From a virus (lineage: Duplodnaviria; Heunggongvirae; Uroviricota; Caudoviricetes): a DNA stretch of 64,000 nt. The notes under the pieces are model-generated. The model searched no databases and was not told the DNA's origin. It saw only the letters and a list, made by a program, of their open reading frames with translations. Below are positions 1-64,000 of this stretch, piece by piece. The stretch is taken from IMG/VR virus record IMGVR_UViG_3300044846_005772; one strand, written 5' to 3'. Positions within the stretch are counted from its first letter, which is position 1. Every line of letters starts with the position of its first letter. The position numbers were made by a program, and so were the translations under genes.

Positions 1-764
1 CTGGAACTGTTAAGATTGACGAGAAATACTCGGATTTCTATAAGATGCAGGAAAATGTAGGCCCACTTGTTATGGTACTTTCGGCAAAGCACCTTATAGA
101 TAATAAGTATTCACCAAATATTAAGATCAAAATGGTTTATCTCAAGTATGATGAATCGAATGAGTACTTAAAGAAATATTGGGCATTGAAAGAAGATTCT
201 ATTCAAATGTATAAGAATGCCAAGGATTACGGCAGAGACATGTTGAATATAGAGAAGAAATTCATATACGAAAGTCAAGAAAGACTATCATTCATCTCAA
301 ATCTAGTAAAGAAGTTGGGCAAAAATACCTTGATTCTTTTCTCTGATGTAAAAAACGGTTACGGTAAATCTATTCAAGAAGCGATCTTTGAATGGAATCC
401 CAGAACCTATTACATTGATGGAGAAGTTGAAACAAATGTTAGGGATGAATATAAAGATGATATGGAAAAGGAGAATGATGTTATAATAGTCGCATCATAT
501 GGAACTTTTGCGACAGGTATTGACTTAAAGAATGTCCATCACATCATATTTGCAGAATCCACAAAAGCTGAGATAACGATTAGACAGTCAATCGGCCGAG
601 GTATGCGTAAGTTAGCTGAAAAAAATAAGGTCATCATATGGGATTTAATAGATGACCTTAGAGGGTATTCAGTAAAGCACTCAAAGGTGCGAGAGAAAAT
701 TTACGTTGAACAAGAATTTGAGATCGCTAAAAACGTTATTGATTTAACGAAGCTTTCTGTATAG
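1..764 (+). CDS. SF2 helicase, C-terminal domain (5' end truncated by window edge)
   Basis: Frame is open from nt 3. Helicase motifs V and VI are present (IIVASYGTFATGIDL, QSIGRGMR). Confidence 0.6.
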   Translation, partial: GTVKIDEKYSDFYKMQENVGPLVMVLSAKHLIDNKYSPNIKIKMVYLKYDESNEYLKKYWALKEDSIQMYKNAKDYGRDMLNIEKKFIYESQERLSFISNLVKKLGKNTLILFSDVKNGYGKSIQEAIFEWNPRTYYIDGEVETNVRDEYKDDMEKENDVIIVASYGTFATGIDLKNVHHIIFAESTKAEITIRQSIGRGMRKLAEKNKVIIWDLIDDLRGYSVKHSKVREKIYVEQEFEIAKNVIDLTKLSV

Positions 765-905
765 CAATCATTGAATCATAATACATTCCAAATACTTCAT
801 CTTCATATTCAGAAGTTCTGAAGAACTTTGAAAGATCGATGCTGATTTCATGATATGAAGAGTCTATTGAGAATCTAGCAAGTACCTTGGTTTTACGGCT
901 GTCCA

Positions 906-1115
906 TTAGTAACCAGTATAGTCATTCCAAGGCTCATCATCAAATAGCATATCAAGTCTCTTCTTTCTAGCTTCTTCAGATTCGTCTCCTTCTTCAGTTT
1001 CAATTGAGCTCTCCTCATATCCAGGCCACTCATTTGTGTCGAAATCTGGATCAGAATAATTTCCTTCGTTTACTTTAACGAATTCTTTAAAACCTAATAG
1101 TTTTGGATCATTCAT
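906..1115 (-). CDS. hypothetical acidic protein (69 aa)
   Basis: ORF only; Asp/Glu-rich. Confidence 0.3.
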   Translation of the reverse strand: MNDPKLLGFKEFVKVNEGNYSDPDFDTNEWPGYEESSIETEEGDESEEARKKRLDMLFDDEPWNDYTGY

Positions 1116-1312
1116 GTTAATGAATTATTTTTATTTTTTAGCAAGTACTCTAAGCATTCAACATGTTCCTGCATTTGCATTATGTTAAATCTTCGAATAG
1201 CTTTTTTTGGACCATGTAACATCATCTCCTTAATTACTTTAGCCAGTATATCATCTCCCCAAAGAGCAGCTGCTTCCAAAATAGTTGATACTTTGTTGCT
1301 AAATGATCCCAT
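1112..1312 (-). CDS. hypothetical protein (66 aa)
   Basis: ORF with 4-nt overlap to the downstream gene (operon-like). Confidence 0.3.
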   Translation of the reverse strand: MGSFSNKVSTILEAAALWGDDILAKVIKEMMLHGPKKAIRRFNIMQMQEHVECLEYLLKNKNNSLT

Positions 1313-1360
1313 TAGTTTTATTTATTTCTTATTCGCATATATTAACTTAATATGTGAGAA

Positions 1361-2026
1361 TCATCCTTTCCAGAAATATAAGAAGCTTTGGTGAAATCCT
1401 AAAACTACGTGATAGTTATTAAATCCTTTATCTAGAAAAAATTGAACGAATTTGGAGCGTTCAGTATCATCTCCTTCTTCATGAAATTCAATAAATATTT
1501 TCTGGATCTTATCCCAAGTAATTTGACTAACTTCTCTAAACACCTTTTTTTCATTTCCCTCAATATCACATTTCATGTAATCTATTCTTGTGATATTGTG
1601 CTTATCAAAAAATTCATCTAATGTTATGCACGGAATAGGCTGATGCTCCCAATAATTAGGCCACTTTGATATATCGATGACTCCTCTGGTCGTGCCAATT
1701 GCAATATTATCTACAATCCAGTGATAGTTTTTATTTTTATTTAGTGCTTCAAATACACCAGGATCAGGCTCAACACAATATATTTTAGAGCATCCATTTG
1801 ATTCTGCTCGAATGGCTGACATTCCAATATTTGCACCTAAATCTAAATATATGTCTCCGGGTTTTATTCCAGGACCATATGCATTTAATTCATCATGTAT
1901 TAGATTACCATATGCCATTGCGCCTTCCCAACCATACCTATTCGATAAATCTTCAATGGATCCTGAAGTATCCCAAGTTGAAATATCTAATTGTTTATCG
2001 TCCTTTGTATAAAATTTAGTGCGCAT
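1361..2026 (-). CDS. FkbM-family SAM-dependent methyltransferase
   Basis: Glycine-rich SAM motif DLGANIGMSAI; length 221 aa fits FkbM. Confidence 0.6.
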   Translation of the reverse strand: MRTKFYTKDDKQLDISTWDTSGSIEDLSNRYGWEGAMAYGNLIHDELNAYGPGIKPGDIYLDLGANIGMSAIRAESNGCSKIYCVEPDPGVFEALNKNKNYHWIVDNIAIGTTRGVIDISKWPNYWEHQPIPCITLDEFFDKHNITRIDYMKCDIEGNEKKVFREVSQITWDKIQKIFIEFHEEGDDTERSKFVQFFLDKGFNNYHVVLGFHQSFLYFWKG

Positions 2027-2040
2027 AGTTTATTTAACTA

Positions 2041-2811
2041 TTATTTACTCCCATTTAGTTTTTCAGTTCTTTCAATTTCATCAAAGATGGTCTCTAATTT
2101 CTTGATTATCGGATGACGAACTATATCTTCCTTACCTAGTTCAACTATACCAATTTCTTCAATTCCAGAAAAATGTTCTATTAGTATTTCCAAAGCGCTC
2201 TTCTCTTTCTTATTTACTGACTTTTGCTTAATGTCTCCCAAGAAGATCATCTTGGCATTATTTCCGATACGAGTTATTAGCGTTCTTAAGTTATCCTTTG
2301 AGATCTGTTGAGCTTCATCAACGATAATTATAGCATCATCTAATGTTACTCCAAGAGCAAATTTAATAGGTAGAATTTCAATGATTCCATTTGCCTTAAG
2401 TTCCTCAGTAGCAACCTTGCCGATAACTTTATGAAAATTACTAATGAATGGATACATATACATTTCCATCTTCTCTTCTAATGTTCCCTTTAAAAAACCA
2501 ATTTCCTCATCCTTAGGCACATTTACAGACTTGATAAGAACTATCTTCTTGTATGTTAATGCTTCATCCTTTATGAATTTCAATGCTCTTGCGCAAGACA
2601 GATAAGTTTTACCTGTTCCTGGAGGACCTGTCACAATTGAAATAACTTTGTCTTGGATAGCATCAATAACGTCCTTTTGAGATTTTGATTTACACTTAAT
2701 ATCAATCTTTCCAGATAATATTTTAGCATTGCTTAATAACTCTCTATCCCTATCCCAACCTGCAATATTTTCACTCTCTTCCTTTCTAGTTCTTTTGATT
2801 CCTTTTGCCAT
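2041..2811 (-). CDS. phoH: PhoH-like ATPase
   Basis: Walker A TGPPGTGKTYL and PhoH-like C-terminal layout; common in phages. Confidence 0.8.
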   Translation of the reverse strand: MAKGIKRTRKEESENIAGWDRDRELLSNAKILSGKIDIKCKSKSQKDVIDAIQDKVISIVTGPPGTGKTYLSCARALKFIKDEALTYKKIVLIKSVNVPKDEEIGFLKGTLEEKMEMYMYPFISNFHKVIGKVATEELKANGIIEILPIKFALGVTLDDAIIIVDEAQQISKDNLRTLITRIGNNAKMIFLGDIKQKSVNKKEKSALEILIEHFSGIEEIGIVELGKEDIVRHPIIKKLETIFDEIERTEKLNGSK

Positions 2812-2814
2812 ACT

Positions 2815-3465
2815 TTAATATATTTTTGCAGCGATTACTATACCCAATAATATTCGCATGTGATTTAATAAAAAGTTGTAATATGAAGTTACGACTTTAA
2901 GTTCGTCTGCTGTAAAACGATTCTCATTTACTTTTGAGCTCAATGTTCTAACCAATGTTCTTGTTTTTGCAGGCATATCTAATCCATGCACCTCTAATAA
3001 ATCATCAAGAAGACTCACAAAAATTCCACTACCTACAAAATTAAATCCTATCTCTTCTACAAACTCCAAGTTTTGTTTTATAGATTCTATCTTCTGTTGT
3101 AAACTATTTGAAGATATTCCCTTTGTTAATGATTCATTTGTTGAGTTCAATTTTTCAACTTCTCCGGATATTTCTTGCAAATACAAAAGATCTTGTGTGT
3201 ATAAAGTAACCATTGCTTGCGTTTCGCCGTCGACAAAATAAAAATTAATCATTTCAGGAGATTCTAGTCCCTGTACTTGACTTAGAATTATTGGTGATAT
3301 TCCCATCTTTTCAGGATCAAACGAATCTTTCTCCAGCACTATTTCATAGTCATCAAATGGAAAGGCTTGCAAGAAAGGCACTAGCTCATATAGCTCAGCT
3401 GCACTCTCATAGTCGTATTCTTCTTCCATCTTGCCACCTTTATTTTTATTTATTTTGAAAATCAA
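2815..3465 (-). CDS. hypothetical protein (216 aa)
   Basis: Long ORF, compact spacing with phoH. Confidence 0.5.
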   Translation of the reverse strand: MIFKINKNKGGKMEEEYDYESAAELYELVPFLQAFPFDDYEIVLEKDSFDPEKMGISPIILSQVQGLESPEMINFYFVDGETQAMVTLYTQDLLYLQEISGEVEKLNSTNESLTKGISSNSLQQKIESIKQNLEFVEEIGFNFVGSGIFVSLLDDLLEVHGLDMPAKTRTLVRTLSSKVNENRFTADELKVVTSYYNFLLNHMRILLGIVIAAKIY

Positions 3466-3600
3466 CCGACCGTATTTAATACTCTAGTCAAGCCGTAATT
3501 CTTTATCTAGGTGAATAGAAATATGGATAAATAATACAATAAATTAGCCTGAAGGGCAGGTCTCCTAAAACTTTATTCAAGGGTCTGTGTATAAAAATAC

Positions 3601-5025
3601 ATGGAAGACATTCAAAAAACGATTAAAAAGCTAGACTTAAAGCAAAATGCTATCAAGATCTTAATTAATTCTATATACGGAGCTTTTGGAAACAAATGGT
3701 TCTATTTCTATAATCCAGACATAGCACAATCAATTACTCTACAGGGCCAAGATCTTATCAAATTCTCAATCAAAGCAGTAAACCACTATTTTGCGGAGAA
3801 ATGGCATCTTGACTCTGAACTTCATGAAAAATTAGGAATATCTGGTTATAAAATTAATAAGATTGAAGAAGAAGCTGCAATTTACACAGACACTGACTCA
3901 ATCTACGTGCAATTCGATCCTGCTTTAAAATCAATTGAAGGTTATAATCCAGACAATGAAGAAGCTCTTAAGTTATGTATTGCAATTGATGATCTTAGAC
4001 TCTCTAGTTACTTTGATGCGTGCTTTGAGAAATATGGAAAAGTATTCAACACCAAGAATCGTTTGAAATTTAAACTTGAAAATCTTTCAGAACGTGGACT
4101 ATGGTTGAAGAAAAAGAATTATGTTATCAAGGTTTCGTATGAACCTAACTCAAAGCTTGAAGTTATTCCTAAAGATAAACGATATTTGATTATCAAGGGA
4201 CTTGAACCAGTTAAGAGCTCATATCCTACTTGGGCACGCGAACATCTCAAAAAGATGACTGACTATTTGCTTGCTCTCGGTCGTAACTTAAATTTAGAGC
4301 AAGATCTTATTCCTAAACTTCGTTCTCTTAAGGATGAGTTCAATACTCTCCATATTGAAGATATTGCGTTCAACTTCAACATCAGAGTTTACAACAAGTA
4401 CGTAGGTAGCGAGGAGAAACTCGACCTTAAGAAAGGAATATCGATCTTTCCTAGAGCAGCTGCATACCACAATCACCTTCTAATTAAGAAAGGACTGGAT
4501 CAGAAATACTCAAAGATCAGAGAAAAAGATAAAATTAAGTTTTACTATTGCGCTCCAAATGAGCATGAATTTGATGTGTTTGCGTATGTTCCTCAAGTAT
4601 TTCCTGATGAGATTGCTCCACCGATCGATCGAGATCTGCAATTCTTCAATTTAATAGTTGAACCTTTGAACAGGCAGCTCGAAGCAATGGGTGTAAACTC
4701 ACTAACTCCCGACCTAACTCGTCAAGTGGATTTCGTAAAGACTAAAACTAAGAAAGAGATTAAGGAGTCTGACTTCTTCCCGTTATACGTTATTAATAGA
4801 GCAACCTTGGAAACCAGCGAAGTTCCGGAGAAATTTTGGAAAGTTATCGGAAATCCAGAAGCTAAGGTATCCGATGATGATTTTGGCGAGTACTTGGCAA
4901 CTATTACGAGATATGGACTAAATTCAACTATTGTTCCAAAGATAGATCTTGAAAAGTACAAGAAGAAACTTATCAAGAAGATGGAGGAACCAATAGTTGA
5001 GGAGGTTGAGGAAAATGAAGATTGA
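3601..5025 (+). CDS. family B DNA polymerase, C-terminal fragment (motif B, motif C, thumb)
   Basis: N-terminus is KILINSIYGAFG (motif B, Kx3NSxYG); IYTDTDSIYV is motif C. An in-frame TAA lies 2 codons upstream of the ATG. No exonuclease domain or motif A is present. Confidence 0.8.
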   Translation: MEDIQKTIKKLDLKQNAIKILINSIYGAFGNKWFYFYNPDIAQSITLQGQDLIKFSIKAVNHYFAEKWHLDSELHEKLGISGYKINKIEEEAAIYTDTDSIYVQFDPALKSIEGYNPDNEEALKLCIAIDDLRLSSYFDACFEKYGKVFNTKNRLKFKLENLSERGLWLKKKNYVIKVSYEPNSKLEVIPKDKRYLIIKGLEPVKSSYPTWAREHLKKMTDYLLALGRNLNLEQDLIPKLRSLKDEFNTLHIEDIAFNFNIRVYNKYVGSEEKLDLKKGISIFPRAAAYHNHLLIKKGLDQKYSKIREKDKIKFYYCAPNEHEFDVFAYVPQVFPDEIAPPIDRDLQFFNLIVEPLNRQLEAMGVNSLTPDLTRQVDFVKTKTKKEIKESDFFPLYVINRATLETSEVPEKFWKVIGNPEAKVSDDDFGEYLATITRYGLNSTIVPKIDLEKYKKKLIKKMEEPIVEEVEENED

Positions 5026-6166
5026 TTTTCAAATGATGACTGGTTCCAAGTATGAAATAAGCGAGTTTATTAAGGATGTTCTTAAAGTTAGATTTCCAAA
5101 ATCTCCTCTAAAGCAAGAGATAAACGATGAGGATCCTGATAAAATCAATTTCGCATGTCCATACTGTGGAGATTCTGAAAAGGATCAGAACAAGAAGAGA
5201 GGTAATCTCTACTTGACCACCAAAACCTACAAGTGTTTTAATGATGGTTGCATGAAATGGGTTCCATTAAAGACCTTCATTTCTAATTTTGCAAGTAAAT
5301 ATGCATTAAGTATCCCTGATCTCGAGCTTCAAAGAACTGTTGATACTTCAAAAACTAAAGAACGAGAACTAAACATCATAGAGTTTTTAGTAGATAGGCG
5401 AATCGGAGATTCATTATTAAGCATAGAACAAGTAGCTTCTCGATTTTCTCTAACGCCTTGTGCTGAAGCGGAAATTGATTCTCCGATATATGAATACATT
5501 ACTAACCGTAAGTTAAATCATCTACCCGCTTTTGAGAAAAGCTGTTACTTTGATTCTAGAGAAGACAAAATCTATCTTTTTAATTTAGATAATTCATCCG
5601 GTAAAATATTAGGATTTGCTATTCGTCGAATTAGTAATGATTGGAAGGGGCCAAGATACGATATCCGAAACTATTCGGAATTGCAGAAGAGCGGATTAGT
5701 TCGAAGTATTAGCGATGAGTTTTTAGAAAAAATAAATTCAGTAAACAATTTCTTTAATATTTTAAACGTTGACTTTTCAAAACCTATTATGATAACTGAA
5801 GGTCAAATCGACTCAATGTTTCTAAACAATAGCATAGCAACTACTGGAGTAACTAAGAGCAAGAAGATCTTGGGAACCATTGTTAGCAAGAAGAATGCAA
5901 GAATCTTATTTGATCGTGACTCTGCAGGTAAAGGTGAAATGATTGATCTAATAAAGCAAGGCTACAAAGTTTTTCTTTGGAATAAACTAACGTATGATCT
6001 TCGACTAAAACATATGGGAAAATCGAAAGAGATTGATCTTATTAAAGATATTAATGATCTATATCGTTTTTTATCAGAATATGATAGCTCGATGGATTAC
6101 CAAAAATTCAATGTAGTAATCGAACAGTATTTCTCAGAGACAGCCTTCGACCTTATCTTTATCTAA
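5015..6166 (+). CDS. DnaG-like DNA primase (zinc ribbon + TOPRIM)
   Basis: Zinc ribbon CPYCGDS...CFNDGC. TOPRIM motifs ITEGQIDSMF (Glu) and LFDRDSAGKG (DxD). Start chosen at the ATG that overlaps the polymerase stop. Confidence 0.7.
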   Translation: MKIDFQMMTGSKYEISEFIKDVLKVRFPKSPLKQEINDEDPDKINFACPYCGDSEKDQNKKRGNLYLTTKTYKCFNDGCMKWVPLKTFISNFASKYALSIPDLELQRTVDTSKTKERELNIIEFLVDRRIGDSLLSIEQVASRFSLTPCAEAEIDSPIYEYITNRKLNHLPAFEKSCYFDSREDKIYLFNLDNSSGKILGFAIRRISNDWKGPRYDIRNYSELQKSGLVRSISDEFLEKINSVNNFFNILNVDFSKPIMITEGQIDSMFLNNSIATTGVTKSKKILGTIVSKKNARILFDRDSAGKGEMIDLIKQGYKVFLWNKLTYDLRLKHMGKSKEIDLIKDINDLYRFLSEYDSSMDYQKFNVVIEQYFSETAFDLIFI

Positions 6167-6189
6167 TAAATAGTAAAAAGGCTAAACAA

Positions 6190-6456
6190 ATGGCAAATGA
6201 AGAAACAGAATACAATCTCTCAGAAGAAGCATTGGAAAAACTCATCGACTTGGTCGGTTCTGAAGAGGATGTGGAGATGGCTGCTGAAGCTGCTCATGAC
6301 GATTTATTAAAAGCTTTCGAAGAAGGCGAGACAGAATATCAGGAAGGTAGTGTTCCTGAAAAACTAGCTCTTGCTGCATTAGTAGTTAAATTAGTTGAGT
6401 TAGGAAAGATTGGTCCTGAAGATGCTGATGCATTCATTTCAGAGAATCTCGACTAA
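6190..6456 (+). CDS. hypothetical acidic protein (88 aa)
   Basis: ORF, acidic, tight spacing. Confidence 0.45.
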   Translation: MANEETEYNLSEEALEKLIDLVGSEEDVEMAAEAAHDDLLKAFEEGETEYQEGSVPEKLALAALVVKLVELGKIGPEDADAFISENLD

Positions 6457-6465
6457 TACTACATA

Positions 6466-6969
6466 ATGGCAAAGAAAGAAAGAGATATTCATGACTTTCT
6501 AAAACCCCAAAACGGCAGAGTTCGTCAGGGATACTTTGTGCCTAAAAATCCTCAAAAATACAAGGGTGATCCGACCAAAGTAATTTACAGATCTAGTTGG
6601 GAATTTAAGTTTTTAGATTATTGTGATCAAAACGAACTAGTTGTTGAATACGCATCTGAACCTACTGGGATCCCATACTGGAACCCTATTCTAAAAAAGG
6701 AAAGTACTTATTGGGTAGACTGCTATATGGCAACCAGGCAGCTCGATGGATCGATAAAGAAGTGGCTGATTGAGATCAAGCCAAACAAATATCTAAATCC
6801 TCCCGAGTCTCCGAAGAGACTTACTGAGAAACAGACATTAAACTATGTGCGTCATGCAAAAGCATATATCATCAATGATGCTAAATTCAAAGCAGCAAAG
6901 GTGTACGCTCGTAAGAATAACATGGAGTTCGGGATAATTACTGAAAACTTTCTGTTTAACAAGGCGTAA
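6466..6969 (+). CDS. hypothetical protein (167 aa)
   Basis: ORF in a co-directional block. Confidence 0.5.
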   Translation: MAKKERDIHDFLKPQNGRVRQGYFVPKNPQKYKGDPTKVIYRSSWEFKFLDYCDQNELVVEYASEPTGIPYWNPILKKESTYWVDCYMATRQLDGSIKKWLIEIKPNKYLNPPESPKRLTEKQTLNYVRHAKAYIINDAKFKAAKVYARKNNMEFGIITENFLFNKA

Positions 6970-6979
6970 AAGATACTAG

Positions 6980-7651
6980 ATGAAAAAGTTTGAGGACATT
7001 ATTTCTAACCGAGCTGAGAGAACAATTTCTCAAGTTTTTGAACAAAGTGGGACTTCAGTCAATCGAGGAGAGTTGATTCCTGCATACTTTTATTCACTAT
7101 CTATTGAGATTCCAAATATAAATGAATCATGGATTCCTAGAAGTACTCAAGAGTACAGAGAGAACCCAGAAGGTTACATAACTGAAAAACAGTATTTTGA
7201 CCTTAATCCATGCGGTCTAATGCTACATCATGAGCGATGGAGAGAATTCTCTATACTTGTGAACTTAAAACCTATCCCACCAATATATCGAGCTAAATTA
7301 TTAGCAGTCTACTATACTTTAGCTAGACCACTAATTGAAAAGCTTTACTATTCTGAAAGGGTAGATGGAAATGAGGTTGAAAAACTACTTCCATTCAAGG
7401 AGAGAGGAACTCGTCATCTGCCATTTTATGGCATATCCCAAGACATGCTGCAGGCAGCTAGTGGTTTAAATTTAAACTATTCAATAAATAAATATAATTT
7501 AGAAGCTGTTAGGAATGCTAGAATCCTAGATTGGGACAAATTTGGAGAGCTTCCATTTGCAGCAATCGATTCTAGAGCAATGATGACTGCACCCAATATA
7601 GGAAGCATTGCGGATATTTTTGATAGATTCGAACAAAAACAACAAAGTTAA
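6980..7651 (+). CDS. hypothetical protein (223 aa)
   Basis: ORF; its stop overlaps the next start. Confidence 0.5.
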   Translation: MKKFEDIISNRAERTISQVFEQSGTSVNRGELIPAYFYSLSIEIPNINESWIPRSTQEYRENPEGYITEKQYFDLNPCGLMLHHERWREFSILVNLKPIPPIYRAKLLAVYYTLARPLIEKLYYSERVDGNEVEKLLPFKERGTRHLPFYGISQDMLQAASGLNLNYSINKYNLEAVRNARILDWDKFGELPFAAIDSRAMMTAPNIGSIADIFDRFEQKQQS

Positions 7652-9354
7652 TGGCTGGTTTTTTAGATACAAATGGCTTAGGAAGAGGAGGTTCAAAGTT
7701 CTCAGCGCTCAGCAAATTCGGGAACAGGTATGAAGATCTTCTTCTTAGAAACTCTCAGGCGATAGGTTTCGTTGAGGGTCAAATGCAATCTCGACTTGGT
7801 CGAAATGGAGCTGGCGACGATCTTTTAAGATATTCAATGGCTCTTTCAGATACTACTTCTAATCTTAGAAGCAAGGCAATTGCATTCTTTCAATTGGAGT
7901 ATACTACTAAAAGAGAGAGATTACGAGATGTTGCAGCAAATGGAGAAATAGAATTTGTATTAGACACTATCACAGATGATATGATCGTTTATGGAGAAGA
8001 TAATAGATTCTGTTATCCGAACGATATTACTGGAAAGATCTTATATAGAGGATCGAATAAACAACAGCGCTTAAATTTCCAAGAATCAGTAACCAAGAAT
8101 TATTCAGATACTTTCAACAAAATATATTCAACTTGGGGATTTACTGAGGGAATATCTGCATGGCAATACGCTTTTCAATTTTTGATAGAAGGTCATCTTT
8201 CCTTTGAAATCATTTACGATAATTTGGAAAAGCCTACTGAGATTATCGGGTTTAAGGAGCTTGATCCAGCGAGCTTAGCTCCTCAATTAACAAAGGACGC
8301 TAAGGGTAAATTATATCTTGTTTGGAATCAATATGACCCAACTACTGGTTCAACTAGGACGTTGACTGATTCTCAAGTAATCTACATATCGTATTCGAAC
8401 CACTTTAAAACAAAGCGCGTTTCATTCGTTGAACGTTTGATAAGATCATTCAATTTGCTTAGAGTCATTGAACATAGTAAGGTGATTTGGCACGTAATGA
8501 ATGCTCCAATACGTTTGCAAACAAGCGTGCCTATCGGATCTAAGAGTTTCCAAAAGGCGCAAGAGGACGTAAAAGAATTCATGAACTTATTGAAAGAAGA
8601 CGTTCAATTTAATGGAGACACTGGTGAAGTTCAAGTTGACGGTAAACCAAATATATTGTTCTATAAGAATTATGTGACTCCAGTAAATGATCAGAATCAA
8701 TCAGTTAAGATTGAGCCTTTACAAATGCCTGGACCAAACTTGTCTGGATCAGAGCTCCTAAATTATTTCTATAAGAAATTGAAGATGGATTCAAAGATTC
8801 CTTACTCAAGATGGGAAGGTCAATCTGGAATGGGAGCATTCACATTAAACGCTGAAGGTATTACAAGGGAAGAAATCAGATACCAAAAATTTATTAGAAG
8901 ACTACGTTCGGCTTTTTCTGAATTACTTGTAAAACCATGGTATCTACAGATGTGTCTTACTTATCCTGAATTGGCAGAAGATCATAAGTTCAATACTGCA
9001 ATGGGAATCATGTACAACGACGATAACGTGTTTGAGGAGATGAAGAAGAATGATTTAGATGCAAAACGTATCGCTTCATTTACTGCTAAGAAAGGAATAA
9101 TGAAAGATGACGGAACTCCTTATTTCTCGACAGAATACTTGATTCGAACTGAATTGCGATTGACTCAAGACGAAATTGATTCAAATAATCGATGGCTGGA
9201 ATCAGCAAAAGACGAACCTGTTGCTGGCGAAGGCGGCGAAGCACCCGCTCCTCCAGCTGGAGGAGGAGCTGCCCCAGCCCCAGCCGCACCAGAAGCAGCA
9301 GCCGGCTCTGAAACAATCGAGGGCGGAGAGACCAAAGGTACTGGCGCTCTATAA
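7651..9354 (+). CDS. large hypothetical virion-type protein (567 aa; portal-size) with Ala/Pro/Gly-rich C-terminal tail
   Basis: Long ORF; the C-terminal 40 aa are low-complexity (GEGGEAPAPPAGGGAAPAPAAPEAAAG), encoded by a local GC spike. No family assigned. Confidence 0.5.
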   Translation: MAGFLDTNGLGRGGSKFSALSKFGNRYEDLLLRNSQAIGFVEGQMQSRLGRNGAGDDLLRYSMALSDTTSNLRSKAIAFFQLEYTTKRERLRDVAANGEIEFVLDTITDDMIVYGEDNRFCYPNDITGKILYRGSNKQQRLNFQESVTKNYSDTFNKIYSTWGFTEGISAWQYAFQFLIEGHLSFEIIYDNLEKPTEIIGFKELDPASLAPQLTKDAKGKLYLVWNQYDPTTGSTRTLTDSQVIYISYSNHFKTKRVSFVERLIRSFNLLRVIEHSKVIWHVMNAPIRLQTSVPIGSKSFQKAQEDVKEFMNLLKEDVQFNGDTGEVQVDGKPNILFYKNYVTPVNDQNQSVKIEPLQMPGPNLSGSELLNYFYKKLKMDSKIPYSRWEGQSGMGAFTLNAEGITREEIRYQKFIRRLRSAFSELLVKPWYLQMCLTYPELAEDHKFNTAMGIMYNDDNVFEEMKKNDLDAKRIASFTAKKGIMKDDGTPYFSTEYLIRTELRLTQDEIDSNNRWLESAKDEPVAGEGGEAPAPPAGGGAAPAPAAPEAAAGSETIEGGETKGTGAL

Positions 9355-9372
9355 AAAATATTCATAAAAATT

Positions 9373-9401
9373 AAAACCGCTAGAGATCCTAGCGGTTTTT
9401 T
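9373..9401 (+). terminator. rho-independent terminator
   Basis: ccgctag-agatc-ctagcgg followed by T6. Confidence 0.7.
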
Positions 9402-9402
9402 A

Positions 9403-9804
9403 TTGTATAATAGTTTCATGAAAAGACTTTACACTTCTCCAAAGTTAAAGATTATGGAAAGTTCTATTCACGGATGGGGAGTCTTTGCAACTGGCGATAT
9501 TGAAGCATATTGTCTTCTTGAAGAAGCACCGATTGCAAAAATAGCAGATTACTCTCCAAATACAGTAGGTAACCTCTTAGAAGATTATAGATTTTTATGG
9601 CCTACTCGAGAACCATATTCAGAATTAGTAGTCGGCTTTGGTTTTTCTTCGTTATACAACCATAGTGATTCTCCAAATGCTGCATGGTCTCACAACTTAG
9701 AAAATAGAACATTAATTTTTAGGTCAATTAGAAAGATTAGTGCTGGCGAAGAGATAACTGTTTCTTATGGAGACCAGTATGCTTACAGTTTTAAAAACCA
9801 CTAA
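9403..9804 (+). CDS. SET-domain protein (putative lysine methyltransferase)
   Basis: GWGVFATGDI, YNHSDSPNA and GEEITVSYG motifs of the SET domain. Confidence 0.7.
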   Translation: MYNSFMKRLYTSPKLKIMESSIHGWGVFATGDIEAYCLLEEAPIAKIADYSPNTVGNLLEDYRFLWPTREPYSELVVGFGFSSLYNHSDSPNAAWSHNLENRTLIFRSIRKISAGEEITVSYGDQYAYSFKNH

Positions 9805-9815
9805 ATAAAAAATAT

Positions 9816-10094
9816 ATGCCACGTTTTACAGAACGATATGTCGAAGTTTATGTAGATATTGATGTTACAGTTGATGAGCTCTTATCTAAGTGCACACAAT
9901 CTGATATTAAAGATCTCATTAAAGCTTTGAAAGAAGAAGGTCATCTTAATACTGATTCTCTAGTCGAATCAGATACTGTTTCTCTACATGAGGGCGAATT
10001 CATAAGTAAATTGTCGAGCCTCTCTTCAAAATATTATTCAATGAGTAATGAAGATATTGAAAAGATTGAAGAACTACATAAGAAGTACTGTTGA
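9816..10094 (+). CDS. hypothetical protein (92 aa)
   Basis: ORF. Confidence 0.4.
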   Translation: MPRFTERYVEVYVDIDVTVDELLSKCTQSDIKDLIKALKEEGHLNTDSLVESDTVSLHEGEFISKLSSLSSKYYSMSNEDIEKIEELHKKYC

Positions 10095-10233
10095 TCAATT
10101 TGTGCGAAAGTACATATGCGACAGGTGCCCTGAAGAATTAGACGATTTATTTTAAGTTATTGAAGTAAGTAGGCACCAGACCTCTCACTTTGAATAAGTT
10201 AATCCCTAAGAAGAACCAAAAGATTAAGAAGAT

Positions 10234-10872
10234 ATGAAGACAAAATTTGCAGATACTTTTTTTGATAGTTTCAAAAGAATGGTAAACCGACAAAAATGGT
10301 ATTGGAAAACTTGGGACTTGTTTAGATACGACATACCAAACTTTTTCCGCAATCTCTGGATATTCCGTAAGAACTTATGGAACCACACTTGGTATAATGG
10401 GGACGGTTCTATCCTGCCTTGGGTAAAAACGGCAGTTGACGATATGTCCTGGAGGATTGAAAAACACGGACACGAAGTTGATGAGAGTCGTATGAAGAAA
10501 GTTGCAAAGATGAAACGACTATCATATCTTATCGATGTTTGTGTTCACGACACATTCATTGAAGACGCTGAAAAGGAGTTGGGAATGAAGATGATTTTAC
10601 ATGATTGGGAATTCAAGGAGATTGATGATGAGACTATTAATAATCCACTCGGAGAAGAGAATGAAAAATTATATGAACTGGTCGATAAGGATACACCTGA
10701 AGAAAAAGAACATAATCATAAAATAATAACTAGAGCCCACGAACTTCAAAAAGAATATTGGGAAGAGTTATGTTACATCATCAAAGGACCTGATTATGAT
10801 GCAATCCGAGAATCAGGTGAAGATTTTTACAAGAAACTTGATGGAACTGACATTCGTGGTTGGTGGGACTAA
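10234..10872 (+). CDS. hypothetical protein (212 aa, Trp-rich)
   Basis: ORF. Confidence 0.5.
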   Translation: MKTKFADTFFDSFKRMVNRQKWYWKTWDLFRYDIPNFFRNLWIFRKNLWNHTWYNGDGSILPWVKTAVDDMSWRIEKHGHEVDESRMKKVAKMKRLSYLIDVCVHDTFIEDAEKELGMKMILHDWEFKEIDDETINNPLGEENEKLYELVDKDTPEEKEHNHKIITRAHELQKEYWEELCYIIKGPDYDAIRESGEDFYKKLDGTDIRGWWD

Positions 10873-10882
10873 ATAAAAACAA

Positions 10883-11467
10883 ATGAACTATACAAACAGC
10901 CGACTTATCTCAAACGATCCAACTAATTGGTATTGGTTTGAACATGGTTTTTCAAACGAAGAGATACAGCGAGTCATTGAATTTGCATCACATCTAGAAA
11001 AATCTTCTGGAAAATTGTTGAGCTCAGTTGATGCAATTGAATCATACCGAAAAAGTGAAATTTCCTGGATATTTAGAGATCATGTTACCAATTGGTTATA
11101 TGAAAAGATTATTGGCATGGCAAATGAAGCTAACGAAAATCAGTATGGATATATTATGCTTCCATCGTTTGAGTCAATTCAATATACTGAATATCATGAA
11201 GGTGGAGGCCACTACGATTTTCATATAGACGTTGGTCAAGGTGTTGCAGCTACTCGAAAATTAAGCATAACTGTCCAACTCTCAGATCCATCAGAATACG
11301 ATGGAGGAGATTTTGGAATATTGCGTGGAAGAAACGAGGAGATTTTGCCAAAAGGTAAAGGGACTGTTTTAGTATTTCCTTCATTCTTACTACATAGGGT
11401 TTCACCAGTAACTAGAGGGACGCGTAGGAGTTTAGTAATGTGGCTAGGTGGATGTAGCTATCGTTAA
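10883..11467 (+). CDS. 2OG-Fe(II) oxygenase superfamily protein
   Basis: HxD (FHIDVG), distal His (LLHRV) and RxS (RRSLVMW) arrangement. Confidence 0.65.
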   Translation: MNYTNSRLISNDPTNWYWFEHGFSNEEIQRVIEFASHLEKSSGKLLSSVDAIESYRKSEISWIFRDHVTNWLYEKIIGMANEANENQYGYIMLPSFESIQYTEYHEGGGHYDFHIDVGQGVAATRKLSITVQLSDPSEYDGGDFGILRGRNEEILPKGKGTVLVFPSFLLHRVSPVTRGTRRSLVMWLGGCSYR

Positions 11468-11841
11468 TCGTATAGAACTGAGAAAGCGCTAGTCGATCCA
11501 TCAATATTGATGTTCAACATAGCTCCAATTCTATGTGACTGTCCTAACTCAAATACTTGAGAAGAAGCTGTTATTCTTCTATTTGAACTTTCAGGAACAA
11601 ATGCAGTTATCTGATTATTTGCCTCTTCAGTAAACTGTTCAATATCGATCTGGTATTCAAACAATCTACCTTCGATATTCAATCCAAAATTAGGTTCTCC
11701 TAAAACGTCTCCCTTAGAAGTTAATAGAGTCATTTTAACTTGAGTAAGAATTGCTTCCAATGGATCATACACCTCGATCTGATCTGGTATGTATCTAGGA
11801 TCCTCTTCAGGACGCATATAGAAATCTCTAACGTTTGCCAT
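11464..11841 (-). CDS. hypothetical protein (125 aa)
   Basis: ORF, first gene of a tightly packed leftward block. Confidence 0.45.
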   Translation of the reverse strand: MANVRDFYMRPEEDPRYIPDQIEVYDPLEAILTQVKMTLLTSKGDVLGEPNFGLNIEGRLFEYQIDIEQFTEEANNQITAFVPESSNRRITASSQVFELGQSHRIGAMLNINIDGSTSAFSVLYD

Positions 11842-11846
11842 AGTAA

Positions 11847-12581
11847 TTATTGTCTAGTTAAGAACAACCAATCTGGAGTGTTCTCTTTAGCCATCATAGT
11901 AGTTACTTCAGTCATTTCAGCAGTAGCTGCCTGAGTAATTGTTTGATAGTTTAAAGTTATTTCTCCAGGAAGAGTATAGTTAAATGTTTGTAGCATTTGT
12001 GCAAGTCTAACCTTAGAATGCGCACGAACATATCTTTGGAAAAGTTCGTCCTTGTACAAATATTCTTTATCTAATTTTTTTAAAACTTTAATAACTGCAT
12101 CTACTTTTGGAGATCTACCGACAACTGTCAACTTCTTGCTGTTCTTATTAAAGTCATATGAGACTGTGTCCAAAACAAATGCTTTAGTTAGGTCAAGAAA
12201 AGAAAAGATTGTTGTACGATACATTATAGATTCGCCAATGAATGGAGTCAAGTAAACTTCTGATCCTATAAACTTTTGCTCTCCGAAATCTCGGTCAATT
12301 GTTCCTAATATTGAATTTCCTCGAGTTTCCTTAAACTCAATAACTGCTTGCACACAGTCCGGAAGAGTAATCTGACGATTTGCTTTAAAAGCAGGATCAC
12401 CAAAAAGAGCAGTAGGCAATAGTATGTACTGTGGTTCTACTGCGTGCCTCCAGTTATCATAAAAATATTTAGTATCATTTTCCAGAATCCTCTTTAATTC
12501 TTTGTCGGGCAAAGAATATGGAATCATTCCGGAAAAGGTGATCTCATTATTAATATCTTCTAATAGTTCTCTTTCAGTCAT
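11847..12581 (-). CDS. hypothetical protein (244 aa)
   Basis: ORF. Confidence 0.5.
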   Translation of the reverse strand: MTERELLEDINNEITFSGMIPYSLPDKELKRILENDTKYFYDNWRHAVEPQYILLPTALFGDPAFKANRQITLPDCVQAVIEFKETRGNSILGTIDRDFGEQKFIGSEVYLTPFIGESIMYRTTIFSFLDLTKAFVLDTVSYDFNKNSKKLTVVGRSPKVDAVIKVLKKLDKEYLYKDELFQRYVRAHSKVRLAQMLQTFNYTLPGEITLNYQTITQAATAEMTEVTTMMAKENTPDWLFLTRQ

Positions 12582-12586
12582 GTTAA

Positions 12587-13030
12587 TTATTGATTTGATC
12601 CTGGTCCAAATCCAGTTCGATCATCACTAAATCTAACGCTAGATTTATCGATGTCTACATTGAATTTTTCATCTCCTAAATTTCTTCCCATTGCTCTTTG
12701 ATTCTTCTTAGCTGATACTTTATCTTGTTTACCGGCACGTTCAGCAGCATTGTTCATCATTTGGCCGACTAACTGTTGCTTCATCTTCTTCTTCCAATCG
12801 CTATGAAATATTAAATTCATTGCTCTTGTAATATCTACTTCCTCTATTTTTCCGTTATGTCTATTTGGATTTCTAACTGCCTTCTCATTAGCTATTTGCT
12901 GAGCTATTGCAAGAACTGAAGTATAAATGCCAGCAATAGCCGATTGTGCCATTCCAGTATAGTTGGTGACATACACTTGATTCTTCTTTTCAAAGATAAA
13001 ATCATCAAATGAATCTAAATGATCTTTCAT
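12587..13030 (-). CDS. hypothetical protein with N-terminal F-x-x-F-I-x-E motif
   Basis: N-terminus MKDHLDSFDDFIFE. Confidence 0.5.
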   Translation of the reverse strand: MKDHLDSFDDFIFEKKNQVYVTNYTGMAQSAIAGIYTSVLAIAQQIANEKAVRNPNRHNGKIEEVDITRAMNLIFHSDWKKKMKQQLVGQMMNNAAERAGKQDKVSAKKNQRAMGRNLGDEKFNVDIDKSSVRFSDDRTGFGPGSNQ

Positions 13031-13299
13031 TATGCAGTCGGTTGTATGTTTTTAGCGGCCTCTGCTTCAGCTGCTGCTTTTTGATTCTGTGCATTTACGC
13101 TAGCTGCTAATGCGTCATTATATTGCCTTTGAGCTTCTTGATATGCTTTATCCGCTAATGTTAATGCATTTTGAGCATTGTTCTTGGTAGTCAAAGCAGT
13201 TTCCATCTTCTGTTTCAAGCCTGCAATATCCCCTTCTCCGGTCGCCTGTTCGCTAACTTTCAAATTTTTAAAAGTATCATAGTCATTTAAGTATGCCAT
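13030..13299 (-). CDS. hypothetical Ala/Gln-rich coiled-coil protein
   Basis: ORF; start and stop overlap neighbours. Confidence 0.45.
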   Translation of the reverse strand: MAYLNDYDTFKNLKVSEQATGEGDIAGLKQKMETALTTKNNAQNALTLADKAYQEAQRQYNDALAASVNAQNQKAAAEAEAAKNIQPTA

Positions 13300-13547
13300 T
13301 ACTTGTTTATTTTTTTTAAAGCATTCATAAATTCCTTATAGCTTAATGCTTTCTTTTTTTTAGTAGCCTTTGGATTTCTTCCAAATGCGCTAACTGCTGG
13401 CGAACCTGCCAAGAATGGTGAATTATTCCAATGAGATGGCGGTTGACCTGACCCTCTAGCGTACATTGTGACTTTATTTGGTCTATAGTCATCTGGCTGA
13501 GGCAAAGAGTAATACTCGACTAGATATTGAGAAAAGTTCTTAGTCAT
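13299..13547 (-). CDS. hypothetical protein with N-terminal NFSQYLVE motif
   Basis: ORF. Confidence 0.45.
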   Translation of the reverse strand: MTKNFSQYLVEYYSLPQPDDYRPNKVTMYARGSGQPPSHWNNSPFLAGSPAVSAFGRNPKATKKKKALSYKEFMNALKKINK

Positions 13548-13912
13548 TATGCTCCAAATGTCGGTACGTTATATTCTTGATTAGGTGAACCTTGAGTAAA
13601 TTCTCCAAATGTTGGAACTGGCTCAGATAAAGTAGGTTCAGCTTGAGAAGTTGGCTCCATTGTAGGTTCCATTGTAGGCTCCATCACAGGCTCAGCTTCT
13701 GGGCTAAATGCAGTCATCACTGCAGGTTGCGCACAAATATCTGAAACTAATGTCTTTAATGAATCTAATTTATCAGATAAACTTGCGTCGTTTGCACAAC
13801 ATGCTTCGAGCTTTGTCATAAATTCAGAAAGTCCACAATTTGCAATTTCTTGAGAAAGTTCTGGCATTTCTACTGATTCATACATGCGATTCAATTTCTT
13901 ATAATTCTTCAT
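13547..13912 (-). CDS. hypothetical protein with EPTM tandem peptide repeats
   Basis: EPVMEPTMEPTMEPT repeat. Confidence 0.45.
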   Translation of the reverse strand: MKNYKKLNRMYESVEMPELSQEIANCGLSEFMTKLEACCANDASLSDKLDSLKTLVSDICAQPAVMTAFSPEAEPVMEPTMEPTMEPTSQAEPTLSEPVPTFGEFTQGSPNQEYNVPTFGA

Positions 13913-14149
13913 CTTTTACAGATCTTTTTTATTATTTATTCGAGATCGAAATCCAATTATCTAAGTATAAGATAACATGACAAAAGAACAAGAGTTATTA
14001 AAAAAAGAACTTAAGAAGGAGATACTTCAAAAGCTAGAAGCCATACAGAACTCAATAATTTCTGAAAAAGGAATAGACTCTCCTGAGTATTTTCAAATGT
14101 TAATAATGGTAGCCGACGATTTAGGTGATGTACTTCTTAATTGGGAAGA

Positions 14150-14758
14150 TTAAAATCCGTCTTGACTTCTCAAGTAAGCCGTCCTCAACGACATGTACGC
14201 ATCTTCCAAATTAGCTAAAACATACGGATGTTGTTTGTTATTCTTTCCTCGTTTAGAGACTAAGCCTTTCATAATCTCTGCCATTGTCATAATAGAATCA
14301 AGCTTTCGAGTAGGGCTTTCCATATGTTTTCTAAAAACTTCAGGGTCTTCGAAATCTTCTTCTGGTTCTTCCTCAAATCTACGATCTTTTGGAAACTCCA
14401 TTTCCATTTGATTTGGATTAGATCCGTATTCATATCTTTGGGCGCCTTCTGTATCTTGAGCTACACTAGCAGCTTGTTGAAAATCAAGATAGCTTTCATC
14501 CATTTTATTAATACGCATACGGATTTTAGCAATTTCGTCTTCAATTCTGTTTAATTCATCACCATATCTATTAGCATCGTCATCTGTCCAGTTTTCACCA
14601 GCCATTCCAGCTTCAGCTTCCATCTCAGCAAATACTTCTCTCATCTCATCTTTTAGATCAAGAATTCTTTCCTCAAGTTCTTGTCTTTTTGAAGTATGCT
14701 TTCTATTCTCATCTAATTTTGATGAAAAAGAATTAAAAGTATGTATGTGATTTTTCAT
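14150..14758 (-). CDS. hypothetical acidic coiled-coil protein, N-terminal FNSFSSKLDE motif
   Basis: ORF. Confidence 0.5.
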   Translation of the reverse strand: MKNHIHTFNSFSSKLDENRKHTSKRQELEERILDLKDEMREVFAEMEAEAGMAGENWTDDDANRYGDELNRIEDEIAKIRMRINKMDESYLDFQQAASVAQDTEGAQRYEYGSNPNQMEMEFPKDRRFEEEPEEDFEDPEVFRKHMESPTRKLDSIMTMAEIMKGLVSKRGKNNKQHPYVLANLEDAYMSLRTAYLRSQDGF

Positions 14759-14763
14759 ATCTC

Positions 14764-15384
14764 TTATTTTTTTAGGTGATTCATCAATACTCCACCCAAT
14801 GTTGCTGCACTAAATTTTAGTTCCTGAATAGTTGCATGTTCAAGTTCTTTCTTACGACCAGTATATTCAATTCCTAAAACCCCAATTATTCTACCTTCTG
14901 GGTTTTTTATAGCAAAGAGGTAAGAACTTCTAGTTCCATTTTCTTCAGCAATATATTTCAAGCCATATGTTGCAGTTTCCTCATCTCGATAGTCTGGAAT
15001 TATTACTTCTCCTGTTTTTACTATTTGCGATAGAGATTTACTAAAAAGATTAACTGGTATATTTTGGTATTGCAATCTAACTGAATCTTTTGCATGTCTA
15101 ACTACTTCAAAGAACATGCTAAATTTTTGTATTGATTTTCCAGTAGGATAATAGTGTCCTCCGTTATGAAATTGAAGTATCCATGCACGATCGACGCTCT
15201 TATCTGCAAGTATTCCATCTAACATTGAATTTACAACATCTGAATGCTCAACAGCTTCAGTTAACAAGTCTACTTTCTTATTATTCTTTTCCAAGTAAGA
15301 CTTTACAAATAGAATGAGAACTGGTCCTAAAACACCAGTAATAAAAGCAATACCAATCTCCATCATTTCCTTAGTTATCTGCAT
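14764..15384 (-). CDS. membrane-anchored hypothetical protein (206 aa)
   Basis: Single N-terminal hydrophobic helix. Confidence 0.5.
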   Translation of the reverse strand: MQITKEMMEIGIAFITGVLGPVLILFVKSYLEKNNKKVDLLTEAVEHSDVVNSMLDGILADKSVDRAWILQFHNGGHYYPTGKSIQKFSMFFEVVRHAKDSVRLQYQNIPVNLFSKSLSQIVKTGEVIIPDYRDEETATYGLKYIAEENGTRSSYLFAIKNPEGRIIGVLGIEYTGRKKELEHATIQELKFSAATLGGVLMNHLKK

Positions 15385-15394
15385 TATTTAAGGA

Positions 15395-15943
15395 TTACAT
15401 GTTGCAGCCACACTGCATGCCAAATTCTTGAGAATACCATGGATCCTCTTCAGGAACTTCTGCATCCATTGCTTTTTGAGTTCCGCAACTTGAACAAATT
15501 ACAATCGGACCAGCGTCCGCATATTCTTTATCAAGTAGTATAGAATCATCCATACAATCGTCGCAATCATCATACCTCTCCAGCAACCATTCTAAAGACT
15601 CATTTGTTTTTTTCTTAGGATTTGCTCCCATTTCTGGTTCAGGTGTCTCATCTTCTTCAGAAGACTCAGAAGATTCTGGTTTCTCTAGTTTAGTTGAATC
15701 AGCAGCTGATGAATTGAATTTAGGGGCTCCGTTTTCTCCAGGTTGAGGAGGAGTAGGCTCATCGCTAGTTGAGATAGGGCGATTTGGTTTTGGTTCAGGC
15801 GAACCATATGTTTCCTTATCGAAACCTTCTTTGAAATTATCTGCACTATGCGAGAATGTATCAAAGCTTGCAGCGGTATTTTGTTCAGAATCCTTCGAAA
15901 ATTTCGATGAGAATTCAGCAAAGTTTAAAACTCTTCCTGCCAT
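15395..15943 (-). CDS. Pro-rich protein with C-terminal Cys-rich zinc-finger-like domain; N-terminal NFAEFSSKF motif
   Basis: CDDCMDD...CSSCG...CGC cluster. Confidence 0.5.
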   Translation of the reverse strand: MAGRVLNFAEFSSKFSKDSEQNTAASFDTFSHSADNFKEGFDKETYGSPEPKPNRPISTSDEPTPPQPGENGAPKFNSSAADSTKLEKPESSESSEEDETPEPEMGANPKKKTNESLEWLLERYDDCDDCMDDSILLDKEYADAGPIVICSSCGTQKAMDAEVPEEDPWYSQEFGMQCGCNM

Positions 15944-15956
15944 GTTATTTGTTATT

Positions 15957-16418
15957 TTATAAGTGATTTATTATGTTTATGAACGTGTCCATTAATTCAG
16001 GATCCATAATATCACCTGAATCTAGAGAATTAAAGTAAGCTATCAATTCCTTGTTAGTTAGAATCCAACGTCCCTGATCAGTCTTAGTGCAATAGTTCGT
16101 TAGTATACCTCCTCGGTATTCGCCTCCGTACCATCCATATTTAGCTTGCGTTAAGTTAGTAGCCCAATGGCCTCGATCGAATTTATGTTGATATTTCCCT
16201 CCCTTAACGTCTTCCACTATAAACTTTACAATATCTGTATATCTTATCCCTTCATACCCAGATTGATAAATTTTATGAAGTACTCTAAAAGTAATAGTTG
16301 GAACATCAGTAGAATCTTTAGGAACTCTAATCCTTTGTCTTGACCCTTCCTTAGGCTGTGTAGGAATGTATTTACTACTTTCCTTCAAAAATGAATTAAA
16401 ACTCGCAAAAGCAGACAT
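15957..16418 (-). CDS. hypothetical protein, N-terminal FNSFLKE motif
   Basis: ORF. Confidence 0.5.
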   Translation of the reverse strand: MSAFASFNSFLKESSKYIPTQPKEGSRQRIRVPKDSTDVPTITFRVLHKIYQSGYEGIRYTDIVKFIVEDVKGGKYQHKFDRGHWATNLTQAKYGWYGGEYRGGILTNYCTKTDQGRWILTNKELIAYFNSLDSGDIMDPELMDTFINIINHL

Positions 16419-16493
16419 AGTCGTTCTTTCTTTTTATTTATTTTAAGAGAGCTCTTAAAAATTGTATATTAGTAAAAACAAATAGAATAAAAT

Positions 16494-16814
16494 ATGACGA
16501 GCGAAACAGTGACCGTAGAGTTGCCAAAGAGACTTGCATGGTTCGATTCAAATGGAGAACCGGGCTGGGTATCAAACATTCACAGATTGACTGAGGAGGA
16601 AGCCTCACAGATGGCAGATCTTTATGATTTTACTGAGGATGAAAGTTGTGAAACCTCATGGATCAACCGAGTTAATCGTGAATTACCTAAGGAGAACATA
16701 AGTAAAGTTATCCATGATTCGTTGATTGAGATGAGAAACGATCCTTCACTTTCACCAGCAATGGCGTACACCATTTCATTTCAGAAAAACTTCCCAAATG
16801 CAGATGGAATCTAA
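16494..16814 (+). CDS. hypothetical protein (106 aa)
   Basis: ORF. Confidence 0.45.
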   Translation: MTSETVTVELPKRLAWFDSNGEPGWVSNIHRLTEEEASQMADLYDFTEDESCETSWINRVNRELPKENISKVIHDSLIEMRNDPSLSPAMAYTISFQKNFPNADGI

Positions 16815-17100
16815 TACACCACGAGTAGTTCACTTTAAAAAAGAACCATGTGATGTGTATATAGGACGTCCTTCTAAATGGGGAAATCCTTTCACTCATA
16901 TCGATGACCGTAGGACTGCCGCAAAATACATTGTGAGCAATAGGGATGAAGCTGTTGCAAAGTACGAGGAATATATCTTAAAAGGAGAAGGTCAGCATTT
17001 ATTAGCTGACCTTCACGAGTTAAGAGGAAAAACATTAGGTTGTTGGTGTCATCCTAAGTCATGTCATGGAGACGTTTTGCTAAAACTAGCAAACTCTTAG
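16798..17100 (+). CDS. DUF4326-like protein
   Basis: YIGRPSKWGNPF ... GKTLGCWCHPKSCHGDVL pattern recalled for DUF4326; from memory only. Confidence 0.45.
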   Translation: MQMESNTPRVVHFKKEPCDVYIGRPSKWGNPFTHIDDRRTAAKYIVSNRDEAVAKYEEYILKGEGQHLLADLHELRGKTLGCWCHPKSCHGDVLLKLANS

Positions 17101-17258
17101 TGATTAACCTTGACCTGCGTAAGGTTTCTTGTACAACTTAGCATTCTTATTGCTTGACTGTTTAGTCTTAGCATGAATCCCAGGTCTCTTCTTCTTGGGT
17201 TTACTCTTGAATGCACTAGTTGTTTGTGTTTTAGTTTTGGCCATCTCTCTTATGCGGG

Positions 17259-17513
17259 TTATTTGTTAAACTTTCTAGACTTTTTAAAGGCTTTTTTCTT
17301 ATCCATTCCACCTGCTTTGTATTGAGCCATTTTAGCATCAGCGAAATCTGAATCTCCATCTCCATCCTGGTCAATTTTCTTAGTTGCTTTTTTAGCAGGT
17401 TTCTTTTTTGGCATCTTTACTTGAGTTTCTTCATCGGCGAAAAATTCATCCAAGTAATTCTTTTTGTTCTTTTTAGCTTCATTAACGAAACTATTGAAAT
17501 TGTGCAATTTCAT
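17259..17513 (-). CDS. small Lys-rich basic protein, N-terminal MKLHNFNSFVNE motif
   Basis: KKPAKKATKK stretch; candidate DNA-associated internal protein. Confidence 0.45.
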   Translation of the reverse strand: MKLHNFNSFVNEAKKNKKNYLDEFFADEETQVKMPKKKPAKKATKKIDQDGDGDSDFADAKMAQYKAGGMDKKKAFKKSRKFNK

Positions 17514-17523
17514 CTTCTACTTA

Positions 17524-17787
17524 TTATTTTTTCAAGTCATGTGACCAACTTTCATACGTATGAATTCGACCATTAATTCCATGGTGAGTTAGTGTATTTT
17601 GAGTGTATGAAAGCATAAATTCAGTAACTTCCTGCAAGTCATCTTTGCTTGTTGCAATATGGTCTTCTGCCCATGCATGCTCTTGTAAAATAGCGTCTAA
17701 TTGGTTCGGGTTGATTCGTCTTAGCTCTTCAATGTGTCTAGCCATCGAATCAAGGTTTGACAAGAACATTTGTGTAGATTCGGTCAT
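17524..17787 (-). CDS. hypothetical protein (87 aa)
   Basis: ORF. Confidence 0.45.
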   Translation of the reverse strand: MTESTQMFLSNLDSMARHIEELRRINPNQLDAILQEHAWAEDHIATSKDDLQEVTEFMLSYTQNTLTHHGINGRIHTYESWSHDLKK

Positions 17788-18707
17788 TATTTTTTAGTAG
17801 TTTTTTTAATAGCTTCCTCAACTGCTTTATGGATCTCAACCAATACATTCTTAATCTTTGCGATCTGCTCAGATTTTGATTCATTAACTCCACTGGCATT
17901 CATTAAATTCTTAGCTAAAGTTAATCTCTTATGCAAAGTAGAATCCTTTTTTCCAAGTTGAAGACCTTTTTTCTTAGGGTCTTTGTCCTTTTTCTTTAAT
18001 TTTTTCTCAGCCTTTTCAATATCTGCAAACGTAAGATCGTCATCTCCTAATTGTTTTTTAAGAGCGCCTTTCTTCATATCAATATCTTTAATCCATTGCT
18101 TATTTTTCTTAGCTTCTTGAACCGCCATGAAAGCATCAAATGTTGCTATCTTGCCTTCTGTTGCTATTCCCGGTAAAAGTTCAGCATCTGTTGGAATTTC
18201 ACTAGGTTCATTCATCATTGGCTCAGAAGGTTGAGCTTGCATTTCAGGCTGAGCAGTTGTTTGAATTCCCTGTTGAGCAACATTAATTTTAACAGGAGTC
18301 AATTGTCCGTTTACGTCAGCTACTGCTGCTTTTGAAGGATCATCTGGCGCTCTTAAGATTAAGTCGATCAATTGTTTTCCAGAAGCTAATTCATCAATTT
18401 GAGCGGAGGTTAAAGGAAGAATATATGAATCACTAACTGCCTCCGCATTCATTGAAACAGTAGGAACATCCTCATCAAAGTATACTTTGATTGTTTTTGA
18501 TTGTTTCTTAGCGTCTGACTGATTAGGATCTATTGCATACACTACTAATGAATCATCGACACTTTGGAATTCATTCTTTAAGTTAGCAATATTTTGAGCA
18601 GATATTTGTAAGTTCAAGTTTACTCCATTTTGTAATGCAAGATCTTGTGCAGTTTGTTGAATTGCTGCATCTTCGTATATCTTATTAAAATTTAGGTATT
18701 TGTACAT
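17787..18707 (-). CDS. hypothetical protein (306 aa), Lys-rich C-terminus
   Basis: ORF. Confidence 0.5.
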   Translation of the reverse strand: MYKYLNFNKIYEDAAIQQTAQDLALQNGVNLNLQISAQNIANLKNEFQSVDDSLVVYAIDPNQSDAKKQSKTIKVYFDEDVPTVSMNAEAVSDSYILPLTSAQIDELASGKQLIDLILRAPDDPSKAAVADVNGQLTPVKINVAQQGIQTTAQPEMQAQPSEPMMNEPSEIPTDAELLPGIATEGKIATFDAFMAVQEAKKNKQWIKDIDMKKGALKKQLGDDDLTFADIEKAEKKLKKKDKDPKKKGLQLGKKDSTLHKRLTLAKNLMNASGVNESKSEQIAKIKNVLVEIHKAVEEAIKKTTKK

Positions 18708-18726
18708 CCTATTTTCTTTTTTTTAT

Positions 18727-19461
18727 TTATTCTTCGTAGATTAATCGATACGCATCCTGCTGAGCGTTTATGATCTTCTCTATTGAACCGTCTCGTCGTA
18801 ATTCCTTGAAAGCTAGATTCTCTATTGAAAATTCTCCATCTTTCGCAAGACCTTCCTTGCGATCGTTTTGTATCTTTTTTCTAAATCTACCAATATAGTC
18901 ATATAATTCTTGAGCTTCTTCTGAATCTGCCTTCTTGAGGCGATCCATGATCTCAGACATCTCTGATTTAATTACTCTCACCTTTTCAGTAACGTCCCTC
19001 TCGTCGACCTTAGGTTCTTTCCAGGTAGGCGTAATTATCCACTGATTCTTAAGTATTGAAAATAGACCCGACGCTACGTGTTGTTCGTCTTTATGTTGAA
19101 CATAACATTCAACATCATGTCCTCTTAATTGAAGAGCATGGCGTTGGTTCCAGATAAACCTCTGACCGTCCAATGCTTTTCTAACAAGATCCTGATCTTG
19201 ATTGATTTGTCCAAAATCAATTATAAGGTGCACATCTAAGTCAGATGCATTCGTCCAATTGTAATTTGCTAGGGAACCGGTCAATTGAATATCATATAAT
19301 TCAATATCTAGCTTTAATGATTCCCAAAAATCATTTGCAATTGCAAGCAACTTTTCTCTAAGTGCTTCATCCATTTGCATGTTATTCCATACCTTTGGAC
19401 AGAGTTCACGGTGATATTCTACTTTCTCTGAGATGAATTTTGAAAAGCTATGTAATTTCAT
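18727..19461 (-). CDS. minimal nucleotidyltransferase-fold protein (pol-beta/CD-NTase-like signature), N-terminal MKLHSFSKFISE motif
   Basis: GS-x10-SDLDVHLIID fits the [GS]x9-13Dx[DE] signature. Confidence 0.45.
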   Translation of the reverse strand: MKLHSFSKFISEKVEYHRELCPKVWNNMQMDEALREKLLAIANDFWESLKLDIELYDIQLTGSLANYNWTNASDLDVHLIIDFGQINQDQDLVRKALDGQRFIWNQRHALQLRGHDVECYVQHKDEQHVASGLFSILKNQWIITPTWKEPKVDERDVTEKVRVIKSEMSEIMDRLKKADSEEAQELYDYIGRFRKKIQNDRKEGLAKDGEFSIENLAFKELRRDGSIEKIINAQQDAYRLIYEE

Positions 19462-19488
19462 GATATTATTTATTTAAGATCAGCAGTA

Positions 19489-20262
19489 TTATGCGAATCC
19501 TACTAAATTTGCTATCTTTTTGCCACCTTGTGCAACTAAGCTATTTCCACTATTTACTCTTGCATCTAACACAACTTGAACAAGCTGGTCAGTTACCTTT
19601 ATTCCAGATTTAACTGCATCATTTAGTTTATTAGCAAATTTCTGGAACCATCCACTTCCGTTCCACGTAGCATATATGAAATTAAATAGAAGACGGCCGT
19701 CTGAATTTACTAGAGCTAATGCTTCTGGTGAAAGATATTTTTGAGCAAGCCTTTCATATTCGGGCTTAATTATTTGCGCAGCTAATTCCAATAGTCTGGG
19801 TTGAATTGCAGAAGGTCCCTTTTCTCCCCATTTCCAAGTAGATCTAGCGTTTTGAGAATCAATAGTTTCCCAGAATTCTTTAGCTGCTGGCGTCTTGTAT
19901 TCATAGCTATCTAAATACTGCAGATCATCGATTGGATCTTTACCCTTTCTAGGAGTAGAGTAATATAGACCATGTCCTGCAAATCTATCTAATCCATACA
20001 TAGTTTCACCGCTTCCGGAATAACGAGTATCTTTTACACGACCGTCCTTCAACATATCTGGATGGTAATAACCTCCTTCAAGCTTTGCTATAACAAGCTT
20101 AGTTATTTCTATGAAGTCAGTTAAATCTTTTGAAACAGCTGCAGTAGATAAGCTTGGGCTCCATTGATTTATTGCATTAAATGAAGGAGTTCCAGACTTC
20201 ATTTCTAAAGTATTATCCGGAACTAGTGTATTCAAGTATTTTACTATTTTCTCAAGAACCAA
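19489..20262 (-). CDS. peptidoglycan hydrolase, GH108-like lysozyme
   Basis: LEGGYYHPDM and GSGETMYGLD resemble the GH108 EGGY motif. Confidence 0.5.
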   Translation of the reverse strand: MVLEKIVKYLNTLVPDNTLEMKSGTPSFNAINQWSPSLSTAAVSKDLTDFIEITKLVIAKLEGGYYHPDMLKDGRVKDTRYSGSGETMYGLDRFAGHGLYYSTPRKGKDPIDDLQYLDSYEYKTPAAKEFWETIDSQNARSTWKWGEKGPSAIQPRLLELAAQIIKPEYERLAQKYLSPEALALVNSDGRLLFNFIYATWNGSGWFQKFANKLNDAVKSGIKVTDQLVQVVLDARVNSGNSLVAQGGKKIANLVGFA

Positions 20263-20311
20263 TGGATCTAATCCAAATTCTGCTGCGATCTTATTAGAAT
20301 CTAATCCTACT

Positions 20312-21229
20312 TTATCTAACGTCTTTAGTGATCCGATTGGGATCTTTTTGAGTGTCTTTGCAAAATTTATCTAGTTCTTGAGCAATAGCCGTATCATCCT
20401 GTGCTTTAGACAATTGAGCTATTACTGGAGCTAGTGCCATTTTAGTTATTCCCATAATCATGTTTCTCATTATGGGATTTGATTTAATCTCTTCAGTGGT
20501 CGCAGCAGGTATAGTATCAGTAACCTTAGGATCAGTTACGGATTGTATGCTGGCTGCTGGATCAATTTGAGTACTCGTAGTCGACTCTGGTGCATCAATA
20601 TTTGAAGAAACACCAACGTTTCTAAGAGCTGCATTTACTGTTTCTGTTAATTTTTGATTAAATCCAGGTTCAGATCTATATTCTAAAAAAGGATCAATGA
20701 ATCCAAGTAATTCAGAGTCAGATAATTTACGACCCCTTTCAATATTCAAACCAACTCTATGACCTTCTCCGCTAAGTTCATCGTTTGTGTTTCCTTCAAT
20801 CGTTTTTAGTTGATCGTTTTCAAAACCAAGTACAATACCAGTATGTCCCTTTCCAGAAGCAGCGCCTCCTCTGCTTTTAATAAAGATCATCCCAGGTAAA
20901 ATTAATGATGTATTTTTTCTAGCAGAATCTATATTAATCTTCATAGATTCTGGTGAATTTTTCCACATGCTTAACACAGATGCACTTGTCTTGAATGGAG
21001 GATTTTCAGAGAAAGCTAAATCAAATATCCATGAAACAAAAGCTGCACACCATGCCGCTGGAGAATTTATACCAACGTTACTCAACATCTTCTTAATCTC
21101 TGGAGAATTATTTGAGCCAGCTGGAGTTTCTTTAACTTTACTGTTTTGTGCAACAGCTGTTGCAAATTTTTGTATAAGTTGATCTGGATTTTCTTTCTCC
21201 TTTAAATATTGACTAAATGATTTGAGCAT
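20312..21229 (-). CDS. CHAP-domain peptidoglycan peptidase/amidase; N-terminal SFSQYLKE motif
   Basis: Cys in PAAWCAAFVSW and His in GHTGIVLG form a CHAP-like dyad. Confidence 0.6.
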   Translation of the reverse strand: MLKSFSQYLKEKENPDQLIQKFATAVAQNSKVKETPAGSNNSPEIKKMLSNVGINSPAAWCAAFVSWIFDLAFSENPPFKTSASVLSMWKNSPESMKINIDSARKNTSLILPGMIFIKSRGGAASGKGHTGIVLGFENDQLKTIEGNTNDELSGEGHRVGLNIERGRKLSDSELLGFIDPFLEYRSEPGFNQKLTETVNAALRNVGVSSNIDAPESTTSTQIDPAASIQSVTDPKVTDTIPAATTEEIKSNPIMRNMIMGITKMALAPVIAQLSKAQDDTAIAQELDKFCKDTQKDPNRITKDVR

Positions 21230-21550
21230 TATAGTTAAAAGTTTAGCTTTTGATTATTTATTTTTAAAAAGATAGCTTATCTTTAAGAAGAACCAACTTG
21301 TCCATGCAAATAGACACCAAACTGACACAGCTATCGCTAATTTTAAAGATCTCATACTTTATTTATAGAGAACTATCGTGGAAACCTGAGTAAAAATTAA
21401 CATGAATTACGATAAACACGATAGAGAATTACTTTACGCAAAATTTAGAGAATGCTACCCAAATGGAAATAAGGAGAAACAAAGAAAATTTTCTCAAGAA
21501 ATTGCTGATTCTAGAGTCGGTGTGTACATAGAAATATTTTCTTCAAAAAA

Positions 21551-21922
21551 ATGAAAAAAGTTTTATTCTTCTTCGATGCTCCAAAATATCCATTACTATC
21601 ATGGTTTATAATATGCATAATATATTCAATATTGCGTGTATTCAAACTAAACAACAGTCTTATTCTGAGCATAGTCATTCAACTAATCGCATTTGACTGT
21701 TTCGAAATATATTTTCTAAATAGAATAAGAGAGAAGGTAGTTAAGAATCTAACTAAAGAATATGGACAATCGGCAGAAGATGCTATAATTCTTGATGAAG
21801 CTTTTGCTAGATATAGAAGAACGCTTTCATATTTATGGGTAATATTGCTGGCTATCGTGGTAACTTTTTGCCTAACTTTCACAATCTCGATATTATTAGA
21901 ATCGATCTTTGCTAATAAATAA
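21551..21922 (+). CDS. small multi-pass membrane protein (holin-like candidate)
   Basis: 2-3 hydrophobic segments in 123 aa. Confidence 0.35.
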   Translation: MKKVLFFFDAPKYPLLSWFIICIIYSILRVFKLNNSLILSIVIQLIAFDCFEIYFLNRIREKVVKNLTKEYGQSAEDAIILDEAFARYRRTLSYLWVILLAIVVTFCLTFTISILLESIFANK

Positions 21923-22361
21923 AGATATGGAGACACTTCAATTTACTACAAAATTACGATCTTCTGACGTAAGTGTGTATGGCGAACCTAAATTGGGTAG
22001 GGACTTTGGATATTCTGATTTTCCACAGTATGATCCAAAGATTCAAGATATTTACTTTGAAATACGTGACAAGCTAACCGTTACGTGGACAGCTGACCTT
22101 AGAATAGGCAAAGAAGGAATATTTGGGGCTGAAATCAACATCAATTCAATTGTTGGAGAAGCAGTACTTGATGTATGGTCTGAAGAAACAGACTACGACC
22201 GGACAATACCAATAGAAATGTCCATCAACTTCGCTGACTCTAGTGAGGACGAAGGATGGACATATCAGTTGGAATTTGATAGCTCTAAATTTGGACAAAT
22301 TTCAATAAATGATATTGAAATTCACCTAGATAAAAGAGAAGTCACAATAAACTTTGCCTAA
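21909..22361 (+). CDS. hypothetical protein (150 aa)
   Basis: ORF. Confidence 0.45.
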   Translation: MLINKDMETLQFTTKLRSSDVSVYGEPKLGRDFGYSDFPQYDPKIQDIYFEIRDKLTVTWTADLRIGKEGIFGAEININSIVGEAVLDVWSEETDYDRTIPIEMSINFADSSEDEGWTYQLEFDSSKFGQISINDIEIHLDKREVTINFA

Positions 22362-22362
22362 G

Positions 22363-22746
22363 TTATAGGTCATTTGCCGAGCCAGATGCAATGAATGCCA
22401 TGATGCTTCTGATGTTTCTCTGCTCGTTTGCAAGTTTCTCAAGGTTGATCTTAATCATTTGAATTTGCTTGTCTAAATCACCCAAGCTTGCTGCAATCTC
22501 ACATAGTTGCGGATGCGCCTTCGCTCTTTCAGAAAGAGCAGCATCACGAGACTCAGCGTTTGAATACACTTTCTTTCCATTGTCATCAACTTCGGTCAAG
22601 ATGTTCATCTTGATCTGTAACTCAAGATCAACTTGCTCATTTTTTAAGTCTTGACTCTTTTGTTGCAACTCCATTAATTGAGTTGACACTTCTGCGATTT
22701 GTGCAGGCAATTGATCTAAACGATCGATTAATTGCTGGTTTTTCAT
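22363..22746 (-). CDS. coiled-coil hypothetical protein
   Basis: Heptad-like Q/L/E-rich sequence. Confidence 0.45.
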   Translation of the reverse strand: MKNQQLIDRLDQLPAQIAEVSTQLMELQQKSQDLKNEQVDLELQIKMNILTEVDDNGKKVYSNAESRDAALSERAKAHPQLCEIAASLGDLDKQIQMIKINLEKLANEQRNIRSIMAFIASGSANDL

Positions 22747-23382
22747 TTATTTTTTAGTTTTAATGATTTTCTTTTTACGGATCGGTACTTGATACTTTAG
22801 CATCTTTTCAAGTTCAGCTAACGTTATCTCCTTTCCGACTGAGTCGTTTATTTTATTAGTAAACAGTAGAACATGCGTAACTTTCAGGGTCGATAGTGAT
22901 TGTACAACTTTCCAACAATATGTTGGAACTTGTATTCCTTTCTCAATAGTTCCTGTCCAAATTCCTCCAGTTATTATCAATAAGGAGTCTTTTTGAGATT
23001 CCTGTCTAATTGTTGTTTCCCAGACTTTCCAAGGACCTCGGTTTAGGTTCGGAGTCTGCGGTAGACAGTTATAGTATCTAAATGTCAATTCATCTTTAAC
23101 GCAATCATATGCAAAATCCTCAGCATTTGCTAAATGTCCTCTGTCAAAACCAGATCTAGTGTACTCCGAATTATCAACCATTGCTAATTCAGTATCATTT
23201 ATAAATCTAAATTTCGATCGACTACATTCTCCTCCTCCTTTCCAAAGAACATACTTTACATACATTGGTTGCTGTAAAGAGTATGAGTAATAAGATTGAT
23301 AAATTCCTCGATCGATTATCGTATCTTGAGAAAAGGAAAGTAGTTGTAATACGATCCCAAGAGTAAGTAGCATAAACTTCAT
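22747..23382 (-). CDS. secreted DNA/RNA non-specific endonuclease (NUC family)
   Basis: N-terminal signal peptide and DRGHLANAED active-site motif. Confidence 0.7.
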   Translation of the reverse strand: MKFMLLTLGIVLQLLSFSQDTIIDRGIYQSYYSYSLQQPMYVKYVLWKGGGECSRSKFRFINDTELAMVDNSEYTRSGFDRGHLANAEDFAYDCVKDELTFRYYNCLPQTPNLNRGPWKVWETTIRQESQKDSLLIITGGIWTGTIEKGIQVPTYCWKVVQSLSTLKVTHVLLFTNKINDSVGKEITLAELEKMLKYQVPIRKKKIIKTKK

Positions 23383-23406
23383 GATTCGCGTTTATGCTAT
23401 TTATTT

Positions 23407-23649
23407 TTAATAATCGTCTATTGAAGCTTTAACTTCAATCAGTTCGCCTTCGCCGTCTACGTAATCCATTCTCCATAAAGTAAGCTCATTATCTACTTTA
23501 GAGATCGCAGCCAAACCACAACCTTCACAAATGAATCCGGATTGCATGTAACCGTCATTTAAAGATTCAAATATCTCACGTATGTCAATGTCCGGTTTAA
23601 CGTCTTCGCCAAACATATGATTTGCGCATTTAGTACAAAAATCTGCCAT
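23407..23649 (-). CDS. small Cys-containing hypothetical protein
   Basis: CTKC...CEGC pairs. Confidence 0.4.
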   Translation of the reverse strand: MADFCTKCANHMFGEDVKPDIDIREIFESLNDGYMQSGFICEGCGLAAISKVDNELTLWRMDYVDGEGELIEVKASIDDY

Positions 23650-23724
23650 AGTAAAATTATACTCAATATTTGAAACATTTAAAAATAGTTATAACATTTT
23701 TTTGAAATTTAGTATAATTGATAC

Positions 23725-24294
23725 ATGAAAATAATCTTTTTGGATATTGACGGTGTGCTGAATTGCCAGGATGCGTATGCTGCCGGTGAATGCGAATATG
23801 TTGAATGGACTAATGGGGATCAACATCAAGCTTTTTGCTCATGGAGCAAAGAATGGTTGAATAAGCTGATTGCTGAAAGTGAGGCAAAGATCGTCATCAG
23901 CTCTACTTGGAGGCATTCAGGCATTGAATATATGAAAAAGGTTTGGGAACTTGAAGGTATGCCTGGCGAAATCATTGGACTTACCCCAAACTTTAGAGGA
24001 GACATCAATGGCTATACTGTACCTCGAGGATGTGAAATTGAGAAGTGGTTAAGAGACAATGGCTTTCATCATATTAATTGGAGCCGTGACGCGCAGAACG
24101 AAAACATTCAAAAATCTGGCATTGAAAACTATTTGATTATTGATGATGATAGTGATATGCTCTACAGCCAAAGACATAACTTTTTGCATGTGCTACCTTC
24201 ACCGAGAAACACTCGTGGATTTGACCGCGATCATTATGTAAAAGGCATGCAAATACTTAGTTGGACAGTAACAGAACAAACATACGGAATATGA
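23725..24294 (+). CDS. HAD-superfamily phosphatase / nucleotidase-like
   Basis: N-terminal IIFLDIDGVLN motif I. Confidence 0.55.
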   Translation: MKIIFLDIDGVLNCQDAYAAGECEYVEWTNGDQHQAFCSWSKEWLNKLIAESEAKIVISSTWRHSGIEYMKKVWELEGMPGEIIGLTPNFRGDINGYTVPRGCEIEKWLRDNGFHHINWSRDAQNENIQKSGIENYLIIDDDSDMLYSQRHNFLHVLPSPRNTRGFDRDHYVKGMQILSWTVTEQTYGI

Positions 24295-24590
24295 AAAGCA
24301 TAACAATAGCAGGAAGAACCTTCCAATACGAAACTTGGTGGGAATCATATGGCGAAGATATCGGATCAGAACCGGTGACAATTTTTTACGAAGGGACTAA
24401 AATTGTCACATATCGAAAGTGGTGGATATTCGGTCCAAAATTGGAGAAGGAAGTTCCAAGAGAAGTTTTTAGAATCTATGCAGATTCTAACGACATCGAC
24501 CTTTCAAAAAGTTGGTGGTTCAGTAGGATAAGCAATAAAGTAGAGCTTCTTAATCGTAAAGAAGAAATTGAAAAAGGAGAATTGATATAA
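24261..24590 (+). CDS. hypothetical Trp-rich protein
   Basis: ORF; the true start is probably the internal Met (MKSITIAG). Confidence 0.4.
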   Translation: MDSNRTNIRNMKSITIAGRTFQYETWWESYGEDIGSEPVTIFYEGTKIVTYRKWWIFGPKLEKEVPREVFRIYADSNDIDLSKSWWFSRISNKVELLNRKEEIEKGELI

Positions 24591-24591
24591 C

Positions 24592-25173
24592 ATGGTAAAT
24601 AACTTTGAACTAATAAAGAGCATACTTCAATTTAGAAGTGAGGATGATTTTTATCATTTACAGATAATCAAGCGAAAGAAGGAAAATCCAGAAATAGGAT
24701 CAAATTCATATGTGATAAAGACTTATTATATCACATCCGAATCTCATCTAGAAAAGCTATTTCCAGAGATAGTAAATCTTTGCGAGTTTAATAATGCACG
24801 AGCATGCATAAACTTGAATAGAAGATCCTTTGAGAGAATAGCGTTTCACGTTCTAAAGAAAGTAACTGATCAGATCATGAACAAGGATTTTAAGTCAGCT
24901 CGAAAGGCGTACGAGTCGGTGTGTGGAGAATACTCAGCTGATCCTGAAAAGAAATGGATTATCGATATTGATAATTTCGATGAGATCTTTGACCGAGAAG
25001 TTCAGATGTACATTGCAAGCTTGCAACCAATTGGAGCGAAAGTTATTGCAAATATTCCTACTAAGCACGGTCATCATCTTATCTGTTCTCCATTTAGGCT
25101 TGATGAATTTAAGCAAAAATACTCTGAGCTCGACATACATAAAGATAATCCAACAATCTTGTATATTCCTTAA
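24592..25173 (+). CDS. hypothetical protein (193 aa)
   Basis: ORF. Confidence 0.45.
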   Translation: MVNNFELIKSILQFRSEDDFYHLQIIKRKKENPEIGSNSYVIKTYYITSESHLEKLFPEIVNLCEFNNARACINLNRRSFERIAFHVLKKVTDQIMNKDFKSARKAYESVCGEYSADPEKKWIIDIDNFDEIFDREVQMYIASLQPIGAKVIANIPTKHGHHLICSPFRLDEFKQKYSELDIHKDNPTILYIP

Positions 25174-25205
25174 AACTTTAGATAAATTCCTAGTAAAAAA
25201 TAGTT

Positions 25206-25481
25206 ATGATTAGCAAAGTTAGAATAAGTATTGTGTTAATACTGATTGTAGTTTTTACAACAAGTATACTAATGTTCTTATCTGAAAGAAATACAAGGTC
25301 TTCTCTTTATAAAATAATTGCTCAGGACAAACAGTACTATTACACTAATTCGTATTCTGAGAAAGATGGATGCATAACTTTTACTCAAGAGAATCACAAT
25401 ATTCCATTGACTCAGAACAATGTGTACACAATAACTCTATGCGGCAACTTCACGATAATTCAACAAGTCTCCGCAAAATAA
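25206..25481 (+). CDS. small membrane hypothetical protein
   Basis: N-terminal TM helix; overlaps an alternative ORF. Confidence 0.3.
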   Translation: MISKVRISIVLILIVVFTTSILMFLSERNTRSSLYKIIAQDKQYYYTNSYSEKDGCITFTQENHNIPLTQNNVYTITLCGNFTIIQQVSAK

Positions 25482-25768
25482 GTTTGTTAGATTGGACTGT
25501 TAAGTCAGTTGATCATGAATGCGTTATCTTAGAAATATCTGAAAAAGTTTCTTTGGAAGATCTTCAGTTTAGTCTCATTGATGAAAATAGAATTCCAATA
25601 CTTAAAATCAAAGTAACTTCGCATAAGATAGAGATATGTTCTCATCTAGTTCGACCTACTTTTGCTCAACTTGGGGATTCAGTAAAATACGTAAAAGGCA
25701 GTGAATTGTGAACTTACACTTTTGCAAGTATTAAAACCTGACGAATTTTAAAAGTAAAAGATAAGTAG

Positions 25769-26527
25769 ATGAGAATAGCTGTCTGTTTATCAGGTCATAG
25801 TAGAAATTATCTACAAAACGTACCAAACTTTCCATTTGAAGTTGATTATTTTATCTCTTCGTGTATGGAATCTGGGTTACCTAATATACACACCCAATCT
25901 TTCATATCATATCATTCACAAAATAATGTTAGAACAGAGTTAGCTAATTTGAATGATATACTTACAAAGTATAATCCGAAAGCTTGGGAATTTTTATATG
26001 ATACTACTATACCTGCTGAAGTTGAAAGATATATTGGTCTAAAAACAAAAAATAACAGTTATTTACATCATATTGCTATGATGTTTTATCGTATCTATAG
26101 GGCAAATGTGTTAAAATCTGAACATGAAAGATCGTATAACTTCACATATGATTTCGTGATTAGAAGTAGATTCGATGTTAAAGTTAATTCATTTGAATTT
26201 GATCAAAATTATTTGTATATGTTGAAGGGTCCAGATGGGATTCTAGATCTATTCTTTGCAGGTAAATCATATATAATTGATTCAATATGTAACTGCTATC
26301 TATGGTTTATACAACAGAGTCCAGACTATCTTCAATCGTTCAATAATGCTGAAAATATTCTTTTTCACTATGTTTGTAATTTAAAATTGAATCAGCCTAT
26401 GTTGAACACGTTTACAATAACTTTCAATAAAGACTATCCAGTGCAATATAGCATAATCAAAAATGGTTTAATGAAGTCCTTCGATCAAGATAATCATGTA
26501 TTTCTTGATGACCTAAATATTTTATAA
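25769..26527 (+). CDS. putative glycan-biosynthesis protein, paralog 1 (GT-like N-terminus)
   Basis: Starts MRIAVCLSGHSR, identical to the next gene; tandem duplicate. Confidence 0.5.
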   Translation: MRIAVCLSGHSRNYLQNVPNFPFEVDYFISSCMESGLPNIHTQSFISYHSQNNVRTELANLNDILTKYNPKAWEFLYDTTIPAEVERYIGLKTKNNSYLHHIAMMFYRIYRANVLKSEHERSYNFTYDFVIRSRFDVKVNSFEFDQNYLYMLKGPDGILDLFFAGKSYIIDSICNCYLWFIQQSPDYLQSFNNAENILFHYVCNLKLNQPMLNTFTITFNKDYPVQYSIIKNGLMKSFDQDNHVFLDDLNIL

Positions 26528-26528
26528 A

Positions 26529-27227
26529 ATGAGAATTGCTGTTTGTTTATCAGGTCATAGTCGGTACTTTAATGAAATAATGTTGCCCGAATTGGATGCT
26601 GATTACTTTATATCAACATATAAACAAGATGGATATCGACCAGTACATACGATAGACAACCCAATCGCTTATCATTTTTTTGATCATGTCGATACAACGT
26701 CTGCGAATATTAATGATATATTGAATAAGTATAATCCTAAATCAATTATAATATCAGACGACACCTGCATAGAAAATATAAAGAATAAATTTGGCGATGC
26801 TTTGACTTATTCTGGTGTTATTATTAGAAATGTTGCATCAATGTTTTATAAAATAAAACAAGCGAATGATCTAAAAAAGCAATATGAAATTGACAATAAT
26901 TTCAAATATGATTTTGTTTTTAGATACAGATTCGATACTAAATTAGACAGCATTACTTTTAATAGATTAGACACGTCAATGTACATAAAAAATAAAGGAG
27001 AATCTTCTTTTTATGATATGATGTATGGTGGAAACAGTTATGTCATGGATATTGCATCGAACTGCTTCGACTGGATGATGCAGGAATCTATTGAAAATCT
27101 AGCAAAGTTGAAAGATGCTGAGCATATTTTATTTCAATACTTAAAAAAATCGTTACCGCATATTACACTTAATGATAATTTCAAATATACTTTCTATAGT
27201 TTAAGAGACGGGACATATACAATATGA
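26529..27227 (+). CDS. putative glycan-biosynthesis protein, paralog 2
   Basis: Shares MRIAVCLSGHSR...YNPK...FRYRFD blocks with paralog 1. Confidence 0.5.
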   Translation: MRIAVCLSGHSRYFNEIMLPELDADYFISTYKQDGYRPVHTIDNPIAYHFFDHVDTTSANINDILNKYNPKSIIISDDTCIENIKNKFGDALTYSGVIIRNVASMFYKIKQANDLKKQYEIDNNFKYDFVFRYRFDTKLDSITFNRLDTSMYIKNKGESSFYDMMYGGNSYVMDIASNCFDWMMQESIENLAKLKDAEHILFQYLKKSLPHITLNDNFKYTFYSLRDGTYTI

Positions 27228-28597
27228 AAAAAATTAAACTAATTATCTTTGATTTAGACGGTGTTCTAATTGATGCAAAGAATATACATTTTGATTCATT
27301 AAATCTAGCTCTAGGCGAATACGCTATTGACTGGGATGAACACTTATCAATTTATGATGGATTAAAAACTAGTCAAAAATTAGAAATGTTACATGATCGT
27401 AAAGGACTGCCTAGGGAAAATTTCAAGCGTATTTGGGAAGAAAAACAAAAATACACGTTAGCTTCTCTAAGTAAAGTAGGAGAATCTGATCGCCTTCGAG
27501 AGTGTATGTTCTCTCTTGCTAGTGATGGTTATAAAATAGCAGTCTGTTCAAACAGTATACGAAAAACCGTTTTAACTGTTTTATCTAAATTAGGTATAAT
27601 TGAATACATGGATTTGATTATATCTAATGAAGATGTTAAAAATTCAAAACCTCATCCTGAAATGTACTGGAAAGCTATTTCAATGATGAGTTGTTTACCT
27701 GAGGAGACACTAATAGTTGAGGATTCGCCGTATGGACTATTAGCAGCATCTAGGGCTAAAGCTAATATTCTAAGAGTCACGCATCCGAATGAAGTAACGT
27801 ATGATAGTTTACGTAAAAAAATAAATGAAATAAGCACAGGAAGTATTATGATAACACCTAAATGGAAAGATGAAAAACTAAATATACTCGTTCCGATGGC
27901 TGGTGCAGGAAGTAGATTCGAGCAAGCTGGTTATACTTTTCCAAAACCTCTTATCGACGTAAATGGGAAGCCTATGATACAAGTAGTAATTGAGAATTTG
28001 AATATTGACGCAAATTACATATTCGTTGTTCAAAAAGAGCACAGAGAAAAATATAATTTAGATACTATGCTATCTTTAATTGCGCCGGGCTGCAAAATTG
28101 TCGAAACTGACCGACTAACACAAGGAGCCGCATGTACAGCGCTTTTAGCTAAAGAACACATTGATAATGACTCACCATTATTCTTTGCAAATTCAGATCA
28201 ATTTGTTGAATGGGACTCAAATGAGTTTATGTATAAAATGAATGAAACTAATGCAGACGGAGGAATAGTTACTTTTAAAGCGGCTCATCCAAAATGGTCC
28301 TTTGCTAAAATAGATTTAGAGACAGGCTGCGTAACTGAAGTTGCTGAAAAAAATCCAATATCGGACGACGCAACAGTCGGCTATTACTACTGGAAAATAG
28401 GTTCAGATTTTGTTAAGTATGCGGAACGTATGATAGAAAAAAACATTAGAGTAAATAATGAGTTCTATGTATGTCCAGTCTTCAATCAAGCTATTGAAGA
28501 TAATAAAAAAATACGCACGTTTACTGCAGACAAAATGTGGGGCTTAGGAACGCCTGAAGATTTAAAATATTATATTGAAAATTATGGGAAAAACTAA
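27224..28597 (+). CDS. bifunctional HAD phosphatase/phosphomutase-like + sugar-phosphate nucleotidyltransferase
   Basis: N-terminal IIFDLDGVLIDA (HAD motif I). Second half LVPMAGAGSRFEQAGYTFPKPLIDVNGKPMIQ is an NTP-transferase glycine-rich loop. Confidence 0.7.
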   Translation: MKKIKLIIFDLDGVLIDAKNIHFDSLNLALGEYAIDWDEHLSIYDGLKTSQKLEMLHDRKGLPRENFKRIWEEKQKYTLASLSKVGESDRLRECMFSLASDGYKIAVCSNSIRKTVLTVLSKLGIIEYMDLIISNEDVKNSKPHPEMYWKAISMMSCLPEETLIVEDSPYGLLAASRAKANILRVTHPNEVTYDSLRKKINEISTGSIMITPKWKDEKLNILVPMAGAGSRFEQAGYTFPKPLIDVNGKPMIQVVIENLNIDANYIFVVQKEHREKYNLDTMLSLIAPGCKIVETDRLTQGAACTALLAKEHIDNDSPLFFANSDQFVEWDSNEFMYKMNETNADGGIVTFKAAHPKWSFAKIDLETGCVTEVAEKNPISDDATVGYYYWKIGSDFVKYAERMIEKNIRVNNEFYVCPVFNQAIEDNKKIRTFTADKMWGLGTPEDLKYYIENYGKN

Positions 28598-29165
28598 AAT
28601 TGAAGTTGGCGCGAATAGCGGCGTCGACACTGAATTACTAGCGAGCGATGGTTCTATCGTATATGCGTTTGAACCTACTCATGAACTATTGAACACTCTG
28701 TGGGATAGGTTTAAAGAAAATAATAATGTCAAAATATTGCCGTTTGCAGTTGATACTGAGAACGGATTTGCTACATTTAAAGTCGCAGGCCATTGGGACT
28801 GGGGCTGCAGTAGTTTACATGATTTTTCTGGCCAATGGGAAAGAGAAGATTTTCACGTAACTCATACTTATCAAGTGCCTAAAATAACATTATTCGATTT
28901 TTGTAATCTTTATAATATTACAAAAATAGATTATCTCTGGATTGACGCTCAAGGTAATGACTTTAATTGTTTGTTATCGTTGAAGGATAAAATCAATTTA
29001 GTCGTTGAGGGTAGATGCGAAGTCGCCTTAAATTTAGAATTGTATAAAGACACAAATAACCATATCAATTACGTAAAGCCATGGTTAGAAACACATGGAT
29101 TCACAGTTGAAATACATCCAGATGGAACATCGGCTGAAGCTAATTTGATATTTTATAGAAAATGA
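28575..29165 (+). CDS. FkbM-family methyltransferase
   Basis: GANSGVDTELLA SAM motif; size 196 aa. Confidence 0.55.
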   Translation: MKIMGKTKIEVGANSGVDTELLASDGSIVYAFEPTHELLNTLWDRFKENNNVKILPFAVDTENGFATFKVAGHWDWGCSSLHDFSGQWEREDFHVTHTYQVPKITLFDFCNLYNITKIDYLWIDAQGNDFNCLLSLKDKINLVVEGRCEVALNLELYKDTNNHINYVKPWLETHGFTVEIHPDGTSAEANLIFYRK

Positions 29166-29614
29166 AACTAATATCTCATAGAGGTAACATTCGTGGACCC
29201 ATTCAAGAATTAGAGAATAGTCCAGAGTATATTGAAACTGCAATAACTCTAGGCTTTGATGTGGAAGTAGATGTGAGAATAAGAAATAATAAATTATTTC
29301 TAGGTCATGATGAACCACAATTTGAATTAAGTATTAACTTTTTAGAAAAATATTATTCAAAATTATGGTTACATTGTAAGGAAATTGAAGTCATCGAAAA
29401 GTTTAACGAATTAGATCCGAATGGAACACATCTACATTACTTTTGGCATGAAAATGATGTAATGGCTCTAACAAGTAAAGGCAATATATGGGCATATCCC
29501 GGAAAGCAGCCTATTTTAAATAGCATAGCAGTTTTGCCCGAAATCAACGGTGATGACGTCTCTAAATGTTATGGAGTATGCAGTGATTTTATAACAAATT
29601 ATAGAAGTATATGA
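29162..29614 (+). CDS. glycerophosphodiester phosphodiesterase (GDPD)-like protein
   Basis: ISHRGN...ENS...A...GFDVEVDVR...LGHDE matches the GDPD N-terminal signature. Confidence 0.55.
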   Translation: MKLISHRGNIRGPIQELENSPEYIETAITLGFDVEVDVRIRNNKLFLGHDEPQFELSINFLEKYYSKLWLHCKEIEVIEKFNELDPNGTHLHYFWHENDVMALTSKGNIWAYPGKQPILNSIAVLPEINGDDVSKCYGVCSDFITNYRSI

Positions 29615-30267
29615 AAATAGAATTAAAGAAAGATCAGCGACTGTGGTTCACAAGCGATACTCACTATAATCATGCAAACATATGTAGTGCTACTACACGG
29701 TGGGTAGGCGCAGATAACTTAACTCGTAAATTTAGCTCCTTGGAGAGAATGAATGATGAACTAGTTTTTTGGATTAATCACCGTGTAGAGCAGGACGATA
29801 TTCTAATTCATCTAGGTGACTGGTCATTTGGCGGATTTGAAAGCATCAAAGCATTTAGGGATCGTATTGTATGCCAGAACGTACACCTAGTACTAGGTAA
29901 CCACGATCACCATATCCAACGAAACAAGGACGATGTACAAAGCTTATTCAGCTCAGTGCACGAATACTTGTACTTGGAAGTTAAACGTCCTGGTACTACT
30001 AAGAAGGATGCGATAGATCGATTCGCTTTTGTTTGTATGCACTATCCGATTGCTAGTTGGAACAATATGAACAACGGAGCCATTCACTTACATGGACACG
30101 TTCACTTACCTAATCACCTTAGAGTAGCTGATGGTAAAGCTATGGATGTTGGCGTTGATGGAAATAACTTAGAGCCAATTAGCATGGAAGAGGTTCTTCG
30201 AATAATGAACAAGCGACCAATCGCTAAATTGGCTCTTCCAAAAGATCATCATGAAAAAAGAATATAG
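29611..30267 (+). CDS. metallophosphoesterase
   Basis: DTHYNH, GDWSFG and GNHDHH motifs. Confidence 0.65.
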   Translation: MKIELKKDQRLWFTSDTHYNHANICSATTRWVGADNLTRKFSSLERMNDELVFWINHRVEQDDILIHLGDWSFGGFESIKAFRDRIVCQNVHLVLGNHDHHIQRNKDDVQSLFSSVHEYLYLEVKRPGTTKKDAIDRFAFVCMHYPIASWNNMNNGAIHLHGHVHLPNHLRVADGKAMDVGVDGNNLEPISMEEVLRIMNKRPIAKLALPKDHHEKRI

Positions 30268-30272
30268 TCTGT

Positions 30273-31391
30273 ATGTTTTTCGAAAATAGTAAAGTAAAAA
30301 TTAATTTAGAAAAGTTTACTGAATTTGATTCAGGAAAACTTGCATTACTTGCAGTAGAACATTCTCCAAATGACGTAGCAATAGTATTCTTTCCACATGA
30401 CATCAATATTGAATACAAAATATCTATACAAATAAATTCTATATGTTTTAAAGAGTATACAATAAAACAGCAAGACGTATTTTATGTAATTCTTAAAAGG
30501 ACGATTGGTTTTTTCGAAATAGAAATATCATCAGTTTTTCAAAAAGACAAGTATATTAATACTTTGAGTAATTTAGAAGAAAATGGGAGCATTAACATAA
30601 TCAAGCCAAGAATAACATTGTATTCAATTTGCTGGAATGAAGAAAAGATATTGCCTTTTTTCTTACAGCATTATTCTAAATTCGTAGATAAAATAATAAT
30701 ATTTGATAACGAGTCGACTGATGATTCTATTAAGATCATTCAAGAGTTTAATGAATGTAGCGTTGAGATTATTTCATATTCTACTAATAATAAGATAGAC
30801 GATCGTAAATACCTCGAGATAAAAAATAATTGCTGGAAATCAGATCCATCTGAGTATGTAATTGTTTGCGATTCTGATGAATTTTTAGCTAGTGAGTATG
30901 ATATTCTTGAATATCTTTCTAATAATACAGACATAGACGTTTTTACACCAACCGGTTTTGAAATGATTTCTGAGGTTTTTCCAAATCAATCAGAATCAAT
31001 AATTCAACAAGTATTGAATGGAAGACCCCACGCTGGGTTAAATAAGAGAATTTTGTTTAGACCAAATATGATATTTGAGATAGGATATTCTCCAGGATGC
31101 CACATTAATTATCCAGTAGGAATCAATCTTAACGTTAAAGAGAGCAATTTGGATCTTATTATGCTACATTATAAATGTCTATCCCTCGATTATTTTATAA
31201 GTAGAACCGCTATTTTGGGAACTAGGTTGAGCGATTTTAATCTAAACGTTAATGCAGGTTCTCATTATCTTCTTGAAGATTCAAATCAAATTAATATTTT
31301 CAATCAAATTCTTTTGAATTCAACGCAAGTGGTTTCTGAAAAAATCATAAAACGCTTTGAAAAAAGATCAAAGCGAACATGGAAAATATAA
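30273..31391 (+). CDS. glycosyltransferase family 2-like protein
   Basis: YSICWNEEKILPFFLQHY...IIIFDNESTDDS resembles a GT-A (GT2) N-terminal region. Confidence 0.5.
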   Translation: MFFENSKVKINLEKFTEFDSGKLALLAVEHSPNDVAIVFFPHDINIEYKISIQINSICFKEYTIKQQDVFYVILKRTIGFFEIEISSVFQKDKYINTLSNLEENGSINIIKPRITLYSICWNEEKILPFFLQHYSKFVDKIIIFDNESTDDSIKIIQEFNECSVEIISYSTNNKIDDRKYLEIKNNCWKSDPSEYVIVCDSDEFLASEYDILEYLSNNTDIDVFTPTGFEMISEVFPNQSESIIQQVLNGRPHAGLNKRILFRPNMIFEIGYSPGCHINYPVGINLNVKESNLDLIMLHYKCLSLDYFISRTAILGTRLSDFNLNVNAGSHYLLEDSNQINIFNQILLNSTQVVSEKIIKRFEKRSKRTWKI

Positions 31392-31617
31392 ATTTTTATT
31401 AAATCTTTTCAAAAATATAGTATAATAATCACATGAATAAAATACTTTTCACATCACTTCTGTTTATCGTAGCAAACACAGGCTTGCTATGGTTATGGAC
31501 GATCGTATTTCGATCAGCAATTCCTTGGGCAGCATGGATCGGAGTAGTAACTCACATCTTCGTTCTATTCAACTTGCCTTATTCAAAAATGTTTAAACAA
31601 TAAATCCAAAAATCAAA

Positions 31618-32394
31618 ATGAAAAAAGCTATTTACTTTAGCCTTATTGCAGTGGTATTCGCTGCATGTAACTCAGTTCAACCGAACTTTGAGGGAGTCTT
31701 AATGCAAAATTACGGACGAAACGGAGTACAAGATTTCACAATCGTTACTGGTAATCAGGGAATGTTGGGTCCGGGAACAGAACTGTATCAGGTACCTATG
31801 TACGAGCAAACAGCCGATCCACAGCAAGTTAGTATTACTGCAAAGGACGCAGGTGTATTCACAGTAGATCCTTCATTCACTTACGAAGCCATTAGAGGTA
31901 AGGGGATCGATGTTGTGTTCAACTATAAGCATACTGGCTTTGACGATAACATGGACAACTTGGAGAACATGATCCTCAATCCAATAGTAGTAAACGCATT
32001 CAGAGAGGAAGCTCGCAATTTTACAACGGACTCCCTAATGAATAACTTAAATGCATTTGAATCTAGAGTACAGGAGAGATTAAAGCAGGAATTTGAGATA
32101 AAGTTCTTTAAGCTTAACTCATTAACTTCTGGTCTAACTCCACCTGCTTCAATGGCGCAAGCAATTGAGCAACGTAATAATCAAAAGCAAATGGCAGAGC
32201 AAGTAAAGAACGAGTTGGAAGTTGCTCGCATGCAAAAGGAGAAAGCGCAAATCGAACAAGAAACTAATCGTATCAAATCTCAAGGGTTGACGAAGGAAAT
32301 CTTAATGGAGCGCTATATAGATGCGTTACGCTGGAGCAATAATAGAATCATCATAACTGACGGAAAAACACCAGTTCTCCTAAATCAAAACTAA
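31618..32394 (+). CDS. lipoprotein with SPFH/band-7-like C-terminal region
   Basis: Lipobox AACNS after a signal peptide; Ala/Glu/Gln-rich C-terminal helix typical of SPFH. Confidence 0.45.
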   Translation: MKKAIYFSLIAVVFAACNSVQPNFEGVLMQNYGRNGVQDFTIVTGNQGMLGPGTELYQVPMYEQTADPQQVSITAKDAGVFTVDPSFTYEAIRGKGIDVVFNYKHTGFDDNMDNLENMILNPIVVNAFREEARNFTTDSLMNNLNAFESRVQERLKQEFEIKFFKLNSLTSGLTPPASMAQAIEQRNNQKQMAEQVKNELEVARMQKEKAQIEQETNRIKSQGLTKEILMERYIDALRWSNNRIIITDGKTPVLLNQN

Positions 32395-32582
32395 AAATAT
32401 AAACTAGAGGAGCAGCAGTGCTCCTCTTTATTCTTTAAATATATGACAGCATTTTCACTTTGCATGGCTATTGGTTGGGTAGCATTAGTCGCTTCATGGA
32501 TAATTCCATGGACGATGAAAAACAAAAAAATTAGCAGAATCGTTGCAATGATATTGTCTGCATTTGCAGTAGGGATATTCAT
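32391..32582 (-). CDS. small membrane protein (63 aa)
   Basis: Two hydrophobic segments. Confidence 0.35.
   Translation of the reverse strand: MNIPTANADNIIATILLIFLFFIVHGIIHEATNATQPIAMQSENAVIYLKNKEEHCCSSSLYF
32406..32433 (+). terminator. rho-independent terminator
   Basis: agaggagca-gcag-tgctcctct followed by T-rich run. Confidence 0.6.
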
Positions 32583-32619
32583 AGCTAATGGAATTTATAT
32601 TCTTTTTAAATAAGAACTG

Positions 32620-33105
32620 ATGAGAAGAACAATAACACCAGAATCAGAAGAACAAGAATCGGAAGATTATTTTAGATCGTACGCGACTGTTTTCCTAGCT
32701 GGCTCAATTGAAATGGGAGAAGCTGAGGACTGGCAAACGAAAGTCATCAATTCATTTGATGAGAAAGATGAAGTCACTTTCTTTAATCCTAGAAGAGATG
32801 CTTGGGATTCTTCGTGGGAACAAGCACAATCTAATCCACAGTTCAATCATCAAGTAAACTGGGAGTTGAATCATTTAGACTCATGTGATATTGTCTTTAT
32901 GAACTTTATTCCAGGAACAAAGAGCCCTATCTCTTTACTTGAATTGGGAGCATATGGTCATCATAATAAAATGATAGTGTGCTGCCCTGAAGGTTTCTGG
33001 AGAAAAGGAAACGTTGATATTTTCTGCACTAGACAAAACATCCAAGTGTTTACTGATCTTACTGCAGCAATTGGTGCTCTACGAACTAAACTTGAAACCA
33101 TTTAA
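32620..33105 (+). CDS. nucleoside 2-deoxyribosyltransferase-fold protein
   Basis: VFLAGSIEMG ... SLLELGAYGH pattern of the PF05014-like fold. Confidence 0.45.
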   Translation: MRRTITPESEEQESEDYFRSYATVFLAGSIEMGEAEDWQTKVINSFDEKDEVTFFNPRRDAWDSSWEQAQSNPQFNHQVNWELNHLDSCDIVFMNFIPGTKSPISLLELGAYGHHNKMIVCCPEGFWRKGNVDIFCTRQNIQVFTDLTAAIGALRTKLETI

Positions 33106-33109
33106 CTAG

Positions 33110-34630
33110 ATGAATCCTCTACTATTAACAGACGGCTACAAGACTGGCCATCACCAACAGTATCCTAAAGGCACGACTTTAGTGTATTCTAACTTCACAC
33201 CACGTTCAAACAAGTACGCTCCTAAGGGATGTGATGCAGTTGTAGTATTCGGACCTCAAATGGTTATGATGCAATTGGACGAAATGTTTCAAAGAGACTT
33301 TTTTGATCGACCTAAGGATCTGGTTTGCGGAGAAATGAAAAGAGAACTTTCAGCATATCTAGGTACAGATTATGATGTTAGCCACTTTGAGGCGTTGCAT
33401 GATTTAGGCTATCTTCCAATTGCAGTTAAAGCATTGCCGGAAGGTACTAAGGCACCAATTAAGGTTCCAGTGTTGACTATTTACAACACACATCCTGACT
33501 TCTATTGGATCACAAATTATCTTGAAACAATTCTTTCCAACTTGCTGTGGAAACCAATGACGTCAGCTACTATCGCCCATCAGTACAGAAAGGTATTGAC
33601 ATGTTGGATGGAAAAGACAGATAAAGAAAGAGCATGGTTTGTGGATTGGCAAGGGCATGACTTTTCAATGCGAGGCATGGACTCAGTCGAGGCAGTCGTT
33701 AGTTCAGGCTTAGGTCACCTAACTTCCTTTCTAGGTTCCGATTCTCTACCAGCTATTCATGGTGCTAGAAAGTTCTATGGAGCTAGCGAGTTTGTTGCAG
33801 GTTCAGTTCCAGCTACAGAGCATTCGGTGATGTGCGCAGGCGGTAAGGAAGACGAGGTTGAAACGTTCCGCAGATTGTTAGAGACATATCCGAAAGGAAT
33901 CCTTTCAGTAGTATCTGATACATGGGATCTTTGGAAAGTTTGTACCGAACATGTGGTTACTTTGAAAGAAGAAATTATGGCTCGTGATGGTAAGTTAGTT
34001 ATTCGCCCTGACTCAGGTGACCCAGTAGATATTTTATGTGGTTCTATTCGTTTTGATAATAAAGAAGAATACGAAACGGAAAAAGCTGATGGAACATTAA
34101 GTAAAGCAAATCCATCTGAAAAAGGAGTTATCGAATTACTTTGGGATGTATTTGGAGGAACAGTAAACGAACAAGGATACAAAGTTCTTGACTCACATAT
34201 TGGAGCTATTTACGGTGACTCAATCACAATTGACAGAGCAGATGAGATTTGCAGACGTTTAGAAGCAAAAGGATTCGCATCAACAAACGTAGTGTTAGGT
34301 ATCGGTTCATTCACTTACCAATACAATACTCGTGATACATTTGGGTTTGCAATGAAAGCCACTTACGTAGAAGTTAAACACCAAGTAGAATCAGGAATCC
34401 CAGTGTTTGCAATTGAAGGTCGTGAGATTTTTAAAGACCCGATCACTGATGATGGAACAAAGAAATCAGCAACTGGTCTGTTGTGTGTTGAGGAGTTAGA
34501 TGGTGAAATTAAGTTATACGATAAAGTATCTTGGAATACAGAAGACACTGGCGTACTTCAACTTATCTATAAAGACGGCCAGCAATATAACGTTACATCA
34601 TTAGAAGATATCCGAAAAAAATTAAGATAA
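33110..34630 (+). CDS. nadV: nicotinamide phosphoribosyltransferase (NAMPT/NadV) family protein; could equally be a NARP1 Namat
   Basis: 506 aa, NAMPT-like throughout; adjacent to a PRPP-synthetase homolog. Confidence 0.75.
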   Translation: MNPLLLTDGYKTGHHQQYPKGTTLVYSNFTPRSNKYAPKGCDAVVVFGPQMVMMQLDEMFQRDFFDRPKDLVCGEMKRELSAYLGTDYDVSHFEALHDLGYLPIAVKALPEGTKAPIKVPVLTIYNTHPDFYWITNYLETILSNLLWKPMTSATIAHQYRKVLTCWMEKTDKERAWFVDWQGHDFSMRGMDSVEAVVSSGLGHLTSFLGSDSLPAIHGARKFYGASEFVAGSVPATEHSVMCAGGKEDEVETFRRLLETYPKGILSVVSDTWDLWKVCTEHVVTLKEEIMARDGKLVIRPDSGDPVDILCGSIRFDNKEEYETEKADGTLSKANPSEKGVIELLWDVFGGTVNEQGYKVLDSHIGAIYGDSITIDRADEICRRLEAKGFASTNVVLGIGSFTYQYNTRDTFGFAMKATYVEVKHQVESGIPVFAIEGREIFKDPITDDGTKKSATGLLCVEELDGEIKLYDKVSWNTEDTGVLQLIYKDGQQYNVTSLEDIRKKLR

Positions 34631-34634
34631 TTAC

Positions 34635-35513
34635 ATGAGTCAATTAAATTTAGAATATCCTGAAAAATCAGATATTAAGTATAAGATCAATAGGTTTCCT
34701 GACGGCCAACAAAGCATCACCTTAAACACAACTTGGGGATACTTGGATGTTGAGGTTCAGATAGTAAGTAGACTCAAAACATTTAGGGATCTTGAATTAG
34801 TTATTTGCGCAACGGCTGCTTTAAGAAATATAGGTTACTCCAAAATTTCTCTGTATGTTCCCTACTTCTTGGGCGCTAGGTCAGATCGTCGATTTAATGA
34901 TTGGGAAGCAAACTACTTGAAGGAAGTAATCTGTCCTATTGTTAATTCTCAAAAGTACCATTCGGTTACTGTGATGGACCCTCATTCGGATGTGCTGGAA
35001 GCCTGCCTAGAAAACTATCGATTGATAGATAATATCAACTTAGTCAAGTTTGCTCTTACAGATATTGATAACCGAAATGATGCTCGTGATCGAATCGTCA
35101 TAGTATCGCCAGACGCTGGTGCGCTAAAGAAGATTTACAAGGTAGCTGAGCATTTCAAAATTAGCAACTTGATCACAGCATCTAAGCACAGGGATATTGC
35201 GACTGGTAAGATAACTGAAACTGTTGTGCCGGAGTTGGAAAAGTATTCTGATAACCACGCATTCGTTATCGTTGACGACATCTGTGATGGAGGCAGAACT
35301 TTTATTGAAGCCTCAAAGGTAATCAAGCAAGCACACCCTTCAGCAAAAGTATATGCAATTGTGACACATGGAATATTTAGTAATAGCTTCTTGGAATTGA
35401 GTAGACACTTTACTAAGATGTACTCAACTAATAGTTACTCAGATATTGATGTTGAAAGCCACAGCGACTATACAGTAAGTAAGGACTTCCTAATGCAATT
35501 CAATATATTCTAA
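34635..35513 (+). CDS. prs: ribose-phosphate pyrophosphokinase (PRPP synthetase) family protein; could be an ADPR-PP synthetase (Adps) of NARP1
   Basis: IVSPDAGALKK and PRPP-binding IVDDICDGGRTF motifs. Confidence 0.7.
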   Translation: MSQLNLEYPEKSDIKYKINRFPDGQQSITLNTTWGYLDVEVQIVSRLKTFRDLELVICATAALRNIGYSKISLYVPYFLGARSDRRFNDWEANYLKEVICPIVNSQKYHSVTVMDPHSDVLEACLENYRLIDNINLVKFALTDIDNRNDARDRIVIVSPDAGALKKIYKVAEHFKISNLITASKHRDIATGKITETVVPELEKYSDNHAFVIVDDICDGGRTFIEASKVIKQAHPSAKVYAIVTHGIFSNSFLELSRHFTKMYSTNSYSDIDVESHSDYTVSKDFLMQFNIF

Positions 35514-35514
35514 G

Positions 35515-35700
35515 ATGGCTCTACTTGAATCACAATACAAATTGCACCTGCAGAAAAATCCAGAGCATTCACATTGGACGTATGACGAATGGTTGAAATG
35601 GCACGGAGATCAGTTAGCAGAATCCATTAGGAACTCGGATCCAAAAATATCTGATAATTTTCAGATAGGACCGGATGGAGCATACGAAGAGGATGACTAG
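35515..35700 (+). CDS. hypothetical protein (61 aa)
   Basis: Short ORF directly after prs. Confidence 0.35.
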   Translation: MALLESQYKLHLQKNPEHSHWTYDEWLKWHGDQLAESIRNSDPKISDNFQIGPDGAYEEDD

Positions 35701-35766
35701 AAGACATAGCTAGCCTTCTGGGATACTCAATACGTTAAGATAGCTAGTAAATCAGATTAAACTAAG

Positions 35767-35791
35767 AAAGGGACCAGTAGGTCCCTTTTTA
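35767..35791. terminator. bidirectional rho-independent terminator
   Basis: gggacc-agta-ggtccc with A-run upstream and T-run downstream. Confidence 0.7.
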
Positions 35792-35807
35792 ATTATTAAG
35801 ATAAGTA

Positions 35808-36086
35808 TTACTTCTTTTTAAGAGTTAAGTAATACTCAAGTCTAGAATGAATCTTCTCAGACAAGTTAACTGCATCTTCCAAAGCGGCTGGCTTTACAAT
35901 ACTCATTTTTGTCCAAAGTTCATCGCTCTCTTTTTCATACTTTGCTGAATCGAATTTACATGCAGCAAATGCCTGTGACTTAGCTTGTACGCAAGTTAAA
36001 GCAGTTTCAGAGTGGATCGTTAGTTTTTCTCTTTCTGGAGAAATCTCATCCTTATTTATGACAATTAGTGTTATATCGTATTTCAT
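35808..36086 (-). CDS. hypothetical protein (92 aa)
   Basis: ORF. Confidence 0.45.
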   Translation of the reverse strand: MKYDITLIVINKDEISPEREKLTIHSETALTCVQAKSQAFAACKFDSAKYEKESDELWTKMSIVKPAALEDAVNLSEKIHSRLEYYLTLKKK

Positions 36087-36103
36087 AATTTTTATTTTTT
36101 ATT

Positions 36104-38158
36104 TTAGCACCAGTTATAGAATGTATAATCGTTAGGCATTGAGTAGTCTCTCACAAAGTTCTCGTCGCTTAAATAGTATGGAGTTCCATCTGGCGTCACT
36201 GTCAAGTAAGAGGTTGCGTCACCAGAGACCATAAAGAAACGGTCAGATACTAATCGATAAGAGACAACATCTTCAATCGGATATCCAGTATCAATTGAAT
36301 TCAAGCGTGCTCCATAAATATCATACACATCAATAAACCAATTCGTATTTTGCCAAATATGCATTACCATATTTGCAGATACGTATAGTCTGACGTATCC
36401 AATTGAGTATTCAAAAGCTTCTGACATTCCAGCAGGACTAAGTAGTCTTGCAGTGTTATCGTCAAATTCAAAATAAGTAACACCTGCAGTGTGACCATTT
36501 ATGTCTTTCCATTGGGCTGAAGAAGAATTGTTATTCCAAAAATACGAATCATGTATAACTTTAGTAACTGTTCCAGCAACGCTGTCTCCTCCAGTAGGAC
36601 AATAAAAGTGTAGAGTTCCGTTATCAATATCCGATAACCAAAAAGTATTCCAATTTACGTCATATTGAGCTGGAATTATTCCATTTACCGCAAGCTCAGT
36701 TGAGCCAGTCTCTCCATTTACAACTAAATAGCTACCCGTATTCAACACAAGTATTGTAACATCACCACACACCATAAGATTAATCCCTGCATAATCGGCG
36801 TACGCCATGATGTCTTCATATACTGGAGCAGCATCCTTTCTAAGGGTTAATAAGTCTACTGAAGTCGTACTTTCAGATGCATTTATTACTAACTGAGGAC
36901 ACGTGTTCTCAATATTGGCAGTTTCAAATCCAAATGTTTCGCCTTCAGCTAAAGAAGGACTCCACTCAACGAATTCAGTTTCTCCTCCAAATAAAGTGAT
37001 TGTCGTAAAAGCAGTGTACCTATCCATTTTTCCATCGTATGTGCTATTCGAGTAGAAAAGAAACATTAAATTTTCAAATCCATTTAATGAATTGAAATAA
37101 TTCTCCGTTGGATCTAATCGAGAATAATAGCTATCCCAAAATGGATAAACAGATCTATCAATTACGTTAGAAACGGCAAGCGTTCTTGCAAGATTATCGT
37201 ATGCGTAAATAACGCTCTCACTAGAACCATTAGTTAGCATAAAACCAAATTTAGATGTACCATATGAGAAAGAATTTAGGCCATCTGCGTCAGAGATTTC
37301 AGTTAAAGAGTAATCAGCAAACGTTCCGTCCAGTTGAATTACTCGAAGTTTGTAAAAATAGCCATTCTCGTCTTCAAAGAATAAGGGTATACAGTTAGAA
37401 GTTGGATGATTTCTACTGCTATGATGATAGTTGCCTGCATCTTCGAGAAGATCAGTAATGTCTATTAGATTTCCATTAGGTCTGGCTAGAAATACTCTCG
37501 TTTGAGAACCGTCATATACGCTGACATTAAGAGTACCGTCGGATGAAGTATCCCAGTTAAACTCTCCAGTACTCACGTCCTGTATTGAATTTTCAATAGA
37601 TCTGCTAAATACCTCTTCTCCCATCCACCAATAGAATTTGGTGACAGTTTCTCTAACTTGAAAAGAAAGACCTACTGCTTTTCCGTCTGAGCTGAATGTG
37701 CTGAGATTATCCTTCCATGGAATAAATTCAAGTAAATTTCCTCCAGCATCAACGAACGCAGCCCAGTTATAATAATCGCTATATCTTCCTCCAATTAGTA
37801 TTGTTCCTCCATTATGCAAGAGTCTAAAGTATAGATAGTCAGTGTCGACTGTTTCTTCTCCCAAATCAAGAATTTCACTAAATGCGAAATTCGAAGTATC
37901 TGTTGTTTTAGCTACTGTTATTCCAACATGGCCGTTTTCTTGAAGAAAGCCAGCATGAAAAATTACTGGAGCAAATGCAACAATCGATTTAGGATTTTTG
38001 GGTTTTCCTGAACCTACTCCGGCTGCAGCTGATGCGCTAGTAGCTCCTCGAGCTTCAAAGATCTTCTTAGAGATTAGCTGATTCATCATATCTTCTTCGA
38101 TACGCTTTCTAATCTCCTTCTGTTCAGGAGTCTCATGTCCCCAGTTAATAAATGACAT
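36104..38158 (-). CDS. tail fibre / receptor-binding protein, paralog 1
   Basis: N-terminal MSFINWGHETPEQKEIRK anchor shared with two other genes; Gly/Ser linker; 684 aa. Confidence 0.6.
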   Translation of the reverse strand: MSFINWGHETPEQKEIRKRIEEDMMNQLISKKIFEARGATSASAAAGVGSGKPKNPKSIVAFAPVIFHAGFLQENGHVGITVAKTTDTSNFAFSEILDLGEETVDTDYLYFRLLHNGGTILIGGRYSDYYNWAAFVDAGGNLLEFIPWKDNLSTFSSDGKAVGLSFQVRETVTKFYWWMGEEVFSRSIENSIQDVSTGEFNWDTSSDGTLNVSVYDGSQTRVFLARPNGNLIDITDLLEDAGNYHHSSRNHPTSNCIPLFFEDENGYFYKLRVIQLDGTFADYSLTEISDADGLNSFSYGTSKFGFMLTNGSSESVIYAYDNLARTLAVSNVIDRSVYPFWDSYYSRLDPTENYFNSLNGFENLMFLFYSNSTYDGKMDRYTAFTTITLFGGETEFVEWSPSLAEGETFGFETANIENTCPQLVINASESTTSVDLLTLRKDAAPVYEDIMAYADYAGINLMVCGDVTILVLNTGSYLVVNGETGSTELAVNGIIPAQYDVNWNTFWLSDIDNGTLHFYCPTGGDSVAGTVTKVIHDSYFWNNNSSSAQWKDINGHTAGVTYFEFDDNTARLLSPAGMSEAFEYSIGYVRLYVSANMVMHIWQNTNWFIDVYDIYGARLNSIDTGYPIEDVVSYRLVSDRFFMVSGDATSYLTVTPDGTPYYLSDENFVRDYSMPNDYTFYNWC

Positions 38159-38189
38159 AAAGTACTTTTATTTTAGTTATTTATTTAGA

Positions 38190-38861
38190 CTAAACTAGAT
38201 CAAATAGAATAATCTCTGCTTCTGAGCTCGTTACGATCTCTATCTTGCTCTCCTCAGTATAACTAAGACCATCTCCCTCAATCAGGGAAAGTCCATTTAC
38301 TGTTGCTTCACCTAGCACAACATACAAGTAATATCTACGCGAAGAGTCTAATTCAAAAGTAAAATCTTGAGTAAAGATTCCAGCAAGAAGTCTAGCGTCC
38401 TGCTTGATGGGAAGTTTTTCAGTAATATTGCAAAAACGATTTAACTTATCTTCCCTTGTAAATTGGTACCATGCATACTCAGATTCAGTTTCGGTGACAT
38501 TTGGCTGAATCCACAGTTGTAAGTATCTATTTTGTTCATCAGTTGAGTTTCCTTCAGTGTGCCATATGCTTTTTCCAGCGCTCATTCGTTGAACTGCGCC
38601 TGCTGGAATATCCATATTGTTTCCATGACTATCAGTATGTCTGCACTTCCCTTTAACTACGTATCCAAATATTTCCATGTTGTTATGTTCGTGCCATGGA
38701 ACATGACCATTTGGTTCAACTCGATCATCGTTAATGGTCTGAAGATGACCAAAATTCATGTAGGCAGGGTCATAATACCCTGGAAAGCTGAATGTTCTAT
38801 ATGAATTTATCCAACTTGCTCTAGGATTTCCTCTAGTGTGATGCGGTCTGTGTATTATCAT
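38190..38861 (-). CDS. pirin-like cupin protein
   Basis: HTRGNPRASW...NGHVPWHEHNNMEI...RHTDSHGN...MSAGKSIWHTE matches pirin HxH...E metal site and RHxDS signature. Confidence 0.7.
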   Translation of the reverse strand: MIIHRPHHTRGNPRASWINSYRTFSFPGYYDPAYMNFGHLQTINDDRVEPNGHVPWHEHNNMEIFGYVVKGKCRHTDSHGNNMDIPAGAVQRMSAGKSIWHTEGNSTDEQNRYLQLWIQPNVTETESEYAWYQFTREDKLNRFCNITEKLPIKQDARLLAGIFTQDFTFELDSSRRYYLYVVLGEATVNGLSLIEGDGLSYTEESKIEIVTSSEAEIILFDLV

Positions 38862-38868
38862 ACTTTGA

Positions 38869-39459
38869 TTAACACCAAGAGTTCTTATCGATTACTGGAG
38901 TATACAAGGTAAATTTAGCAGGAAACAAGAAGGTTCCACCTAATGGAGTTCCGGCAGTATCGTCATTTAGCATCCAATCTGGGTCAGATGGATCGATTGG
39001 TAAAACTCTAAATTTATTCAAATTTGAGTAATATGCGAATTTAGCTAGTCCGCTGCTTACTGCGCTACCCTCAGCCCAAACAACATTGTAGACATATCCA
39101 GTACTTCCGCTACTTGGGTGAATTGCCATTATGCTATCTTCAAGCTCCTGGGTAACACCAGTTCCTTCGTATGCCATGATAAGATTCTCGGATTCAGCTA
39201 CATCAAATCCGTAAGTGTCGCCTTGCTCTACTGGAGTTATTGTGTCCCAAGGAGATACTCCTGTGAATGAGGTAGGCGTTATGGTAAATGAAGGTGTAGC
39301 TGGTCCACCTGAACCTGCTCCACTTGCAGAAGCGCTAGAAACTCCAGACCTTGCTTCAAATACTTTTCTTAACATTAGCTGATGAGAATCATGCTCTTCC
39401 AACTTTTTACGAATTTCCTTTTGTTCAGGAGTCTCATCTCCCCAATTGATAAATGGCAT
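38869..39459 (-). CDS. short tail-fibre-like protein, paralog 2
   Basis: MPFINWGDETPEQKEIRK anchor. Confidence 0.55.
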   Translation of the reverse strand: MPFINWGDETPEQKEIRKKLEEHDSHQLMLRKVFEARSGVSSASASGAGSGGPATPSFTITPTSFTGVSPWDTITPVEQGDTYGFDVAESENLIMAYEGTGVTQELEDSIMAIHPSSGSTGYVYNVVWAEGSAVSSGLAKFAYYSNLNKFRVLPIDPSDPDWMLNDDTAGTPLGGTFLFPAKFTLYTPVIDKNSWC

Positions 39460-39475
39460 ATTACTTGTTTATTTT

Positions 39476-41209
39476 TTAAAATTCAGTTACTAAGAAATAT
39501 TTAGACACTTCGGAGTATTGACCAGAATTAGCATTCGCAAATACTCCAGTAGGCTTTCCAATATCTTTTGGACCGACTGCTATTATTTCCTTAGGAGTTC
39601 CGTCATTATCGATAACCCAGTTGGCTCCATTATAATATATGTAGACACTCTCTTCACCGTTTCCAAACCAGTCATACGACGCTGTCCAATAGTTAATATT
39701 AAATATTTTATCTGGTAGATTCGCGTCAGCCACAAATAATTGCCTGTCCTGGTCGTCGAACACTCTTAACTGGCCAGTCTTTGGTTTAGGATGTACTGTT
39801 GTTCCAGGAAGTACGGATCCGTCTAACACTGATTGGAATGCGCTAGTGTCGTCGGGTCCAACTACATAAATAACGTCTTGTGAATTCTGTAGTCTATTAG
39901 TAGTAAGATCAGCTTCTATGCGAAATGTCTGCTCTCCATATGTGTCATCTGGTGTCTCCGACCATGGTGAAACTGTGAAGTCATATGTATTATTTCCTGA
40001 GTCCGAAAGAACTAGTGTTATCGCCGGTGTCCACCCATCATTAGTTGAAGAGAGCTTTACGGTACTTCCGATTATTGAATCACCAGTAACCTTAAACTTA
40101 AAATATCCAGTGTATGGATCAGCTTCAATTATTGATACAATGTTGTCTGCTGGAGGCTTGACTCCGCCACCATCACCTGGATAAACATCAGCTGAATACG
40201 TTTCAAAAAGAGTATCGAATACTGCAACATCAGAAGTATCATCATATAACTTTTCAACAACATCTGCTATGAAATCAGTTGAACCTATTGTGTAATCAAC
40301 TAGAAGAATGCTCAATCTACTAGAAGTAGGTAAATTTTGAGAGACTAACTGTTTTATGGTGTTTGCTTCAACTTCTCCTGCTTTACGTAACGCAAAGTAT
40401 TCATTCAAGTCAACTTGACCTAGTGTAAGAGATAGAGCTAATGCTGTTCTGCTTGTTCCAGCAAACTCAATATCACTGTCCAGTATCGTATCATTCTCAA
40501 CGCCAGCTGACTCTAATAAATACTCTGCCTTCCGTATAGGAGTTATTAATGATTGGTATGCATCGGTCGGAACATATCCGTCTCTTTTTATTCGGTCAGA
40601 ATCTTCTTCGCTGAACTCATATTCTAACAATTCACTAAAAATATTAAGAGTGCTTTCCCACTCAGAATAATCTTTAAATGATGTGTCTGCTATTAAGTTT
40701 GGAGCAGATGACAGTATTGTCGTTATTTGATTTACGTGATTTACTGAAACATTTGAGCTCATTGGAGCAGGCGTGTATCCTAAATCAGCGCCTCCACCAA
40801 CTGCGTATATTGGAGCGTATCGCTTAATCAGATTCCCAGTAGAATAGTCATACAACACCCATTGAGGATTAAACTTAGTAAAGTTTGCTACGCCAGTAGA
40901 ATCAGTGGTTGCGTACTCTGTACCCAACTGAGACTCATCTAATACTATTGTATTGCCTTCGCTATTTACATACGAAGTATTTTGTTCCCAACCTATCTTT
41001 ACAACGGCTCCAGTTATAATACTTCCTTGAACAGTTACTCCGAAACTCCCCGGCCCTGCACCTGAAATTGAAGAAGCTGATTGCTCACTAATTTTTTGAG
41101 CTTCGAACATTTTTCTAGCCATCATTTGACGGATGGCTTCCTGCTCCTCAAATCTTCTTCTCATTTCCTTCTGTTCAGGAGTTTCATGTCCCCAATTGAT
41201 AAATGACAT
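39476..41209 (-). CDS. tail fibre / receptor-binding protein, paralog 3
   Basis: MSFINWGHETPEQKEMRR anchor; 577 aa. Confidence 0.6.
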   Translation of the reverse strand: MSFINWGHETPEQKEMRRRFEEQEAIRQMMARKMFEAQKISEQSASSISGAGPGSFGVTVQGSIITGAVVKIGWEQNTSYVNSEGNTIVLDESQLGTEYATTDSTGVANFTKFNPQWVLYDYSTGNLIKRYAPIYAVGGGADLGYTPAPMSSNVSVNHVNQITTILSSAPNLIADTSFKDYSEWESTLNIFSELLEYEFSEEDSDRIKRDGYVPTDAYQSLITPIRKAEYLLESAGVENDTILDSDIEFAGTSRTALALSLTLGQVDLNEYFALRKAGEVEANTIKQLVSQNLPTSSRLSILLVDYTIGSTDFIADVVEKLYDDTSDVAVFDTLFETYSADVYPGDGGGVKPPADNIVSIIEADPYTGYFKFKVTGDSIIGSTVKLSSTNDGWTPAITLVLSDSGNNTYDFTVSPWSETPDDTYGEQTFRIEADLTTNRLQNSQDVIYVVGPDDTSAFQSVLDGSVLPGTTVHPKPKTGQLRVFDDQDRQLFVADANLPDKIFNINYWTASYDWFGNGEESVYIYYNGANWVIDNDGTPKEIIAVGPKDIGKPTGVFANANSGQYSEVSKYFLVTEF

Positions 41210-41228
41210 ATTTTGTGTTTATTTTATT

Positions 41229-41432
41229 TTATTTATTCGGTAGAGTTACGATAAGGCCCGCATCCCATATAAGAAAATTGAGCCCCATCACCATATTAGT
41301 TCCCCTAAACCCATTACGATTTAAAACAAATACTGGGCTTGGAATAGGCGTAATCTGATAAAAACTATCCTCAAAACTAAATGTTCGGTGTAAATACACA
41401 CTTAGTGTAAATCTCTTAAATATTTTGTTCAT
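41229..41432 (-). CDS. hypothetical protein (67 aa)
   Basis: ORF. Confidence 0.3.
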   Translation of the reverse strand: MNKIFKRFTLSVYLHRTFSFEDSFYQITPIPSPVFVLNRNGFRGTNMVMGLNFLIWDAGLIVTLPNK

Positions 41433-41456
41433 ATACTAGTATTTATATCAAAAGAA

Positions 41457-41480
41457 AGGCCGGAGTTTTCCGGCCTTTTA
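41457..41480 (-). terminator. rho-independent terminator
   Basis: ggccgga-gttt-tccggcc flanked by A and T runs. Confidence 0.65.
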
Positions 41481-41497
41481 AATTACTCTTTGATAAC

Positions 41498-43735
41498 TTA
41501 CTTGTATATTTTATAGACTTCAAAGCGATCAGAATAAACTTCTTTGACGATATACATACCACTGGGTAGATCAGCGAAATTATCGATGTTTAATTTTACG
41601 CCAGTCACCGTATAGAAAATATAAGATGGAGTCTCAAGTACTTCATTATTTAGAATTTCATTTGTTGCAATTCTATTTACAATAAAATCAACAGTATTAT
41701 TTGAAGTATTTCCATCATCCGTGAAACCATTTACTGTCATAATTTTTAGTTGATATGTATTTGTCGAGCCAACTGGAACGGCACAGTTGTTAGTACTTCC
41801 GCAAAGATTTAAACTAATATAACTGTTTGGTCCAGGCAAAAAAGTAGACTGTCCGGGTAAAAGATTACCTGACCAATTTACAGTGACTGAGCATCCAAAC
41901 GCTGACGTACAAGTCAGCCACTTTCTATAATATGAAAGGCTAGTGATCGGAGTGGTTCCTTGATTAGTTATTCTCCATCGTACGTTAACTATTTGAGAGG
42001 AAGTCGTTAAAGGATTTGAAGTTGGCATAGCTAATTCTACGCTAACGTCGGTTCCTACAAATAGCGGATCATTTACTATGAATTGTGAAAGGGCAACATT
42101 ATCAGATTGGATATCGTCAGAGTATCCTAAATCATAGTTTATTTTAACTAGCACATATTTTGTTCCCTGTGGACCGCTTACTGTACGTTGCATAGAAACT
42201 GGTGAACTTGCCAAATTTGCACCTAACTCTACAGTATCGGTAGAAAGTATGGTGTCATCCGAGTCTCCCCATATCGTATTAGTCGAGTATCTAGTTTGCA
42301 CAAGAACGCTAACTTCTTCCAGAGTAGGTTGTGAAGTTACTGCATTAAATGAAATAGCTAGCGTGTCACCTATGTTCAACATGGCAGGAGAAAGAGCCAA
42401 TCCACTAACTGTAAAATTATGTTTTGGAGCAGGCGGTGGAGGTGGAGGAGTACCTGGACCAGGAGTCATCAACACAGCCGAGTGTAGATTTATTCTACCA
42501 TAACCCAGTTCATTGCTCCTGGTTCCATATGGCCATGCTGCATTATTTGAGTAAACATATCCGCCAACTTTATCGCATGACATGGAAAGTATTTGAAGTA
42601 TTTCATCGTCTGTCAATTCCCAATTTTTATATGCGATAATTGCGGAGGCAGCTGCTGTTATTGGACATGAGAATGAAGTTCCGCTTACGCTCCTGTAGTT
42701 TTCAATCCCATATCCGTCAACTCCTACACGGTCAGTCGTTCTTATAGAACTGCCGGGCGCAGAAATATCACAGATTTGGCCATAATTTGAGAAGGATGAT
42801 CTAAAGTCCAACGACGTAGTTGCACCTACTCCCCATACTGCTGAATAATTTGCAGGATATTGCGCAGCTGTGCCAGAGTATCCGTTCCCAGAAGATGCAA
42901 ACACCATCATTCCCTTACCGCCTCTTCCATTTGTTCTGGCTGACTGGAAGGCAGCGTCCAATGCAGCAGAATAGCTGCTTCCTCCATATGACATGGCAAT
43001 GGCAACGCAATTAGGATTAGACATAGCTGCATTAACTGCCGCGATTTGTATAGAAGATGTGGTTGAAAAGGAACCACCTGCATATACAGCAGACATTATG
43101 TTAATTGGCATAACCTTCACGAAGTTATTGCCGACACTACTAACTCCAAGTCCATTGTTAGTAACTGCTGCAATTGTGCCTGAACATGCAGTTCCATGAT
43201 TATCATATGCATTTGCATAAGGTATCGAGCTTGAACCATTTACTGCATTATATGGACTGTCTATGTTCCCAGCCAAGTCAGGGTGAGTTAGGTCTAAGCC
43301 TCCGTCAAACATCGCGACTGAAACCCATGGATTATTTTGAGGCAGAGCATCCCATGCTTCGGGTGCATCTATATCACGATCAGTAGATTGGGAAAGATGC
43401 CAACATTGGGAAAATTCAGTATCGTTTGGAATGTAGTCATGTTCGTAATCCATAACCTCATCACGATACACTTTTTCAATAAAACTCTTACGAGTCAACT
43501 CTAATTCAATATCAGAGATTTGAAGATCTGCTGCTACTTCGACTAGATACCAGCCTAAAGCTGAGTATTCCTTTACAATTTTTAAGCGGTTAAGCTCAAA
43601 GAAAGATTGTGTGGTACTTTCCTGTCCCTTTACCGGAACAACGATGAGCTGACGTTCAGCATTTGCAAAAAGATCTTGTGCAAATGCCTGTGCTGAGATG
43701 ATAAGACCCAACACTAGTGATAATAGTAATTTCAT
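41498..43735 (-). CDS. secreted subtilisin-like serine peptidase (S8) with T9SS C-terminal sorting domain
   Basis: Signal peptide MKLLLSLVLGLIISAQA. DHGTACSG (His region) and SGTSFSCPITAAASAII (Ser region). C-terminus LPSGMYIVKEV...YKIYK resembles Por/T9SS CTD motifs D and E. Confidence 0.7.
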   Translation of the reverse strand: MKLLLSLVLGLIISAQAFAQDLFANAERQLIVVPVKGQESTTQSFFELNRLKIVKEYSALGWYLVEVAADLQISDIELELTRKSFIEKVYRDEVMDYEHDYIPNDTEFSQCWHLSQSTDRDIDAPEAWDALPQNNPWVSVAMFDGGLDLTHPDLAGNIDSPYNAVNGSSSIPYANAYDNHGTACSGTIAAVTNNGLGVSSVGNNFVKVMPINIMSAVYAGGSFSTTSSIQIAAVNAAMSNPNCVAIAMSYGGSSYSAALDAAFQSARTNGRGGKGMMVFASSGNGYSGTAAQYPANYSAVWGVGATTSLDFRSSFSNYGQICDISAPGSSIRTTDRVGVDGYGIENYRSVSGTSFSCPITAAASAIIAYKNWELTDDEILQILSMSCDKVGGYVYSNNAAWPYGTRSNELGYGRINLHSAVLMTPGPGTPPPPPPAPKHNFTVSGLALSPAMLNIGDTLAISFNAVTSQPTLEEVSVLVQTRYSTNTIWGDSDDTILSTDTVELGANLASSPVSMQRTVSGPQGTKYVLVKINYDLGYSDDIQSDNVALSQFIVNDPLFVGTDVSVELAMPTSNPLTTSSQIVNVRWRITNQGTTPITSLSYYRKWLTCTSAFGCSVTVNWSGNLLPGQSTFLPGPNSYISLNLCGSTNNCAVPVGSTNTYQLKIMTVNGFTDDGNTSNNTVDFIVNRIATNEILNNEVLETPSYIFYTVTGVKLNIDNFADLPSGMYIVKEVYSDRFEVYKIYK

Positions 43736-43990
43736 TTATATAGAATATTTTTATTGAATTATTGAAATGATCTGCATTTCAAGCTAACCTTCATCCACGT
43801 GGATGCACATATTCTAACATAGAGCAAGAGCTCAGAAGCAAAGGACGTTGAACTCTTAGGTTCAATTTCACCAGAGAGGTGAACACGAAAACAATCAAAT
43901 AAGCTAGGTATAACTATTTATACGAGAAAAGTGAAGAGACGTCGGTGCAATCTAAAAACGCTGTGTTTTTATCGAGGTCTCTCCACTGAG

Positions 43991-44065
43991 TGGTAGGTCC
44001 ACCAGGAATCGAACCTGGAATAGAAGCTTAGAAGGCTACTGTTATATCCATTTAACTATGGACCC
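43991..44065 (-). tRNA. tRNA-Arg (anticodon TCT)
   Basis: Acceptor GGGTCCA/TGGACCT, T-arm CCAGG-TTCGATT-CCTGG, anticodon loop CTTCTAA, encoded CCA. One mismatch in the anticodon stem. Confidence 0.55.
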
Positions 44066-44073
44066 AAATAAGC

Positions 44074-44123
44074 AAAGGTCAGCTTCTCTATCCGTGTGGT
44101 ATTTCACGAGCTGACCTTTTAGT
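44074..44123. terminator. long-loop hairpin, possible terminator
   Basis: aaaggtcagc ... gctgaccttt inverted repeat. Confidence 0.4.
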
Positions 44124-44133
44124 TTAAATTATT

Positions 44134-44877
44134 TTAGGAAATTTTACCTAAAGTAAATTCTCCATTCTCGTAAACGAGATACTGTTTTTCCTCAAGAGCG
44201 TCTATGAAGTAATAGCGATTGCCTGTTGACTTTCCTTCTATGTCGATCTTACGTACACCGGTGTGTCCGGCTATTTGGATATGCTTCTCCTTTAGGAAGG
44301 TGTCCCGGTTCCCACTCATCAAGCTCGCAGGACGTATCCAGATGGGGGTTTGAGTTTTTGAATCTCCATAAGGATCCCAACCATTAAAGGTAAATTTAGC
44401 AGGCCTGTATTTCCAAAGGTCGTTCACGAAATCGGAGATGCTCTGCTCACCAGTCTCATCATACCCATTTTGAGTTACCAACCACGAATGACCGATTCCT
44501 GCATGCGAACAGATGATGTCGTCCAACTGATAGCACATTTGTAAATGGTGAGAGTTTTCCTCAAGCAACTGTCGTATTACTGGCGCAGCACCGTGCTGAT
44601 AACCCGAATAGGTCTCTCCGCCTGGATAGTAATGGTAATCGTGATTACCTATGAGCATGATAACTTGGGTCTTGCGTTGAGTGTCCGTACCTTCATCAGT
44701 AAATGAAGTCTCCTTGTACTCAATGATCTCCTTGAAATTATGTAGCTGTTCGGTCGTGCCTATGTCAAAGCTGTCAAAGTAGTCGCCGACGAAGACCACA
44801 TGATCCGCATTTTCCTTCTCCACAATCTCCTTCCAAATAGATCTGCCGTGGATATCGCCTATGAATATTGTTTTCAT
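44134..44877 (-). CDS. PPP-family Ser/Thr phosphatase / ApaH-like metallophosphoesterase
   Basis: GDIHGR, GDYFDSFDIG and GNHDYH motifs. Confidence 0.7.
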   Translation of the reverse strand: MKTIFIGDIHGRSIWKEIVEKENADHVVFVGDYFDSFDIGTTEQLHNFKEIIEYKETSFTDEGTDTQRKTQVIMLIGNHDYHYYPGGETYSGYQHGAAPVIRQLLEENSHHLQMCYQLDDIICSHAGIGHSWLVTQNGYDETGEQSISDFVNDLWKYRPAKFTFNGWDPYGDSKTQTPIWIRPASLMSGNRDTFLKEKHIQIAGHTGVRKIDIEGKSTGNRYYFIDALEEKQYLVYENGEFTLGKIS

Positions 44878-45104
44878 CTAGATTGATTATTTTTTATCCT
44901 AGCCCTCAGACCTTCCCAGTAACCCGACTCATGTCGGTACCTATGTACCGGCCCAAGTTCATCCGGAAAAGCGGTGAGCATGCGCGAGGAGTTTTGAGTG
45001 TCCGCTAACATGAAAGTGTTTACCAAGCTTGTGTGGAAGCTACCGGCCGTGCCGATGCTCCAATAGTAGAGTTCCCACTCCCATCTGTTTATTTCCTTAT
45101 CCAT
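44874..45104 (-). CDS. hypothetical protein
   Basis: ORF overlapping the upstream stop. Confidence 0.35.
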   Translation of the reverse strand: MDKEINRWEWELYYWSIGTAGSFHTSLVNTFMLADTQNSSRMLTAFPDELGPVHRYRHESGYWEGLRARIKNNQSR

Positions 45105-45303
45105 CGATTAATGCTGTTAAAAATACTCCAACATAGAACACAAAGAAGGCTGGGATCCAAGTAACTAAAAGTGCCAACATCTGAATGGCGTCATACTTTT
45201 GGAATGCAAAATAGATCGGAGACACAAAGATGCAGATGGCAGCTATCGAAAAGATCGAGATCGTGATCAGGGCCAGAACTCCTCTTAATTTTCTAGTTTT
45301 CAT
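45097..45303 (-). CDS. small membrane protein
   Basis: Two TM-like segments. Confidence 0.35.
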   Translation of the reverse strand: MKTRKLRGVLALITISIFSIAAICIFVSPIYFAFQKYDAIQMLALLVTWIPAFFVFYVGVFLTALIDG

Positions 45304-45344
45304 ATCAGTTTTATTTTTTCTATTATACTAAGATCCTTGGGAAT

Positions 45345-45629
45345 TTACTCCAGGATCTGGACTTTATTTTGGGTCTCAATCCAAACCTTAGCACCACAAC
45401 TTAGCGGTTTATCCGGAGAGTAGATTATCCTGCAGGCTTCCTTGCCATTCTCATCATACACTATTGCCTGGTGACCGTACTCATTTGACTTATATGTTTT
45501 ACAAGTAAGCACGGGTCGATTCTCCTCGTCCTTGGAGTTCGCCTTGATATTATGCTGATTAACGTGGATTATCGTTTTCATCGGGTGCATGATTAAAGTA
45601 TTGCGGCGTCCATTCGCTGTCCGGTTCAA
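45345..45629 (-). CDS. hypothetical protein
   Basis: ORF; overlaps the next ORF in another frame. Confidence 0.3.
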   Translation of the reverse strand: MNRTANGRRNTLIMHPMKTIIHVNQHNIKANSKDEENRPVLTCKTYKSNEYGHQAIVYDENGKEACRIIYSPDKPLSCGAKVWIETQNKVQILE

Positions 45630-45921
45630 GATCGCTGCCGATTGATGTTACGTGAGACCTGACGTCTCGACCGTTTTGGTTCAGGAGACGAATGTTATGC
45701 TTGATGGCGGCAAACGGCCTCCCTCCAACATGCACCAACTCAAATTCCACATTGGGTTCGGCTAGTATCCTGGCATCAAGGTTATCGAAGATCCTGTCGA
45801 GTTCAGCCAGGTCTGCCCTTTCCTGAGGATGTAGGTCCACGCAGAATGTGGATCCACTATCATCGACGTACGAGATCTCCCAACCTCTGCTCGGATGTTT
45901 TTGCATGGTGCCCTGCATCAA
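45559..45921 (-). CDS. hypothetical protein
   Basis: ORF. Confidence 0.35.
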   Translation of the reverse strand: MMQGTMQKHPSRGWEISYVDDSGSTFCVDLHPQERADLAELDRIFDNLDARILAEPNVEFELVHVGGRPFAAIKHNIRLLNQNGRDVRSHVTSIGSDLEPDSEWTPQYFNHAPDENDNPR

Positions 45922-46118
45922 ATATCCGTTTTGTTTCTAAAAATAAATTCCTTATGGTCTTCGTCCTTCATCGATGCTCCCTGCAGCCACTCATAAAATT
46001 CGTCAGCCGCCCGTAATACAGTTTTCGTACCCCCATGTATTCCCATAGTTCTCTTCGTCTCTTCCATGGCCATCTGCAGGGCCACTTGACGATTTGTGTA
46101 AAACTTAATGTTACTCAT
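45918..46118 (-). CDS. hypothetical protein
   Basis: ORF. Confidence 0.35.
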   Translation of the reverse strand: MSNIKFYTNRQVALQMAMEETKRTMGIHGGTKTVLRAADEFYEWLQGASMKDEDHKEFIFRNKTDI

Positions 46119-46404
46119 GTTGCTTTCTTTTTATATTATACTCCAGTATTTGAGAAGGATTTTACTACGGAGTAAATCAAAAAATTGTGCTCAAGATTGG
46201 ACTTGCACCAATACGTTCCTTCGAACTCGTTACCTTAGCGTCTACTATCGGGTACTACATGATTACCTCGCTTCCGCCACTTGAGCATATGTAAAACACA
46301 CTCTCAAGCATTCTACTTCCCGCCCCTACACAAATGCGTAGCACGAAATTGTATCTTACTTAGCCCGTCGCTCGCGGTATGGGTACTTGAGTTTATGTGT
46401 TTCG

Positions 46405-46482
46405 TACCCCCTGAGAGACTCGAACTCTCACCCGAAGACTAGATCCTAAGTCTAGCGCGTCTACCGATTCCGCCAAAGGGGC
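46405..46482 (-). tRNA. tRNA-Leu-like (anticodon TAG), class II D-arm
   Basis: GCGGAATCGGTAGACGC D-arm, anticodon arm CTAGA-CTTAGGA-TCTAG, T-arm GAGAG-TTCGAGT-CTCTC, acceptor GCCCCTT/AGGGGGT. The variable region is only ~9 nt. Confidence 0.45.
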
Positions 46483-46692
46483 ATGATGGAAAACTTGGCT
46501 ACCATACGCGTCGATATGGTCAAGAATTGATTGATGGTTGGTTCCCCATCACCTGATGCCGTGCACAGCAGAGCAGGATCTCCTACATAACAACCCGGGG
46601 CATGATTACTCTCCGTTAAGGTTGCGATCCTCTGAGAGCCGGGTTCTCTTTCAACGGTGCTAATCCGTCCTATGTTAGCTGTTTTCCATTTG

Positions 46693-46829
46693 TAGTCAGG
46701 ACAGGAATCGAACCTGCATAAGTGTTACTGTGCTTCGCACTCCATTTGGTTATTATCAGGCTTTGTGTGAGGTCGCATCTCGTGCTAAACTGTTTTACCC
46801 AAATGACGTTACCATTCCGCCACCTGACT
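46693..46829 (-). tRNA. tRNA-like element 1 (class II ends, 137 nt, aberrant core)
   Basis: 5' AGTCAGGTGGCGGAATGGTAACG and 3' CAGGTTCGATTCCTGTCCTGACTA; no canonical anticodon arm is foldable by eye. Confidence 0.3.
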
Positions 46830-46983
46830 ATTTGTTTACTTTATCATTCCAATTACAATGGCTACAATTTCTAACCATGCAATTATTCCAAAAAATATGT
46901 ATGGTAATCTAAAATCATCCCATGTAGGTTTTTTAAATAACAAAAGAACTTTTAATGCTTCAATCATAACATTGTTGTTTTAG

Positions 46984-47085
46984 TAGTCAGGACAGGATTC
47001 GAACCTGTATGAGATGGTCAAAGCTTTCGCTGCATCTTACGTGGAACTTTGCGGGATCCTGCGTCTACCATTCCGCCACCTGACT
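46984..47085 (-). tRNA. tRNA-like element 2 (102 nt)
   Basis: Same ends (GCGGAATGGTAGACGC D-arm, ACAGG-TTCGAAT-CCTGT T-arm). Candidate anticodon arm GGATC-CCGCAAA-GTTCC has a mismatch and C33. Confidence 0.3.
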
Positions 47086-47161
47086 ATGTTGTTTAGTGGG
47101 ACTCATACCACCATGCTTCATTGCCTTGTATCATGTTTTTTGTTTAAGTTAATTTGTTTAG

Positions 47162-47273
47162 TAGTCAGGACAGGATTCGAACCTGTAAATCTCCAAAATA
47201 AAACTATCTCGAGTTCATTTTATTTCTTAAGGAGTCCATTAGATGGAGCGTCTACCAGTTCCGCCACCTGACT
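47162..47273 (-). tRNA. tRNA-like element 3 (112 nt)
   Basis: Same ends; the core contains a TCCAT-CTA-ATGGA hairpin instead of an anticodon arm. Confidence 0.3.
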
Positions 47274-47279
47274 ATTGTT

Positions 47280-47552
47280 TTACTTACTTACGTAATCCAT
47301 CATCTCACGCATCTTAAGAATCAGCAATTCCATCTCATCCTTATTGAGATACATCCTTGAACTTCCAGTCTTGTCGTCTAACTCCTTGGTTTCCACGATA
47401 ATTCCATTGAACCCCTCGGTTGGATATACATCAACGTTCTGCTCTTCAGTTGCGATTACGACTTTGTGCCAAACTTTATTTTTCATAGCTCTATTTTTAT
47501 TAGTAGTCAGGACAGGATTCGAACCTGTAACCGTAGCAGAGACGGTGCACAT
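47280..47552 (-). CDS. hypothetical protein between tRNA-like elements
   Basis: ORF. Confidence 0.4.
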   Translation of the reverse strand: MCTVSATVTGSNPVLTTNKNRAMKNKVWHKVVIATEEQNVDVYPTEGFNGIIVETKELDDKTGSSRMYLNKDEMELLILKMREMMDYVSK

Positions 47553-47590
47553 CGGGAGGAAACAGCGTCTACCAATTCCGCCACCTGACT
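47504..47590 (-). tRNA. tRNA-like element 4 (87 nt, class II length; anticodon loop CTCCCGA)
   Basis: Segment lengths fit a class II tRNA exactly (GCGGAATTGGTAGACGC; variable arm ACCGT-CTCTGCT-ACGGT; discriminator A). The anticodon stem GTTTC/TGTGC pairs poorly. Confidence 0.4.
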
Positions 47591-47593
47591 ATA

Positions 47594-47881
47594 TTATTCG
47601 CTGCACGGCTGGAACCATGCTTCCCGCTGCACGTATCTCTGACTTAGGGACAGCTGATCCAAGGAGAATGACGCCACCTCGGACTCCACTATAGTAAATT
47701 CAAATCCGTCCTGCACATAGGTCTCAACATGCTTTACCTTTCTGCCCAGCTTACTGGGAAAGTAGGGTCCAAAATTACCCAAAGTCCTGTACACGCCAGA
47801 CCCAATCAAAATCTCCTTGGCCTGTTGCATCTCACCAGCCTGTTCAGCACGGCCGTTAACGTATAACTTAGCAGCTCCCAT
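47594..47881 (-). CDS. hypothetical protein (first GC-rich gene)
   Basis: ORF; composition shifts here. Confidence 0.4.
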   Translation of the reverse strand: MGAAKLYVNGRAEQAGEMQQAKEILIGSGVYRTLGNFGPYFPSKLGRKVKHVETYVQDGFEFTIVESEVASFSLDQLSLSQRYVQREAWFQPCSE

Positions 47882-48014
47882 ATCTTTTTACTTTTAACTA
47901 ATATACACAAGTATCCTGCTAGATTAAAAAAGAAAATTGGTTAAATTAGCCAGGTAGCAGAGACCACAATAGAATACCCCTTGATCAGGACAGGTATAGA
48001 GACACCTGGAAAAC

Positions 48015-48072
48015 AAGTGCACCAGCTAGCCAACGTAAGTACACCAGCTGTCAGGAATAAGTGCACCAGCTA
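48015..48072. repeat. three 14-15 bp direct repeats (iteron-like): AAGTGCACCAGCTAG / AAGTACACCAGCTG / AAGTGCACCAGCTAG
   Basis: Read directly; ~22 bp spacing. Confidence 0.75.
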
Positions 48073-48137
48073 GGGGACCCATGCTACACCAGACCAGGCA
48101 GCAGACAGTACCCCGTGTCATGCAACCCTACCTCCGT

Positions 48138-48206
48138 GCCATGTCACCACCATGTCACCACCATGTCACCACCATGTCACCATCATGTCATCGCCATGTC
48201 ATCGCC
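48138..48206. repeat. 11-bp tandem repeat array, about 6 copies of C(A/G)CCATGTCA(C/T)
   Basis: Read directly. ORF-track peptides here (MSPPCHHHV...) are repeat artefacts. Confidence 0.8.
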
Positions 48207-48395
48207 TACAAAAAGCATATACTATTTTGCAAGTATGGGCGCCTCTTACTACGGAGTCCCATTCTGGGTGCCCAGAGGACAACAGGATGCAGCGAGCCTT
48301 GGGGGTAGCGCCTCGAGGGCGATCCATGGCGATCCACCAGGTGTTCCTGCACGGATAAATAACTAAAAGCGCGCGGAGCCGGGACTACGGAGTCC

Positions 48396-49100
48396 GTGCA
48401 GGAGGGCAGAATTATGTACAGGCACGAAGCAGTGGAATACTTGGGGGTCACCTACTCCAAGTTTAGGCGCATGGTGAACAACGGTAACATCAGGTTTACC
48501 GACATGCCGGGTAATCGCAGGATCTATTGGGACGAGGACATCTACCGGGTAGCAGGTAGGCGTAAGGGGCAGAGCGCTAACCAATGCGTGCTCTACTGTC
48601 GGGCCGGCGGCAAACGCGCTAAGACGCTCTTACAGGAACAGAAGCTCCGGTGCACGCGTTGGGCGACCGAGAACGGGTATAGCTTTGACAGGATCTACGA
48701 GGAGTCTGCTCTATCTCAGGACTGGGAAGCCGAACGTCGACCCGCCTTCTACGAGTTACTCAAAGACTGTAGGGACGGTCAGATTAGCATGGTGGTCGTG
48801 GAGACCCCGTGCAGGCTCTCTCGCTGGCACCTGCCCCTCTTCATGAATATCTTGGATTCCTATAACGTGAATCTCTTTATCATCAACAGGCTAGTACAAC
48901 AGCCGGAGTATCTACAGGAACAGGTGGAGGAACTCGTATGGATTACTGAGGAAGCGCAACGACAACGTGAGAATGGCTGGGCGCCGCGCAAGATGCTGGA
49001 GGCGAAGAAGCGCCGTGACAGGGGCCAGGTAATCTGGGCGAAACCCAATCCCGAGATGGGGCACGATCCTGATCAGCACGCGCTTGGCGATCTACTCTAA
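48396..49100 (+). CDS. N-terminal HTH (MerR/excisionase-like) + serine-recombinase-fold domain lacking the catalytic Ser
   Basis: VLYCRAGG in place of YxRVSS. Resolvase-like blocks GYSFDRIYEE, RPAFYELL and ISMVVVETPCRLSR. IS607-TnpA-like domain order. Confidence 0.5.
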   Translation: MQEGRIMYRHEAVEYLGVTYSKFRRMVNNGNIRFTDMPGNRRIYWDEDIYRVAGRRKGQSANQCVLYCRAGGKRAKTLLQEQKLRCTRWATENGYSFDRIYEESALSQDWEAERRPAFYELLKDCRDGQISMVVVETPCRLSRWHLPLFMNILDSYNVNLFIINRLVQQPEYLQEQVEELVWITEEAQRQRENGWAPRKMLEAKKRRDRGQVIWAKPNPEMGHDPDQHALGDLL

Positions 49101-49283
49101 GCCGGGACTACGGAGTCCGCCGGAAACGCGTCCTGCACGGTCGAGCCCCGATTCCCATGGTACAGGAGCCACTACGGAGTCCCGACGGGCAGGGGCCCAG
49201 CTCTCCCGTACGGGCGCCCGCGGGTAGGAGCCAAAAAAAGGGAGCGCTCGGCTCCCATGGGTTTACTACGGAGTAGACTCTAG

Positions 49284-49889
49284 TTATGCTGGAAAGTTCT
49301 TCTTGATCTGACCACGAATGATCCTTTCCTGGGTGTATTCATTGACGTCAGTGATCTCCTCGTTTACTCGACGAGCTAGCTCTGCATCGATGTTGCCGTC
49401 CCATGATCCTTCAACCATCGCGTTGACCAGGCTGTAACTACCCGATATATCTTCGATCGTGTTCTCCCTTTCGTTATTGGTCCAATCAACCGCAACGTTA
49501 AACCAGAAACCTACTGACAGGTACTTCTCGTCGGGATACATTGCATCGAACTCAGCATCTCCTGTCTGGGTGGGAAATACTAGCAGGTCCAAGCCGGCCT
49601 CGCTACTGCTGCTCGATTCGTTTGCCATGTCGGTCAGAGCCGAATCTCCCCATGGACCTTCAACCAGCTCAACTCCTACCAGGGTCAGGTCGTTTGGTAT
49701 GTTGGCCAGGCCCTTCGCGGCATGGATGCATAGTTGATTACACATTTCATTTATCGCATCTCTCTGCTCTTGGCTGAGGTCGTCATGCCAGTTAAGCTGA
49801 TTACCTACTACCTTGAATAGGGTAGGGAAACTAGACCAATCTACGGAGTGGCTCTTCTCGTTCTCCAGGATGGGTTTAATGTACTTCAT
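49284..49889 (-). CDS. hypothetical protein (201 aa)
   Basis: ORF, GC-rich; contains one CTACGGAGTGG motif in frame (HSVD). Confidence 0.5.
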   Translation of the reverse strand: MKYIKPILENEKSHSVDWSSFPTLFKVVGNQLNWHDDLSQEQRDAINEMCNQLCIHAAKGLANIPNDLTLVGVELVEGPWGDSALTDMANESSSSSEAGLDLLVFPTQTGDAEFDAMYPDEKYLSVGFWFNVAVDWTNNERENTIEDISGSYSLVNAMVEGSWDGNIDAELARRVNEEITDVNEYTQERIIRGQIKKNFPA

Positions 49890-49930
49890 TAGTTCTTCTA
49901 TTTGATAATATTTATCTGTTCTATCTAAAC

Positions 49931-49953
49931 AAAGAAAGGGCCCGAAGGCCCTT
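49931..49953 (-). terminator. rho-independent terminator
   Basis: gggcc-cgaa-ggccc with flanking A and T runs. Confidence 0.6.
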
Positions 49954-49970
49954 CCTCTGATTATGATAGG

Positions 49971-51146
49971 TTACAGGTTAGCGTACTGTGCGAATTCCAA
50001 ATCGTATCCTGCACGGGTTCCCTTAGCGAATAGGGTGCCAGCGTCCTGCTTCAGCTCGGCCTTGCCGTTAAGTTCGAAGCCAGAGTTGTTTGATCCCAAG
50101 AAGGTAAGAGAGTTCACAACGTCCCAGATCGACATGCCGGTCTTGACGAAACTCTTCTGCTTCTCTCCCAATCGCATTGGGTCTTGGCCCTTCTGCACGA
50201 TGCGTGCCATTGTACGAGAGTAGCCAGGGAAGTACTGATCCGCGATCGAAGAGTTATAGATCTTCTTCAAATCAGGATCGATCTCGACCAACATGCTCTG
50301 CGACTTACGCATGGCGTTCTCCACTTCCAACAGGCTGGCCTTGGTCTCAACAGCTCGGTTCAAGGTGGAGCCGAATGCAGTCGGTACGAAGCCGGCTTTC
50401 TCCATGTCCCCGATCTTGTTAAGGAAGATCTTAATCTCCTCGGCACTGGTGCCTCCTAAGCGAAAGTTCTCGCTGAAGTTAAGTTCTCTGTTGCCGCCGA
50501 TCGCACCTTGTCCTAGGCTAACCCGTAGGCCATTAGAACATACTAATCGCTGGTTGTATGACTCAGCATAAGTATCACGGTTGGTCTGCACGATCGAGAA
50601 ACCGAACTTAAAGAACTCGTCCTTACCTGCCTGAGCGAAGCCAACTTCCTGGTTGTTCAAGAGGTTCACGCTCACGTTGTTGGTGTAGGGATCCACATCG
50701 ATCGTCTCAATCATCAGGCTCGGAGTGTCGTTCAACAGGCGCTCTGTGATATCGAAGACAGTATCGTTAGAGATCTTACGGAAGTTCTTGGGTGCGCAGA
50801 TATCAACGATCAACTTCGTGTTAGGATTAGCAATCAACATTACTTCGCCCTTGCCCTTCTGCGCACGGTAATCCTTGAGAGCGTTGATCAGGTGCACCGC
50901 GATCTTGTCATCGGAGTTCTTCATGAACTCGCTAGTAAAGCTACGGTTCAACTTCAGCATCGACGCCAAACGATGGAAGAAGGAATCGCTAACGCCCACA
51001 GGAACGCCGCCGATTTCGATCTTACCCTTACGTAGGGAGTCAGATGTCATGTTGATTGAGGAGATGGGCACGATCTTGGTGGCCTTCTCGGTACGGTTAA
51101 GCGTGTCTCGCATTTCCGTAAATTGTTCTTGAGTTACCTGTTTCAT
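49971..51146 (-). CDS. DUF932-like phage/plasmid protein (391 aa)
   Basis: Size and an RLVCSNG motif recalled for DUF932/TIGR03299; from memory only. Confidence 0.4.
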   Translation of the reverse strand: MKQVTQEQFTEMRDTLNRTEKATKIVPISSINMTSDSLRKGKIEIGGVPVGVSDSFFHRLASMLKLNRSFTSEFMKNSDDKIAVHLINALKDYRAQKGKGEVMLIANPNTKLIVDICAPKNFRKISNDTVFDITERLLNDTPSLMIETIDVDPYTNNVSVNLLNNQEVGFAQAGKDEFFKFGFSIVQTNRDTYAESYNQRLVCSNGLRVSLGQGAIGGNRELNFSENFRLGGTSAEEIKIFLNKIGDMEKAGFVPTAFGSTLNRAVETKASLLEVENAMRKSQSMLVEIDPDLKKIYNSSIADQYFPGYSRTMARIVQKGQDPMRLGEKQKSFVKTGMSIWDVVNSLTFLGSNNSGFELNGKAELKQDAGTLFAKGTRAGYDLEFAQYANL

Positions 51147-51219
51147 ATTTTATGATTGATTAGTTTAGTAAATATACTACATTACTATTTATTCTAAAAA
51201 TAAATGCACACCCTTTTTA

Positions 51220-52362
51220 TCAAAGGGTTGCACTCTCTTCCTGCACGGCGGGCTGCTCGTCCTGCTGGGAATCTCCCTCTTGCAGGTCCTCTCCCAACTT
51301 AAAGATCTCCTCGAAGCGGCGGCCCATGTCAACTCGACGAGTCATCTCACTGTTCTCAATCTCTCTCATCTCCTCGGTCTCGTTGAAGCGGTCCACATCG
51401 TACACAACCTGACCTTCTTGTAAGAAGTAGTATAGACGCTTGCCGACCGCACTGCCGCCTCGACGGTTCTTGGAGAACTCGACGTAGCGTTTGCCTGATA
51501 GATCGAATCGGATCTCCAACATCGCTGTGGTTGCGTGCTTGAGGTAGGTTGAGCCGACATATGTACCACCCTTCGTCATGTGTTGGATGGCAAAGACAGC
51601 TGAACCCTTGGTCTCGGCAGAATCGATCATCAAGCCTGTCAACCAAGACTCGGCTCGGGTAGAAGTCCAATGGTGTACTTCCTTGATCTTCACCAACACG
51701 TCCTGATAGGAGTCCAAGATGATGATGTCATAGTCGCCGTTAAACGCCTGTTCCATGATACCCGTTACCTGACCTGACTTCACATAGTCCATCAACAACA
51801 GTGTAGGAACCTTCGCGATGCTTGGCGTCTTCTTGTAATAGAATAAGATATCGTTGCGTGTCATCTCGCTGGAGATGTACAACACTCTAGCATCGGGCTG
51901 CTGTTCCTGAATGCTGGCGATCATGTCCAACATTACGGTTGACTTACCGACACCGGACTCACCGATAACGATATTCACGGTGCCGCCATATGTGCCGCCG
52001 CCTTCCTCATGATCGGAGAACAGGTCGTCGATCTTCTTGCCAGTTCGATAGAGCTTGAAGTTGGGAAACTCCATGTCCTCTACTGTTACTACATTGAGAG
52101 TCAAAGGTTCTTGTGGGACTACGGAGTGAATGACCCCTGGTGCAGCTGCTGGCTCGAGACGCTCCTGGCCGATATGACCTTCTGTGACAATCTTCTTCAA
52201 GACTCCATTAAAGGATGAGTAGCTGATGTCCGCATCGGGCATGTGAGATACGATCTGAGCATGCAGATCCAACACCTTGCCTCTTGGCACTAGTCCATTG
52301 TGTACGTCGTTGAACCATTGACGGATAACCTGTTCCTTTTTACCACCTGTGATTTGTATCAT
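51220..52362 (-). CDS. RecA-fold ATPase (DnaB-C-terminal / AAA_25-like)
   Basis: Walker A GESGVGKST and Walker B IIILDSYQD. Confidence 0.55.
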   Translation of the reverse strand: MIQITGGKKEQVIRQWFNDVHNGLVPRGKVLDLHAQIVSHMPDADISYSSFNGVLKKIVTEGHIGQERLEPAAAPGVIHSVVPQEPLTLNVVTVEDMEFPNFKLYRTGKKIDDLFSDHEEGGGTYGGTVNIVIGESGVGKSTVMLDMIASIQEQQPDARVLYISSEMTRNDILFYYKKTPSIAKVPTLLLMDYVKSGQVTGIMEQAFNGDYDIIILDSYQDVLVKIKEVHHWTSTRAESWLTGLMIDSAETKGSAVFAIQHMTKGGTYVGSTYLKHATTAMLEIRFDLSGKRYVEFSKNRRGGSAVGKRLYYFLQEGQVVYDVDRFNETEEMREIENSEMTRRVDMGRRFEEIFKLGEDLQEGDSQQDEQPAVQEESATL

Positions 52363-52420
52363 ATTCTTAGAGTTATTAAGTTATTGAGCTAATATACAAC
52401 GAAAAATTGGGAAAGTACAA

Positions 52421-52924
52421 CTATTTGGTGAGAAATTCCAAACGTTGTTTCTGTGCGGGCGAGAGCTTCTCGAAACTTCCAACCTCGTTCAGGATGTCTA
52501 GCAACTCGTCAAGGTCCAACTCGCAAGTCTCGTTCTCTACTACGGAGTGGCTGGCTTCGGGCTGCTCGCCCTTGCTCGCATCAGCTACTCTACCTCTGAG
52601 CTCGTCGACCGCATCGCAACCTCCTTTGAAGAAAGCATCGACCACGTTCTCGACAATATCTAAAGTTGCGAAGTTATATCCATTACGGGAGTTGGCATCG
52701 AATGCAACGACTGGCAAGATATCGTTATGTTCAGCAGCGACGTTACGGAATATCTCAGCACATTCTGACGGGCTGAATTCCGTTTCTACTAAGCTCAACA
52801 CTCCGCCTGGGAAAGGAAGGCCTACTGCCTTGTCGAGACTGCCTTGAGTGATTGTTGTCATCGCAACAACATCTCCACTTAGGGGAGTGTCTACCCCAAA
52901 TCTGAAAATTACTACTTTGTTCAT
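52421..52924 (-). CDS. hypothetical protein (167 aa)
   Basis: ORF. Confidence 0.5.
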   Translation of the reverse strand: MNKVVIFRFGVDTPLSGDVVAMTTITQGSLDKAVGLPFPGGVLSLVETEFSPSECAEIFRNVAAEHNDILPVVAFDANSRNGYNFATLDIVENVVDAFFKGGCDAVDELRGRVADASKGEQPEASHSVVENETCELDLDELLDILNEVGSFEKLSPAQKQRLEFLTK

Positions 52925-53013
52925 GTTATTATGTTTTAGAGTTATTAAGCTATATTACCACGAATAATCATAACTTCGACGAAAAGTTTCCGAAGTTATT
53001 AACAGTCAATTGT

Positions 53014-53220
53014 TCATAACTCCTCGACAGAAACGACCTCCTCAACGATTAGCGTCGGCCAGAAGATTCCACAAATTCTCTTTAAACCTTGACGCTCGTG
53101 CCAGAACTGGCTAGCTGCTCTTGCAGTTTGCGGGTCAAGTTGGGTTACTGCTGATTGGAATAGCTCATGCGCAACTCCGTTGGGCGAGCTTAAGCGTACT
53201 GTGATTTTGACTTGTTGCAT
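53014..53220 (-). CDS. small hypothetical protein (68 aa; start corrected)
   Basis: The ORF-track N-terminal extension translates the promoter module (YIYSIILNN). Start placed at the Met after it. Confidence 0.4.
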   Translation of the reverse strand: MQQVKITVRLSSPNGVAHELFQSAVTQLDPQTARAASQFWHERQGLKRICGIFWPTLIVEEVVSVEEL

Positions 53221-53333
53221 GTTGTTTAGAATTATAGAGTAAATATAACACGATAAAACGACAAAGTACAACGTTTCCGAAAATAAGTTTCCTGCACGGG
53301 CGGAGCCCCCATGCTCGGAATTCCTATCGTGCA
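53216..53333 (-). promoter_or_regulatory. repeated early-promoter module copy 1 (variant A) with CCTGCACGG/CGTGCAGG hairpin
   Basis: tagagtaaatataacacgataaaacgacaaagtacaacgtttccgaaaataagtttcctgcacgg ... cgtgcagg. Confidence 0.6.
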
Positions 53334-53563
53334 GGAGGTATGCCGATTGCCACGAACGTGCAACCATCCAGCGAATCCCTACCCACGAATAATAGATCGC
53401 AATTATACGCGTCATGGTGGCGCTTCTCCCAGCGAATCGTATCGCCGCTTGCGAAGGTAACTGGACACCCAGGTGGAGGTTGAGACCAGTCCCTCACAGC
53501 GACCTGATCGTACTTGCTCTCGCAAGAGATCAAGACCAAACATAGAATACTTATATACTTCAT
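53324..53563 (-). CDS. small lipoprotein (79 aa)
   Basis: MKYISILCLVLISC lipobox; the 3' end runs into the module hairpin. Confidence 0.45.
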   Translation of the reverse strand: MKYISILCLVLISCESKYDQVAVRDWSQPPPGCPVTFASGDTIRWEKRHHDAYNCDLLFVGRDSLDGCTFVAIGIPPAR

Positions 53564-53905
53564 TTAATAAGATTTTACTTTAAATATTGATGCCTTCACG
53601 TCGGTCATGCTGGCCTTATTGCCAAGGTCAACCTTATAAGATACTTTTATTTTTTCCAAGCATGCACGGTACGCACGGTTAGCTTCGGTGATTCCGCCTA
53701 AGAATAGAGCAAGCTCGTAAGCCTTTGCGAAAGTATCACAGACCATCGTGGTCTCACGCACGGCCAAACCCGGCTCCTTGTCCGGGCTGGGCTCTTGCGC
53801 GAATCCCATGACTATGTACTTATCCTTCTTTGCCATCGATTTTCTTTTCCATGTTAAATAGGACAGCACATCGCTCGTAGTTCTCCTTCTGCTCATAGTG
53901 TTCAC
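53564..53905 (-). CDS. hypothetical protein (start uncertain; may begin at internal MAKKDKY)
   Basis: ORF overlaps the upstream gene. Confidence 0.4.
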   Translation of the reverse strand: MNTMSRRRTTSDVLSYLTWKRKSMAKKDKYIVMGFAQEPSPDKEPGLAVRETTMVCDTFAKAYELALFLGGITEANRAYRACLEKIKVSYKVDLGNKASMTDVKASIFKVKSY

Positions 53906-54080
53906 GGACCTTGCGTAAAGCCTTGAGCTTGTTCTCGGAATCCTCGCTCTTCTCGCCTACCTTGTCTGGCCAGCTAGATATAGTAGAATACACAAGCTCC
54001 ATGAACTTGTCCTCGTCCTGAGCTCGCAGCTGCATCAAGCGCTGAATCAGGTCAGGATCCTTGAATGGGTCGAACTTCAT
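53820..54080 (-). CDS. hypothetical protein (86 aa)
   Basis: ORF; ATGA overlap with the upstream gene. Confidence 0.45.
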   Translation of the reverse strand: MKFDPFKDPDLIQRLMQLRAQDEDKFMELVYSTISSWPDKVGEKSEDSENKLKALRKVREHYEQKENYERCAVLFNMEKKIDGKEG

Positions 54081-54388
54081 ACTCGTACTGCGTTAATTGA
54101 ATCTATTGTTCTCTTCCATATGGCAGCAGCGGAATCCGTACCGAACTTCTCGTCCAATTCTACTGTCAAGCAGCGAACTCCTTGCTTGATATCTTGCATG
54201 ACGGCCGGCGATACTTTAGCATCGCAGACGTCGGTCACGATACCGCGCGCAATCAAGTCTGACATGTCCGAGAGCAAGTCATAATAGACTGCTGTTGCTT
54301 CAAATACTTCCACCAACTTGGTCGGTGAGTAACTAGCGATCACTTCCTTGGTGACGTCTAGTACATTATCTCCATCGTATACCTTCAT
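54077..54388 (-). CDS. hypothetical protein (103 aa)
   Basis: ORF in the sigma operon. Confidence 0.45.
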   Translation of the reverse strand: MKVYDGDNVLDVTKEVIASYSPTKLVEVFEATAVYYDLLSDMSDLIARGIVTDVCDAKVSPAVMQDIKQGVRCLTVELDEKFGTDSAAAIWKRTIDSINAVRV

Positions 54389-54402
54389 CTTACTTATATT
54401 AG

Positions 54403-55116
54403 TTATTTAGACATTACTTCCAATGCGCTCTTCGCGATCTGACAAACACGGATCTGAGTAAGACCGAATTCCTCAGCAACTTCAGCGCTGCTACGTGGCT
54501 CCTCATAGCCGATGCCGTACAGCATCTTCATGATAGCATGGTCACGATCCTTGAGGCGAGCTAATCGACGTTTCAACTCATGATCAACAAACTCGTCATT
54601 GATCACGTGATAGATATCGGGTTGACAGTTAGCATAACGTTCGCCGACCGTCGTCTCGCTGTCTTCTGAGATGGGCGCATCCAATTGTACAGGTCGGAAG
54701 TTGGGTGTTTCCAAACCCGCTTTCTTCTTCTTGTAAACATCGTATTCCTGATTCATGGGAATCCTAACGATTTTACCGACGGTCGCGACCGCCTCGTTAC
54801 AGTGCTTGCGAATCCATAGACTGGCATAGGTAGAAAATCGTGTATCTCTATCTGCGGTAAAACGTTCAGCTGCTGCGATCAGACCCAAGTTACCTTCTTG
54901 GATTAGGTCATCGATTGGAACGCCCTGACCGATAAATCGATTGGCGATCTTCACCACCAACTTTAGGTTATGACGAACTAATTCGTCCACCGCACGACGA
55001 TCGCCGGTCTGGATTCTAGCAGCTAGTGCATGCTCTTCTTCCTTGCTAAGAGGAGATAATCCCTTAATGGTCTTGAAATATTTTGGAAGACCTTCTGTTG
55101 ATTCGAATTTAGACAT
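54403..55116 (-). CDS. RNA polymerase sigma factor, sigma-70 family (regions 2, 3, 4)
   Basis: Region 2 DLIQEGNLGLIAAAERF...FSTYASLWIRK; region 4 SSAEVAEEFGLTQIRVCQIAKSALEVM. Confidence 0.8.
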   Translation of the reverse strand: MSKFESTEGLPKYFKTIKGLSPLSKEEEHALAARIQTGDRRAVDELVRHNLKLVVKIANRFIGQGVPIDDLIQEGNLGLIAAAERFTADRDTRFSTYASLWIRKHCNEAVATVGKIVRIPMNQEYDVYKKKKAGLETPNFRPVQLDAPISEDSETTVGERYANCQPDIYHVINDEFVDHELKRRLARLKDRDHAIMKMLYGIGYEEPRSSAEVAEEFGLTQIRVCQIAKSALEVMSK

Positions 55117-55228
55117 ATGTTTTTTTTGAGTTAGTTATAAAGCTAATGTAAACTGATAATTTTAAAAAGTACAACGTTTGCGAAACTATTTTTCCTGCAC
55201 GGTGGGGAGTACAAGTTAGCCGTGCAGG
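55117..55228 (-). promoter_or_regulatory. early-promoter module copy 2 (variant A) + hairpin
   Basis: aaaagtacaacgtttgcgaaa...tttcctgcacgg-17 nt-ccgtgcagg. Confidence 0.6.
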
Positions 55229-55233
55229 AATGA

Positions 55234-55413
55234 TTACATATGTTTCATAGCATTGTGCTTGGCTTCTAACACCTTAGCGTAATGTTCCCAGTTTACGTAA
55301 TTTACATCGTATCCTTCGTTAATCATCTTAGCACGACGGGTTTCCACCATCTTGGAAAAATTGATTCTTGTGCTTGCAGACAAGCGATCAAAGATATTCT
55401 TAAACATTTTCAT
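55234..55413 (-). CDS. small protein (59 aa), not in ORF track
   Basis: ATG directly after a module; translation MKMFKNIFDRLS...; stop placed by hand count. Confidence 0.35.
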   Translation of the reverse strand: MKMFKNIFDRLSASTRINFSKMVETRRAKMINEGYDVNYVNWEHYAKVLEAKHNAMKHM

Positions 55414-55494
55414 AGTTATTAGTTTAGAGTTAAGTAAATATAAAATGAAAAAATGGAAAAGTACAACGTTTCTTAAATTAAATTTCCTGCACGG
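55414..55494 (-). promoter_or_regulatory. early-promoter module copy 3 (variant A)
   Basis: tagagttaagtaaatataaaatgaaaaaatggaaaagtacaacgtttcttaaattaaatttcctgcacgg. Confidence 0.55.
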
Positions 55495-55650
55495 TCAAGC
55501 TTGGTCCTGCTCCTCGGCTGCGCTCGTGCGTGAGTTTAGGTTGCGAGACGTGCAGCGCCAGCAAGTAACAGCTGTTGCTTTATCATCTACTTTGTCTACC
55601 TTCTCCCCACAGATTTTACAGTTTAGGGATTTAAAGCTTTTGCTCTTCAT
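55495..55650 (-). CDS. small zinc-ribbon protein (51 aa), not in ORF track
   Basis: MKSKSFKSLNCKICGEK...CWRCTSRN (CxxC...CxxC). Confidence 0.35.
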   Translation of the reverse strand: MKSKSFKSLNCKICGEKVDKVDDKATAVTCWRCTSRNLNSRTSAAEEQDQA

Positions 55651-55675
55651 GGATTATTGATTATTTTTTATACAC

Positions 55676-55710
55676 AAAAAAGGGAGAAGATGTATTACAC
55701 CCTCTCCCTC
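55676..55710 (-). terminator. rho-independent terminator
   Basis: gggaga-15 nt loop-tctccc with an A-run on the + strand (T-run in gene sense). Confidence 0.55.
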
Positions 55711-55729
55711 AATCTGTTCCAAACTTGGA

Positions 55730-55951
55730 TTACGCAGTGATCTTGCGGCGACCTACCATTTTGTAAGCTGCGTTTACGATCTCGTTGCTTGGGTTGTTGC
55801 TCTCTCCTCTGAGAACGCGAGCCACATGCGACTTGTCATAGCCAGTTCTTACTGCTAATTCTGCGATGTCGCCACGACGTAGGCGAACTGATACTGCTGC
55901 TCTCTTCTCATTTACTGAAGTAGAGCTTTTCATTGTTGCTGTTTTCTTCAT
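55730..55951 (-). CDS. small putative DNA-binding (HTH-like) protein
   Basis: GDIAELAVRTGYDKSHVARVLRG helix-turn-helix-like segment. Confidence 0.4.
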   Translation of the reverse strand: MKKTATMKSSTSVNEKRAAVSVRLRRGDIAELAVRTGYDKSHVARVLRGESNNPSNEIVNAAYKMVGRRKITA

Positions 55952-56081
55952 AATACTTAAATAGTTAATGTATTATCTTATACTACAACAAGTTAAAAGG
56001 TTTTACTACGGAGTAGATAATTTTCTATTTTCCGGGCCAGGTAAAGAACATGTTTAACTATCAGTTTACTACGGAGTAACC

Positions 56082-56255
56082 TTAGTCTTCCTGGGAATAG
56101 CGATACTTCTTACGACTATACGCTCGTGGGTTGGGTTCGCTGCGCTGCCTGAACCTGCCGTCTAGGGCTCCTTGTTCCAGCATCTGCTGGCGCTGTGCTG
56201 TACGGGCAGCCGCTACTTGATTCCAACTTCCAGTTATTTTAATCTTGCGTTTCAT
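56082..56255 (-). CDS. small basic protein (57 aa), not in ORF track
   Basis: MKRKIKITGSW...; last gene of a three-gene operon. Confidence 0.3.
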   Translation of the reverse strand: MKRKIKITGSWNQVAAARTAQRQQMLEQGALDGRFRQRSEPNPRAYSRKKYRYSQED

Positions 56256-56266
56256 GATACACTTAT

Positions 56267-56491
56267 TTATTCTCCAGTTACTAGTATCTCGTCACCACCG
56301 ACTATGACAGTTGTACCTAGGATATCGTCGATAAAGAGAATCTCGCCTGATTCTGTCTCGAACAGGAAGTCATCGCTCCATTCAGCACCATCCATCTCTC
56401 TAAAAAGATTCGCGATTTCTTCCGGTTCGCCGTAGACCTGCTCGTGCCCCCAGTTATCTAGGGTTTCAGTTATCTTGATTATCTTGTGCAT
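56267..56491 (-). CDS. hypothetical acidic protein (74 aa)
   Basis: ORF. Confidence 0.45.
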   Translation of the reverse strand: MHKIIKITETLDNWGHEQVYGEPEEIANLFREMDGAEWSDDFLFETESGEILFIDDILGTTVIVGGDEILVTGE

Positions 56492-56492
56492 A

Positions 56493-56762
56493 TCAATTAG
56501 TTGTTTGGGTTACTACTAATATTAATGCCTCCTGACCCGAACTCAACGAGCGCCATGCTCCTTTTTCCAGGTCAAAGAATCTTACGCTCGCGTCGGTTGA
56601 TGTACCATTACCATTGGGTCGTAATGTTTCCGGAATCATGGAAAGATTCACGGTTCCCACCGCCGTGCGTAAAGTGCCATCCAACTTGCGGAAGGCAAAT
56701 GTTACTGCACCTTCTCTGAGTCTTGCTCTTAGTGCGTCCTTGCTGATTTCTTGAAATACCAT
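56493..56762 (-). CDS. hypothetical protein (89 aa)
   Basis: ORF directly downstream of a module. Confidence 0.45.
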   Translation of the reverse strand: MVFQEISKDALRARLREGAVTFAFRKLDGTLRTAVGTVNLSMIPETLRPNGNGTSTDASVRFFDLEKGAWRSLSSGQEALILVVTQTTN

Positions 56763-56924
56763 ACTTATATTGTTTAGAAGTTATAAGTAAATATAAACTG
56801 ATAATTTTAAAAAGTACAACGTTTTTGAAAATAAGTTTCCTGCACGGACTCCACCCGGCAAGCATGGGATCCCGGCCCGTGCAGGAGAGACCTCATGAAA
56901 AAAGGGACCGAAGTCCCTTTAGTC
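56763..56924 (-). promoter_or_regulatory. complete module copy 4: promoter (variant A) + CCTGCACGG-29 nt-CCGTGCAGG hairpin + GGGAC-CGAA-GTCCC terminator
   Basis: Read directly. Confidence 0.7.
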
Positions 56925-56943
56925 AAGTTATGTAAGATATACA

Positions 56944-57243
56944 TTATACTAACTCCTTCACCGATTCCAGATACTTCTCGATCTTCTTGAGATAGCTGAC
57001 AGCTGATCGCTTGTCCGGAAAGTATGCCCACATCTGACAGGATTCGGAATCCCAAGTAATGTTCTCCGGACTTCCGACCTTCTCCTTCAGGTGATCTTCA
57101 ACATCGTACGCGCTCCCATAGTCTCGGAAGCGGTATTCAGGTTTTGGCGAGCCAGTTAGTGACCAGCTCTTACCGTTGTTAGAGTAGCCGTCGTTGTAGA
57201 TAACGAATCCGGTCTTTGAAACGATTTCTTCTTGTTTTTTCAT
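56944..57243 (-). CDS. hypothetical protein (99 aa; start corrected to MKKQEE)
   Basis: The track extension translates the module. Confidence 0.45.
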   Translation of the reverse strand: MKKQEEIVSKTGFVIYNDGYSNNGKSWSLTGSPKPEYRFRDYGSAYDVEDHLKEKVGSPENITWDSESCQMWAYFPDKRSAVSYLKKIEKYLESVKELV

Positions 57244-57328
57244 GACTATATTATTTAGAGTTATAGTGTAAATATAACACGACTCTAGTAAATTGGTACT
57301 CACAAGTGAAACTATTCTTCCTGCACGG
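57244..57328 (-). promoter_or_regulatory. module copy 5 (variant B: gtaaattggtactcacaagtgaaactattcttcctgcacgg)
   Basis: Read directly; left hairpin arm only. Confidence 0.55.
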
Positions 57329-57348
57329 TCGCTCCCCGACAAGCTTCT

Positions 57349-57615
57349 TTACTCCTCCCCTTCAGGAAAGAGCTTAGCCCAGCCAGCTGGAGAAATGCCG
57401 GAGATCACGAACTCTCTATTCTCTGCGGGCTCGTTTCCCAAGCAAGTATAGATTCTTTCTCCTAGGCAGAATCTGCGCAGACCTTCGGTTGGCATCTCGC
57501 ATTCCCATTCCTTGCCAGTAATTACGCATTTACCCCAAACTCGTGAGTGAGTCTCATTGATTGGGGTGTAGAATCTCTCATCCACGAGAGATAGGGGATA
57601 ATCTTTATTTTCCAT
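57349..57615 (-). CDS. hypothetical protein (88 aa)
   Basis: ORF. Confidence 0.45.
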   Translation of the reverse strand: MENKDYPLSLVDERFYTPINETHSRVWGKCVITGKEWECEMPTEGLRRFCLGERIYTCLGNEPAENREFVISGISPAGWAKLFPEGEE

Positions 57616-57790
57616 GTTTAATTGTTTCTTTTGGTTGGCCTATTGTGTCGTCGTCAAATGCAGGTTCCAAAGTTGTTGGGTCTACCCATACTGAATCCTG
57701 CATGGAAGTTTCTCGTGAAATCCCGGGCTTGTCGAGGGGCACGCTCGTGCAGGAAGCAAGTATAATTGACAGTGTAATAATTCTAATCAT
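57605..57790 (-). CDS. small lipoprotein (61 aa)
   Basis: MIRIITLSIILASC lipobox. Confidence 0.4.
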   Translation of the reverse strand: MIRIITLSIILASCTSVPLDKPGISRETSMQDSVWVDPTTLEPAFDDDTIGQPKETIKHGK

Positions 57791-57824
57791 AAGATAATAA
57801 TACTAAATAATCAAGCTAATTAAA

Positions 57825-57849
57825 AGAAAAATGGGAACTAACGTTCCCA
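57825..57849 (-). terminator. rho-independent terminator
   Basis: tgggaac-taac-gttccca with A-run upstream on the + strand. Confidence 0.6.
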
Positions 57850-57889
57850 TCCTCTTAACTCTAAAACATATATAACTAATCAACAAACA

Positions 57890-58243
57890 TTAGTTCCAGG
57901 TAATCTCGGCTCGATTTGCCTTGATCTTGATCTCAGCTCCTTCCTTCAAGGTAACTGATCCGAATGGGGTGTTCATCGTCCATGCAGGAGCAGATGCAGT
58001 AGTTACTGATCTTTTGCGTGGGGCACGACTTACTTTTGTTGTCTCTTTATATTCTACAATCAAACCCGCTTTCTTCATCTTGCTGATGTGTGAATACACG
58101 GTTTGGCGAGAGACTTTTAGAAGGTCTGCGATTACAGGAGCTTTTACACCTGTTCCGACCATGATTGCGATTTGACGGCGAGCGTCTTCAACTTGAGCAC
58201 GAGTGCTGCGATTTCTTCTTGTTTGATTAGTAATTTTTTTCAT
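57890..58243 (-). CDS. HTH transcriptional regulator-like protein
   Basis: VIADLLKVSRQTVYSHISKMKKAGLI helix-turn-helix. Confidence 0.5.
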   Translation of the reverse strand: MKKITNQTRRNRSTRAQVEDARRQIAIMVGTGVKAPVIADLLKVSRQTVYSHISKMKKAGLIVEYKETTKVSRAPRKRSVTTASAPAWTMNTPFGSVTLKEGAEIKIKANRAEITWN

Positions 58244-58311
58244 GACTTTAAATTATGAATTAAATATACTATAGTTTCTCACCAGATTAAAATAAATTTA
58301 CTACGGAGTAG

Positions 58312-58845
58312 CTATATTTCATCCTCTTCTTCAAAAGCTTCGTCAAGATCGGCCTGCCCTGAAGCTGAATATCCTTCTTCCAAGATGTTGTATAATCTGT
58401 GGCACTCGTCGATTCTCCATTTCTCGGTGGCCGCTTGGATTCCGTCCAACAACTCGTCGGTCAGGTCCTCATGCTCCTCGCTATCGATGTTCATGCTACA
58501 CGTCATCTCGTGAGAGTATCGACTTGTGCTGCGCTCCGACGAGATAAGAAGATTCTCAAACAGGAGTTCCAACAACTTCTCCATCTCCTCATCCATCGGC
58601 AGGACCTTATGTAAATTGTATCTAGCTGTGAACTCTCGCGGATCTATCGACGAGCCTTCGCCCTTCCAATACTCGCTCTCAATTAAATACGTAAGAAATT
58701 GCTTGTTTACGACATCGCGTGCATCAAAGGTAAAGCTTGCGCCGTCACCTTGGCTCCAAAAGCCCGTGAACTGCACGTCGTCTACATCCACGCCTACCAT
58801 AAACATGGTTGCTTTAAAGTCAGTGATGTATTCATCGTACCACAT
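58312..58845 (-). CDS. acidic hypothetical protein (possible DNA-mimic/anti-restriction-like)
   Basis: Strongly acidic, DEAFEEEDEI C-terminus; no family assigned. Confidence 0.45.
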   Translation of the reverse strand: MWYDEYITDFKATMFMVGVDVDDVQFTGFWSQGDGASFTFDARDVVNKQFLTYLIESEYWKGEGSSIDPREFTARYNLHKVLPMDEEMEKLLELLFENLLISSERSTSRYSHEMTCSMNIDSEEHEDLTDELLDGIQAATEKWRIDECHRLYNILEEGYSASGQADLDEAFEEEDEI

Positions 58846-59006
58846 AGTTATATTGTTTAGAAGTTATGAGTAAATATAAAACGATAATCTTAAAAAGTAC
58901 AACGTTTCCGAAACTAAATTTCCTGCACGGCCGAGATCCCGGTTTTGGGGCGGCCGACCATGCAGGAGAGCTCACAAAGAAAAAGGGACGCAAGGCCCCT
59001 TCATCA
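58846..59006 (-). promoter_or_regulatory. module copy 6 (variant A) + hairpin (cctgcacgg/ccatgcagg) + imperfect GGGAC terminator
   Basis: Read directly. Confidence 0.65.
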
Positions 59007-59021
59007 GTAAAGCCAATTAGA

Positions 59022-59435
59022 CTATTCCTTCAACGCATCAATCACTCTCATTGGCATCTTAGAGGATCCATACGCAGCCGCAACCAACCACTCTCCTTCC
59101 TGTGTGAATAGGTAGCCGAACTCCTCAATATCTCCCTTAAAGAATTCTAGCACTGACTTGTGCGTTTGCTGGCTAAACTCCTCACCACGATCCCGGTGGT
59201 ACGCGACAGTAACGCCACCTTCTGGGTTAGAGAAGTTGTGAGGTCCACTAGGCTCTAGTCTCTCTTGCAGGGAACTTAGACTTCCCAACGCGATTAGGGC
59301 CTTCACCTTTTCAGGGGTGTTGTAATGGTCTATTAAAGTTTGACCATTGTGAGATGGGTAGCCATCCCAGTGACAGTAGATAGAAACGACGGTCTTGTCT
59401 TCCATCTCCATTGCGATTCTTGAGCGTGTTGCCAT
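59022..59435 (-). CDS. hypothetical protein (137 aa; start corrected to MATRSR)
   Basis: The track extension translates the module. Confidence 0.45.
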   Translation of the reverse strand: MATRSRIAMEMEDKTVVSIYCHWDGYPSHNGQTLIDHYNTPEKVKALIALGSLSSLQERLEPSGPHNFSNPEGGVTVAYHRDRGEEFSQQTHKSVLEFFKGDIEEFGYLFTQEGEWLVAAAYGSSKMPMRVIDALKE

Positions 59436-59596
59436 AGTTATTATTATTTTAGAATTATAGAGTAAATATAAAATGAAAAAATGGAAAAGTACAACGTTTG
59501 CGAAACTATTTTTCCTGCACGGGCACTTTCCCGGCCTAGCACGGATTACAGCCCGTACAGGAGTGCTCACAAGAAAAAAGGGACCAAAGTCCCTTT
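59436..59596 (-). promoter_or_regulatory. module copy 7 (variant A) + hairpin + GGGACC-AAA-GTCCC terminator
   Basis: Read directly. Confidence 0.65.
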
Positions 59597-59617
59597 TCAA
59601 TATATTACTATTAAGAA

Positions 59618-60289
59618 TTACAGAGCAAGTCTTCTATTAAGATCAGATCTTCTAATATAGATGTATGGGAAATCCCAGTTTGCACCATTCCATTCTGCTA
59701 CTTTGACAGTTCCACCATCCTTAGTTGGGCACTCATGAAGATCTATTTGATTGCTTCCAGGAGATCCTGACCAAACTTCATCTTGCCAAATTTCCTTACT
59801 GTTACAGCTTGACATCTTAGCATAGTATTCATTAAACTCCCAACCTTCATCATTAGCAAGATCAGGATGACCTACTATGATAGGATCATAATCATCATTC
59901 CAATCAATTAAGCAAACAATATCTTCTGGGCTTGCACCAAGAGTATCAGCAATAGCTCTGAAACCTGATTTAACTGATTCGATTTCATCATCTTCAGCAT
60001 CAGGTCCAAGGTTTTGAATAGCCTCTTCCTCATTTTCGATCAAGTTTTGAAGATCTAAAAAATCAGTATCAACTTGGATTGATTGTGGATTATCAATATC
60101 ATTAGCATCAACCTCAAATGTTCCATTCTTTGAACACCCAATTGTATACATAGCTTTTCCACTTTTAGAAAAATACACATTATCTATTCTACAGGTATCA
60201 CCATCAAAGAAATCAACATAATCACCTATTGAGAATTTGTGTGAGTTACTTTCATTTAAGAAGTTTTCAAATGTTTGTAAATGTTTCAT
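59618..60289 (-). CDS. hypothetical protein with N-terminal MKHLQTFENFLNE motif
   Basis: ORF. Confidence 0.5.
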   Translation of the reverse strand: MKHLQTFENFLNESNSHKFSIGDYVDFFDGDTCRIDNVYFSKSGKAMYTIGCSKNGTFEVDANDIDNPQSIQVDTDFLDLQNLIENEEEAIQNLGPDAEDDEIESVKSGFRAIADTLGASPEDIVCLIDWNDDYDPIIVGHPDLANDEGWEFNEYYAKMSSCNSKEIWQDEVWSGSPGSNQIDLHECPTKDGGTVKVAEWNGANWDFPYIYIRRSDLNRRLAL

Positions 60290-60472
60290 ACTTAATTTTT
60301 TAGTTATTTATTTTTTAGTTATAGAGTAAATATAATATGACTTCTGTAAATTGGTACTCACAAGTGAAACTATTCTTCCTGCACGGGCGGAGTAGTGCAG
60401 ATGTCAAGCAACTGAAACAATTGCGACCGTGCAGGAGAGACCTCATGAAAAAAGGGACTCATCGTCCCTTTT
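60290..60472 (-). promoter_or_regulatory. module copy 8 (variant B) + CCTGCACGG-40 nt-CCGTGCAGG hairpin + GGGAC-TCATC-GTCCC terminator
   Basis: Read directly. Confidence 0.7.
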
Positions 60473-60496
60473 CCATTACTACGGAGTAGCCCGTTT

Positions 60497-60895
60497 CTAC
60501 TCCTCGTTCTGGACAAACGCCTTATGTCCCCAGTGAGTGGCTCCTACGAAAGCATACTGGTGCTGATTGTACAGGTTGGTGTTGTACCATTTATCGTTGA
60601 TGTCTCCCACCGTGATTTGAGAGAGCAACTGCTCATCCGCAATCACAACCTTCTTGCCCTTCATCGCAAACACGGTTAACCAGAAATCAAAGCCGTCCTC
60701 GTCGGGCTGGAACTGAATCGTCTGGATCGTTCCTTTCTTATAGGCTCTGAATACATGGTACACATCTCGTTCCATGCAATCAACTGCCGTTAGAAAGCCT
60801 GCCTTGACCTTGATGATCGCTCTGAACTTGCCTGAGCGACCTTTGATTTGGTTGACCGCATTGATGTCGCGAATTAATACTTTTAAATTTTTCAT
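60497..60895 (-). CDS. hypothetical protein (132 aa; start corrected to MKNLKV)
   Basis: The track extension translates the module. Confidence 0.45.
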   Translation of the reverse strand: MKNLKVLIRDINAVNQIKGRSGKFRAIIKVKAGFLTAVDCMERDVYHVFRAYKKGTIQTIQFQPDEDGFDFWLTVFAMKGKKVVIADEQLLSQITVGDINDKWYNTNLYNQHQYAFVGATHWGHKAFVQNEE

Positions 60896-61054
60896 GTCTT
60901 TATTTTTTAGAGTTAAGTAAATATAACACGATAATCTTAAAAAGTACAACGTTTCCGAAATTAAATTTCCTGCACGGGCTCTCCCCGGCTAGCAGGCCAG
61001 CAAACACCGTGCAGGAGAGCTCACAAGAAAAAAGGGACCGGTTTGGTCCCTTTA
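60896..61054 (-). promoter_or_regulatory. module copy 9 (variant A) + hairpin + GGGACC-GGTTT-GGTCCC terminator
   Basis: Read directly. Confidence 0.7.
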
Positions 61055-61072
61055 CTGTTACTACGGAGTAAG

Positions 61073-61279
61073 CTAATCCTGCCCGTCCAAGAAGTCTAGG
61101 ATCTCTTCCACCTCTGCTGGATCGTCCACTTCGTACCCGTCCTTGGTTCTAACTTCCGTGTCAATGATCTTGTCGCGCTCATCATAGTAATCCTTTACGA
61201 CCACTACTGATCCTGAATCGAGCTGCACACGGCTTTCGACCATCTTAACCACCTGCGTTGTCTTGCTTAGTAATTCCAT
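61073..61279 (-). CDS. hypothetical acidic protein (68 aa)
   Basis: ORF. Confidence 0.4.
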   Translation of the reverse strand: MELLSKTTQVVKMVESRVQLDSGSVVVVKDYYDERDKIIDTEVRTKDGYEVDDPAEVEEILDFLDGQD

Positions 61280-61303
61280 GTTGATTAGTTTAATTGGTTA
61301 TTA

Positions 61304-61528
61304 TTATCTTTCAAGTATCACGAACGATCCAAATTCTCGATCAAACACCTTGATCAGGTTCTCGTAATCGGATGACATCATCTCGGCATTGATTTCTCCT
61401 CTCTTCTTTGGATCCCAGCCAAGTTGCTTGCCAAAGTCGTTTGCCATGCCGAGTAGCACGAACGCGTTTCCGTCGGGCCCAGTCAGGTCAATCACGATCT
61501 GCTTGTTCTCTTGCTTTTTTCTAATCAT
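61304..61528 (-). CDS. hypothetical protein (74 aa)
   Basis: ORF. Confidence 0.4.
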   Translation of the reverse strand: MIRKKQENKQIVIDLTGPDGNAFVLLGMANDFGKQLGWDPKKRGEINAEMMSSDYENLIKVFDREFGSFVILER

Positions 61529-61683
61529 ATCGCGTGCATGTTAGAGATTATTACTTCTGCCTCCTCAAGGCTTTTTACAGGGATGAGTTGGCCCGCACCC
61601 ACAACGTAATGTCCGTCCCATATGGTAAGGGTTCGTGGAGGCCCGCTTGTGTCGATGGTGATCCCATCAGAAAATCTTAGCAT
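61525..61683 (-). CDS. small hypothetical protein (52 aa; start corrected to MLRFSDG)
   Basis: The track extension translates the module. Confidence 0.35.
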   Translation of the reverse strand: MLRFSDGITIDTSGPPRTLTIWDGHYVVGAGQLIPVKSLEEAEVIISNMHAI

Positions 61684-61843
61684 AGTTATGTTGTTTAGAA
61701 TTATAGAGTAAATATAAACTGAAATAATTAAAAAGTACAACGTTTTTGAAATTAAATTTCGTGTACGGTCGTTCCAAGACAAGCTTGCCGGGAGACGCCG
61801 TGCAGGAGTACTCACCCTAAAAAAGGGACCAAAGTCCCTTTTT
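61684..61843 (-). promoter_or_regulatory. module copy 10 (variant A) + degenerate hairpin + GGGACC-AAA-GTCCC terminator
   Basis: Read directly. Confidence 0.65.
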
Positions 61844-61846
61844 CAA

Positions 61847-62269
61847 TTAGTCAATAGTTAGCATGAATGCGGTGCCGTCCCAATCGTCCGGTATTTCTAT
61901 CTCATCAAGCTCCTTCACAAACTTCTCTGCTGTCTTAATAAGTTGTTCACGGGTATTAACCTTAGATATATTAAAGAAAATTATCTTGTCATTGACTGAT
62001 GAATACAACTCAAGATCGGGACCAGTGTCTGCATCTCCATCTACCGTACGTGATACTTTACTTCCCTGTTCCGCGTCATTTGCGAACTTTAGGATTCTTT
62101 CTGCGACTCCACGCAACTTTGATAATGAATCGATTTCGCCAAGATCAATCTTCTTTGTGGATTTGCCTGCCGTAATCTCAAGATAGTCATGAGATATTTC
62201 ATTAACAAACTCATTTCCTCTGTGTCCTTCATTAATAAATTCTGAAAAATTCTTAATTTCCATTGTCAT
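61847..62269 (-). CDS. hypothetical protein with N-terminal KNFSEFINE motif
   Basis: ORF. Confidence 0.5.
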   Translation of the reverse strand: MTMEIKNFSEFINEGHRGNEFVNEISHDYLEITAGKSTKKIDLGEIDSLSKLRGVAERILKFANDAEQGSKVSRTVDGDADTGPDLELYSSVNDKIIFFNISKVNTREQLIKTAEKFVKELDEIEIPDDWDGTAFMLTID

Positions 62270-62353
62270 AGTTATTTGTTTTAGTTATAGAGTAAATATA
62301 AACTGAAATAATTAAAAAGTACAATGTTTCCGAAACTAAATTTCCTGTACCGC

Positions 62354-63025
62354 TTAGCCATGGTGCCACTCCGCGGAGAGCTCTTGCAGGAGAGTTCCGA
62401 AAGAATCGATGAATAATTCAAGGTCACCAACTGGTAGGGCTCTCACCGTATCCCGAGTGCTATGACATCGACTCCAATTGCTCAGGTCAGGAGAACCATC
62501 CTCATGCACCGGACATGGCTGGACTAGGCACGCGTTTAATCCCTTACGGCGAAGTACGACTGAGTCGTTGAATGGAACCTTTACCCTTGGGGCGGAGCTT
62601 AGTCTCTCAATCGCCTCGCCGATTTCCGAATCGCAATAGCCGACTAGCCAATGATCTCCTCCCTCACCGGCAAGTTCGAGGTTAATAATCCATTCTACAT
62701 CGGGTCCGCTCTGAGACCAGGACAGGGCGCCCAACCCACCCACTTCCTCGTGGTCAAAGATAACACAGCTGAGCCAGGGATTGCGGCGGACTAACTCCAA
62801 GCAGGCGATGCAGGCCGCCGAGTTATCGTTCGCGTTCTCGCTCTTTGGATTCACTATATCCCAGTGCGCGCTGATCCAGTACGGTCCATCACCGATCACA
62901 AGATTCAACGACCCGTCCTGGTCAAGGATTCTAGGTCTAAGACCCAAGCAACGCGCGGAGCGAACGATATGTTCTAGCCTGTTCTTGGATTTACATAAGC
63001 TGCGGAGTCTCTCTCTTATCTTCAT
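62354..63025 (-). CDS. hypothetical protein (223 aa); its 3' end overlaps a decayed module copy
   Basis: ORF. Confidence 0.45.
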   Translation of the reverse strand: MKIRERLRSLCKSKNRLEHIVRSARCLGLRPRILDQDGSLNLVIGDGPYWISAHWDIVNPKSENANDNSAACIACLELVRRNPWLSCVIFDHEEVGGLGALSWSQSGPDVEWIINLELAGEGGDHWLVGYCDSEIGEAIERLSSAPRVKVPFNDSVVLRRKGLNACLVQPCPVHEDGSPDLSNWSRCHSTRDTVRALPVGDLELFIDSFGTLLQELSAEWHHG

Positions 63026-63094
63026 AATTATTATTATACTAAATGGCCCTCCTAAATTTCAGAAGGGCCAATGTGATCACTACGGAGTGGACTC

Positions 63095-63283
63095 TTACTC
63101 CATTATGCTTATCCCGCAATTGATGAGATCGACCCTGAGGTCAGCATCACCTCTTAGTTTATCAATCCCATTTTGCGAGAAAATAACTGTTGGGCCCTGT
63201 AAGGAAATGACGTAATCTGTTTCGACGAATCCCGCTAAACGCAATAACGAAATCGCCTTTTCAATAATTTTCTTTTTGTTCAT
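63095..63283 (-). CDS. small hypothetical protein (62 aa; start corrected to MNKKKII)
   Basis: The track extension translates the module. Confidence 0.35.
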   Translation of the reverse strand: MNKKKIIEKAISLLRLAGFVETDYVISLQGPTVIFSQNGIDKLRGDADLRVDLINCGISIME

Positions 63284-63437
63284 AGTTAAAATTTTAGAGT
63301 TAAGTAAATATAAAAAGAAATAATTAAAAAGTACAACGTTTAGAAAAATAAGTTTCCTGAACGGTCGCTCCACGACAAGCATGCCAAGCGTGGCCGTGCA
63401 GGAGTACTCACAAAGAAAAAGGGACTCATGTCCCTTT
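63284..63437 (-). promoter_or_regulatory. module copy 12 (variant A) + hairpin + GGGAC-TCAT-GTCCC terminator
   Basis: Read directly. Confidence 0.7.
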
Positions 63438-63460
63438 AACCAACCAACTAACCCTTAACT

Positions 63461-63646
63461 CTAATCCCGAATCTCTTGATCCCGTAATCCATCCACTGCG
63501 TGACCAAGTGCGGCCAACTCCATCTCAATTCCCTCATTCATCTCAGGATCGTTCTCATCCTGAATGGATTCGAAGATTGCCTGTAATTCCCATCCTAACT
63601 CCTCGATCTTATCGAGGATTTCGTCCCATTTTTCTTGATTTGTCAT
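63461..63646 (-). CDS. small acidic protein (61 aa; start corrected to MTNQEKW)
   Basis: The track extension translates the module. Confidence 0.35.
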   Translation of the reverse strand: MTNQEKWDEILDKIEELGWELQAIFESIQDENDPEMNEGIEMELAALGHAVDGLRDQEIRD

Positions 63647-63776
63647 AGTTATATTGTTTAAAGTTATGATGTAAATATAAAAAGAAATAATTAAAAAGTA
63701 CAATGTTTTGAAAAATATTATTCCTGCATGGGGCCCGAGCTCTCATGTACACGAGTCTAGCTTTCGACCGTGCAGG
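63647..63776 (-). promoter_or_regulatory. module copy 13 (variant A) + hairpin, leftward
   Basis: Read directly. Confidence 0.65.
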
Positions 63777-63851
63777 AAATTTAGTTTCGTCGATGAGTAC
63801 CAATTTAAAGGAGTCGTATTATATTTACTCTATAATTCTAAAACAAATAAC
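63777..63851 (+). promoter_or_regulatory. mirrored module copy (variant B, reverse complement) driving the rightward gene
   Basis: aaatttagtttcgtcgatgagtaccaatttaaaggagtcgtattatatttactctataa is the reverse complement of variant B. Confidence 0.6.
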
Positions 63852-64000
63852 CATGACAAAGATTAGCGCTTTTATTGGAGACACACGCATGCCAGGCGGA
63901 TCCGCTGAGTCGATCAAGAGGGATTACGATTTGGACGTTCACATGTACGAGGATGGAACCTTCCAGGTTGAGGGAGCCAAGGAAGATGTTGATGCCTATT
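63852..64000 (+). CDS. hypothetical protein, 5' part (truncated by window end)
   Basis: ATG follows the mirrored module; open to the window end. Confidence 0.4.

What the first reader, a model, noticed from the sequence alone, without database searches (positions are those of the whole stretch)
32620..35513. NAD+ salvage/reconstitution module (NAMPT-like + PRPP-synthetase-like + nucleoside deoxyribosyltransferase-fold protein)
Adjacent NAMPT-family and Prs-family genes match either classical NadV + PRPP supply, or the described NARP1 pair: Namat (NAMPT homolog) + Adps (Prs homolog), which rebuilds NAD+ from ADP-ribose and nicotinamide to defeat NAD-depleting defences such as Thoeris, DSR and SIR2-type systems. 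A nucleoside 2-deoxyribosyltransferase-fold protein immediately upstream could be a third component, for example N-glycoside processing of nucleotides or ADPR. A DUF4326-like protein at 16798-17100, a family I recall as associated with ADP-ribose processing, may be related.
Basis: established knowledge. Interest (0 to 1): 0.6.

Follow-up and report, generated by a model that had tools for sequence, protein, structure and literature searches.

The report
Phage NAD+ rebuilding cassette with extra enzyme
This phage carries the known two-enzyme NARP1 pathway, which rebuilds NAD+ after bacterial immune systems destroy it, plus a tightly linked third enzyme of unknown activity that recurs beside the pathway in many uncultured phages and Bacteroidota genomes and that we found described nowhere.

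Summary
Three + strand ORFs separated by 4-nt gaps lie at 32620-33105 (NDT-fold, PF15891), 33110-34630 (Nampt family) and 34635-35513 (Prs family).

The pair is NARP1, not classical NadV/Prs salvage. The 506-aa protein is 56% identical to the crystallised SPbetaL1 Namat. It has every NAD+-contacting core residue and the exact Namat signature GSFTYQYNTRD; Xcc Nampt has GMGGALLQKVDRD. The 292-aa protein scores 102.9 bits on the general Prs model, like validated Adps (106) and unlike E. coli Prs (422.7). It keeps the catalytic Lys and groups with validated Adps in 191/200 bootstraps. No Nmnat, Macro, NADAR or RyR gene is in the window.

The new part is the NDT/DrHyd-fold gene. In 22 of 27 dereplicated viral clusters of its relatives, a Namat gene lies within 10 kb on the same strand, in at least six gene orders. 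The same trio occurs in Bacteroidota chromosomes. In another phage the domain is fused to an ADP-ribosyltransferase. No paper found links this fold to NARP1.

The likely role is an N-glycosidase feeding ADPR or nicotinamide to the pathway. That role is inferred, not shown.

The parts
32406..32427 (.). GC-rich hairpin (terminator-like on both strands) closing the upstream SPFH gene. It marks the left boundary of the cassette.
   Evidence: 9-bp stem, 5 GC pairs, followed by a T-rich tail. This is a consensus scan only.
32443..32613 (+). 56-aa hydrophobic ORF directly upstream of the NDT-fold gene. Membership of the module is doubtful.
   Evidence: ORF; no family match; no relatives in 160 related loci.
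32620..33105 (+). NDT/DrHyd-fold protein (PF15891, 161 aa), the candidate third enzyme of the module. Predicted catalytic Glu108 lies in the invariant 'SLLELG' motif on the helix after strand 3. Invariant basic residues are R58, R59 and R128.
33110..34630 (+). Namat (nicotinamide ADP-ribose transferase, 506 aa). It joins ADPR-PP and nicotinamide to give NAD+.
   Evidence: 515 bits to SPbetaL1 Namat (PDB 9w5x), against 196-215 bits to Nampt. 56% identity to SPbetaL1 Namat. All 13 core residues, His238 and clamp residues F401, Y405, T407 and D409 are identical; the SCL is K35-Y36. Motif GSFTYQYNTRD matches the published Namat consensus. Xcc Nampt control reads GMGGALLQKVDRD.
34635..35513 (+). 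Adps (ADP-ribose pyrophosphate synthetase, 292 aa, Prs fold). It converts ADPR + ATP to ADPR-PP.
   Evidence: TIGR01251 scores 102.9 bits (cutoff 113), against 106 for validated SPbetaL1 Adps and 422.7 for E. coli Prs. K184 aligns with the catalytic K162 of SPbetaL1 Adps. Shared motifs are PHSDV and a 5-phosphate loop that has lost its Thr. It groups with SPbetaL1 Adps against Prs in 191/200 bootstraps. It sits next to Namat.
35515..35700 (+). 61-aa ORF starting 1 nt after Adps. No family match and not conserved, so membership is doubtful.
   Evidence: (1 weak relative in 160 loci).
35767..35788 (-). Terminator-like hairpin of the convergent minus-strand gene. It marks the right boundary of the cassette.
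29611..30267 (+). Calcineurin-like metallophosphoesterase (218 aa), a possible accessory phosphatase. It recurs near NARP1 in related phages, but a functional link is not shown.
   Evidence: Pfam Metallophos and phrog_547. Relatives lie beside NARP1 in L008, L010 and L015, and in 12 of 51 fully flanked NDT loci.
16798..17100 (+). DUF4326 protein (100 aa). Published work predicts this family to be a phosphatase for ribose-linked phosphates of ADPr. It is not linked to the cassette here.
   Evidence: PF14216 E=2.3e-27. The prediction is in PMC9503650. No relatives in 160 NDT loci.

Best explanation
The cassette is an extended NARP1 NAD+ reconstitution module of a T4-like-portal phage from a freshwater-type community.

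Step 1, inferred from family membership: when a host SIR2, TIR or SEFIR-type defence splits NAD+ into ADP-ribose and nicotinamide, Adps (34635-35513) uses ATP to pyrophosphorylate ADPR to ADPR-PP.

Step 2, inferred from family membership and from active-site residues identical to the crystallised enzyme: Namat (33110-34630) joins ADPR-PP to nicotinamide and regenerates NAD+. This lets the phage replicate despite NAD+-depleting immunity.

Step 3, inferred from gene linkage, fold and a domain fusion only: the NDT/DrHyd-fold protein (32620-33105), translated from the gene 4 nt upstream of Namat, is an accessory enzyme. It would cleave or exchange an N-glycosidic bond in an NAD+-derived nucleotide, using Glu108. 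In this way it would supply Namat/Adps with a substrate they could not otherwise use. The supplied substrate could be ADPR, released from an N-linked ADPR derivative such as His-ADPR or N-linked cyclic ADPR. Alternatively it could be free nicotinamide, released from a nicotinamide nucleotide or riboside.

This would parallel the two known NARP1 extensions, the Adpp phosphatase and the RyDEP glycosidase.
For: Namat:
- Scores 515 bits to the SPbetaL1 Namat crystal structure, against 196-215 bits to human and Xcc Nampt. Identity to SPbetaL1 Namat is 56%.
- All 13 NAM/NMN-contacting residues, the catalytic His and the four SCH clamp residues are identical. The SCL is the Lys + aromatic type (K35-Y36) described in the paper.
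- The exact signature GSFTYQYNTRD is present. Xcc Nampt has GMGGALLQKVDRD at that position.

Adps:
- TIGR01251 gives 102.9 bits, against 106 for biochemically validated Adps and 422.7 for E. coli Prs.
- The catalytic Lys is conserved: K184 aligns with K162.
- Shared derived motifs with validated Adps, and 191/200 bootstrap support for a clade with it against Prs.
- All 12 loci encoding its relatives also carry Namat. This matches the published definition of the Adps clade: 97% are Namat-associated.

Exclusions: no Nmnat, Nudix, Macro, NADAR or RyR family in the window.

NDT-fold gene:
- Namat lies within 10 kb on the same strand in 69 of 80 viral loci.
- Among loci with at least 5 kb of flank on both sides, 47 of 51 carry at least one NARP1 gene.
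- After dereplication, 22 of 27 clusters at 75% identity have Namat nearby.
- Unbiased ORF clustering ranks Namat (70 loci) and Adps (49 loci) as the top co-occurring families.
- At least six different gene orders are seen.
- The median NDT-Namat gap is 352 nt in phages and 33 nt in bacteria.
- The same trio occurs in 23 of 80 bacterial loci, mostly Bacteroidota.
- PF15891 is fused to an ART-PolyVal ADP-ribosyltransferase in Tunturi_5 gp225.

Precedent for extended NARP1 operons.
Against: - No biochemistry was done. Substrate preference of Namat and Adps is inferred from homology.
- The window Adps is only about 30% identical to SPbetaL1 Adps, and its pairwise score to it (59.7 bits) is about the same as to E. 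coli Prs (57 bits).
- The tree is neighbour-joining with a thin Prs outgroup: gammaproteobacterial-type Prs, one partial archaeal Prs and two Prs-like sequences.
- The NDT-fold family is much wider than NARP1. About 55 of 80 bacterial loci have it as a stand-alone gene with no conserved neighbour.
- In eight cultured phage lineages the gene is not adjacent to NARP1.
- In CcrColossus it lies 7 kb from a NARP2-type pair instead.
- The substrate of the NDT-fold protein is unknown, and sequence profiles do not reach characterised NDT/Rcl enzymes.
- Many of the viral loci come from related phages, so part of the synteny could be inherited rather than selected.
Confidence: 0.75

Rival explanations
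1. Classical PRPP-dependent salvage. The Prs homolog makes PRPP, the Nampt homolog makes NMN from PRPP and nicotinamide, and host or other phage enzymes finish NAD+ synthesis (NadV/Prs, or a NARP2-like logic).
For: Database names say so: phrog_448, phrog_619 and NF006629. Namat enzymes retain some PRPP to NMN activity in vitro. phrog_619 does not separate Adps from E. coli Prs. The phage genome extends beyond the 64-kb window, with an 82.7-kb contig on record, so an Nmnat elsewhere cannot be excluded.
Against: The adenine selectivity clamp, which the structural study shows is needed only for the ADPR-PP reaction, is fully present. The Prs homolog fails every curated Prs cutoff exactly as validated Adps does and groups with it. 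No Nmnat or Nudix gene is in the window. Osterman et al. found no phage with both pathways, and Adps-associated Namat forms its own clade.
Confidence: 0.06
2. The pair is NARP1, but the NDT-fold gene is an unrelated nucleotide-pool enzyme that merely travels with Namat by inherited synteny. Examples would be a dNMP/NMP N-glycosidase like DNPH1/Rcl or MilB, or a nucleoside transglycosylase.
For: The closest characterised structural relatives act on ordinary nucleotides or nucleosides. The family is common as a stand-alone gene in bacteria without NARP1. It lies apart from NARP1 in cultured jumbo phages. Many sampled loci come from related phages.
Against: The linkage survives dereplication, with 22 of 27 clusters positive. 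It also survives at least six gene rearrangements and transfer between phage and bacterial chromosomes. The gene tracks Namat, not the locus: the median gap is 33-352 nt, against 0.9-3.8 kb to Adps. Neighbouring recurrent genes are ADPR-processing families: Macro-like, NADAR and cREC. There is an independent fusion to an NAD+-using ADP-ribosyltransferase.
Confidence: 0.17
3. The NDT-fold protein is a non-catalytic binder (sponge or sensor) of an ADPR-derived immune signal. It would act like Tad1/Tad2 sponges or the SLOG sensor of ThsA, rather than as an enzyme feeding NARP1.
For: The TIR/DrHyd/SLOG class includes ligand sensors. The protein is small, abundant and encoded in an anti-defence context. 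RyR-family relatives of RyDEP include both cleaving and sequestering members (section title seen).
Against: The Glu at the class's catalytic position and a dense set of polar and basic residues are invariant across 30 sequences of 58-67% identity. The same family is kept as a stand-alone gene in many bacteria, where a phage-type sponge role makes little sense.
Confidence: 0.08

Closest known systems
NARP1 (Adps + Namat) of Bacillus phage SPbetaL1 and E. coli phage Bas63 (Osterman et al., bioRxiv 10.1101/2024.02.11.579819; Namat structure PMC12774641)
   Same: The same two enzyme families sit next to each other. Namat core and clamp residues are identical and the signature motif GSFTYQYNTRD is the same. 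The Adps catalytic Lys is conserved, the protein scores below threshold on Prs models, and shared derived motifs are present.
   Different: The gene order is reversed here (Namat then Adps). Adps is only about 30% identical to SPbetaL1 Adps. The SCL is the K-Y type rather than the Arg type. An NDT-fold gene is coupled 4 nt upstream of Namat.
NARP1-AP (NARP1 + Macro-domain ADPR-1''P phosphatase Adpp; bioRxiv 10.64898/2026.01.28.702374)
   Same: The logic is the same: a third enzyme inside the NARP1 operon that turns a non-canonical NAD+ breakdown product into a NARP1 substrate. Macro-like genes do occur in 35 of 80 related NDT-NARP1 loci.
   Different: The window has no Macro gene. The third gene has a different fold and, by fold, would act on N-glycosidic bonds rather than phosphate esters.
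RyDEP (RyR-domain glycosidase inside the NARP1 locus of mycobacteriophage DyoEdafos; bioRxiv 10.64898/2026.05.28.727677)
   Same: An accessory hydrolase embedded in NARP1 that converts an ADPR-based immune signal to linear ADPR, which NARP1 then turns into NAD+.
   Different: The fold is unrelated (RyR R12 domain versus NDT/DrHyd Rossmannoid). RyDEP cuts an O-glycosidic ribose-ribose bond. The activity of the NDT-fold protein is unknown.
NARP2 (Nampt + NadM-type Nmnat, Vibrio phage KVP40)
   Same: It uses a Nampt-family enzyme and counters NAD+ depletion.
   Different: It needs an Nmnat, which is absent from the window. NARP2 Nampt lacks the clamp aromatics: CcrColossus gp203 reads GGGLMTADLDRD.
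PF15891 structure 4MCJ (BDI_0649, Parabacteroides distasonis) and the NDT/DNPH1/MilB enzymes
   Different: 4mcj is uncharacterised. Sequence profiles do not reach PF05014 enzymes. The invariant Arg/Lys cluster and the NARP1 linkage are specific to this family.

Membership tests
Namat (nicotinamide ADP-ribose transferase, NARP1) | Nampt-like catalytic core: the NAM/NMN-contacting residues and the catalytic His | tested here: met
   All 13 residues listed for SPbetaL1 Namat (D13, Y15, F189, S190, R192, D215, A242, R306, D308, G360, G390, S391, R399) are identical in the window protein, and His238 aligns with His245.
Namat (nicotinamide ADP-ribose transferase, NARP1) | SCH signature GS-X-Phi1-X-Phi2-X-Phi3-TRD, with aromatics at positions 3 and 7 | tested here: met
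   GSFTYQYNTRD at residues 399-409, identical to SPbetaL1. The Xcc Nampt control reads GMGGALLQKVDRD.
Namat (nicotinamide ADP-ribose transferase, NARP1) | SCL loop supplying an extra adenine-stacking residue: Arg, or Lys/Tyr followed by the stacking residue | tested here: met
   K35-Y36 aligns with R40-V41 of SPbetaL1. This is the Lys-type pattern described for Bas63-like Namats. Actual stacking is not modelled here.
Namat (nicotinamide ADP-ribose transferase, NARP1) | Closer to validated Namat than to bona fide Nampt | tested here: met
   515 bits against 196-215 bits. For the C-terminal segment alone: 167 bits against 49 (Xcc) and 40 (human).
Namat (nicotinamide ADP-ribose transferase, NARP1) | Prefers ADPR-PP over PRPP and makes NAD+ directly | not testable with these tools
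   Needs an enzyme assay.
Adps (ADPR-PP synthetase, NARP1) | Prs fold with ATP-site residues and the catalytic loop Lys (K162 in SPbetaL1) | tested here: met
   FPDGQ, RSDRR, DPH and K184 align with the corresponding Prs/Adps positions.
Adps (ADPR-PP synthetase, NARP1) | Lies outside housekeeping Prs | tested here: met
   TIGR01251 gives 102.9 bits, below the 113 cutoff. Validated Adps gives 106 and E. coli Prs 422.7.
Adps (ADPR-PP synthetase, NARP1) | Groups with validated Adps in a phylogeny | tested here: met
   The neighbour-joining split {Prs-like} | {SPbetaL1 Adps + window clade} has 191/200 bootstrap support. Caveat: the Prs outgroup is thin and no maximum-likelihood tree was built.
Adps (ADPR-PP synthetase, NARP1) | A Namat gene within 10 genes | tested here: met
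   It is directly adjacent in the window. All 12 loci with relatives also have Namat.
Adps (ADPR-PP synthetase, NARP1) | Pyrophosphorylates ADPR, not ribose-5-phosphate | not testable with these tools
   Needs an enzyme assay.
NARP2 | An Nmnat (NadM/NadR-type adenylyltransferase) in the same genome | tested here: not met
   No CTP_transf_like or NUDIX family among 73 window ORFs. No tblastn hit with a NadM-like probe. Only 64 kb of the genome was examined.
NARP1-AP | Macro-domain ADPR-1''P phosphatase (Adpp) in the operon | tested here: not met
   No Macro family or Macro-like homolog in the window.
NARP1 + RyDEP | RyR-domain glycosidase in the locus | tested here: not met
   No such Pfam family in the window.
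Nucleoside 2-deoxyribosyltransferase-like / DrHyd superfamily (PF15891) | Pfam PF15891 match and the NDT-type Rossmannoid fold | tested here: met
Nucleoside 2-deoxyribosyltransferase-like / DrHyd superfamily (PF15891) | Catalytic Glu on the helix after strand 3 | tested here: inconclusive
   Invariant E108 sits at that topological position. No residue-level structural alignment to a characterised enzyme was obtained, and the profile search reached only 4mcj.
Nucleoside 2-deoxyribosyltransferase-like / DrHyd superfamily (PF15891) | N-glycosidic bond hydrolysis or transfer activity | not testable with these tools
   Needs an enzyme assay.

The most novel reading that the evidence does not exclude
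The NDT/DrHyd-fold protein would define a third, undescribed class of NARP1 extension. It would be an N-glycosidase or transglycosidase that recycles an N-linked NAD+-derived molecule into ADPR or nicotinamide. Candidate substrates are His-ADPR, N-linked cyclic ADPR, another base-ADPR conjugate, or a nicotinamide nucleotide. This would imply that hosts of these phages, probably Bacteroidota, use an NAD+-derived product or signal that core NARP1 cannot handle.
Probability: 0.35. Interest if true: 0.8.

Novelty: new variant of a known kind. Interest (0 to 1): 0.55.

Why it matters
NARP1 is a major phage counter-defence against NAD+-depleting immunity. Each accessory gene found in its operon so far (Adpp, RyDEP) has revealed a new host strategy and a new enzyme activity.

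A third accessory is conserved, enzyme-like and uncharacterised. It is tightly coupled to Namat in hundreds of uncultured phages and in Bacteroidota chromosomes. That gives a concrete, testable lead to another layer of this arms race. It could also give a first function for a very large unnamed protein family: at least 8,000 clusters scored E <= 1e-5.

The finding also corrects the default database names for the two core genes, 'nicotinate phosphoribosyltransferase' and 'ribose-phosphate pyrophosphokinase'.

Tried and rejected
- phrog_619 does not separate Adps from true Prs: E. coli Prs scores 193 bits, the window protein 200 and SPbetaL1 Adps 248. It was not used as evidence.
- Pairwise similarity does not discriminate either. 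The window Adps scores 59.7 bits to SPbetaL1 Adps and 57 bits to E. coli Prs.
- A first tree script timed out. A first bipartition test failed because a Prs-like viral sequence (L110) had been put on the wrong side. This was corrected.
- The metagenome scan for Prs returned only sequences 68-100% identical to E. coli Prs, so the outgroup is shallow.
- A profile of the NDT-fold family against PDB sequences reached only 4mcj, so there is no residue-level mapping to NDT/Rcl.
- Sigma-70 promoter-like sites are no more frequent than in shuffles, 21 against 26.9, so no promoter is claimed.
- DUF4326 and the 56-aa and 61-aa flanking ORFs are not recurrent in 160 related loci.
- NARP1-free bacterial NDT loci have no conserved neighbour; the top 'families' are antisense ORFs.
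- In eight cultured phage lineages the NDT gene is not adjacent to NARP1.
- Literature on YtoQ gives no function.
- Searches for NARP1 + deoxyribosyltransferase, for PF15891, and for NDT + anti-defense + NAD found nothing relevant.
Full report
**Observation**

All are on the + strand with 4-nt gaps.

Pfam, PHROGs and NCBIfam confirm an NDT-like domain (PF15891, E=2.4e-35), a Nampt-family enzyme (NAPRTase + NAMPT_N; phrog_448, E=7e-191) and a Prs-family enzyme.

Terminator-like hairpins at 32406-32427 and 35767-35788 bracket a compact unit: 56 aa, NDT, Namat, Adps, 61 aa. Promoter-like sites are not enriched over shuffles, so none is claimed.

The window comes from a phage with a T4-like portal, PhoH and a family-B DNA polymerase. 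The identical NDT protein occurs on freshwater metagenome contigs.

**Is the Nampt homolog Namat or Nampt?**

The structural study of SPbetaL1 Namat (PMC12774641) gives explicit criteria:
- a conserved Nampt-like core;
- a selectivity-clamp helix (SCH) with the signature GS-X-Phi1-X-Phi2-X-Phi3-TRD, whose aromatics at positions 3 and 7 stack on the adenine of ADPR-PP;
- a variable loop (SCL) that supplies one more stacking residue.

The window protein meets all of them:
- It scores 515 bits against the Namat crystal structures (9w5x/9w5w), but only 196-215 bits against human and Xanthomonas Nampt.
- It is 56% identical to SPbetaL1 Namat.
- All 13 NAM/NMN-contacting residues, the catalytic His and the SCH residues F401, Y405, T407 and D409 are identical.
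- The SCL reads K35-Y36, the 'Lys followed by the stacking residue' type described for Bas63-like Namats.
- The signature is exactly GSFTYQYNTRD.

As a negative control, Xanthomonas Nampt reads GMGGALLQKVDRD at this position. For the C-terminal segment alone the scores are 167 bits (Namat), 49 (Xcc Nampt) and 40 (human Nampt).

**Is the Prs homolog Adps or Prs?**

Pairwise scores and phrog_619 do not discriminate. The curated general Prs model does:

| Protein | TIGR01251 score (cutoff 113 bits) |
|---|---|
| E. coli Prs | 422.7 |
| SPbetaL1 Adps (biochemically validated) | 106 |
| Window protein | 102.9 |

In an alignment of 36 dereplicated sequences, the catalytic Lys of SPbetaL1 Adps (K162, mutated in Osterman et al.) aligns with window K184. 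Two derived features are shared by the window protein, SPbetaL1 Adps and the bacterial Adps-like proteins:
- '(D/E)PHS(D/E)V' replaces the Prs motif 'DLHAEQIQGFF'.
- The 5-phosphate loop has lost its first Thr: DDICDGGRT (window) and DDLSSFGGT (SPbetaL1), against DDMIDTGGT in Prs.

A neighbour-joining tree places validated Adps as sister to the window clade. The split from five Prs or Prs-like sequences has 191/200 bootstrap support. The outgroup is thin and the method simple, so this is supporting rather than conclusive evidence.

By the operational definition of Osterman et al., 97% of the Adps clade is Namat-associated and bacterial prs almost never is. The window gene qualifies. All 12 viral loci encoding its relatives also carry Namat.

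**Exclusions**

A Pfam sweep of 73 window ORFs found no Nmnat, Nudix, Macro, NADAR or RyR family. Direct tblastn probes (NadM-like, Macro-like, NADAR, cREC, Thg1) found nothing except a HAD_SAK-type gene at 23725-24294.

Within this window the module is therefore not NARP2, not NARP1-AP and not the RyDEP variant.

**The third gene: family and fold**

The NDT-fold protein belongs to a very large, entirely unnamed family: at least 8,000 clusters scored E <= 1e-5.

This is the 'DrHyd' branch of the TIR/DrHyd/SLOG class. [quoted passage not shown] Invariant E108, in the motif 'SLLELG', sits there. R58, R59 and R128 are also invariant, which would suit a phosphorylated substrate; that last point is inference.

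**The third gene: linkage to Namat**

An alignment-driven scan of IMG/VR returned 456 relatives, of which the best 80 loci were analysed.
- Namat lies within 10 kb on the same strand in 69 of 80 loci, and Adps in 55 of 80.
- Among the 51 loci with at least 5 kb of flank on both sides, 47 carry at least one NARP1 gene and 42 carry both.
- After dereplication at 75% NDT identity, 22 of 27 informative clusters have Namat nearby.
- For comparison, about 4.3% of phage genomes carry NARP1.
- Unbiased clustering of all same-strand ORFs around the NDT gene ranks Namat (70 loci) and Adps (49) first.

Gene order varies: Adps-Namat-NDT, Adps-NDT-Namat, Namat-NDT-ClpP-Adps, Namat-x-Adps-x-NDT, and in the window NDT-Namat-Adps.

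The gene tracks Namat rather than Adps. The median gap to Namat is 352 nt, against 3.7 kb to Adps.

The same trio occurs in bacterial chromosomes, in 23 of 80 loci, mostly Bacteroidota. There the NDT stop codon typically lies about 10-30 nt before the Namat start.

Every NDT-linked Nampt homolog, viral or bacterial, has a Namat-type SCH motif.

**Independent hints**

- In Tunturiibacter phage Tunturi_5, the PF15891 domain is fused to an ART-PolyVal ADP-ribosyltransferase, in a 1,262-aa protein encoded beside the portal gene.
- A Klosneuvirus protein annotated as a Nudix hydrolase contains a structurally similar domain.
- The other recurrent genes in these loci are ADPR- and RNA-end-processing families: Macro-like (35 loci; the Pfam match is below threshold), HAD_SAK_2 (26), CCA/PolyA polymerase (19), Thg1 (18), cREC (17) and NADAR (16).

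**Limits of the third-gene case**

- The family is wider than NARP1. About 55 of 80 bacterial loci have it alone, with no conserved neighbour.
- In cultured phages (RsoM2USA, vB_EliS-L02, BUDD, Marchewka, Slicko01, DLP_6, CcrColossus, Lak-C1) it is not adjacent to NARP1.
- In CcrColossus it lies 7 kb from a Nampt-type gene (GGGLMTADLDRD) paired with a NadM-like Nmnat-Nudix, that is, a NARP2-type pair.
- If that proximity is meaningful, the common denominator of the partners is nicotinamide. This keeps open a nicotinamide-releasing role alongside an ADPR-releasing one.
- No activity has been measured for any member.

**Comparison with what is known**

The core pair is a new member of a known system, NARP1.

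The three-gene arrangement is best described as a new variant of extended NARP1. It is analogous in logic to NARP1-AP (Macro phosphatase) and to NARP1 + RyDEP (RyR-domain O-glycosidase), but it uses an unrelated fold.

Full-text searches found no paper linking NARP1 or Namat to a deoxyribosyltransferase-fold protein. The 2022 survey of viral NAD+/ADPr systems states that viruses carry only ARC-type DrHyd domains.

**DUF4326**

The domain is real. However, the gene is 15.5 kb away and has no relatives in 160 related loci. A link to this module is not supported.

**Verdict**

NARP1 identity is very likely, at about 0.9. A functional link of the NDT-fold gene to NARP1 is likely, at about 0.7. Its precise chemistry is unknown.

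The overall interest is moderate. The core is known biology, but the third gene is a concrete and unreported lead.

Noticed in passing
window 29611-30267; L008:8746-9399, L010:9687-10340, L015:11196-11813: A calcineurin-like metallophosphoesterase (phrog_547) lies 2.3 kb upstream of the cassette. It recurs beside NARP1 in related phages (12 of 51 fully flanked NDT loci). It could be an alternative phosphatase for phosphorylated ADPR products, analogous to Adpp.
   Followed up: partly
window 43990-47600: A tRNA cluster. ARAGORN finds 3 tRNAs. Rfam finds 5, including two unusually long matches at 46693-46829 and 46984-47085. Rfam also finds a 'freshwater-1' sRNA (RF02979, 72.1 bits, right at the 72-bit gathering score) at 46526-46587 on the minus strand.
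   Followed up: no
window 42000-64000: GC content rises from about 35% to 43-53%. The genes change character to Pirin, sigma-70, resolvase, subtilase, M28 peptidase and STAND-like NTPases. This could be a different genome module, an inserted element or a host junction next to the tRNA genes.
   Followed up: partly
L016:8205-11299: In one related viral contig the Namat gene is split into four tblastn pieces spread over about 3.1 kb. This suggests insertions (intron, intein or homing endonuclease) inside Namat.
   Followed up: no
L273:5953-9741 (Tunturiibacter phage Tunturi_5 gp225): A 1,262-aa protein next to the portal gene carries an N-terminal PF15891 NDT-fold domain fused to an ART-PolyVal ADP-ribosyltransferase domain. 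It is deposited as 'MutT/NUDIX hydrolase', though Pfam detected no NUDIX domain.
   Followed up: partly
L276:10001-19835 (Caulobacter phage CcrColossus gp188, gp203, gp204): The NDT-fold gene lies 7 kb from a Nampt-type gene plus a NadM-like Nmnat-Nudix gene (a NARP2-type pair) on the opposite strand. The related Brevundimonas phage Marchewka (L031) also has a Nampt-family gene 8 kb from its NDT gene.
   Followed up: partly
L110 (IMGVR_UViG_3300013126_002137): A viral contig has the NDT-fold gene and a Prs-like gene of the true-Prs type (DLHADQIQGFF, DDMVDTAGT), but no Namat within 10 kb.
   Followed up: no
L032-L111 (viral NDT loci); window 23725-24294: NDT-NARP1 loci sit in islands rich in ADPR- and RNA-end-processing genes: Macro-like in 35 loci, HAD_SAK_2 in 26, CCA/PolyA polymerase in 19, Thg1 in 18, cREC_REC in 17 and NADAR in 16. 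The window keeps only a HAD_SAK-type gene.
   Followed up: partly
PDB 9ke8/9keo (seen): A solved 'nicotinamide phosphoribosyltransferase' scores 427 bits to the window Namat but has an intermediate SCH motif, GAQTYQRNTRD (Gln and Arg instead of the two clamp aromatics). Its source and substrate preference were not established here.
   Followed up: no
window 24592-25173 and 28575-29165 region (two FkbM methyltransferase hits), 30273-31391 (GT2), 31618-32394 (SPFH lipoprotein): The genes just upstream of the cassette are two FkbM-type methyltransferases, a family-2 glycosyltransferase and an SPFH/Band-7 lipoprotein. Their role is unknown, and they are not recurrent with NARP1, apart from weak SPFH hits in a few loci.
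   Followed up: no

Follow-up and report, generated by a model that had tools for sequence, protein, structure and literature searches.

A shared N-terminal module on three acidic proteins, and a pirin-family partner of Trp-Cys-ending proteins, in a large freshwater phage

Organization of the locus

The window, the whole 64,000-nucleotide stretch of DNA that was analyzed, comes from an uncultured large freshwater phage of a T4-like lineage. On its minus strand a unit running from 41432 to 35808 encodes three proteins with similar N-termini, P1, P2 and P3 (MSFINWGHETPEQKEIRKRIEED, MPFINWGDETPEQKEIRKKLEEH and MSFINWGHETPEQKEMRRRFEEQ, respectively), together with a pirin-family protein (Table 1). 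The pirin gene starts 7 nt past the P2 stop, P1 lies 31 nt beyond it, and whereas P1, P2 and P3 are each preceded by a motif, the pirin gene is not. The cluster is flanked in the window by NAD-salvage genes, an S8 subtilase and tRNAs, and no structural genes adjoin it. The subtilase is of the secreted type.

Table 1. Coordinates of genes and other features of the unit
Feature	Position	Strand	Description and basis
P1, 684 aa	36104..38158	-	ORF list; N-module (aa 1-38), Ser/Ala/Gly linker, large acidic all-beta domain; C-terminus ...YNWC
P1 N-module, codons 1-38	38045..38158	-	alignment and HMM
YhhW-type pirin (bicupin), 223 aa	38190..38861	-	Pfam and PDB match
P2, 196 aa	38869..39459	-	N-module, linker, WC domain; C-terminus ...KNSWC
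P2 WC domain, aa 62-196	38872..39276	-	uncharacterised, ~135 aa, C-terminal Trp-Cys
P2 N-module, codons 1-38	39346..39459	-	alignment and HMM
P3, 577 aa	39476..41209	-	N-module, linker, beta domain, helical domain, beta domains; C-terminus not Cys
P3 N-module, codons 1-39	41093..41209	-	alignment and HMM
92-aa ORF downstream of P1	35808..36086	-	also downstream of the P1 ortholog in L043 (40% identity)
67-aa ORF, head of unit	41229..41432	-	gene call also present in the JGI copy of the contig
Terminator-like hairpin 3' of subtilase gene	41455..41478	-	10 pairs, 6 GC, T-rich tail; upstream limit of unit
Terminator-like hairpin 3' of 92-aa ORF	35767..35788	-	9 pairs, 5 GC; downstream limit of unit
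A-rich leader of P1, with TAAATAAA / AAAATAAA	38159..38187	-	sequence motif
Equivalent leader motif before P2	39460..39475	-	sequence motif
Equivalent leader motif before P3	41210..41238	-	sequence motif

The DNA at the three N-termini was described in an earlier note as nearly identical and as a substrate for recombination. This was overstated: the first 59 coding nucleotides of P1, P2 and P3 are 78-83% identical, and with a longest exact common run of 16-17 nt the case for a recombination substrate is weak. The repeat family at the three genes spans 87 nt (71-82% identical), reaches 16 nt 5' of every ATG and contains a common AAAATAAA motif. Since the differences lie mostly at codon third positions, the similarity looks like the outcome of selection on the peptide rather than of recent gene conversion. 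TAAATAAA occurs 14 times in the whole window where 8.8 matches are expected; this enrichment is not significant and leaves the putative promoter role of the motif unproven.

The N-terminal module

The three proteins are genuine paralogs at their N-termini, as the same note had claimed: the ORFs, their lengths and their shared N-termini are real, the module HMM finds the three window copies with E-values of 5e-32 to 5e-36, and their similarity is far above chance. A six-frame scan gives exactly three copies in the window. About 37 aligned residues are common to P1, P2 and P3, followed by a Ser/Ala/Gly linker and then by unrelated C-termini. The module opens with MSFINWG, of which the SFINWG tip is invariant, and continues with a TPEQ helix cap, an amphipathic helix that closes in hydrophobic-Phe-Glu, and the Ser/Ala/Gly hinge. 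The closing motif is conserved as [IVLM][FY]E, its Glu in at least 90% of 66 representatives, and a GSG(G) is conserved at the module end after an Ala-rich stretch.

The module defines a rare family: among 1.84 billion representatives it was found in 95 protein clusters, starting at residue 1 in 94 of them, on proteins of 42 to 1118 aa. IMG/VR contigs contain 36 non-redundant members, and these contigs have in common with the window a portal (64%), a DNA polymerase (57%) and NAMPT (78-87%). The module is restricted to one lineage of uncultured T4-like large phages, with several paralogs per phage. Minimal members of 64-82 aa have acidic tails, and some members contain poly-Thr stalks or linkers. 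Alignment and the family survey support the common N-terminus as a genuine module, transferable among unrelated C-terminal regions; searches of Pfam, PHROG and by tblastn gave no homolog of known structure or function for it.

One option is that these are not virion proteins and that the module is a leader or localization signal of intracellular or exported effectors, for example of the double-glycine type and cut by a peptidase. The conserved GSG(G), the minimal members, which superficially resemble leader-plus-core peptides, and the adjoining subtilase fit such a leader. However, the subtilase is missing from the syntenic locus L043, neither a transporter nor a C39 peptidase was seen, the cargo reaches 1118 aa, and placement in a capsid operon (see below) better fits a structural role. 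We regard this option as very improbable.

C-terminal domains

At least nine C-terminal classes exist among the module members, and their Pfam domains are LRR, Laminin_G_3, DUF285, PKD and similar repeat or binding domains only, with no catalytic domain among the matches. The lectin domain matches PHROG families annotated as virion structural protein and baseplate wedge. The pI of the C-terminal domain is 4.0-4.9 in every member (4.2 for P1). Both AF2 models (P1 and P3), which are of low confidence, show one helix and a disordered linker, then globular domains of beta or alpha type. In the P1 model (pLDDT 48.7, poor) helix 11-38 and the disordered linker are followed by four-stranded beta repeats, and the Foldseek PDB matches listed are beta-propeller or beta-propeller-containing proteins with a low TM-score; a tandem beta-propeller is the probable fold. 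The P3 model (pLDDT 47.3) has a helix at 11-43 and gave no significant fold match. P1 has homologs at 31% (P0003) and 24-28% (P0004-6) identity, and P3 at 83% (P0008) and 49% (P0009). Rather than fiber shafts, family members have globular, acidic C-terminal domains of binding types (beta-propeller, LRR, lectin, PKD).

This bears on a reading that we consider unlikely, in which P1, P2 and P3 are three classical tail fibers held to the baseplate through their common N-terminal domain and the pirin is an unconnected moron or AMG present among them by chance. The earlier note had called all three tail fibers, a label that is left unproven: none has a tail-fiber match in Pfam or PHROG, tblastn was likewise empty, and the genes lie outside a tail module. 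No coiled coil, beta-helix, triple beta-spiral or trimerization signature was found in the low-confidence models, and the anchor is only ~38 aa with a floppy linker. A link to tail fibers comes through P2 and is described next.

The pirin and its Trp-Cys partners

The earlier note's pirin-family cupin is confirmed by both Pfam domains (Pirin PF02678, 1.9e-25; Pirin_C_2 PF17954, 2.6e-16). Its residues 2-222 align with residues 2-228 of YhhW (PDB 6uts/1tq5, quercetin 2,3-dioxygenase / YhhW; E 4e-38), it has the bicupin architecture with a site of three His and one Glu in the N-terminal cupin, and the metal ligands H57, H59, H101 and E103 match those of YhhW and are invariant in 84/84 phage copies. 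By its sequence it is a YhhW-type bicupin. Compared with E. coli YhhW, the full-length alignment and the metal site are kept, whereas identity is only ~35%, the phage proteins form a clade of their own with an invariant extra Cys144, and the genomic partner is a virion-type protein and not a metabolic operon. This clade occurs in 193 metagenome loci at 67-98% identity, and a search of 185,579 cellular genomes did not find it. The copies in L043 and L045 are 77% and 75% identical to that of the window.

Directly upstream of the pirin gene, P2 ends in a domain that we call the WC domain (HMM match to residues 62-196, E 1.8e-41), which matches no Pfam family and has no relative in the PDB. It is 36% identical (E 1e-19) to an ORF directly upstream of the L045 pirin. 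In many other freshwater phages the WC domain is the C-terminal domain of tail-fiber-type proteins, whose N-termini match tail-fiber families. This supports, from sequence comparison, a chimeric P2 in which the N-module is joined to a domain carried elsewhere by tail-fiber-type proteins; it also favors the tail-fiber reading, as does a locus (L076) where a WC protein and a pirin lie among fiber-like genes.

The 80 retained pirin loci and L045 contain 57 WC-domain ORFs. A terminal WC is present in 55 of these, and for 44 the next gene downstream is the pirin (gaps of -25 to +12 nt). Of the 1107 ORFs in pirin loci, 58 have WC as their last residues, against a chance expectation of ~0.15; 36 of 83 pirin loci are without a Cys-terminated ORF immediately upstream. 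In the reverse search from the WC domain, a pirin was present in 23/23 Cys-terminated loci with enough downstream DNA and in 0/2 loci where the protein ends ...NYW or ...EWS. P1 has no WC-domain homology, and its Trp-Cys end is therefore weaker evidence: the P1-type proteins beside a pirin (window and L043) end in NWC or VWC, whereas P0004-6 end in AWYY, AWYTID or AWYNG, and no pirin lies within ~10 kb of the only such homolog with known flanks (L005).

The pairing recurs across unrelated phage backbones, and the pirin is a conserved partner of fiber-tip-like proteins that end in Trp-Cys. We did not find such a pairing in any paper. The pirin had been suggested to be an enzymatic accessory or a moron. 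The strong gene linkage favors an accessory, whereas a random moron is contradicted by the fixed position 3' of Cys-terminated proteins and by the 23/23 versus 0/2 co-variation, even with NAD-salvage AMGs next door in the window. A tail fiber gene followed by an accessory gene is known from T4 gp37-gp38 and lambda Stf-Tfa. As in those pairs, a small conserved gene lies directly 3' of a fiber-tip gene and is apparently translationally coupled to it (gaps 0-12 nt); unlike Tfa and gp38, to which it has no similarity, the accessory here is a metal-binding pirin-family bicupin that tracks a C-terminal Trp-Cys. A probable role of the pirin is to modify, bind or chaperone this terminus.

Gene neighborhoods in related phages

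In seven relatives the operon order is a 336-aa ORF, a Peptidase_S77 protease, the Gp23 capsid protein, DUF5856 and then an N-module gene. The protease matches Peptidase_S77 (1.4e-10) and phrog_207 (3.9e-34); no gp21-family prohead protease lies within the window itself. Adjacency to the major capsid gene holds for these seven relatives and not for the three window genes. Since the conserved slot follows the capsid gene and is not in the tail module, it argues against tail fibers. On the other hand, an N-module gene of L009 lies beside the portal gene and is convergent with a gene homologous to window ORF 11464-11841, a candidate gp25-like protein.

The C-terminal class in the slot after the capsid gene differs among these relatives, which makes module swapping visible. 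N-modules are slightly more alike within a genome across C-terminal classes (mean identity 0.58) than between orthologs of different genomes (mean 0.52, median 0.45), with some extreme cases; one pair within a genome is 89% identical where the orthologs share 34%. Relative to the pirin-P1 block, P3 lies on one side in the window and on the other in L043.

Could the module be removed during head assembly? As a capsid-targeting peptide it would bind the scaffolding core, the proteins would be packed inside the prohead, and a protease would cut after hydrophobic-Phe-Glu, leaving internal or ejected proteins. The closing motif conforms to the Glu specificity of T4-type prohead proteases, and T4 Alt is cleaved at ITE and LTE (PMC5694885). 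Diverse T4 internal proteins have only the conserved CTS in common (PMC3012670), and giant-phage ejection-protein paralogs have identical N-terminal propeptides cut after Glu (PMC5694885). Consistent with this, the lineage has a gp21-type Peptidase_S77 protease with an N-module gene in its operon, the closing Glu is highly conserved, and the capsid-protein propeptide of relatives carries a similar TP[IVL]FE[NQS]. The minimal members with acidic tails also recall the T4 small acidic internal peptides, which derive from gp67 and gp68. Yet a three-residue motif is weak, and the capsid propeptide holds several other hydrophobic-x-Glu triplets. The cargo consists of binding folds of the extracellular type (LRR, ConA-like lectin, PKD, beta-propeller) and includes neither enzymes nor recognizable inhibitors, the P2 domain is one of tail-fiber-type proteins, poly-Thr stalk linkers are present in some members, and the proteins are uniformly very acidic and up to 1118 aa long, compared with small basic T4 IPs. 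We judge capsid targeting to be improbable.

Comparison with known systems

The arrangement of a short conserved N-terminal peptide on unrelated, rapidly exchanged proteins resembles the CTS of T4 IPI, IPII and IPIII and the gp53/gp54 paralogs of SPN3US with their identical N-termini (PMC3012670, PMC5694885), here as there in a phage with gp20/gp21/gp23-type head genes. The module here is longer (38-45 aa and a linker against 10-15 aa in the T4 CTS), carries large acidic binding domains and not small basic proteins, and has no sequence similarity to these peptides, with no Pfam or PHROG match to T4 CTS or IP families; its cleavage is hypothetical.

An anchor, a linker and an exposed binding or Ig-like domain, encoded in relatives beside the major capsid gene, recall T4 Hoc and T5 pb10, capsid decoration proteins in which a displayed domain is joined to a part that binds the capsid. 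There is no homology and no Pfam or PHROG match of the module proteins to this type of decoration family, many paralogs would compete for one site, and the capsid location is our own reading of the neighborhoods. In the branched receptor-binding-protein (RBP) systems of Klebsiella KP32-type and of CBA120/G7C-type phages, secondary RBPs dock via a short conserved N-terminal peptide, and here too one short anchor is found on several different proteins of a genome. Those RBPs are trimeric beta-helix spikes from tail modules, in contrast to the globular domains on flexible linkers, encoded outside the tail module, described here.

Proposed function

By a narrow preference, we suggest that the unit encodes modular virion-displayed adhesins on a common docking peptide and, as their accessory, a pirin that partners Trp-Cys proteins. 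The family with its architecture and neighborhoods and the linkage of pirin and Trp-Cys are shown by the data above, whereas we infer that the proteins are in the virion, where they dock and what the pirin does chemically. The N-terminal 38-45 residues would act as the docking peptide, by which swappable, very acidic and globular domains for ligand binding are all tethered at one site of the particle. The adhesins are possibly attached to the head, as Hoc- or pb10-like decoration or as head fibers, a site favored by the gene order of relatives, in which such a gene directly follows those for the prohead protease and the major capsid protein, with the tail or baseplate as an alternative. P2 would be this docking peptide fused to the WC domain of tail-fiber-type proteins. 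The pirin would be the dedicated partner of Trp-Cys-ending proteins, here P2 upstream and P1 downstream, and most likely serves, as a metal-dependent enzyme or as a metallochaperone, in the oxidative modification, the binding or the maturation of the Trp-Cys terminus.

The N-module genes and their unit

The earlier note described three minus-strand ORFs, P1, P2 and P3 (684, 196 and 577 aa), and their lengths and N-termini are as it stated. The three proteins align over ~37 residues and a Ser/Ala/Gly linker, together called here the N-module, and then diverge completely; the window holds these three copies only. The DNA of the repeats was described as nearly identical, which overstates the case, as the 87-nt repeats are 71–82% identical, the first 59 coding nucleotides are 78–83% identical and exact runs are at most 17 nt. 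The changes among the three 59-nt starts are mostly at third codon positions.

Terminator-like hairpins on the minus strand flank the order ORF67-P3-P2-pirin-P1-ORF92, in which ORF67 and ORF92 are small ORFs of 67 and 92 aa, and it is plausible that this is a single unit bracketed by the hairpins. The gap between the P2 stop and the pirin start is 7 nt and pirin has no A-rich leader of its own. The motif TAAATAAA, considered as a late promoter, shows no significant enrichment in the window (14 occurrences, 8.8 expected), and a sigma-70 scan gave background level only. A three-gene cassette including ORF92 was also rejected, its match to the 76-aa ORFs that follow pirin in loci L082-85 being limited to the first 12 residues.

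The tail-fibre label given to P1-P3 was not established. With the region, P1, P3 and the N-module consensus as queries, neither megablast nor tblastn yielded a meaningful match in 50,697 phage records, and Pfam and PHROGs searches with P1-P3 gave nothing. The AlphaFold2 (AF2) model of P1 is of low confidence (pLDDT 48.7) and matches generic beta-propellers only, with low TM-scores; that of P3 is equally of low confidence (pLDDT 47.3) and has no significant fold match. Matches of P3 to the P22 tailspike head-binding domain (E 0.4–1.4) are noise.

The phage and its surroundings

The window comes from an uncultured phage that is large and has morphogenesis genes of the T4 type. By tblastn its gp20-type portal is closest to those of metagenomic huge phages (LR756500, 40% identity), Lak phages and Tenacibaculum phage PTm1, and DNA polymerase, primase and PhoH are also encoded. 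Proteins of the window were also seen in a JGI metagenome, where their contigs measure 26.7 and 82.7 kb. Two things suggest a freshwater origin, the Rfam 'freshwater-1' RNA and the sample names of related contigs, which are of lake type. Base composition steps at ~44 kb, with a GC content of 0.30–0.40 before and 0.41–0.53 after it and a maximum of 0.535 at 48–50 kb. The high-GC part (44000-64000) has genes in common with the relatives L027, L029 and L041 (e.g. 49971-51146, 58–61%; 51220-52362, 67%) and is therefore phage DNA rather than host sequence joined to the phage in assembly. Two long tRNA-like matches were found by Rfam without an ARAGORN call and may be intron-containing or atypical tRNAs. 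Near the portal gene, ORF 9403-9804 looks SET-domain-like by eye only, and a sequence search of PDB did not bear out a gp25-like assignment of ORF 11464-11841.

Coordinates of the features in the window and, where a locus is named, in other contigs
Feature	Coordinates	Strand	Remarks
gp20-type portal (phrog_213)	7651-9354		
PKHD-type 2-oxoglutarate/Fe(II) hydroxylase homolog	10883-11467	plus	PiuC, E 1.3e-10; downstream of portal gene
NAD-salvage block	32620-35513	plus	nucleoside deoxyribosyltransferase-like (Nuc_deoxyri_tr2), NAMPT, PRPP-synthetase-like
Terminator-like hairpin	35767-35788	minus	
P1	36104-38158	minus	
Pirin	38190-38861	minus	between P2 and P1
P2	38869-39459	minus	
P3	39476-41209	minus	
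Terminator-like hairpin	41455-41478	minus	
S8 subtilase	41498-43735	minus	745 aa; signal-peptide-like N-terminus; directly upstream of N-module/pirin cluster
tRNA cluster	43991-47590	minus	ARAGORN: three tRNAs, Arg-TCT, Leu-TAG, Arg-CCG
Rfam 'freshwater-1' sRNA	46526-46587	minus	score 72.1, gathering score 72
Rfam tRNA-like match	46693-46829		137 nt
Rfam tRNA-like match	46984-47085		102 nt
Minimal-class N-module genes	L004:12418-12612, L013:13875-14075, L033:9491-9697, L001:91-321		also proteins P0029, P0042, P0061, P0076, P0083
Short Trp-Cys proteins with Gly-rich N-terminus			loci L126, L137-L139, L141, L146, L147, L150, L100-L125

The N-module family

A profile of the N-module found 95 clusters among 1.84 billion representatives, with proteins of 42–1118 aa, and in all but one doubtful match the module begins at residue 1. 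A first profile search of a 5.8-billion-protein set gave one 76-aa match and missed the window proteins, which is a limit of that tool's sensitivity and not absence; full-length searches did recover the window's own proteins. In IMG/VR, 41 N-module loci are spread over ~25 contigs, which often bear more than one, at distances of tens of kb. The contigs are related to the window phage, with identities of 64% for the portal, 57% for DNA polymerase and 78–87% for NAMPT. The consensus is M-S-F-I-N-W-G-x-E-[ST]-P-E-Q..R..hydrophobic-E-E..hydrophobic-[FY]-E-[QA], followed by an Ala/Ser-rich stretch and G-S-G(-G), and the low-confidence AF2 models of P1 and P3 predict one helix (residues 11-38/43) and then disorder.

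The family is modular, with at least nine unrelated classes of C-terminal domain, each conserved as orthologs across genomes; P1 has distant homology (24–28%) to a ~730-aa class. The cargo is of binding type: the Pfam domains in the C-termini are LRR types, Laminin_G_3, DUF285, PKD and similar repeat or binding domains only, and Pfam found no catalytic domain in N-module proteins. PHROG families to which the lectin domain has matches are labelled 'virion structural protein' and 'baseplate wedge'. Every C-domain is strongly acidic (pI 4.0–4.9) and some of the proteins contain poly-Thr stalks. There is also a conserved minimal class of 64–82 aa, which consists of the N-module, the linker and an acidic, aromatic tail of ~20 aa, e.g. 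NKYVVNGYVEDGYFE. In L033 a gene of this class lies between the capsid gene and DUF5856. The idea that the minimal members end in a protease-product-like Tyr-Phe-Glu was dropped, as many end in Val, Phe, Tyr or Ser. On the 527-bp contig L001, the gene after the 76-aa N-module ORF (337-525) starts with MITTRQFGEYAKGSRLTTAEMDENFNYLNS, which may resemble N-termini of phage fibre proteins.

Neighbourhood in relatives and exchange of C-terminal domains

The commonest neighbours of N-module genes in relatives are a Peptidase_S77 (gp21-type) prohead protease and the Gp23 major capsid protein. Seven relatives have an operon of a 336-aa ORF, the protease, the capsid protein, DUF5856 and an N-module gene, followed by convergent topoisomerase II genes. 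This capsid-operon neighbourhood is evidence against a specifically tail-module origin of the genes, and a head-associated role of their products is plausible. Other recurring slots are near an M28 peptidase and, as in the window, near NAMPT; N-module genes near an NAD-salvage block were also seen in the relatives L006, L016 and L021. The Gp23-type capsid proteins of relatives (L018:7853-9532 and orthologs) have a propeptide that can be aligned to T4 gp23 and lacks Glu at the T4 cleavage-site position, and a conserved TP[IVL]FE[NQS] that resembles the closing motif of the N-module lies ~12 residues upstream.

The N-module would, in the reading we prefer, be a docking peptide that tethers interchangeable adhesin domains to one particle site. 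Another option is that it may be a capsid-targeting peptide of the T4 style, given that the CTS is the sole part in which the T4 internal proteins are alike (PMC3012670) and that ejection paralogs of giant phages begin with the same N-terminus, which is removed by cleavage after Glu (PMC5694885). A gp21-type protease is encoded in the lineage, and the conserved hydrophobic-Phe-Glu that closes the N-module recurs in the capsid propeptide. However, the cargo consists of extracellular-type binding folds, a fibre-tip domain included, some linkers are poly-Thr stalks and the proteins are large and uniformly acidic, and for these reasons we rank capsid targeting below the docking peptide.

Swapping of the C-terminal modules, as the earlier note proposed, gains support. 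The class of C-terminal domain in the slot after DUF5856 differs by phage (173, 200/201, 297, 303/309 or 68 aa), and such variation at one fixed operon position indicates cassette turnover at that site. Within a genome, N-modules of different classes have a mean identity of 0.58 over residues 8-45 (n=30), as against a mean of 0.52 and a median of 0.45 for orthologs between genomes (n=31); extreme cases occur, with 89% within a genome versus 34% for orthologs. This higher likeness within genomes is as expected if the modules recombine internally or if they co-evolve with a single docking partner. In L043, a contig from Logan that is the closest relative, the order is Metallophos, 101 aa, pirin, P1 ortholog, 93 aa, P3 ortholog, PRPP synthetase and NAMPT, so that the P3 ortholog lies on the opposite side of the pirin-P1 block compared with the window; P2 and the subtilase are missing there.

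Pirin and the Trp-Cys terminus

Over its full length the pirin between P2 and P1 is a bicupin of the YhhW type (E 4e-38 to PDB 6uts/1tq5), and its 3-His-1-Glu site is intact. A tblastn search of the phage collection found it only in bacterial-looking DNA (Salmonella chromosome contigs and 'Acinetobacter phage' assemblies with yhhW annotations), and its clade was not found among 185,579 cellular genomes. A metagenome scan with three phage pirins gave 193 loci (67–98% identity, on contigs up to 348 kb), 80 of which were kept. H57, H59, H101 and E103 are kept in 84/84 pirins, as is Cys144, which is not conserved in YhhW. The pirin loci have few other genes in common with the window, and it follows that the pirin cassette moves between phage backbones.

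What accompanies pirin is the C-terminal domain of P2 (residues 62-196), here the WC domain, which typically ends in Trp-Cys. The first such case was L045, a small IMG/VR contig with the order terminase, 218-aa ORF, pirin (75%), portal, in which the ORF is homologous to P2 residues 57-196 (36%, E 1e-19), has no N-module and ends in HWWC. In the loci kept, together with L045, the P2-type domain occurs in 57 ORFs. Trp-Cys is the C-terminus of 55, and 44 directly precede pirin in the same orientation, at a distance of -25 to +12 nt. Among 1107 complete ORFs in pirin loci 58 end in Trp-Cys, where ~0.15 would be expected. In L098, L099 and L101 the upstream ORF (632–643 aa) has instead a Cys-rich end, C-P-x-C-[GA]-C (CGC or CAC). 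When the WC domain was taken as the start in IMG/VR, pirin was found downstream in 23/23 Cys-terminated loci with enough downstream DNA, often after an array of two or three WC genes, versus 0/2 loci in which the homolog ends in NYW or EWS. The co-variation of terminal Cys and pirin also holds for the P1 family, whose members adjoining pirin (window and L043) end in NWC or VWC; the P1-family proteins P0004-6 end in AWYY, AWYTID or AWYNG, and L005, the homolog of their class with flanking DNA, has no pirin within ~10 kb.

A WC-domain profile found no relative in PDB and no family in Pfam. By sequence likeness, its carriers in other phages look like tail fibres: the N-terminus of the carrier L106 is similar to PHROG families for tail fibers and tail spikes (3.6e-11), and in L076 the WC gene lies among fibre-like genes and residues 45-171 are 41% identical to an annotated tail fiber protein of Clostridium phage phiCT453A. 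Short WC proteins (160–190 aa) of other freshwater phages have a common Gly-rich N-terminus of their own, e.g. MSITIEGGIDIGGG or MGITIEGGISIGGN, and form arrays of two or three genes with one pirin behind them; they may represent another shared-anchor system, unrelated to the first.

Proposed role of the cassette

The suggestion that pirin is an enzymatic accessory is supported by this tight linkage. The high conservation of pirin, as compared with 27–49% identity for the WC domain, suits an enzyme or chaperone more than it does a variable adhesin. When the window is compared with L043, the identity is 77% for pirin, 31% for P1 and 49% for P3. P2 would be the docking peptide grafted onto a horizontally mobile fibre-tip domain, which would have brought its pirin along, and pirin may act on or bind the Trp-Cys terminus. 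The chemistry might be dioxygenation of the thiol, of the kind known from the cupin enzymes CDO, ADO and PCO, 2,3-dioxygenation of the indole, by analogy with quercetin ring cleavage, or capture of the terminus via the metal or a disulfide.

A possible, if rather doubtful, joint reading is that of a mobile cassette on unrelated freshwater phage backbones, in which pirin is a metalloenzyme for the invariant Trp-Cys of fibre-tip or adhesin domains, grafted in the window lineage onto a universal docking peptide that shows mixed adhesins on the particle, possibly on the capsid. Pirin would oxidize the thiol, cleave or cross-link the indole, or capture the terminus via the metal or the invariant Cys144, and in the capture variant pirin itself might be the distal tip. 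The receptor-binding tip would thus be enzyme-matured or metal-bridged.

The N-module family varies a theme already known, that of diverse virion proteins with a common N-terminal anchor. The pirin/Trp-Cys cassette seems not to have been described before, a literature search having found no paper that links pirins or cupins with phage tail fibres, and it is the more interesting result. The N-module offers a testable way into the question of how adhesion structures are assembled and varied in large uncultured freshwater phages, and as one short docking peptide could bear any binding domain, it could be a natural display tag. Pirin, whose family has debated cellular roles, is tied here to a defined substrate signature, the C-terminal Trp-Cys of virion-type proteins, and the perfect co-variation of terminal Cys and pirin opens the question of their partnership to direct experiment. 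If pirin modifies or caps fibre tips, it would be a new kind of tail-fibre accessory, and this could change the prediction of receptor-binding proteins in metagenomic phages.

Follow-up and report, generated by a model that had tools for sequence, protein, structure and literature searches.

What is a short word of DNA for, when it recurs on one strand and in one gene block of a phage genome, and what reads it? The question is raised by ACTACGGAGT in an uncultivated freshwater T4-like phage, of which we analyzed a stretch of 64,000 nucleotides (the window). The word occurs exactly 14 times, always on the + strand and never on the − strand, against 0.07 copies expected by chance and a maximum of one after shuffling. 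All copies are located between 46.1 and 63.1 kb, spanning the early-gene block of the phage, and none is found in window positions 1–46 kb; the early cluster reaches its boundary close to the right-hand edge of the stretch. Only two one-mismatch copies are present in the window, at 49840 (TCTACGGAGT) and 39507 (ACTTCGGAGT). This recount agrees with a preliminary description of the locus in number, strand and confinement, and with 12 of its 14 coordinates, the other two (52538 and 56058) being typographical errors for 52539 and 56068. That description overlooked that the early-cluster genes are on the − strand, with 48411–49100 as the sole + strand gene. In gene sense the word is therefore ACTCCGTAGT, and the copies assigned to gene ends and 5′ leaders have to be read in the opposite sense.

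Read in this way, on the − strand, the copies at 49265–49274, 60478–60487 and 61060–61069 follow the stop codons of genes 49284–49889, 60497–60949 and 61073–61279 by 9, 9 and 3 nt, and are followed in turn by terminators at 49256–49240 (8 nt on), 60471–60451 (6 nt on) and 61053–61031 (6 nt on). The copy at 63079–63088 lies 6 nt after the stop of gene 63095–63382 and has a hairpin, 63070–63044, 8 nt on. Two further copies lie 2 nt after the stop of gene 58312–58845 (58300–58309) and 4 nt after that of gene 56082–56255 (56068–56077); the latter is the first of a 63-bp pair, whose second member (56005–56014) is upstream of gene 55730–55951. The copy at 46164–46173 separates a tRNA cluster from gene 45918–46118. 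Five of the 14 copies flank the + strand gene on both sides, within a GC-rich island (47900–49275; ~53–57% GC compared with ~43% around it) that is kept in relatives. Short tandem repeats of other kinds adjoin this island. Besides 49265–49274, the five comprise a copy 163 nt 5′ of the start of the gene (48248–48257), a 64-bp pair 3′ of it (49107–49116, 7 nt beyond the stop, and 49171–49180), and 48384–48393, flanked by both arms of the inverted repeat CCTGCACGG/CCGTGCAGG. The earlier placement of this last copy 12 nt before the ATG of a gene at 48396 was imprecise: the copy lies 27 nt ahead of 48411, where the first ATG stands, and ends 17 nt short of that codon and 2 nt short of a GTG at 48396.

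Three copies lie inside unrelated − strand genes: at 52118–52127 in a RecA-like ATPase gene (amino acids 79–82, HSVV), at 52539–52548 in a 167-aa gene (amino acids 126–129, HSVV), and, as the one-mismatch version ACTCCGTAGA in gene sense, at 49840–49849 in gene 49284–49889 (HSVD). The A-to-T variant of this last copy is the first member of 57-bp pairs in one relative, L206. The ATPase copy marks the border between a variable N-terminus and the conserved ATPase core, a position kept in relatives. As had been pointed out, all three share the frame cAC TCC GTA G(T/A)n and so encode H-S-V-V, H-S-V-V and H-S-V-D. The coincidence says little by itself (about a 1-in-4 chance), because one of the three frames holds a TAG stop.

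The aligned copies define a ~14-bp oriented box, KK-ACTCC[G/C]TAGT-MM, read on the strand that encodes the early genes, with the decamer as its invariant core. The flanks prefer G/T upstream and A/C downstream (123 non-redundant copies), and the information content falls to about zero beyond ±2 nt, so that the box is independent of any longer duplicated segment. It is a feature of an uncultivated clade of T4-like large phages from fresh water: it is kept in ~40 related freshwater large-phage contigs and is confined there to their ~20-kb early cluster. Among non-redundant 8-mer cores in these relatives, 308 share the majority strand against 8 on the opposite one; one-mismatch variants are almost absent. 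The motif is, as first described, non-random and strictly strand-specific. The central G/C variant is clade-specific and follows the clade of the protein encoded by the + strand gene, but also the overall phylogeny. Boxes occupy gene junctions and may follow or precede a terminator: 22 of 136 are within 24 nt past a terminator hairpin and T-tract and 5 are just ahead of one, the order of box and terminator in relatives being the reverse of that in the window. About 19 of 70 intergenic boxes lie 1–9 nt past a stop codon, many are 1–120 nt upstream of the next ORF, and at tight junctions the box is the sole element separating a stop codon from the ATG that follows. The spacing of neighboring boxes is 56–58 bp in 29 cases and 63–64 bp in nine, and is never closer. 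The sequences between paired boxes are unrelated, share no fold and may be AT-rich, GC-rich or coding.

The gene within the GC-rich island (48411–49100, +) encodes an IS607-type TnpA-like protein with an N-terminal HTH and a serine-recombinase fold (Pfam Resolvase and HTH_17). Its best PDB matches, by sequence and by fold, are catalytic domains of IS607-family TnpA (3lhk, 3lhf, 3ilx, 6dgc and 6dgb). At the catalytic serine the protein reads YCRAGG, with a glycine aligned to the nucleophile, and none of the 23 family sequences examined, from a total of 84 matches, has the nucleophile at its canonical position. The protein is thus predicted to be a catalytically dead, domesticated transposase. 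Upstream of the gene, and ahead of the box at 48384, is a T4-type late-promoter-like element, GATAAATA (48354–48361, +), kept in 14 of 16 relatives; NATAAATA is found a short way ahead of the gene, both in the window and in 14 of 16 relatives, and also precedes many late genes in the window. Judging by these elements, a T4-type late promoter appears to drive the gene. From −500 to +500 of its start, boxes are ~10-fold denser than in the rest of the cluster (69 copies across 22 loci, which include near-duplicate contigs), and no boxes are found 3 to 10 kb beyond the gene in the 22 loci. In relatives, arrays of 2–5 boxes surround the gene, and a box lies inside it at +195/+197, exactly on the former catalytic loop. 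This in-gene box holds the same DNA position in two different frames, with GTTES as its translation in one clade and (L/V)LGSR in the second, which bears out the original proposal that selection acts on the nucleotides rather than on the protein. Although the gene is on the opposite strand, boxes inside it keep the same absolute orientation. Boxes are present at every locus carrying the TnpA-like gene and absent from three sigma-bearing loci that lack its module; the RecA-like ATPase and a 391-aa protein co-occur with the box as strictly. In L206, the most divergent member of the family, no box is found within 2.3 kb of the TnpA-like gene, and dispersed 57-bp pairs are kept.

Is the box read as RNA or as DNA? 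It had been interpreted as a tetraloop hairpin with compensatory flanks. In the 123 non-redundant copies, Watson-Crick pairing of the flanks at ±1, ±2 and ±3 does not exceed column-shuffle level (P = 0.07, 0.19 and 0.92), the folding energy of the isolated decamer is 0.0 kcal/mol, and fewer than half of the copies (28–51) have the ACT/AGT stem in their minimum-energy fold, so that neither the covariation nor a stable fold is borne out. An element of the early mRNAs, reading ACUCCGUAGU, could still act as an endoribonuclease, processing or stability site or as a protein-binding hairpin at cistron boundaries, comparable to the RegB sites of T4 and the RNase III sites in T7 early RNA. The box is sense to nearly all cluster genes and limited to early transcripts, and its positions just behind stop codons, or as the sole element of a tight junction, fit such a role. 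We nevertheless consider it quite unlikely, because the 22 copies just past a terminator T-tract would rarely be transcribed and others are antisense to the only + strand gene, the densest arrays being both antisense to and upstream of it. The reversal of box and terminator between the window and relatives, the fixed 57-nt spacing without conserved intervening structure, and the lack of Rfam matches also speak against it. A single-element promoter, used in gene sense by the host RNA polymerase with the phage sigma factor (54403–55116) or by another phage polymerase, would resemble the T4 late TATAAATA and MotA-box promoters and could drive early-region genes in a second (middle) wave. Consistent with this, the motif is short, invariant, strand-specific, mostly intergenic and co-oriented with the genes; many copies are 1–120 nt ahead of an ORF, 22 lie straight after a terminator, a possible starting place for the next transcription unit, and a sigma-70-family gene is within the cluster. 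A promoter is nonetheless improbable: four window copies run into a strong terminator hairpin after 6–8 nt, no −10/−35 partner or other conserved position is found within ±40 nt, and arrays of 4–5 copies at 57-bp spacing and pairs in coding sequence would be odd for promoters. Furthermore, three loci encode the sigma factor (44–45% identity) without a box, and the replication and structural genes in window positions 1–46 kb have no upstream box.

Among readings at the DNA level, a single-strand nick site, one of the options raised at the outset, is still a live rival, although we regard it as doubtful. In mature or late DNA, a phage-encoded nickase would cut a single strand at the box, in the manner of phage tf, phiKMV-like phages and T5; such nicks might relax the early region, seed recombination or, in a T4-like phage, load sliding clamps. 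The tf nick site is TACT/RTGMC and that of phiKMV-like phages CGACNNNNNCCTA/CTCCGG. Phage tf carries 14 copies of an invariant 9-mer, on one strand only and 11 of them in the early half (PMC3517423; tf annotation); several of them fall precisely on gene junctions, one-mismatch variants are very few, and related phages have a one-base variant (PMC3517423). The statistical signature of our box is almost the same, ACTCCG is common to the box and the phiKMV consensus (a six-base overlap that could arise by chance), and invariance at ten positions with strict polarity suits a nuclease. Spacing, orientation and terminator position fit equally well, and by a marginal, by-eye tally of coordinates ~5 of ~30 metagenomic contig ends are within 50 nt of a box; assembled sequence itself cannot reveal nicks. 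However, the window contains no nickase candidate, the TnpA-like protein being without a nucleophile, and nicking does not explain why the boxes pair at a fixed 57 bp, form arrays around one gene and are confined to one 20-kb cluster, whereas tf and T5 are nicked genome-wide. The TnpA-like protein could instead be an origin-binding initiator beside the RecA/DnaB-like ATPase, with dispersed boxes as polar fork barriers or titration sites. The regularly spaced direct repeats beside and inside its gene are reminiscent of lambda, whose O gene contains its own boxes; the ATPase gene is a conserved neighbor with a conserved in-gene box, and the island adjoins the other tandem repeats. Such iterons seem rather unlikely, given that no initiator or primase domain is recognizable, most boxes are scattered over gene junctions at a distance from the array, no AT-rich element for unwinding was found, and T4-type phages depend mainly on recombination-dependent replication. 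Least probable, in our view, is a site-specific recombination or mobile-element site: an integron-like cassette core, the ends or targets of IS607-like mini-elements that shuffle early genes, or the REP/BIME element with an HUH/RAYT enzyme proposed earlier. The boxes coincide with the borders of gene cassettes in a hyperplastic region, their pseudo-palindromic half-sites (KKACT/AGTMM) around an asymmetric center resemble recombinase core sites, the associated gene derives from a transposase, and break-points in alignments of relatives are overrepresented 2.5- to 3-fold within 30–100 nt of a box. That enrichment is expected of any intergenic feature, however, and strain-level insertions and deletions are bounded by ~160-nt promoter cassettes rather than by the box. 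The nucleophile is lost from every family sequence examined, no tyrosine recombinase or HUH gene is found among the ORFs scanned, the stable palindrome and mixed orientation of REP/BIME elements are absent, and a search with one 14-mer version of the box returned no bacterial locus with a phage-like box cluster among the matches listed.

The terminator-flanking boxes, their fixed orientation within the TnpA-like gene, the absence of covariation and the fixed spacing argue for DNA rather than RNA. Most likely, the box is a double-stranded docking site for a sequence-specific phage protein. The best candidate reader would be the TnpA-like protein, with its winged HTH and serine-recombinase fold, because the densest boxes surround its gene and in relatives invade it. 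That this domesticated transposase binds the oriented box is our preferred, though tentative, reading. A related activity has been described: IS607-family TnpA binds multiple 9-bp directly repeated motifs adjacent to the gene that encodes it and forms a bridge between two DNA segments (PMC6188088). Those motifs are spaced by 10–11 bp (PMC6188088), compared with 57 bp for box pairs, which counts against the TnpA-like protein, as does the near-perfect invariance of ten positions, more typical of nucleases and nickases than of transcription-factor sites. The putative partnership is also weakened by its assignment through proximity and co-occurrence in one phylogenetically coherent group, by the equally strict co-occurrence of the RecA-like ATPase and the 391-aa protein, and by the box-free surroundings of the gene in L206. 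A simple DNA-binding protein by itself needs no ~40:1 co-orientation over 20 kb, and a polar process is thus an added assumption.

If the TnpA-like protein is the reader, its oligomers would occupy single boxes, box pairs at 56–58 bp (less often 63–64 bp) and the control region of its own gene. Given the uniform orientation of the boxes, a complex bound to them is probably polar in its effect on something that tracks along the DNA. This might be a replication fork. The simplest target would be RNA polymerase on the early genes, in which case the boxes may serve the late shut-off of these genes or the insulation of early transcription units.

The decamer ACTACGGAGT occurs 14 times in the window, where shuffled sequences give an expectation of 0.07. 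All copies are on the + strand and within 46164–63088, the opposite strand carries none, and just two one-mismatch copies are present, at 49840 and 39507. These counts bear out the preliminary description, which had listed 14 exact + strand copies and none in the opposite orientation; the coordinates of these copies also stand, apart from two typing errors (52538 should read 52539, and 56058 should read 56068). Between 44 and 64 kb almost every gene lies on the − strand, so that the word in gene sense is ACTCCGTAGT, and what was earlier described as a gene end or a leader must be read the other way round. The three copies said to be embedded in genes are coding, in the frame xAC TCC GTA Gxx, one of them being a one-mismatch copy. 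A longer repeat as the source of the decamer is ruled out; ~160-nt promoter cassettes are repeated in this region, and the decamer does not belong to them. A host genomic repeat, Chi or uptake sequence was rejected on a 14-mer scan of species genomes, for which a query of at least 14 bases was needed and which gave sporadic single matches among the matches listed. A literature search for the words returned unrelated matches alone, such as Widom 601 DNA.

Loci of relatives were obtained via the sigma gene and via the TnpA-like gene, which is of IS607 type. The word is present in ~40 related contigs of 80–270 kb, every time co-oriented with the early genes. One clade has ACTCCGTAGT and another ACTCCCTAGT, and a few genomes have both. 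With redundancy removed, the 8-mer core is found 308 times on the majority strand of the relatives and 8 times on the other; the reverse-orientation copy seen in one locus (L110) occurs once, within coding sequence, and does not exceed chance. Across 123 non-redundant copies, all ten core positions are fixed except position 6 (G/C), the flanking positions −2/−1 favor G/T and +1/+2 favor A/C, and no conserved position lies outside the box and these 2-nt flanks within ±40 nt. One-mismatch variants are scarce among the relatives, and near-identical metagenome contigs retain all copies of the word. The box is a real, conserved and functional element that had been misdescribed as a hairpin. It can be classed with the strand-specific DNA recognition words of phages, among which it forms a new variant.

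The hairpin had been proposed as a tetraloop whose flanks extend the stem through compensatory changes. In the aligned copies, complementarity of the flanks is not above that of shuffled columns (P = 0.07, 0.19 and 0.92 at the first three positions), and the apparent ttt…aaa and ggg…ccc covariation results from the K/M flank preference together with local base composition. The decamer alone folds with a ΔG of 0.0, that is, without a stable structure, and the ACT/AGT stem appears in the minimum-energy structure of 28–51 of the 123 copies (23–41%) on either strand. The shuffle test and the folding together rule out a hairpin with covariation. Rfam gave nothing at or close to the boxes, and its curated covariance models were not matched. 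REP/BIME elements, suggested earlier together with a RAYT enzyme, resemble the boxes in that both are short words that recur mostly between genes and show partial dyad symmetry. However, the box has no stable hairpin or covariation, is found in a single rather than alternating orientation, and resides in a phage rather than a bacterial chromosome; with flank pairing not above shuffle, the stable stem-loop expected of a REP/BIME element is not supported. No HUH/Y1 transposase gene was detected with Pfam or PHROGs among the ~38 window ORFs scanned.

The distances between neighboring boxes are restricted. The smallest is 56 bp, and among non-redundant pairs 29 are spaced at 56–58 bp and 9 at 63–64 bp, the remaining distances being scattered. 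The same spacing is seen across AT-rich spacers, GC-rich arrays of four to five boxes and a coding sequence, and the sequences between paired boxes are unrelated from pair to pair and share no predicted fold. A fixed ruler of this sort favors a protein complex bound to duplex DNA over an RNA structure. Integron attC sites, with their inverted core sites (R″/R′) and IntI recombinase, were rejected: the paired boxes are direct repeats, and no tyrosine recombinase is present among the scanned ORFs.

Within the genome, the boxes are restricted to the early cluster, the ~20-kb block of early genes that terminates near the right-hand end of the window; none is found at 1–46 kb of the window or, in 22 loci, between 3 and 10 kb beyond the TnpA-like gene. 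Intergenic copies make up 56%, although non-coding sequence is only ~18% of the box-bearing span. At gene junctions the boxes lie on the side of the upstream gene, and at tight junctions the box is the sole element separating the stop codon from the ATG that follows. Six copies in the window are 2–9 nt past a stop codon, four of which are followed by an intrinsic terminator within 6–8 nt. Boxes in the window precede terminators; in the relatives, 22 of 136 are located within 24 nt past the terminator T-tract. The RecA-like ATPase gene contains an internal box whose position is conserved across relatives while the surroundings diverge.

The window contains a T4-type portal gene, a family-B DNA polymerase, a tRNA cluster and a sigma-70-family gene. 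In searches with DNA and protein it was matched best by contigs of uncultivated freshwater phages, and the phage collection, searched at both levels, yielded no cultured relative. A 117-aa HTH protein is encoded at 57890–58243. Base composition steps from ~33–37% GC at 1–42000 to 42–53% in the early cluster (44000–64000), with a maximum of 53–57% around 48–49.3 kb. The sigma factor (54403–55116, −) has regions 1.2, 2 and 4, and homologues at 41–51% identity are found in many contigs of large freshwater phages, including some with no box at all. In the tRNA cluster (46404–47590, −), several genes have nearly identical 5′ and 3′ arms (…TAGTCAGGACAGGATTCGAACCTG…) and lengths of 88–137 nt, which indicates long internal inserts. 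Rfam calls tRNAs at 46693–46829 and 46984–47085 that ARAGORN misses, and a tRNA look-alike at ~47160–47275 is called by neither. Between two of the tRNA genes, at 46526–46587 (−), the Rfam ‘freshwater-1’ RNA motif is matched over its full length at gathering score (72.1 bits).

The right part of the window (53199–63776, read on the − strand) also holds ~12 copies of an intergenic unit of ~160 nt, near 53.2, 55.1, 55.4, 56.8, 58.9, 59.5, 60.4, 60.9, 61.7, 62.3, 63.3 and 63.7 kb. Each consists of a terminator (AAAGGGAC..GTCCCTTTTTT), an inverted repeat with a 9-bp stem (CCTGCACGG-(17–40 nt)-CCGTGCAGG) and a promoter-like GTTGTACTTT…TTATATTTAC, the promoter reading GTTGTAC…TATATTTAC. This order of terminator, inverted repeat and early promoter resembles the PeSL (promoter-early stem-loop) regulatory cassettes that Arbiol et al. 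2010 reportedly described in T4-type hyperplastic regions. The decamer is separate from these units: it is missing from most of them, may stand before or after the terminator, and is also found within genes and in cassette-free arrays. Gene insertions and deletions between strains (L001 and L003 versus the window) are bounded by the ~160-nt units.

The sole + strand gene of the cluster (48411–49100) encodes a 229-aa protein with an N-terminal HTH_17 domain followed by a Resolvase domain (Pfam). Its best PDB sequence matches (3lhk, 3lhf and 3ilx) are catalytic domains of IS607-family TnpA, and its AlphaFold2 model (pLDDT 74) retrieves 3lhf, 3lhk, 3ilx, 6dgc and 6dgb as top Foldseek matches, likewise TnpA catalytic domains of this family. 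The protein thus combines a MerR/Xis-like HTH with an IS607-type serine-recombinase domain, the winged-HTH arrangement and fold of the IS607-family transposases IS1535, IS607 and ISC1926. In contrast to these enzymes, it lacks the catalytic serine: the serine of the Y-x-R-V-S motif aligns to glycine in the window protein, and the canonical residue is absent in 11 aligned relatives and 12 further members of the family (84 database matches, 23 sequences examined; homologues in L179–L209). The gene occupies the same place and antisense orientation in every box-bearing relative at 24–37% protein identity, indicating a resident gene and not an insertion. It is single-copy and syntenic in all relatives, with no TnpB-sized ORF adjoining it, and was rejected as a mobile element. 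The loss of the serine, the synteny and the placement antisense to the early cluster suggest a domesticated transposase.

Boxes are most concentrated around this gene, with a density peak of ~10-fold between −500 and +500 of its start. In the window, five copies (−163, −27, +696, +760 and +854 relative to the start) lie inside a GC-rich island around the gene; the island is conserved together with the gene, and the synteny of both in all relatives rules out a recent IS insertion as its origin. In relatives, boxes stand in arrays or pairs upstream of, within and downstream of the gene. A box at +195/+197 falls in the former active-site loop in both clades and is read in different frames (GTTES versus VLGSR), and another at +140 encodes LLGSR, indicating that the nucleotide word and not the peptide is conserved. 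NATAAATA, a T4-type late-promoter word that also precedes many genes at 1–44 kb of the window, is placed a short distance upstream of the window gene and of its counterpart in 14 of 16 relatives. Iteron-like repeats are located upstream of the gene as well, at 48015–48073 and 48139–48201: AAGTGCACCAGCTAG occurs three times at 22-bp spacing, and CCATGTCACCA is repeated 5.7 times in tandem, up to a promoter-like ATGTCA-16-TATACT (+ strand).

Two neighboring genes, encoding a 391-aa protein that matches no family or fold (49971–51146, −; 315 database matches, all metagenomic) and a RecA/DnaB-like P-loop ATPase (51220–52362, −), are found in all relatives strictly together with the boxes and the TnpA-like gene. 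Neither the boxes nor this module is present in three loci that have a similar sigma gene. The core of the T4 late promoter TATAAATA, ATAAATA, is found 15–60 nt upstream of many start codons, for example at 16435, 18724, 19467, 21255, 23398, 38178, 41230, 49909 and 51186 on the − strand and at 3527 and 48355 on the + strand. Because it precedes the genes for a 201-aa protein, the 391-aa protein and the TnpA-like protein, these three members of the ‘early’ cluster may be late genes.

What do the boxes do? The closest published signature is that of the strand-specific nick site of phage tf, 5′-TACT/RTGMC-3′ in the tf/LUZ24-like phages of Pseudomonas (PMC3517423); phiKMV-like phages have 5′-CGACNNNNNCCTA/CTCCGG-3′. 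Like the box, the nick sites of tf, phiKMV-like phages and T5 are short invariant words on one strand, ~14 per genome and enriched in the early half, several exactly at gene junctions, with few one-mismatch variants and a single-base variant in relatives (PMC3517423). The box matches phage tf in copy number, early-half bias, junction placement and single-base variant, and its one-strand invariance (14:0 in the window, 308:8 in relatives) and scarcity of one-mismatch copies are of the same kind. A nick site of the tf type is a possible rival reading. The sequences differ: the box shares only ACTCCG with CGACNNNNNCCTACTCCGG of the phiKMV-like consensus and does not match TACTRTGMC or RGCGCRGG. 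The box was studied here in assembled sequence, belongs to a T4-like large myovirus rather than to podoviruses and T5, and is confined to one 20-kb cluster. Nicking leaves unexplained the 57-bp pairing and the accumulation of copies around one gene. Of roughly 30 metagenomic contig ends in this region, five (L002 end, L003 start, L005 end, L014 start and L030 start) come within 50 nt of a box, a marginal count made by eye (chance expectation ~7%); they could arise from assembly problems or be true DNA ends or nicks.

Many copies precede co-oriented ORFs, as would sense promoters, but four in the window run straight into terminators, no partner element exists, and there are sigma-bearing loci without the box; this reading is weakened. 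A −35/−10 or MotA-box geometry was rejected, as TATAAT-like boxes stand at variable distances of 22–40 nt and no partner is conserved, and the role of T4 late promoter is held by a different word, NATAAATA. A sense-RNA element is similarly weakened by the copies located behind terminators. For a recombination site, alignment break-points are enriched 2.5- to 3-fold at boxes, an excess that is inseparable from, and explainable by, their intergenic location. Recombination is further weakened by the missing nucleophile and by the observed insertions and deletions, which end in the promoter cassettes and not at boxes.

IS607-family TnpA binds several 9-bp direct repeats beside its own gene, and its dimers bridge two DNA segments (PMC6188088). 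The boxes likewise are short (9–10 bp in the two systems) direct repeats near both ends of the TnpA-like gene, although they are 57 bp apart rather than 10–11 bp, in one orientation, and number dozens over 20 kb. Given the binding and bridging by TnpA, the most economical reading is that the disabled descendant still binds its motif and is the candidate reader of the box. On this view the motif would have spread over the early cluster, both singly and as pairs 57 bp apart. Because all boxes point the same way, a machine moving along the DNA would have to be affected in a polar manner, and the favored effect would be late blockage or insulation of early transcription. Tus–Ter, RTP–Ter and TTF-I/Sal-box are polar protein–DNA barriers. 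Like the box, their sites are asymmetric, protein-binding in those systems, keep a single orientation over a domain and stand at the ends of transcription or replication units; the analogy is functional only, without homology of sequence or protein to the box system. We tentatively suggest, as a possibility well short of an even chance, that a domesticated, catalytically dead IS607 TnpA, made late, reads dozens of co-oriented boxes, and that the resulting protein–DNA assembly shuts down or insulates the early cluster, either as a polar barrier or as an architectural system. The boxes, single or in 57-bp pairs, would then act at early-gene 3′ ends and in the TnpA control region. In a variant of this proposal, they would be strand-specific nicks programmed into the DNA, at which sliding clamps are loaded (‘enhancers’) to support T4-type late transcription. 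The RecA-like ATPase and 391-aa genes co-occur with the box as well as the TnpA-like gene does, and the most divergent family member (L206) has no box near its TnpA-like gene.

To our knowledge, no function has been assigned in about 50 years to the short strand-specific words of phages, of which the nick sites of T5, phiKMV and tf are examples. The box is a comparable word with unusually rich comparative data: hundreds of copies, ~40 genomes, two allelic forms and strict 57-bp pairing. It also has a concrete candidate reader, a putative transposase-derived DNA binder whose dead active site is overwritten by the box itself. If the pairing of box and protein is true, it would be a clear case of transposase domestication in a prokaryotic virus, with the sites spread as a cis-regulatory network, and would add a new layer of control to the early-to-late switch of T4-type phages.
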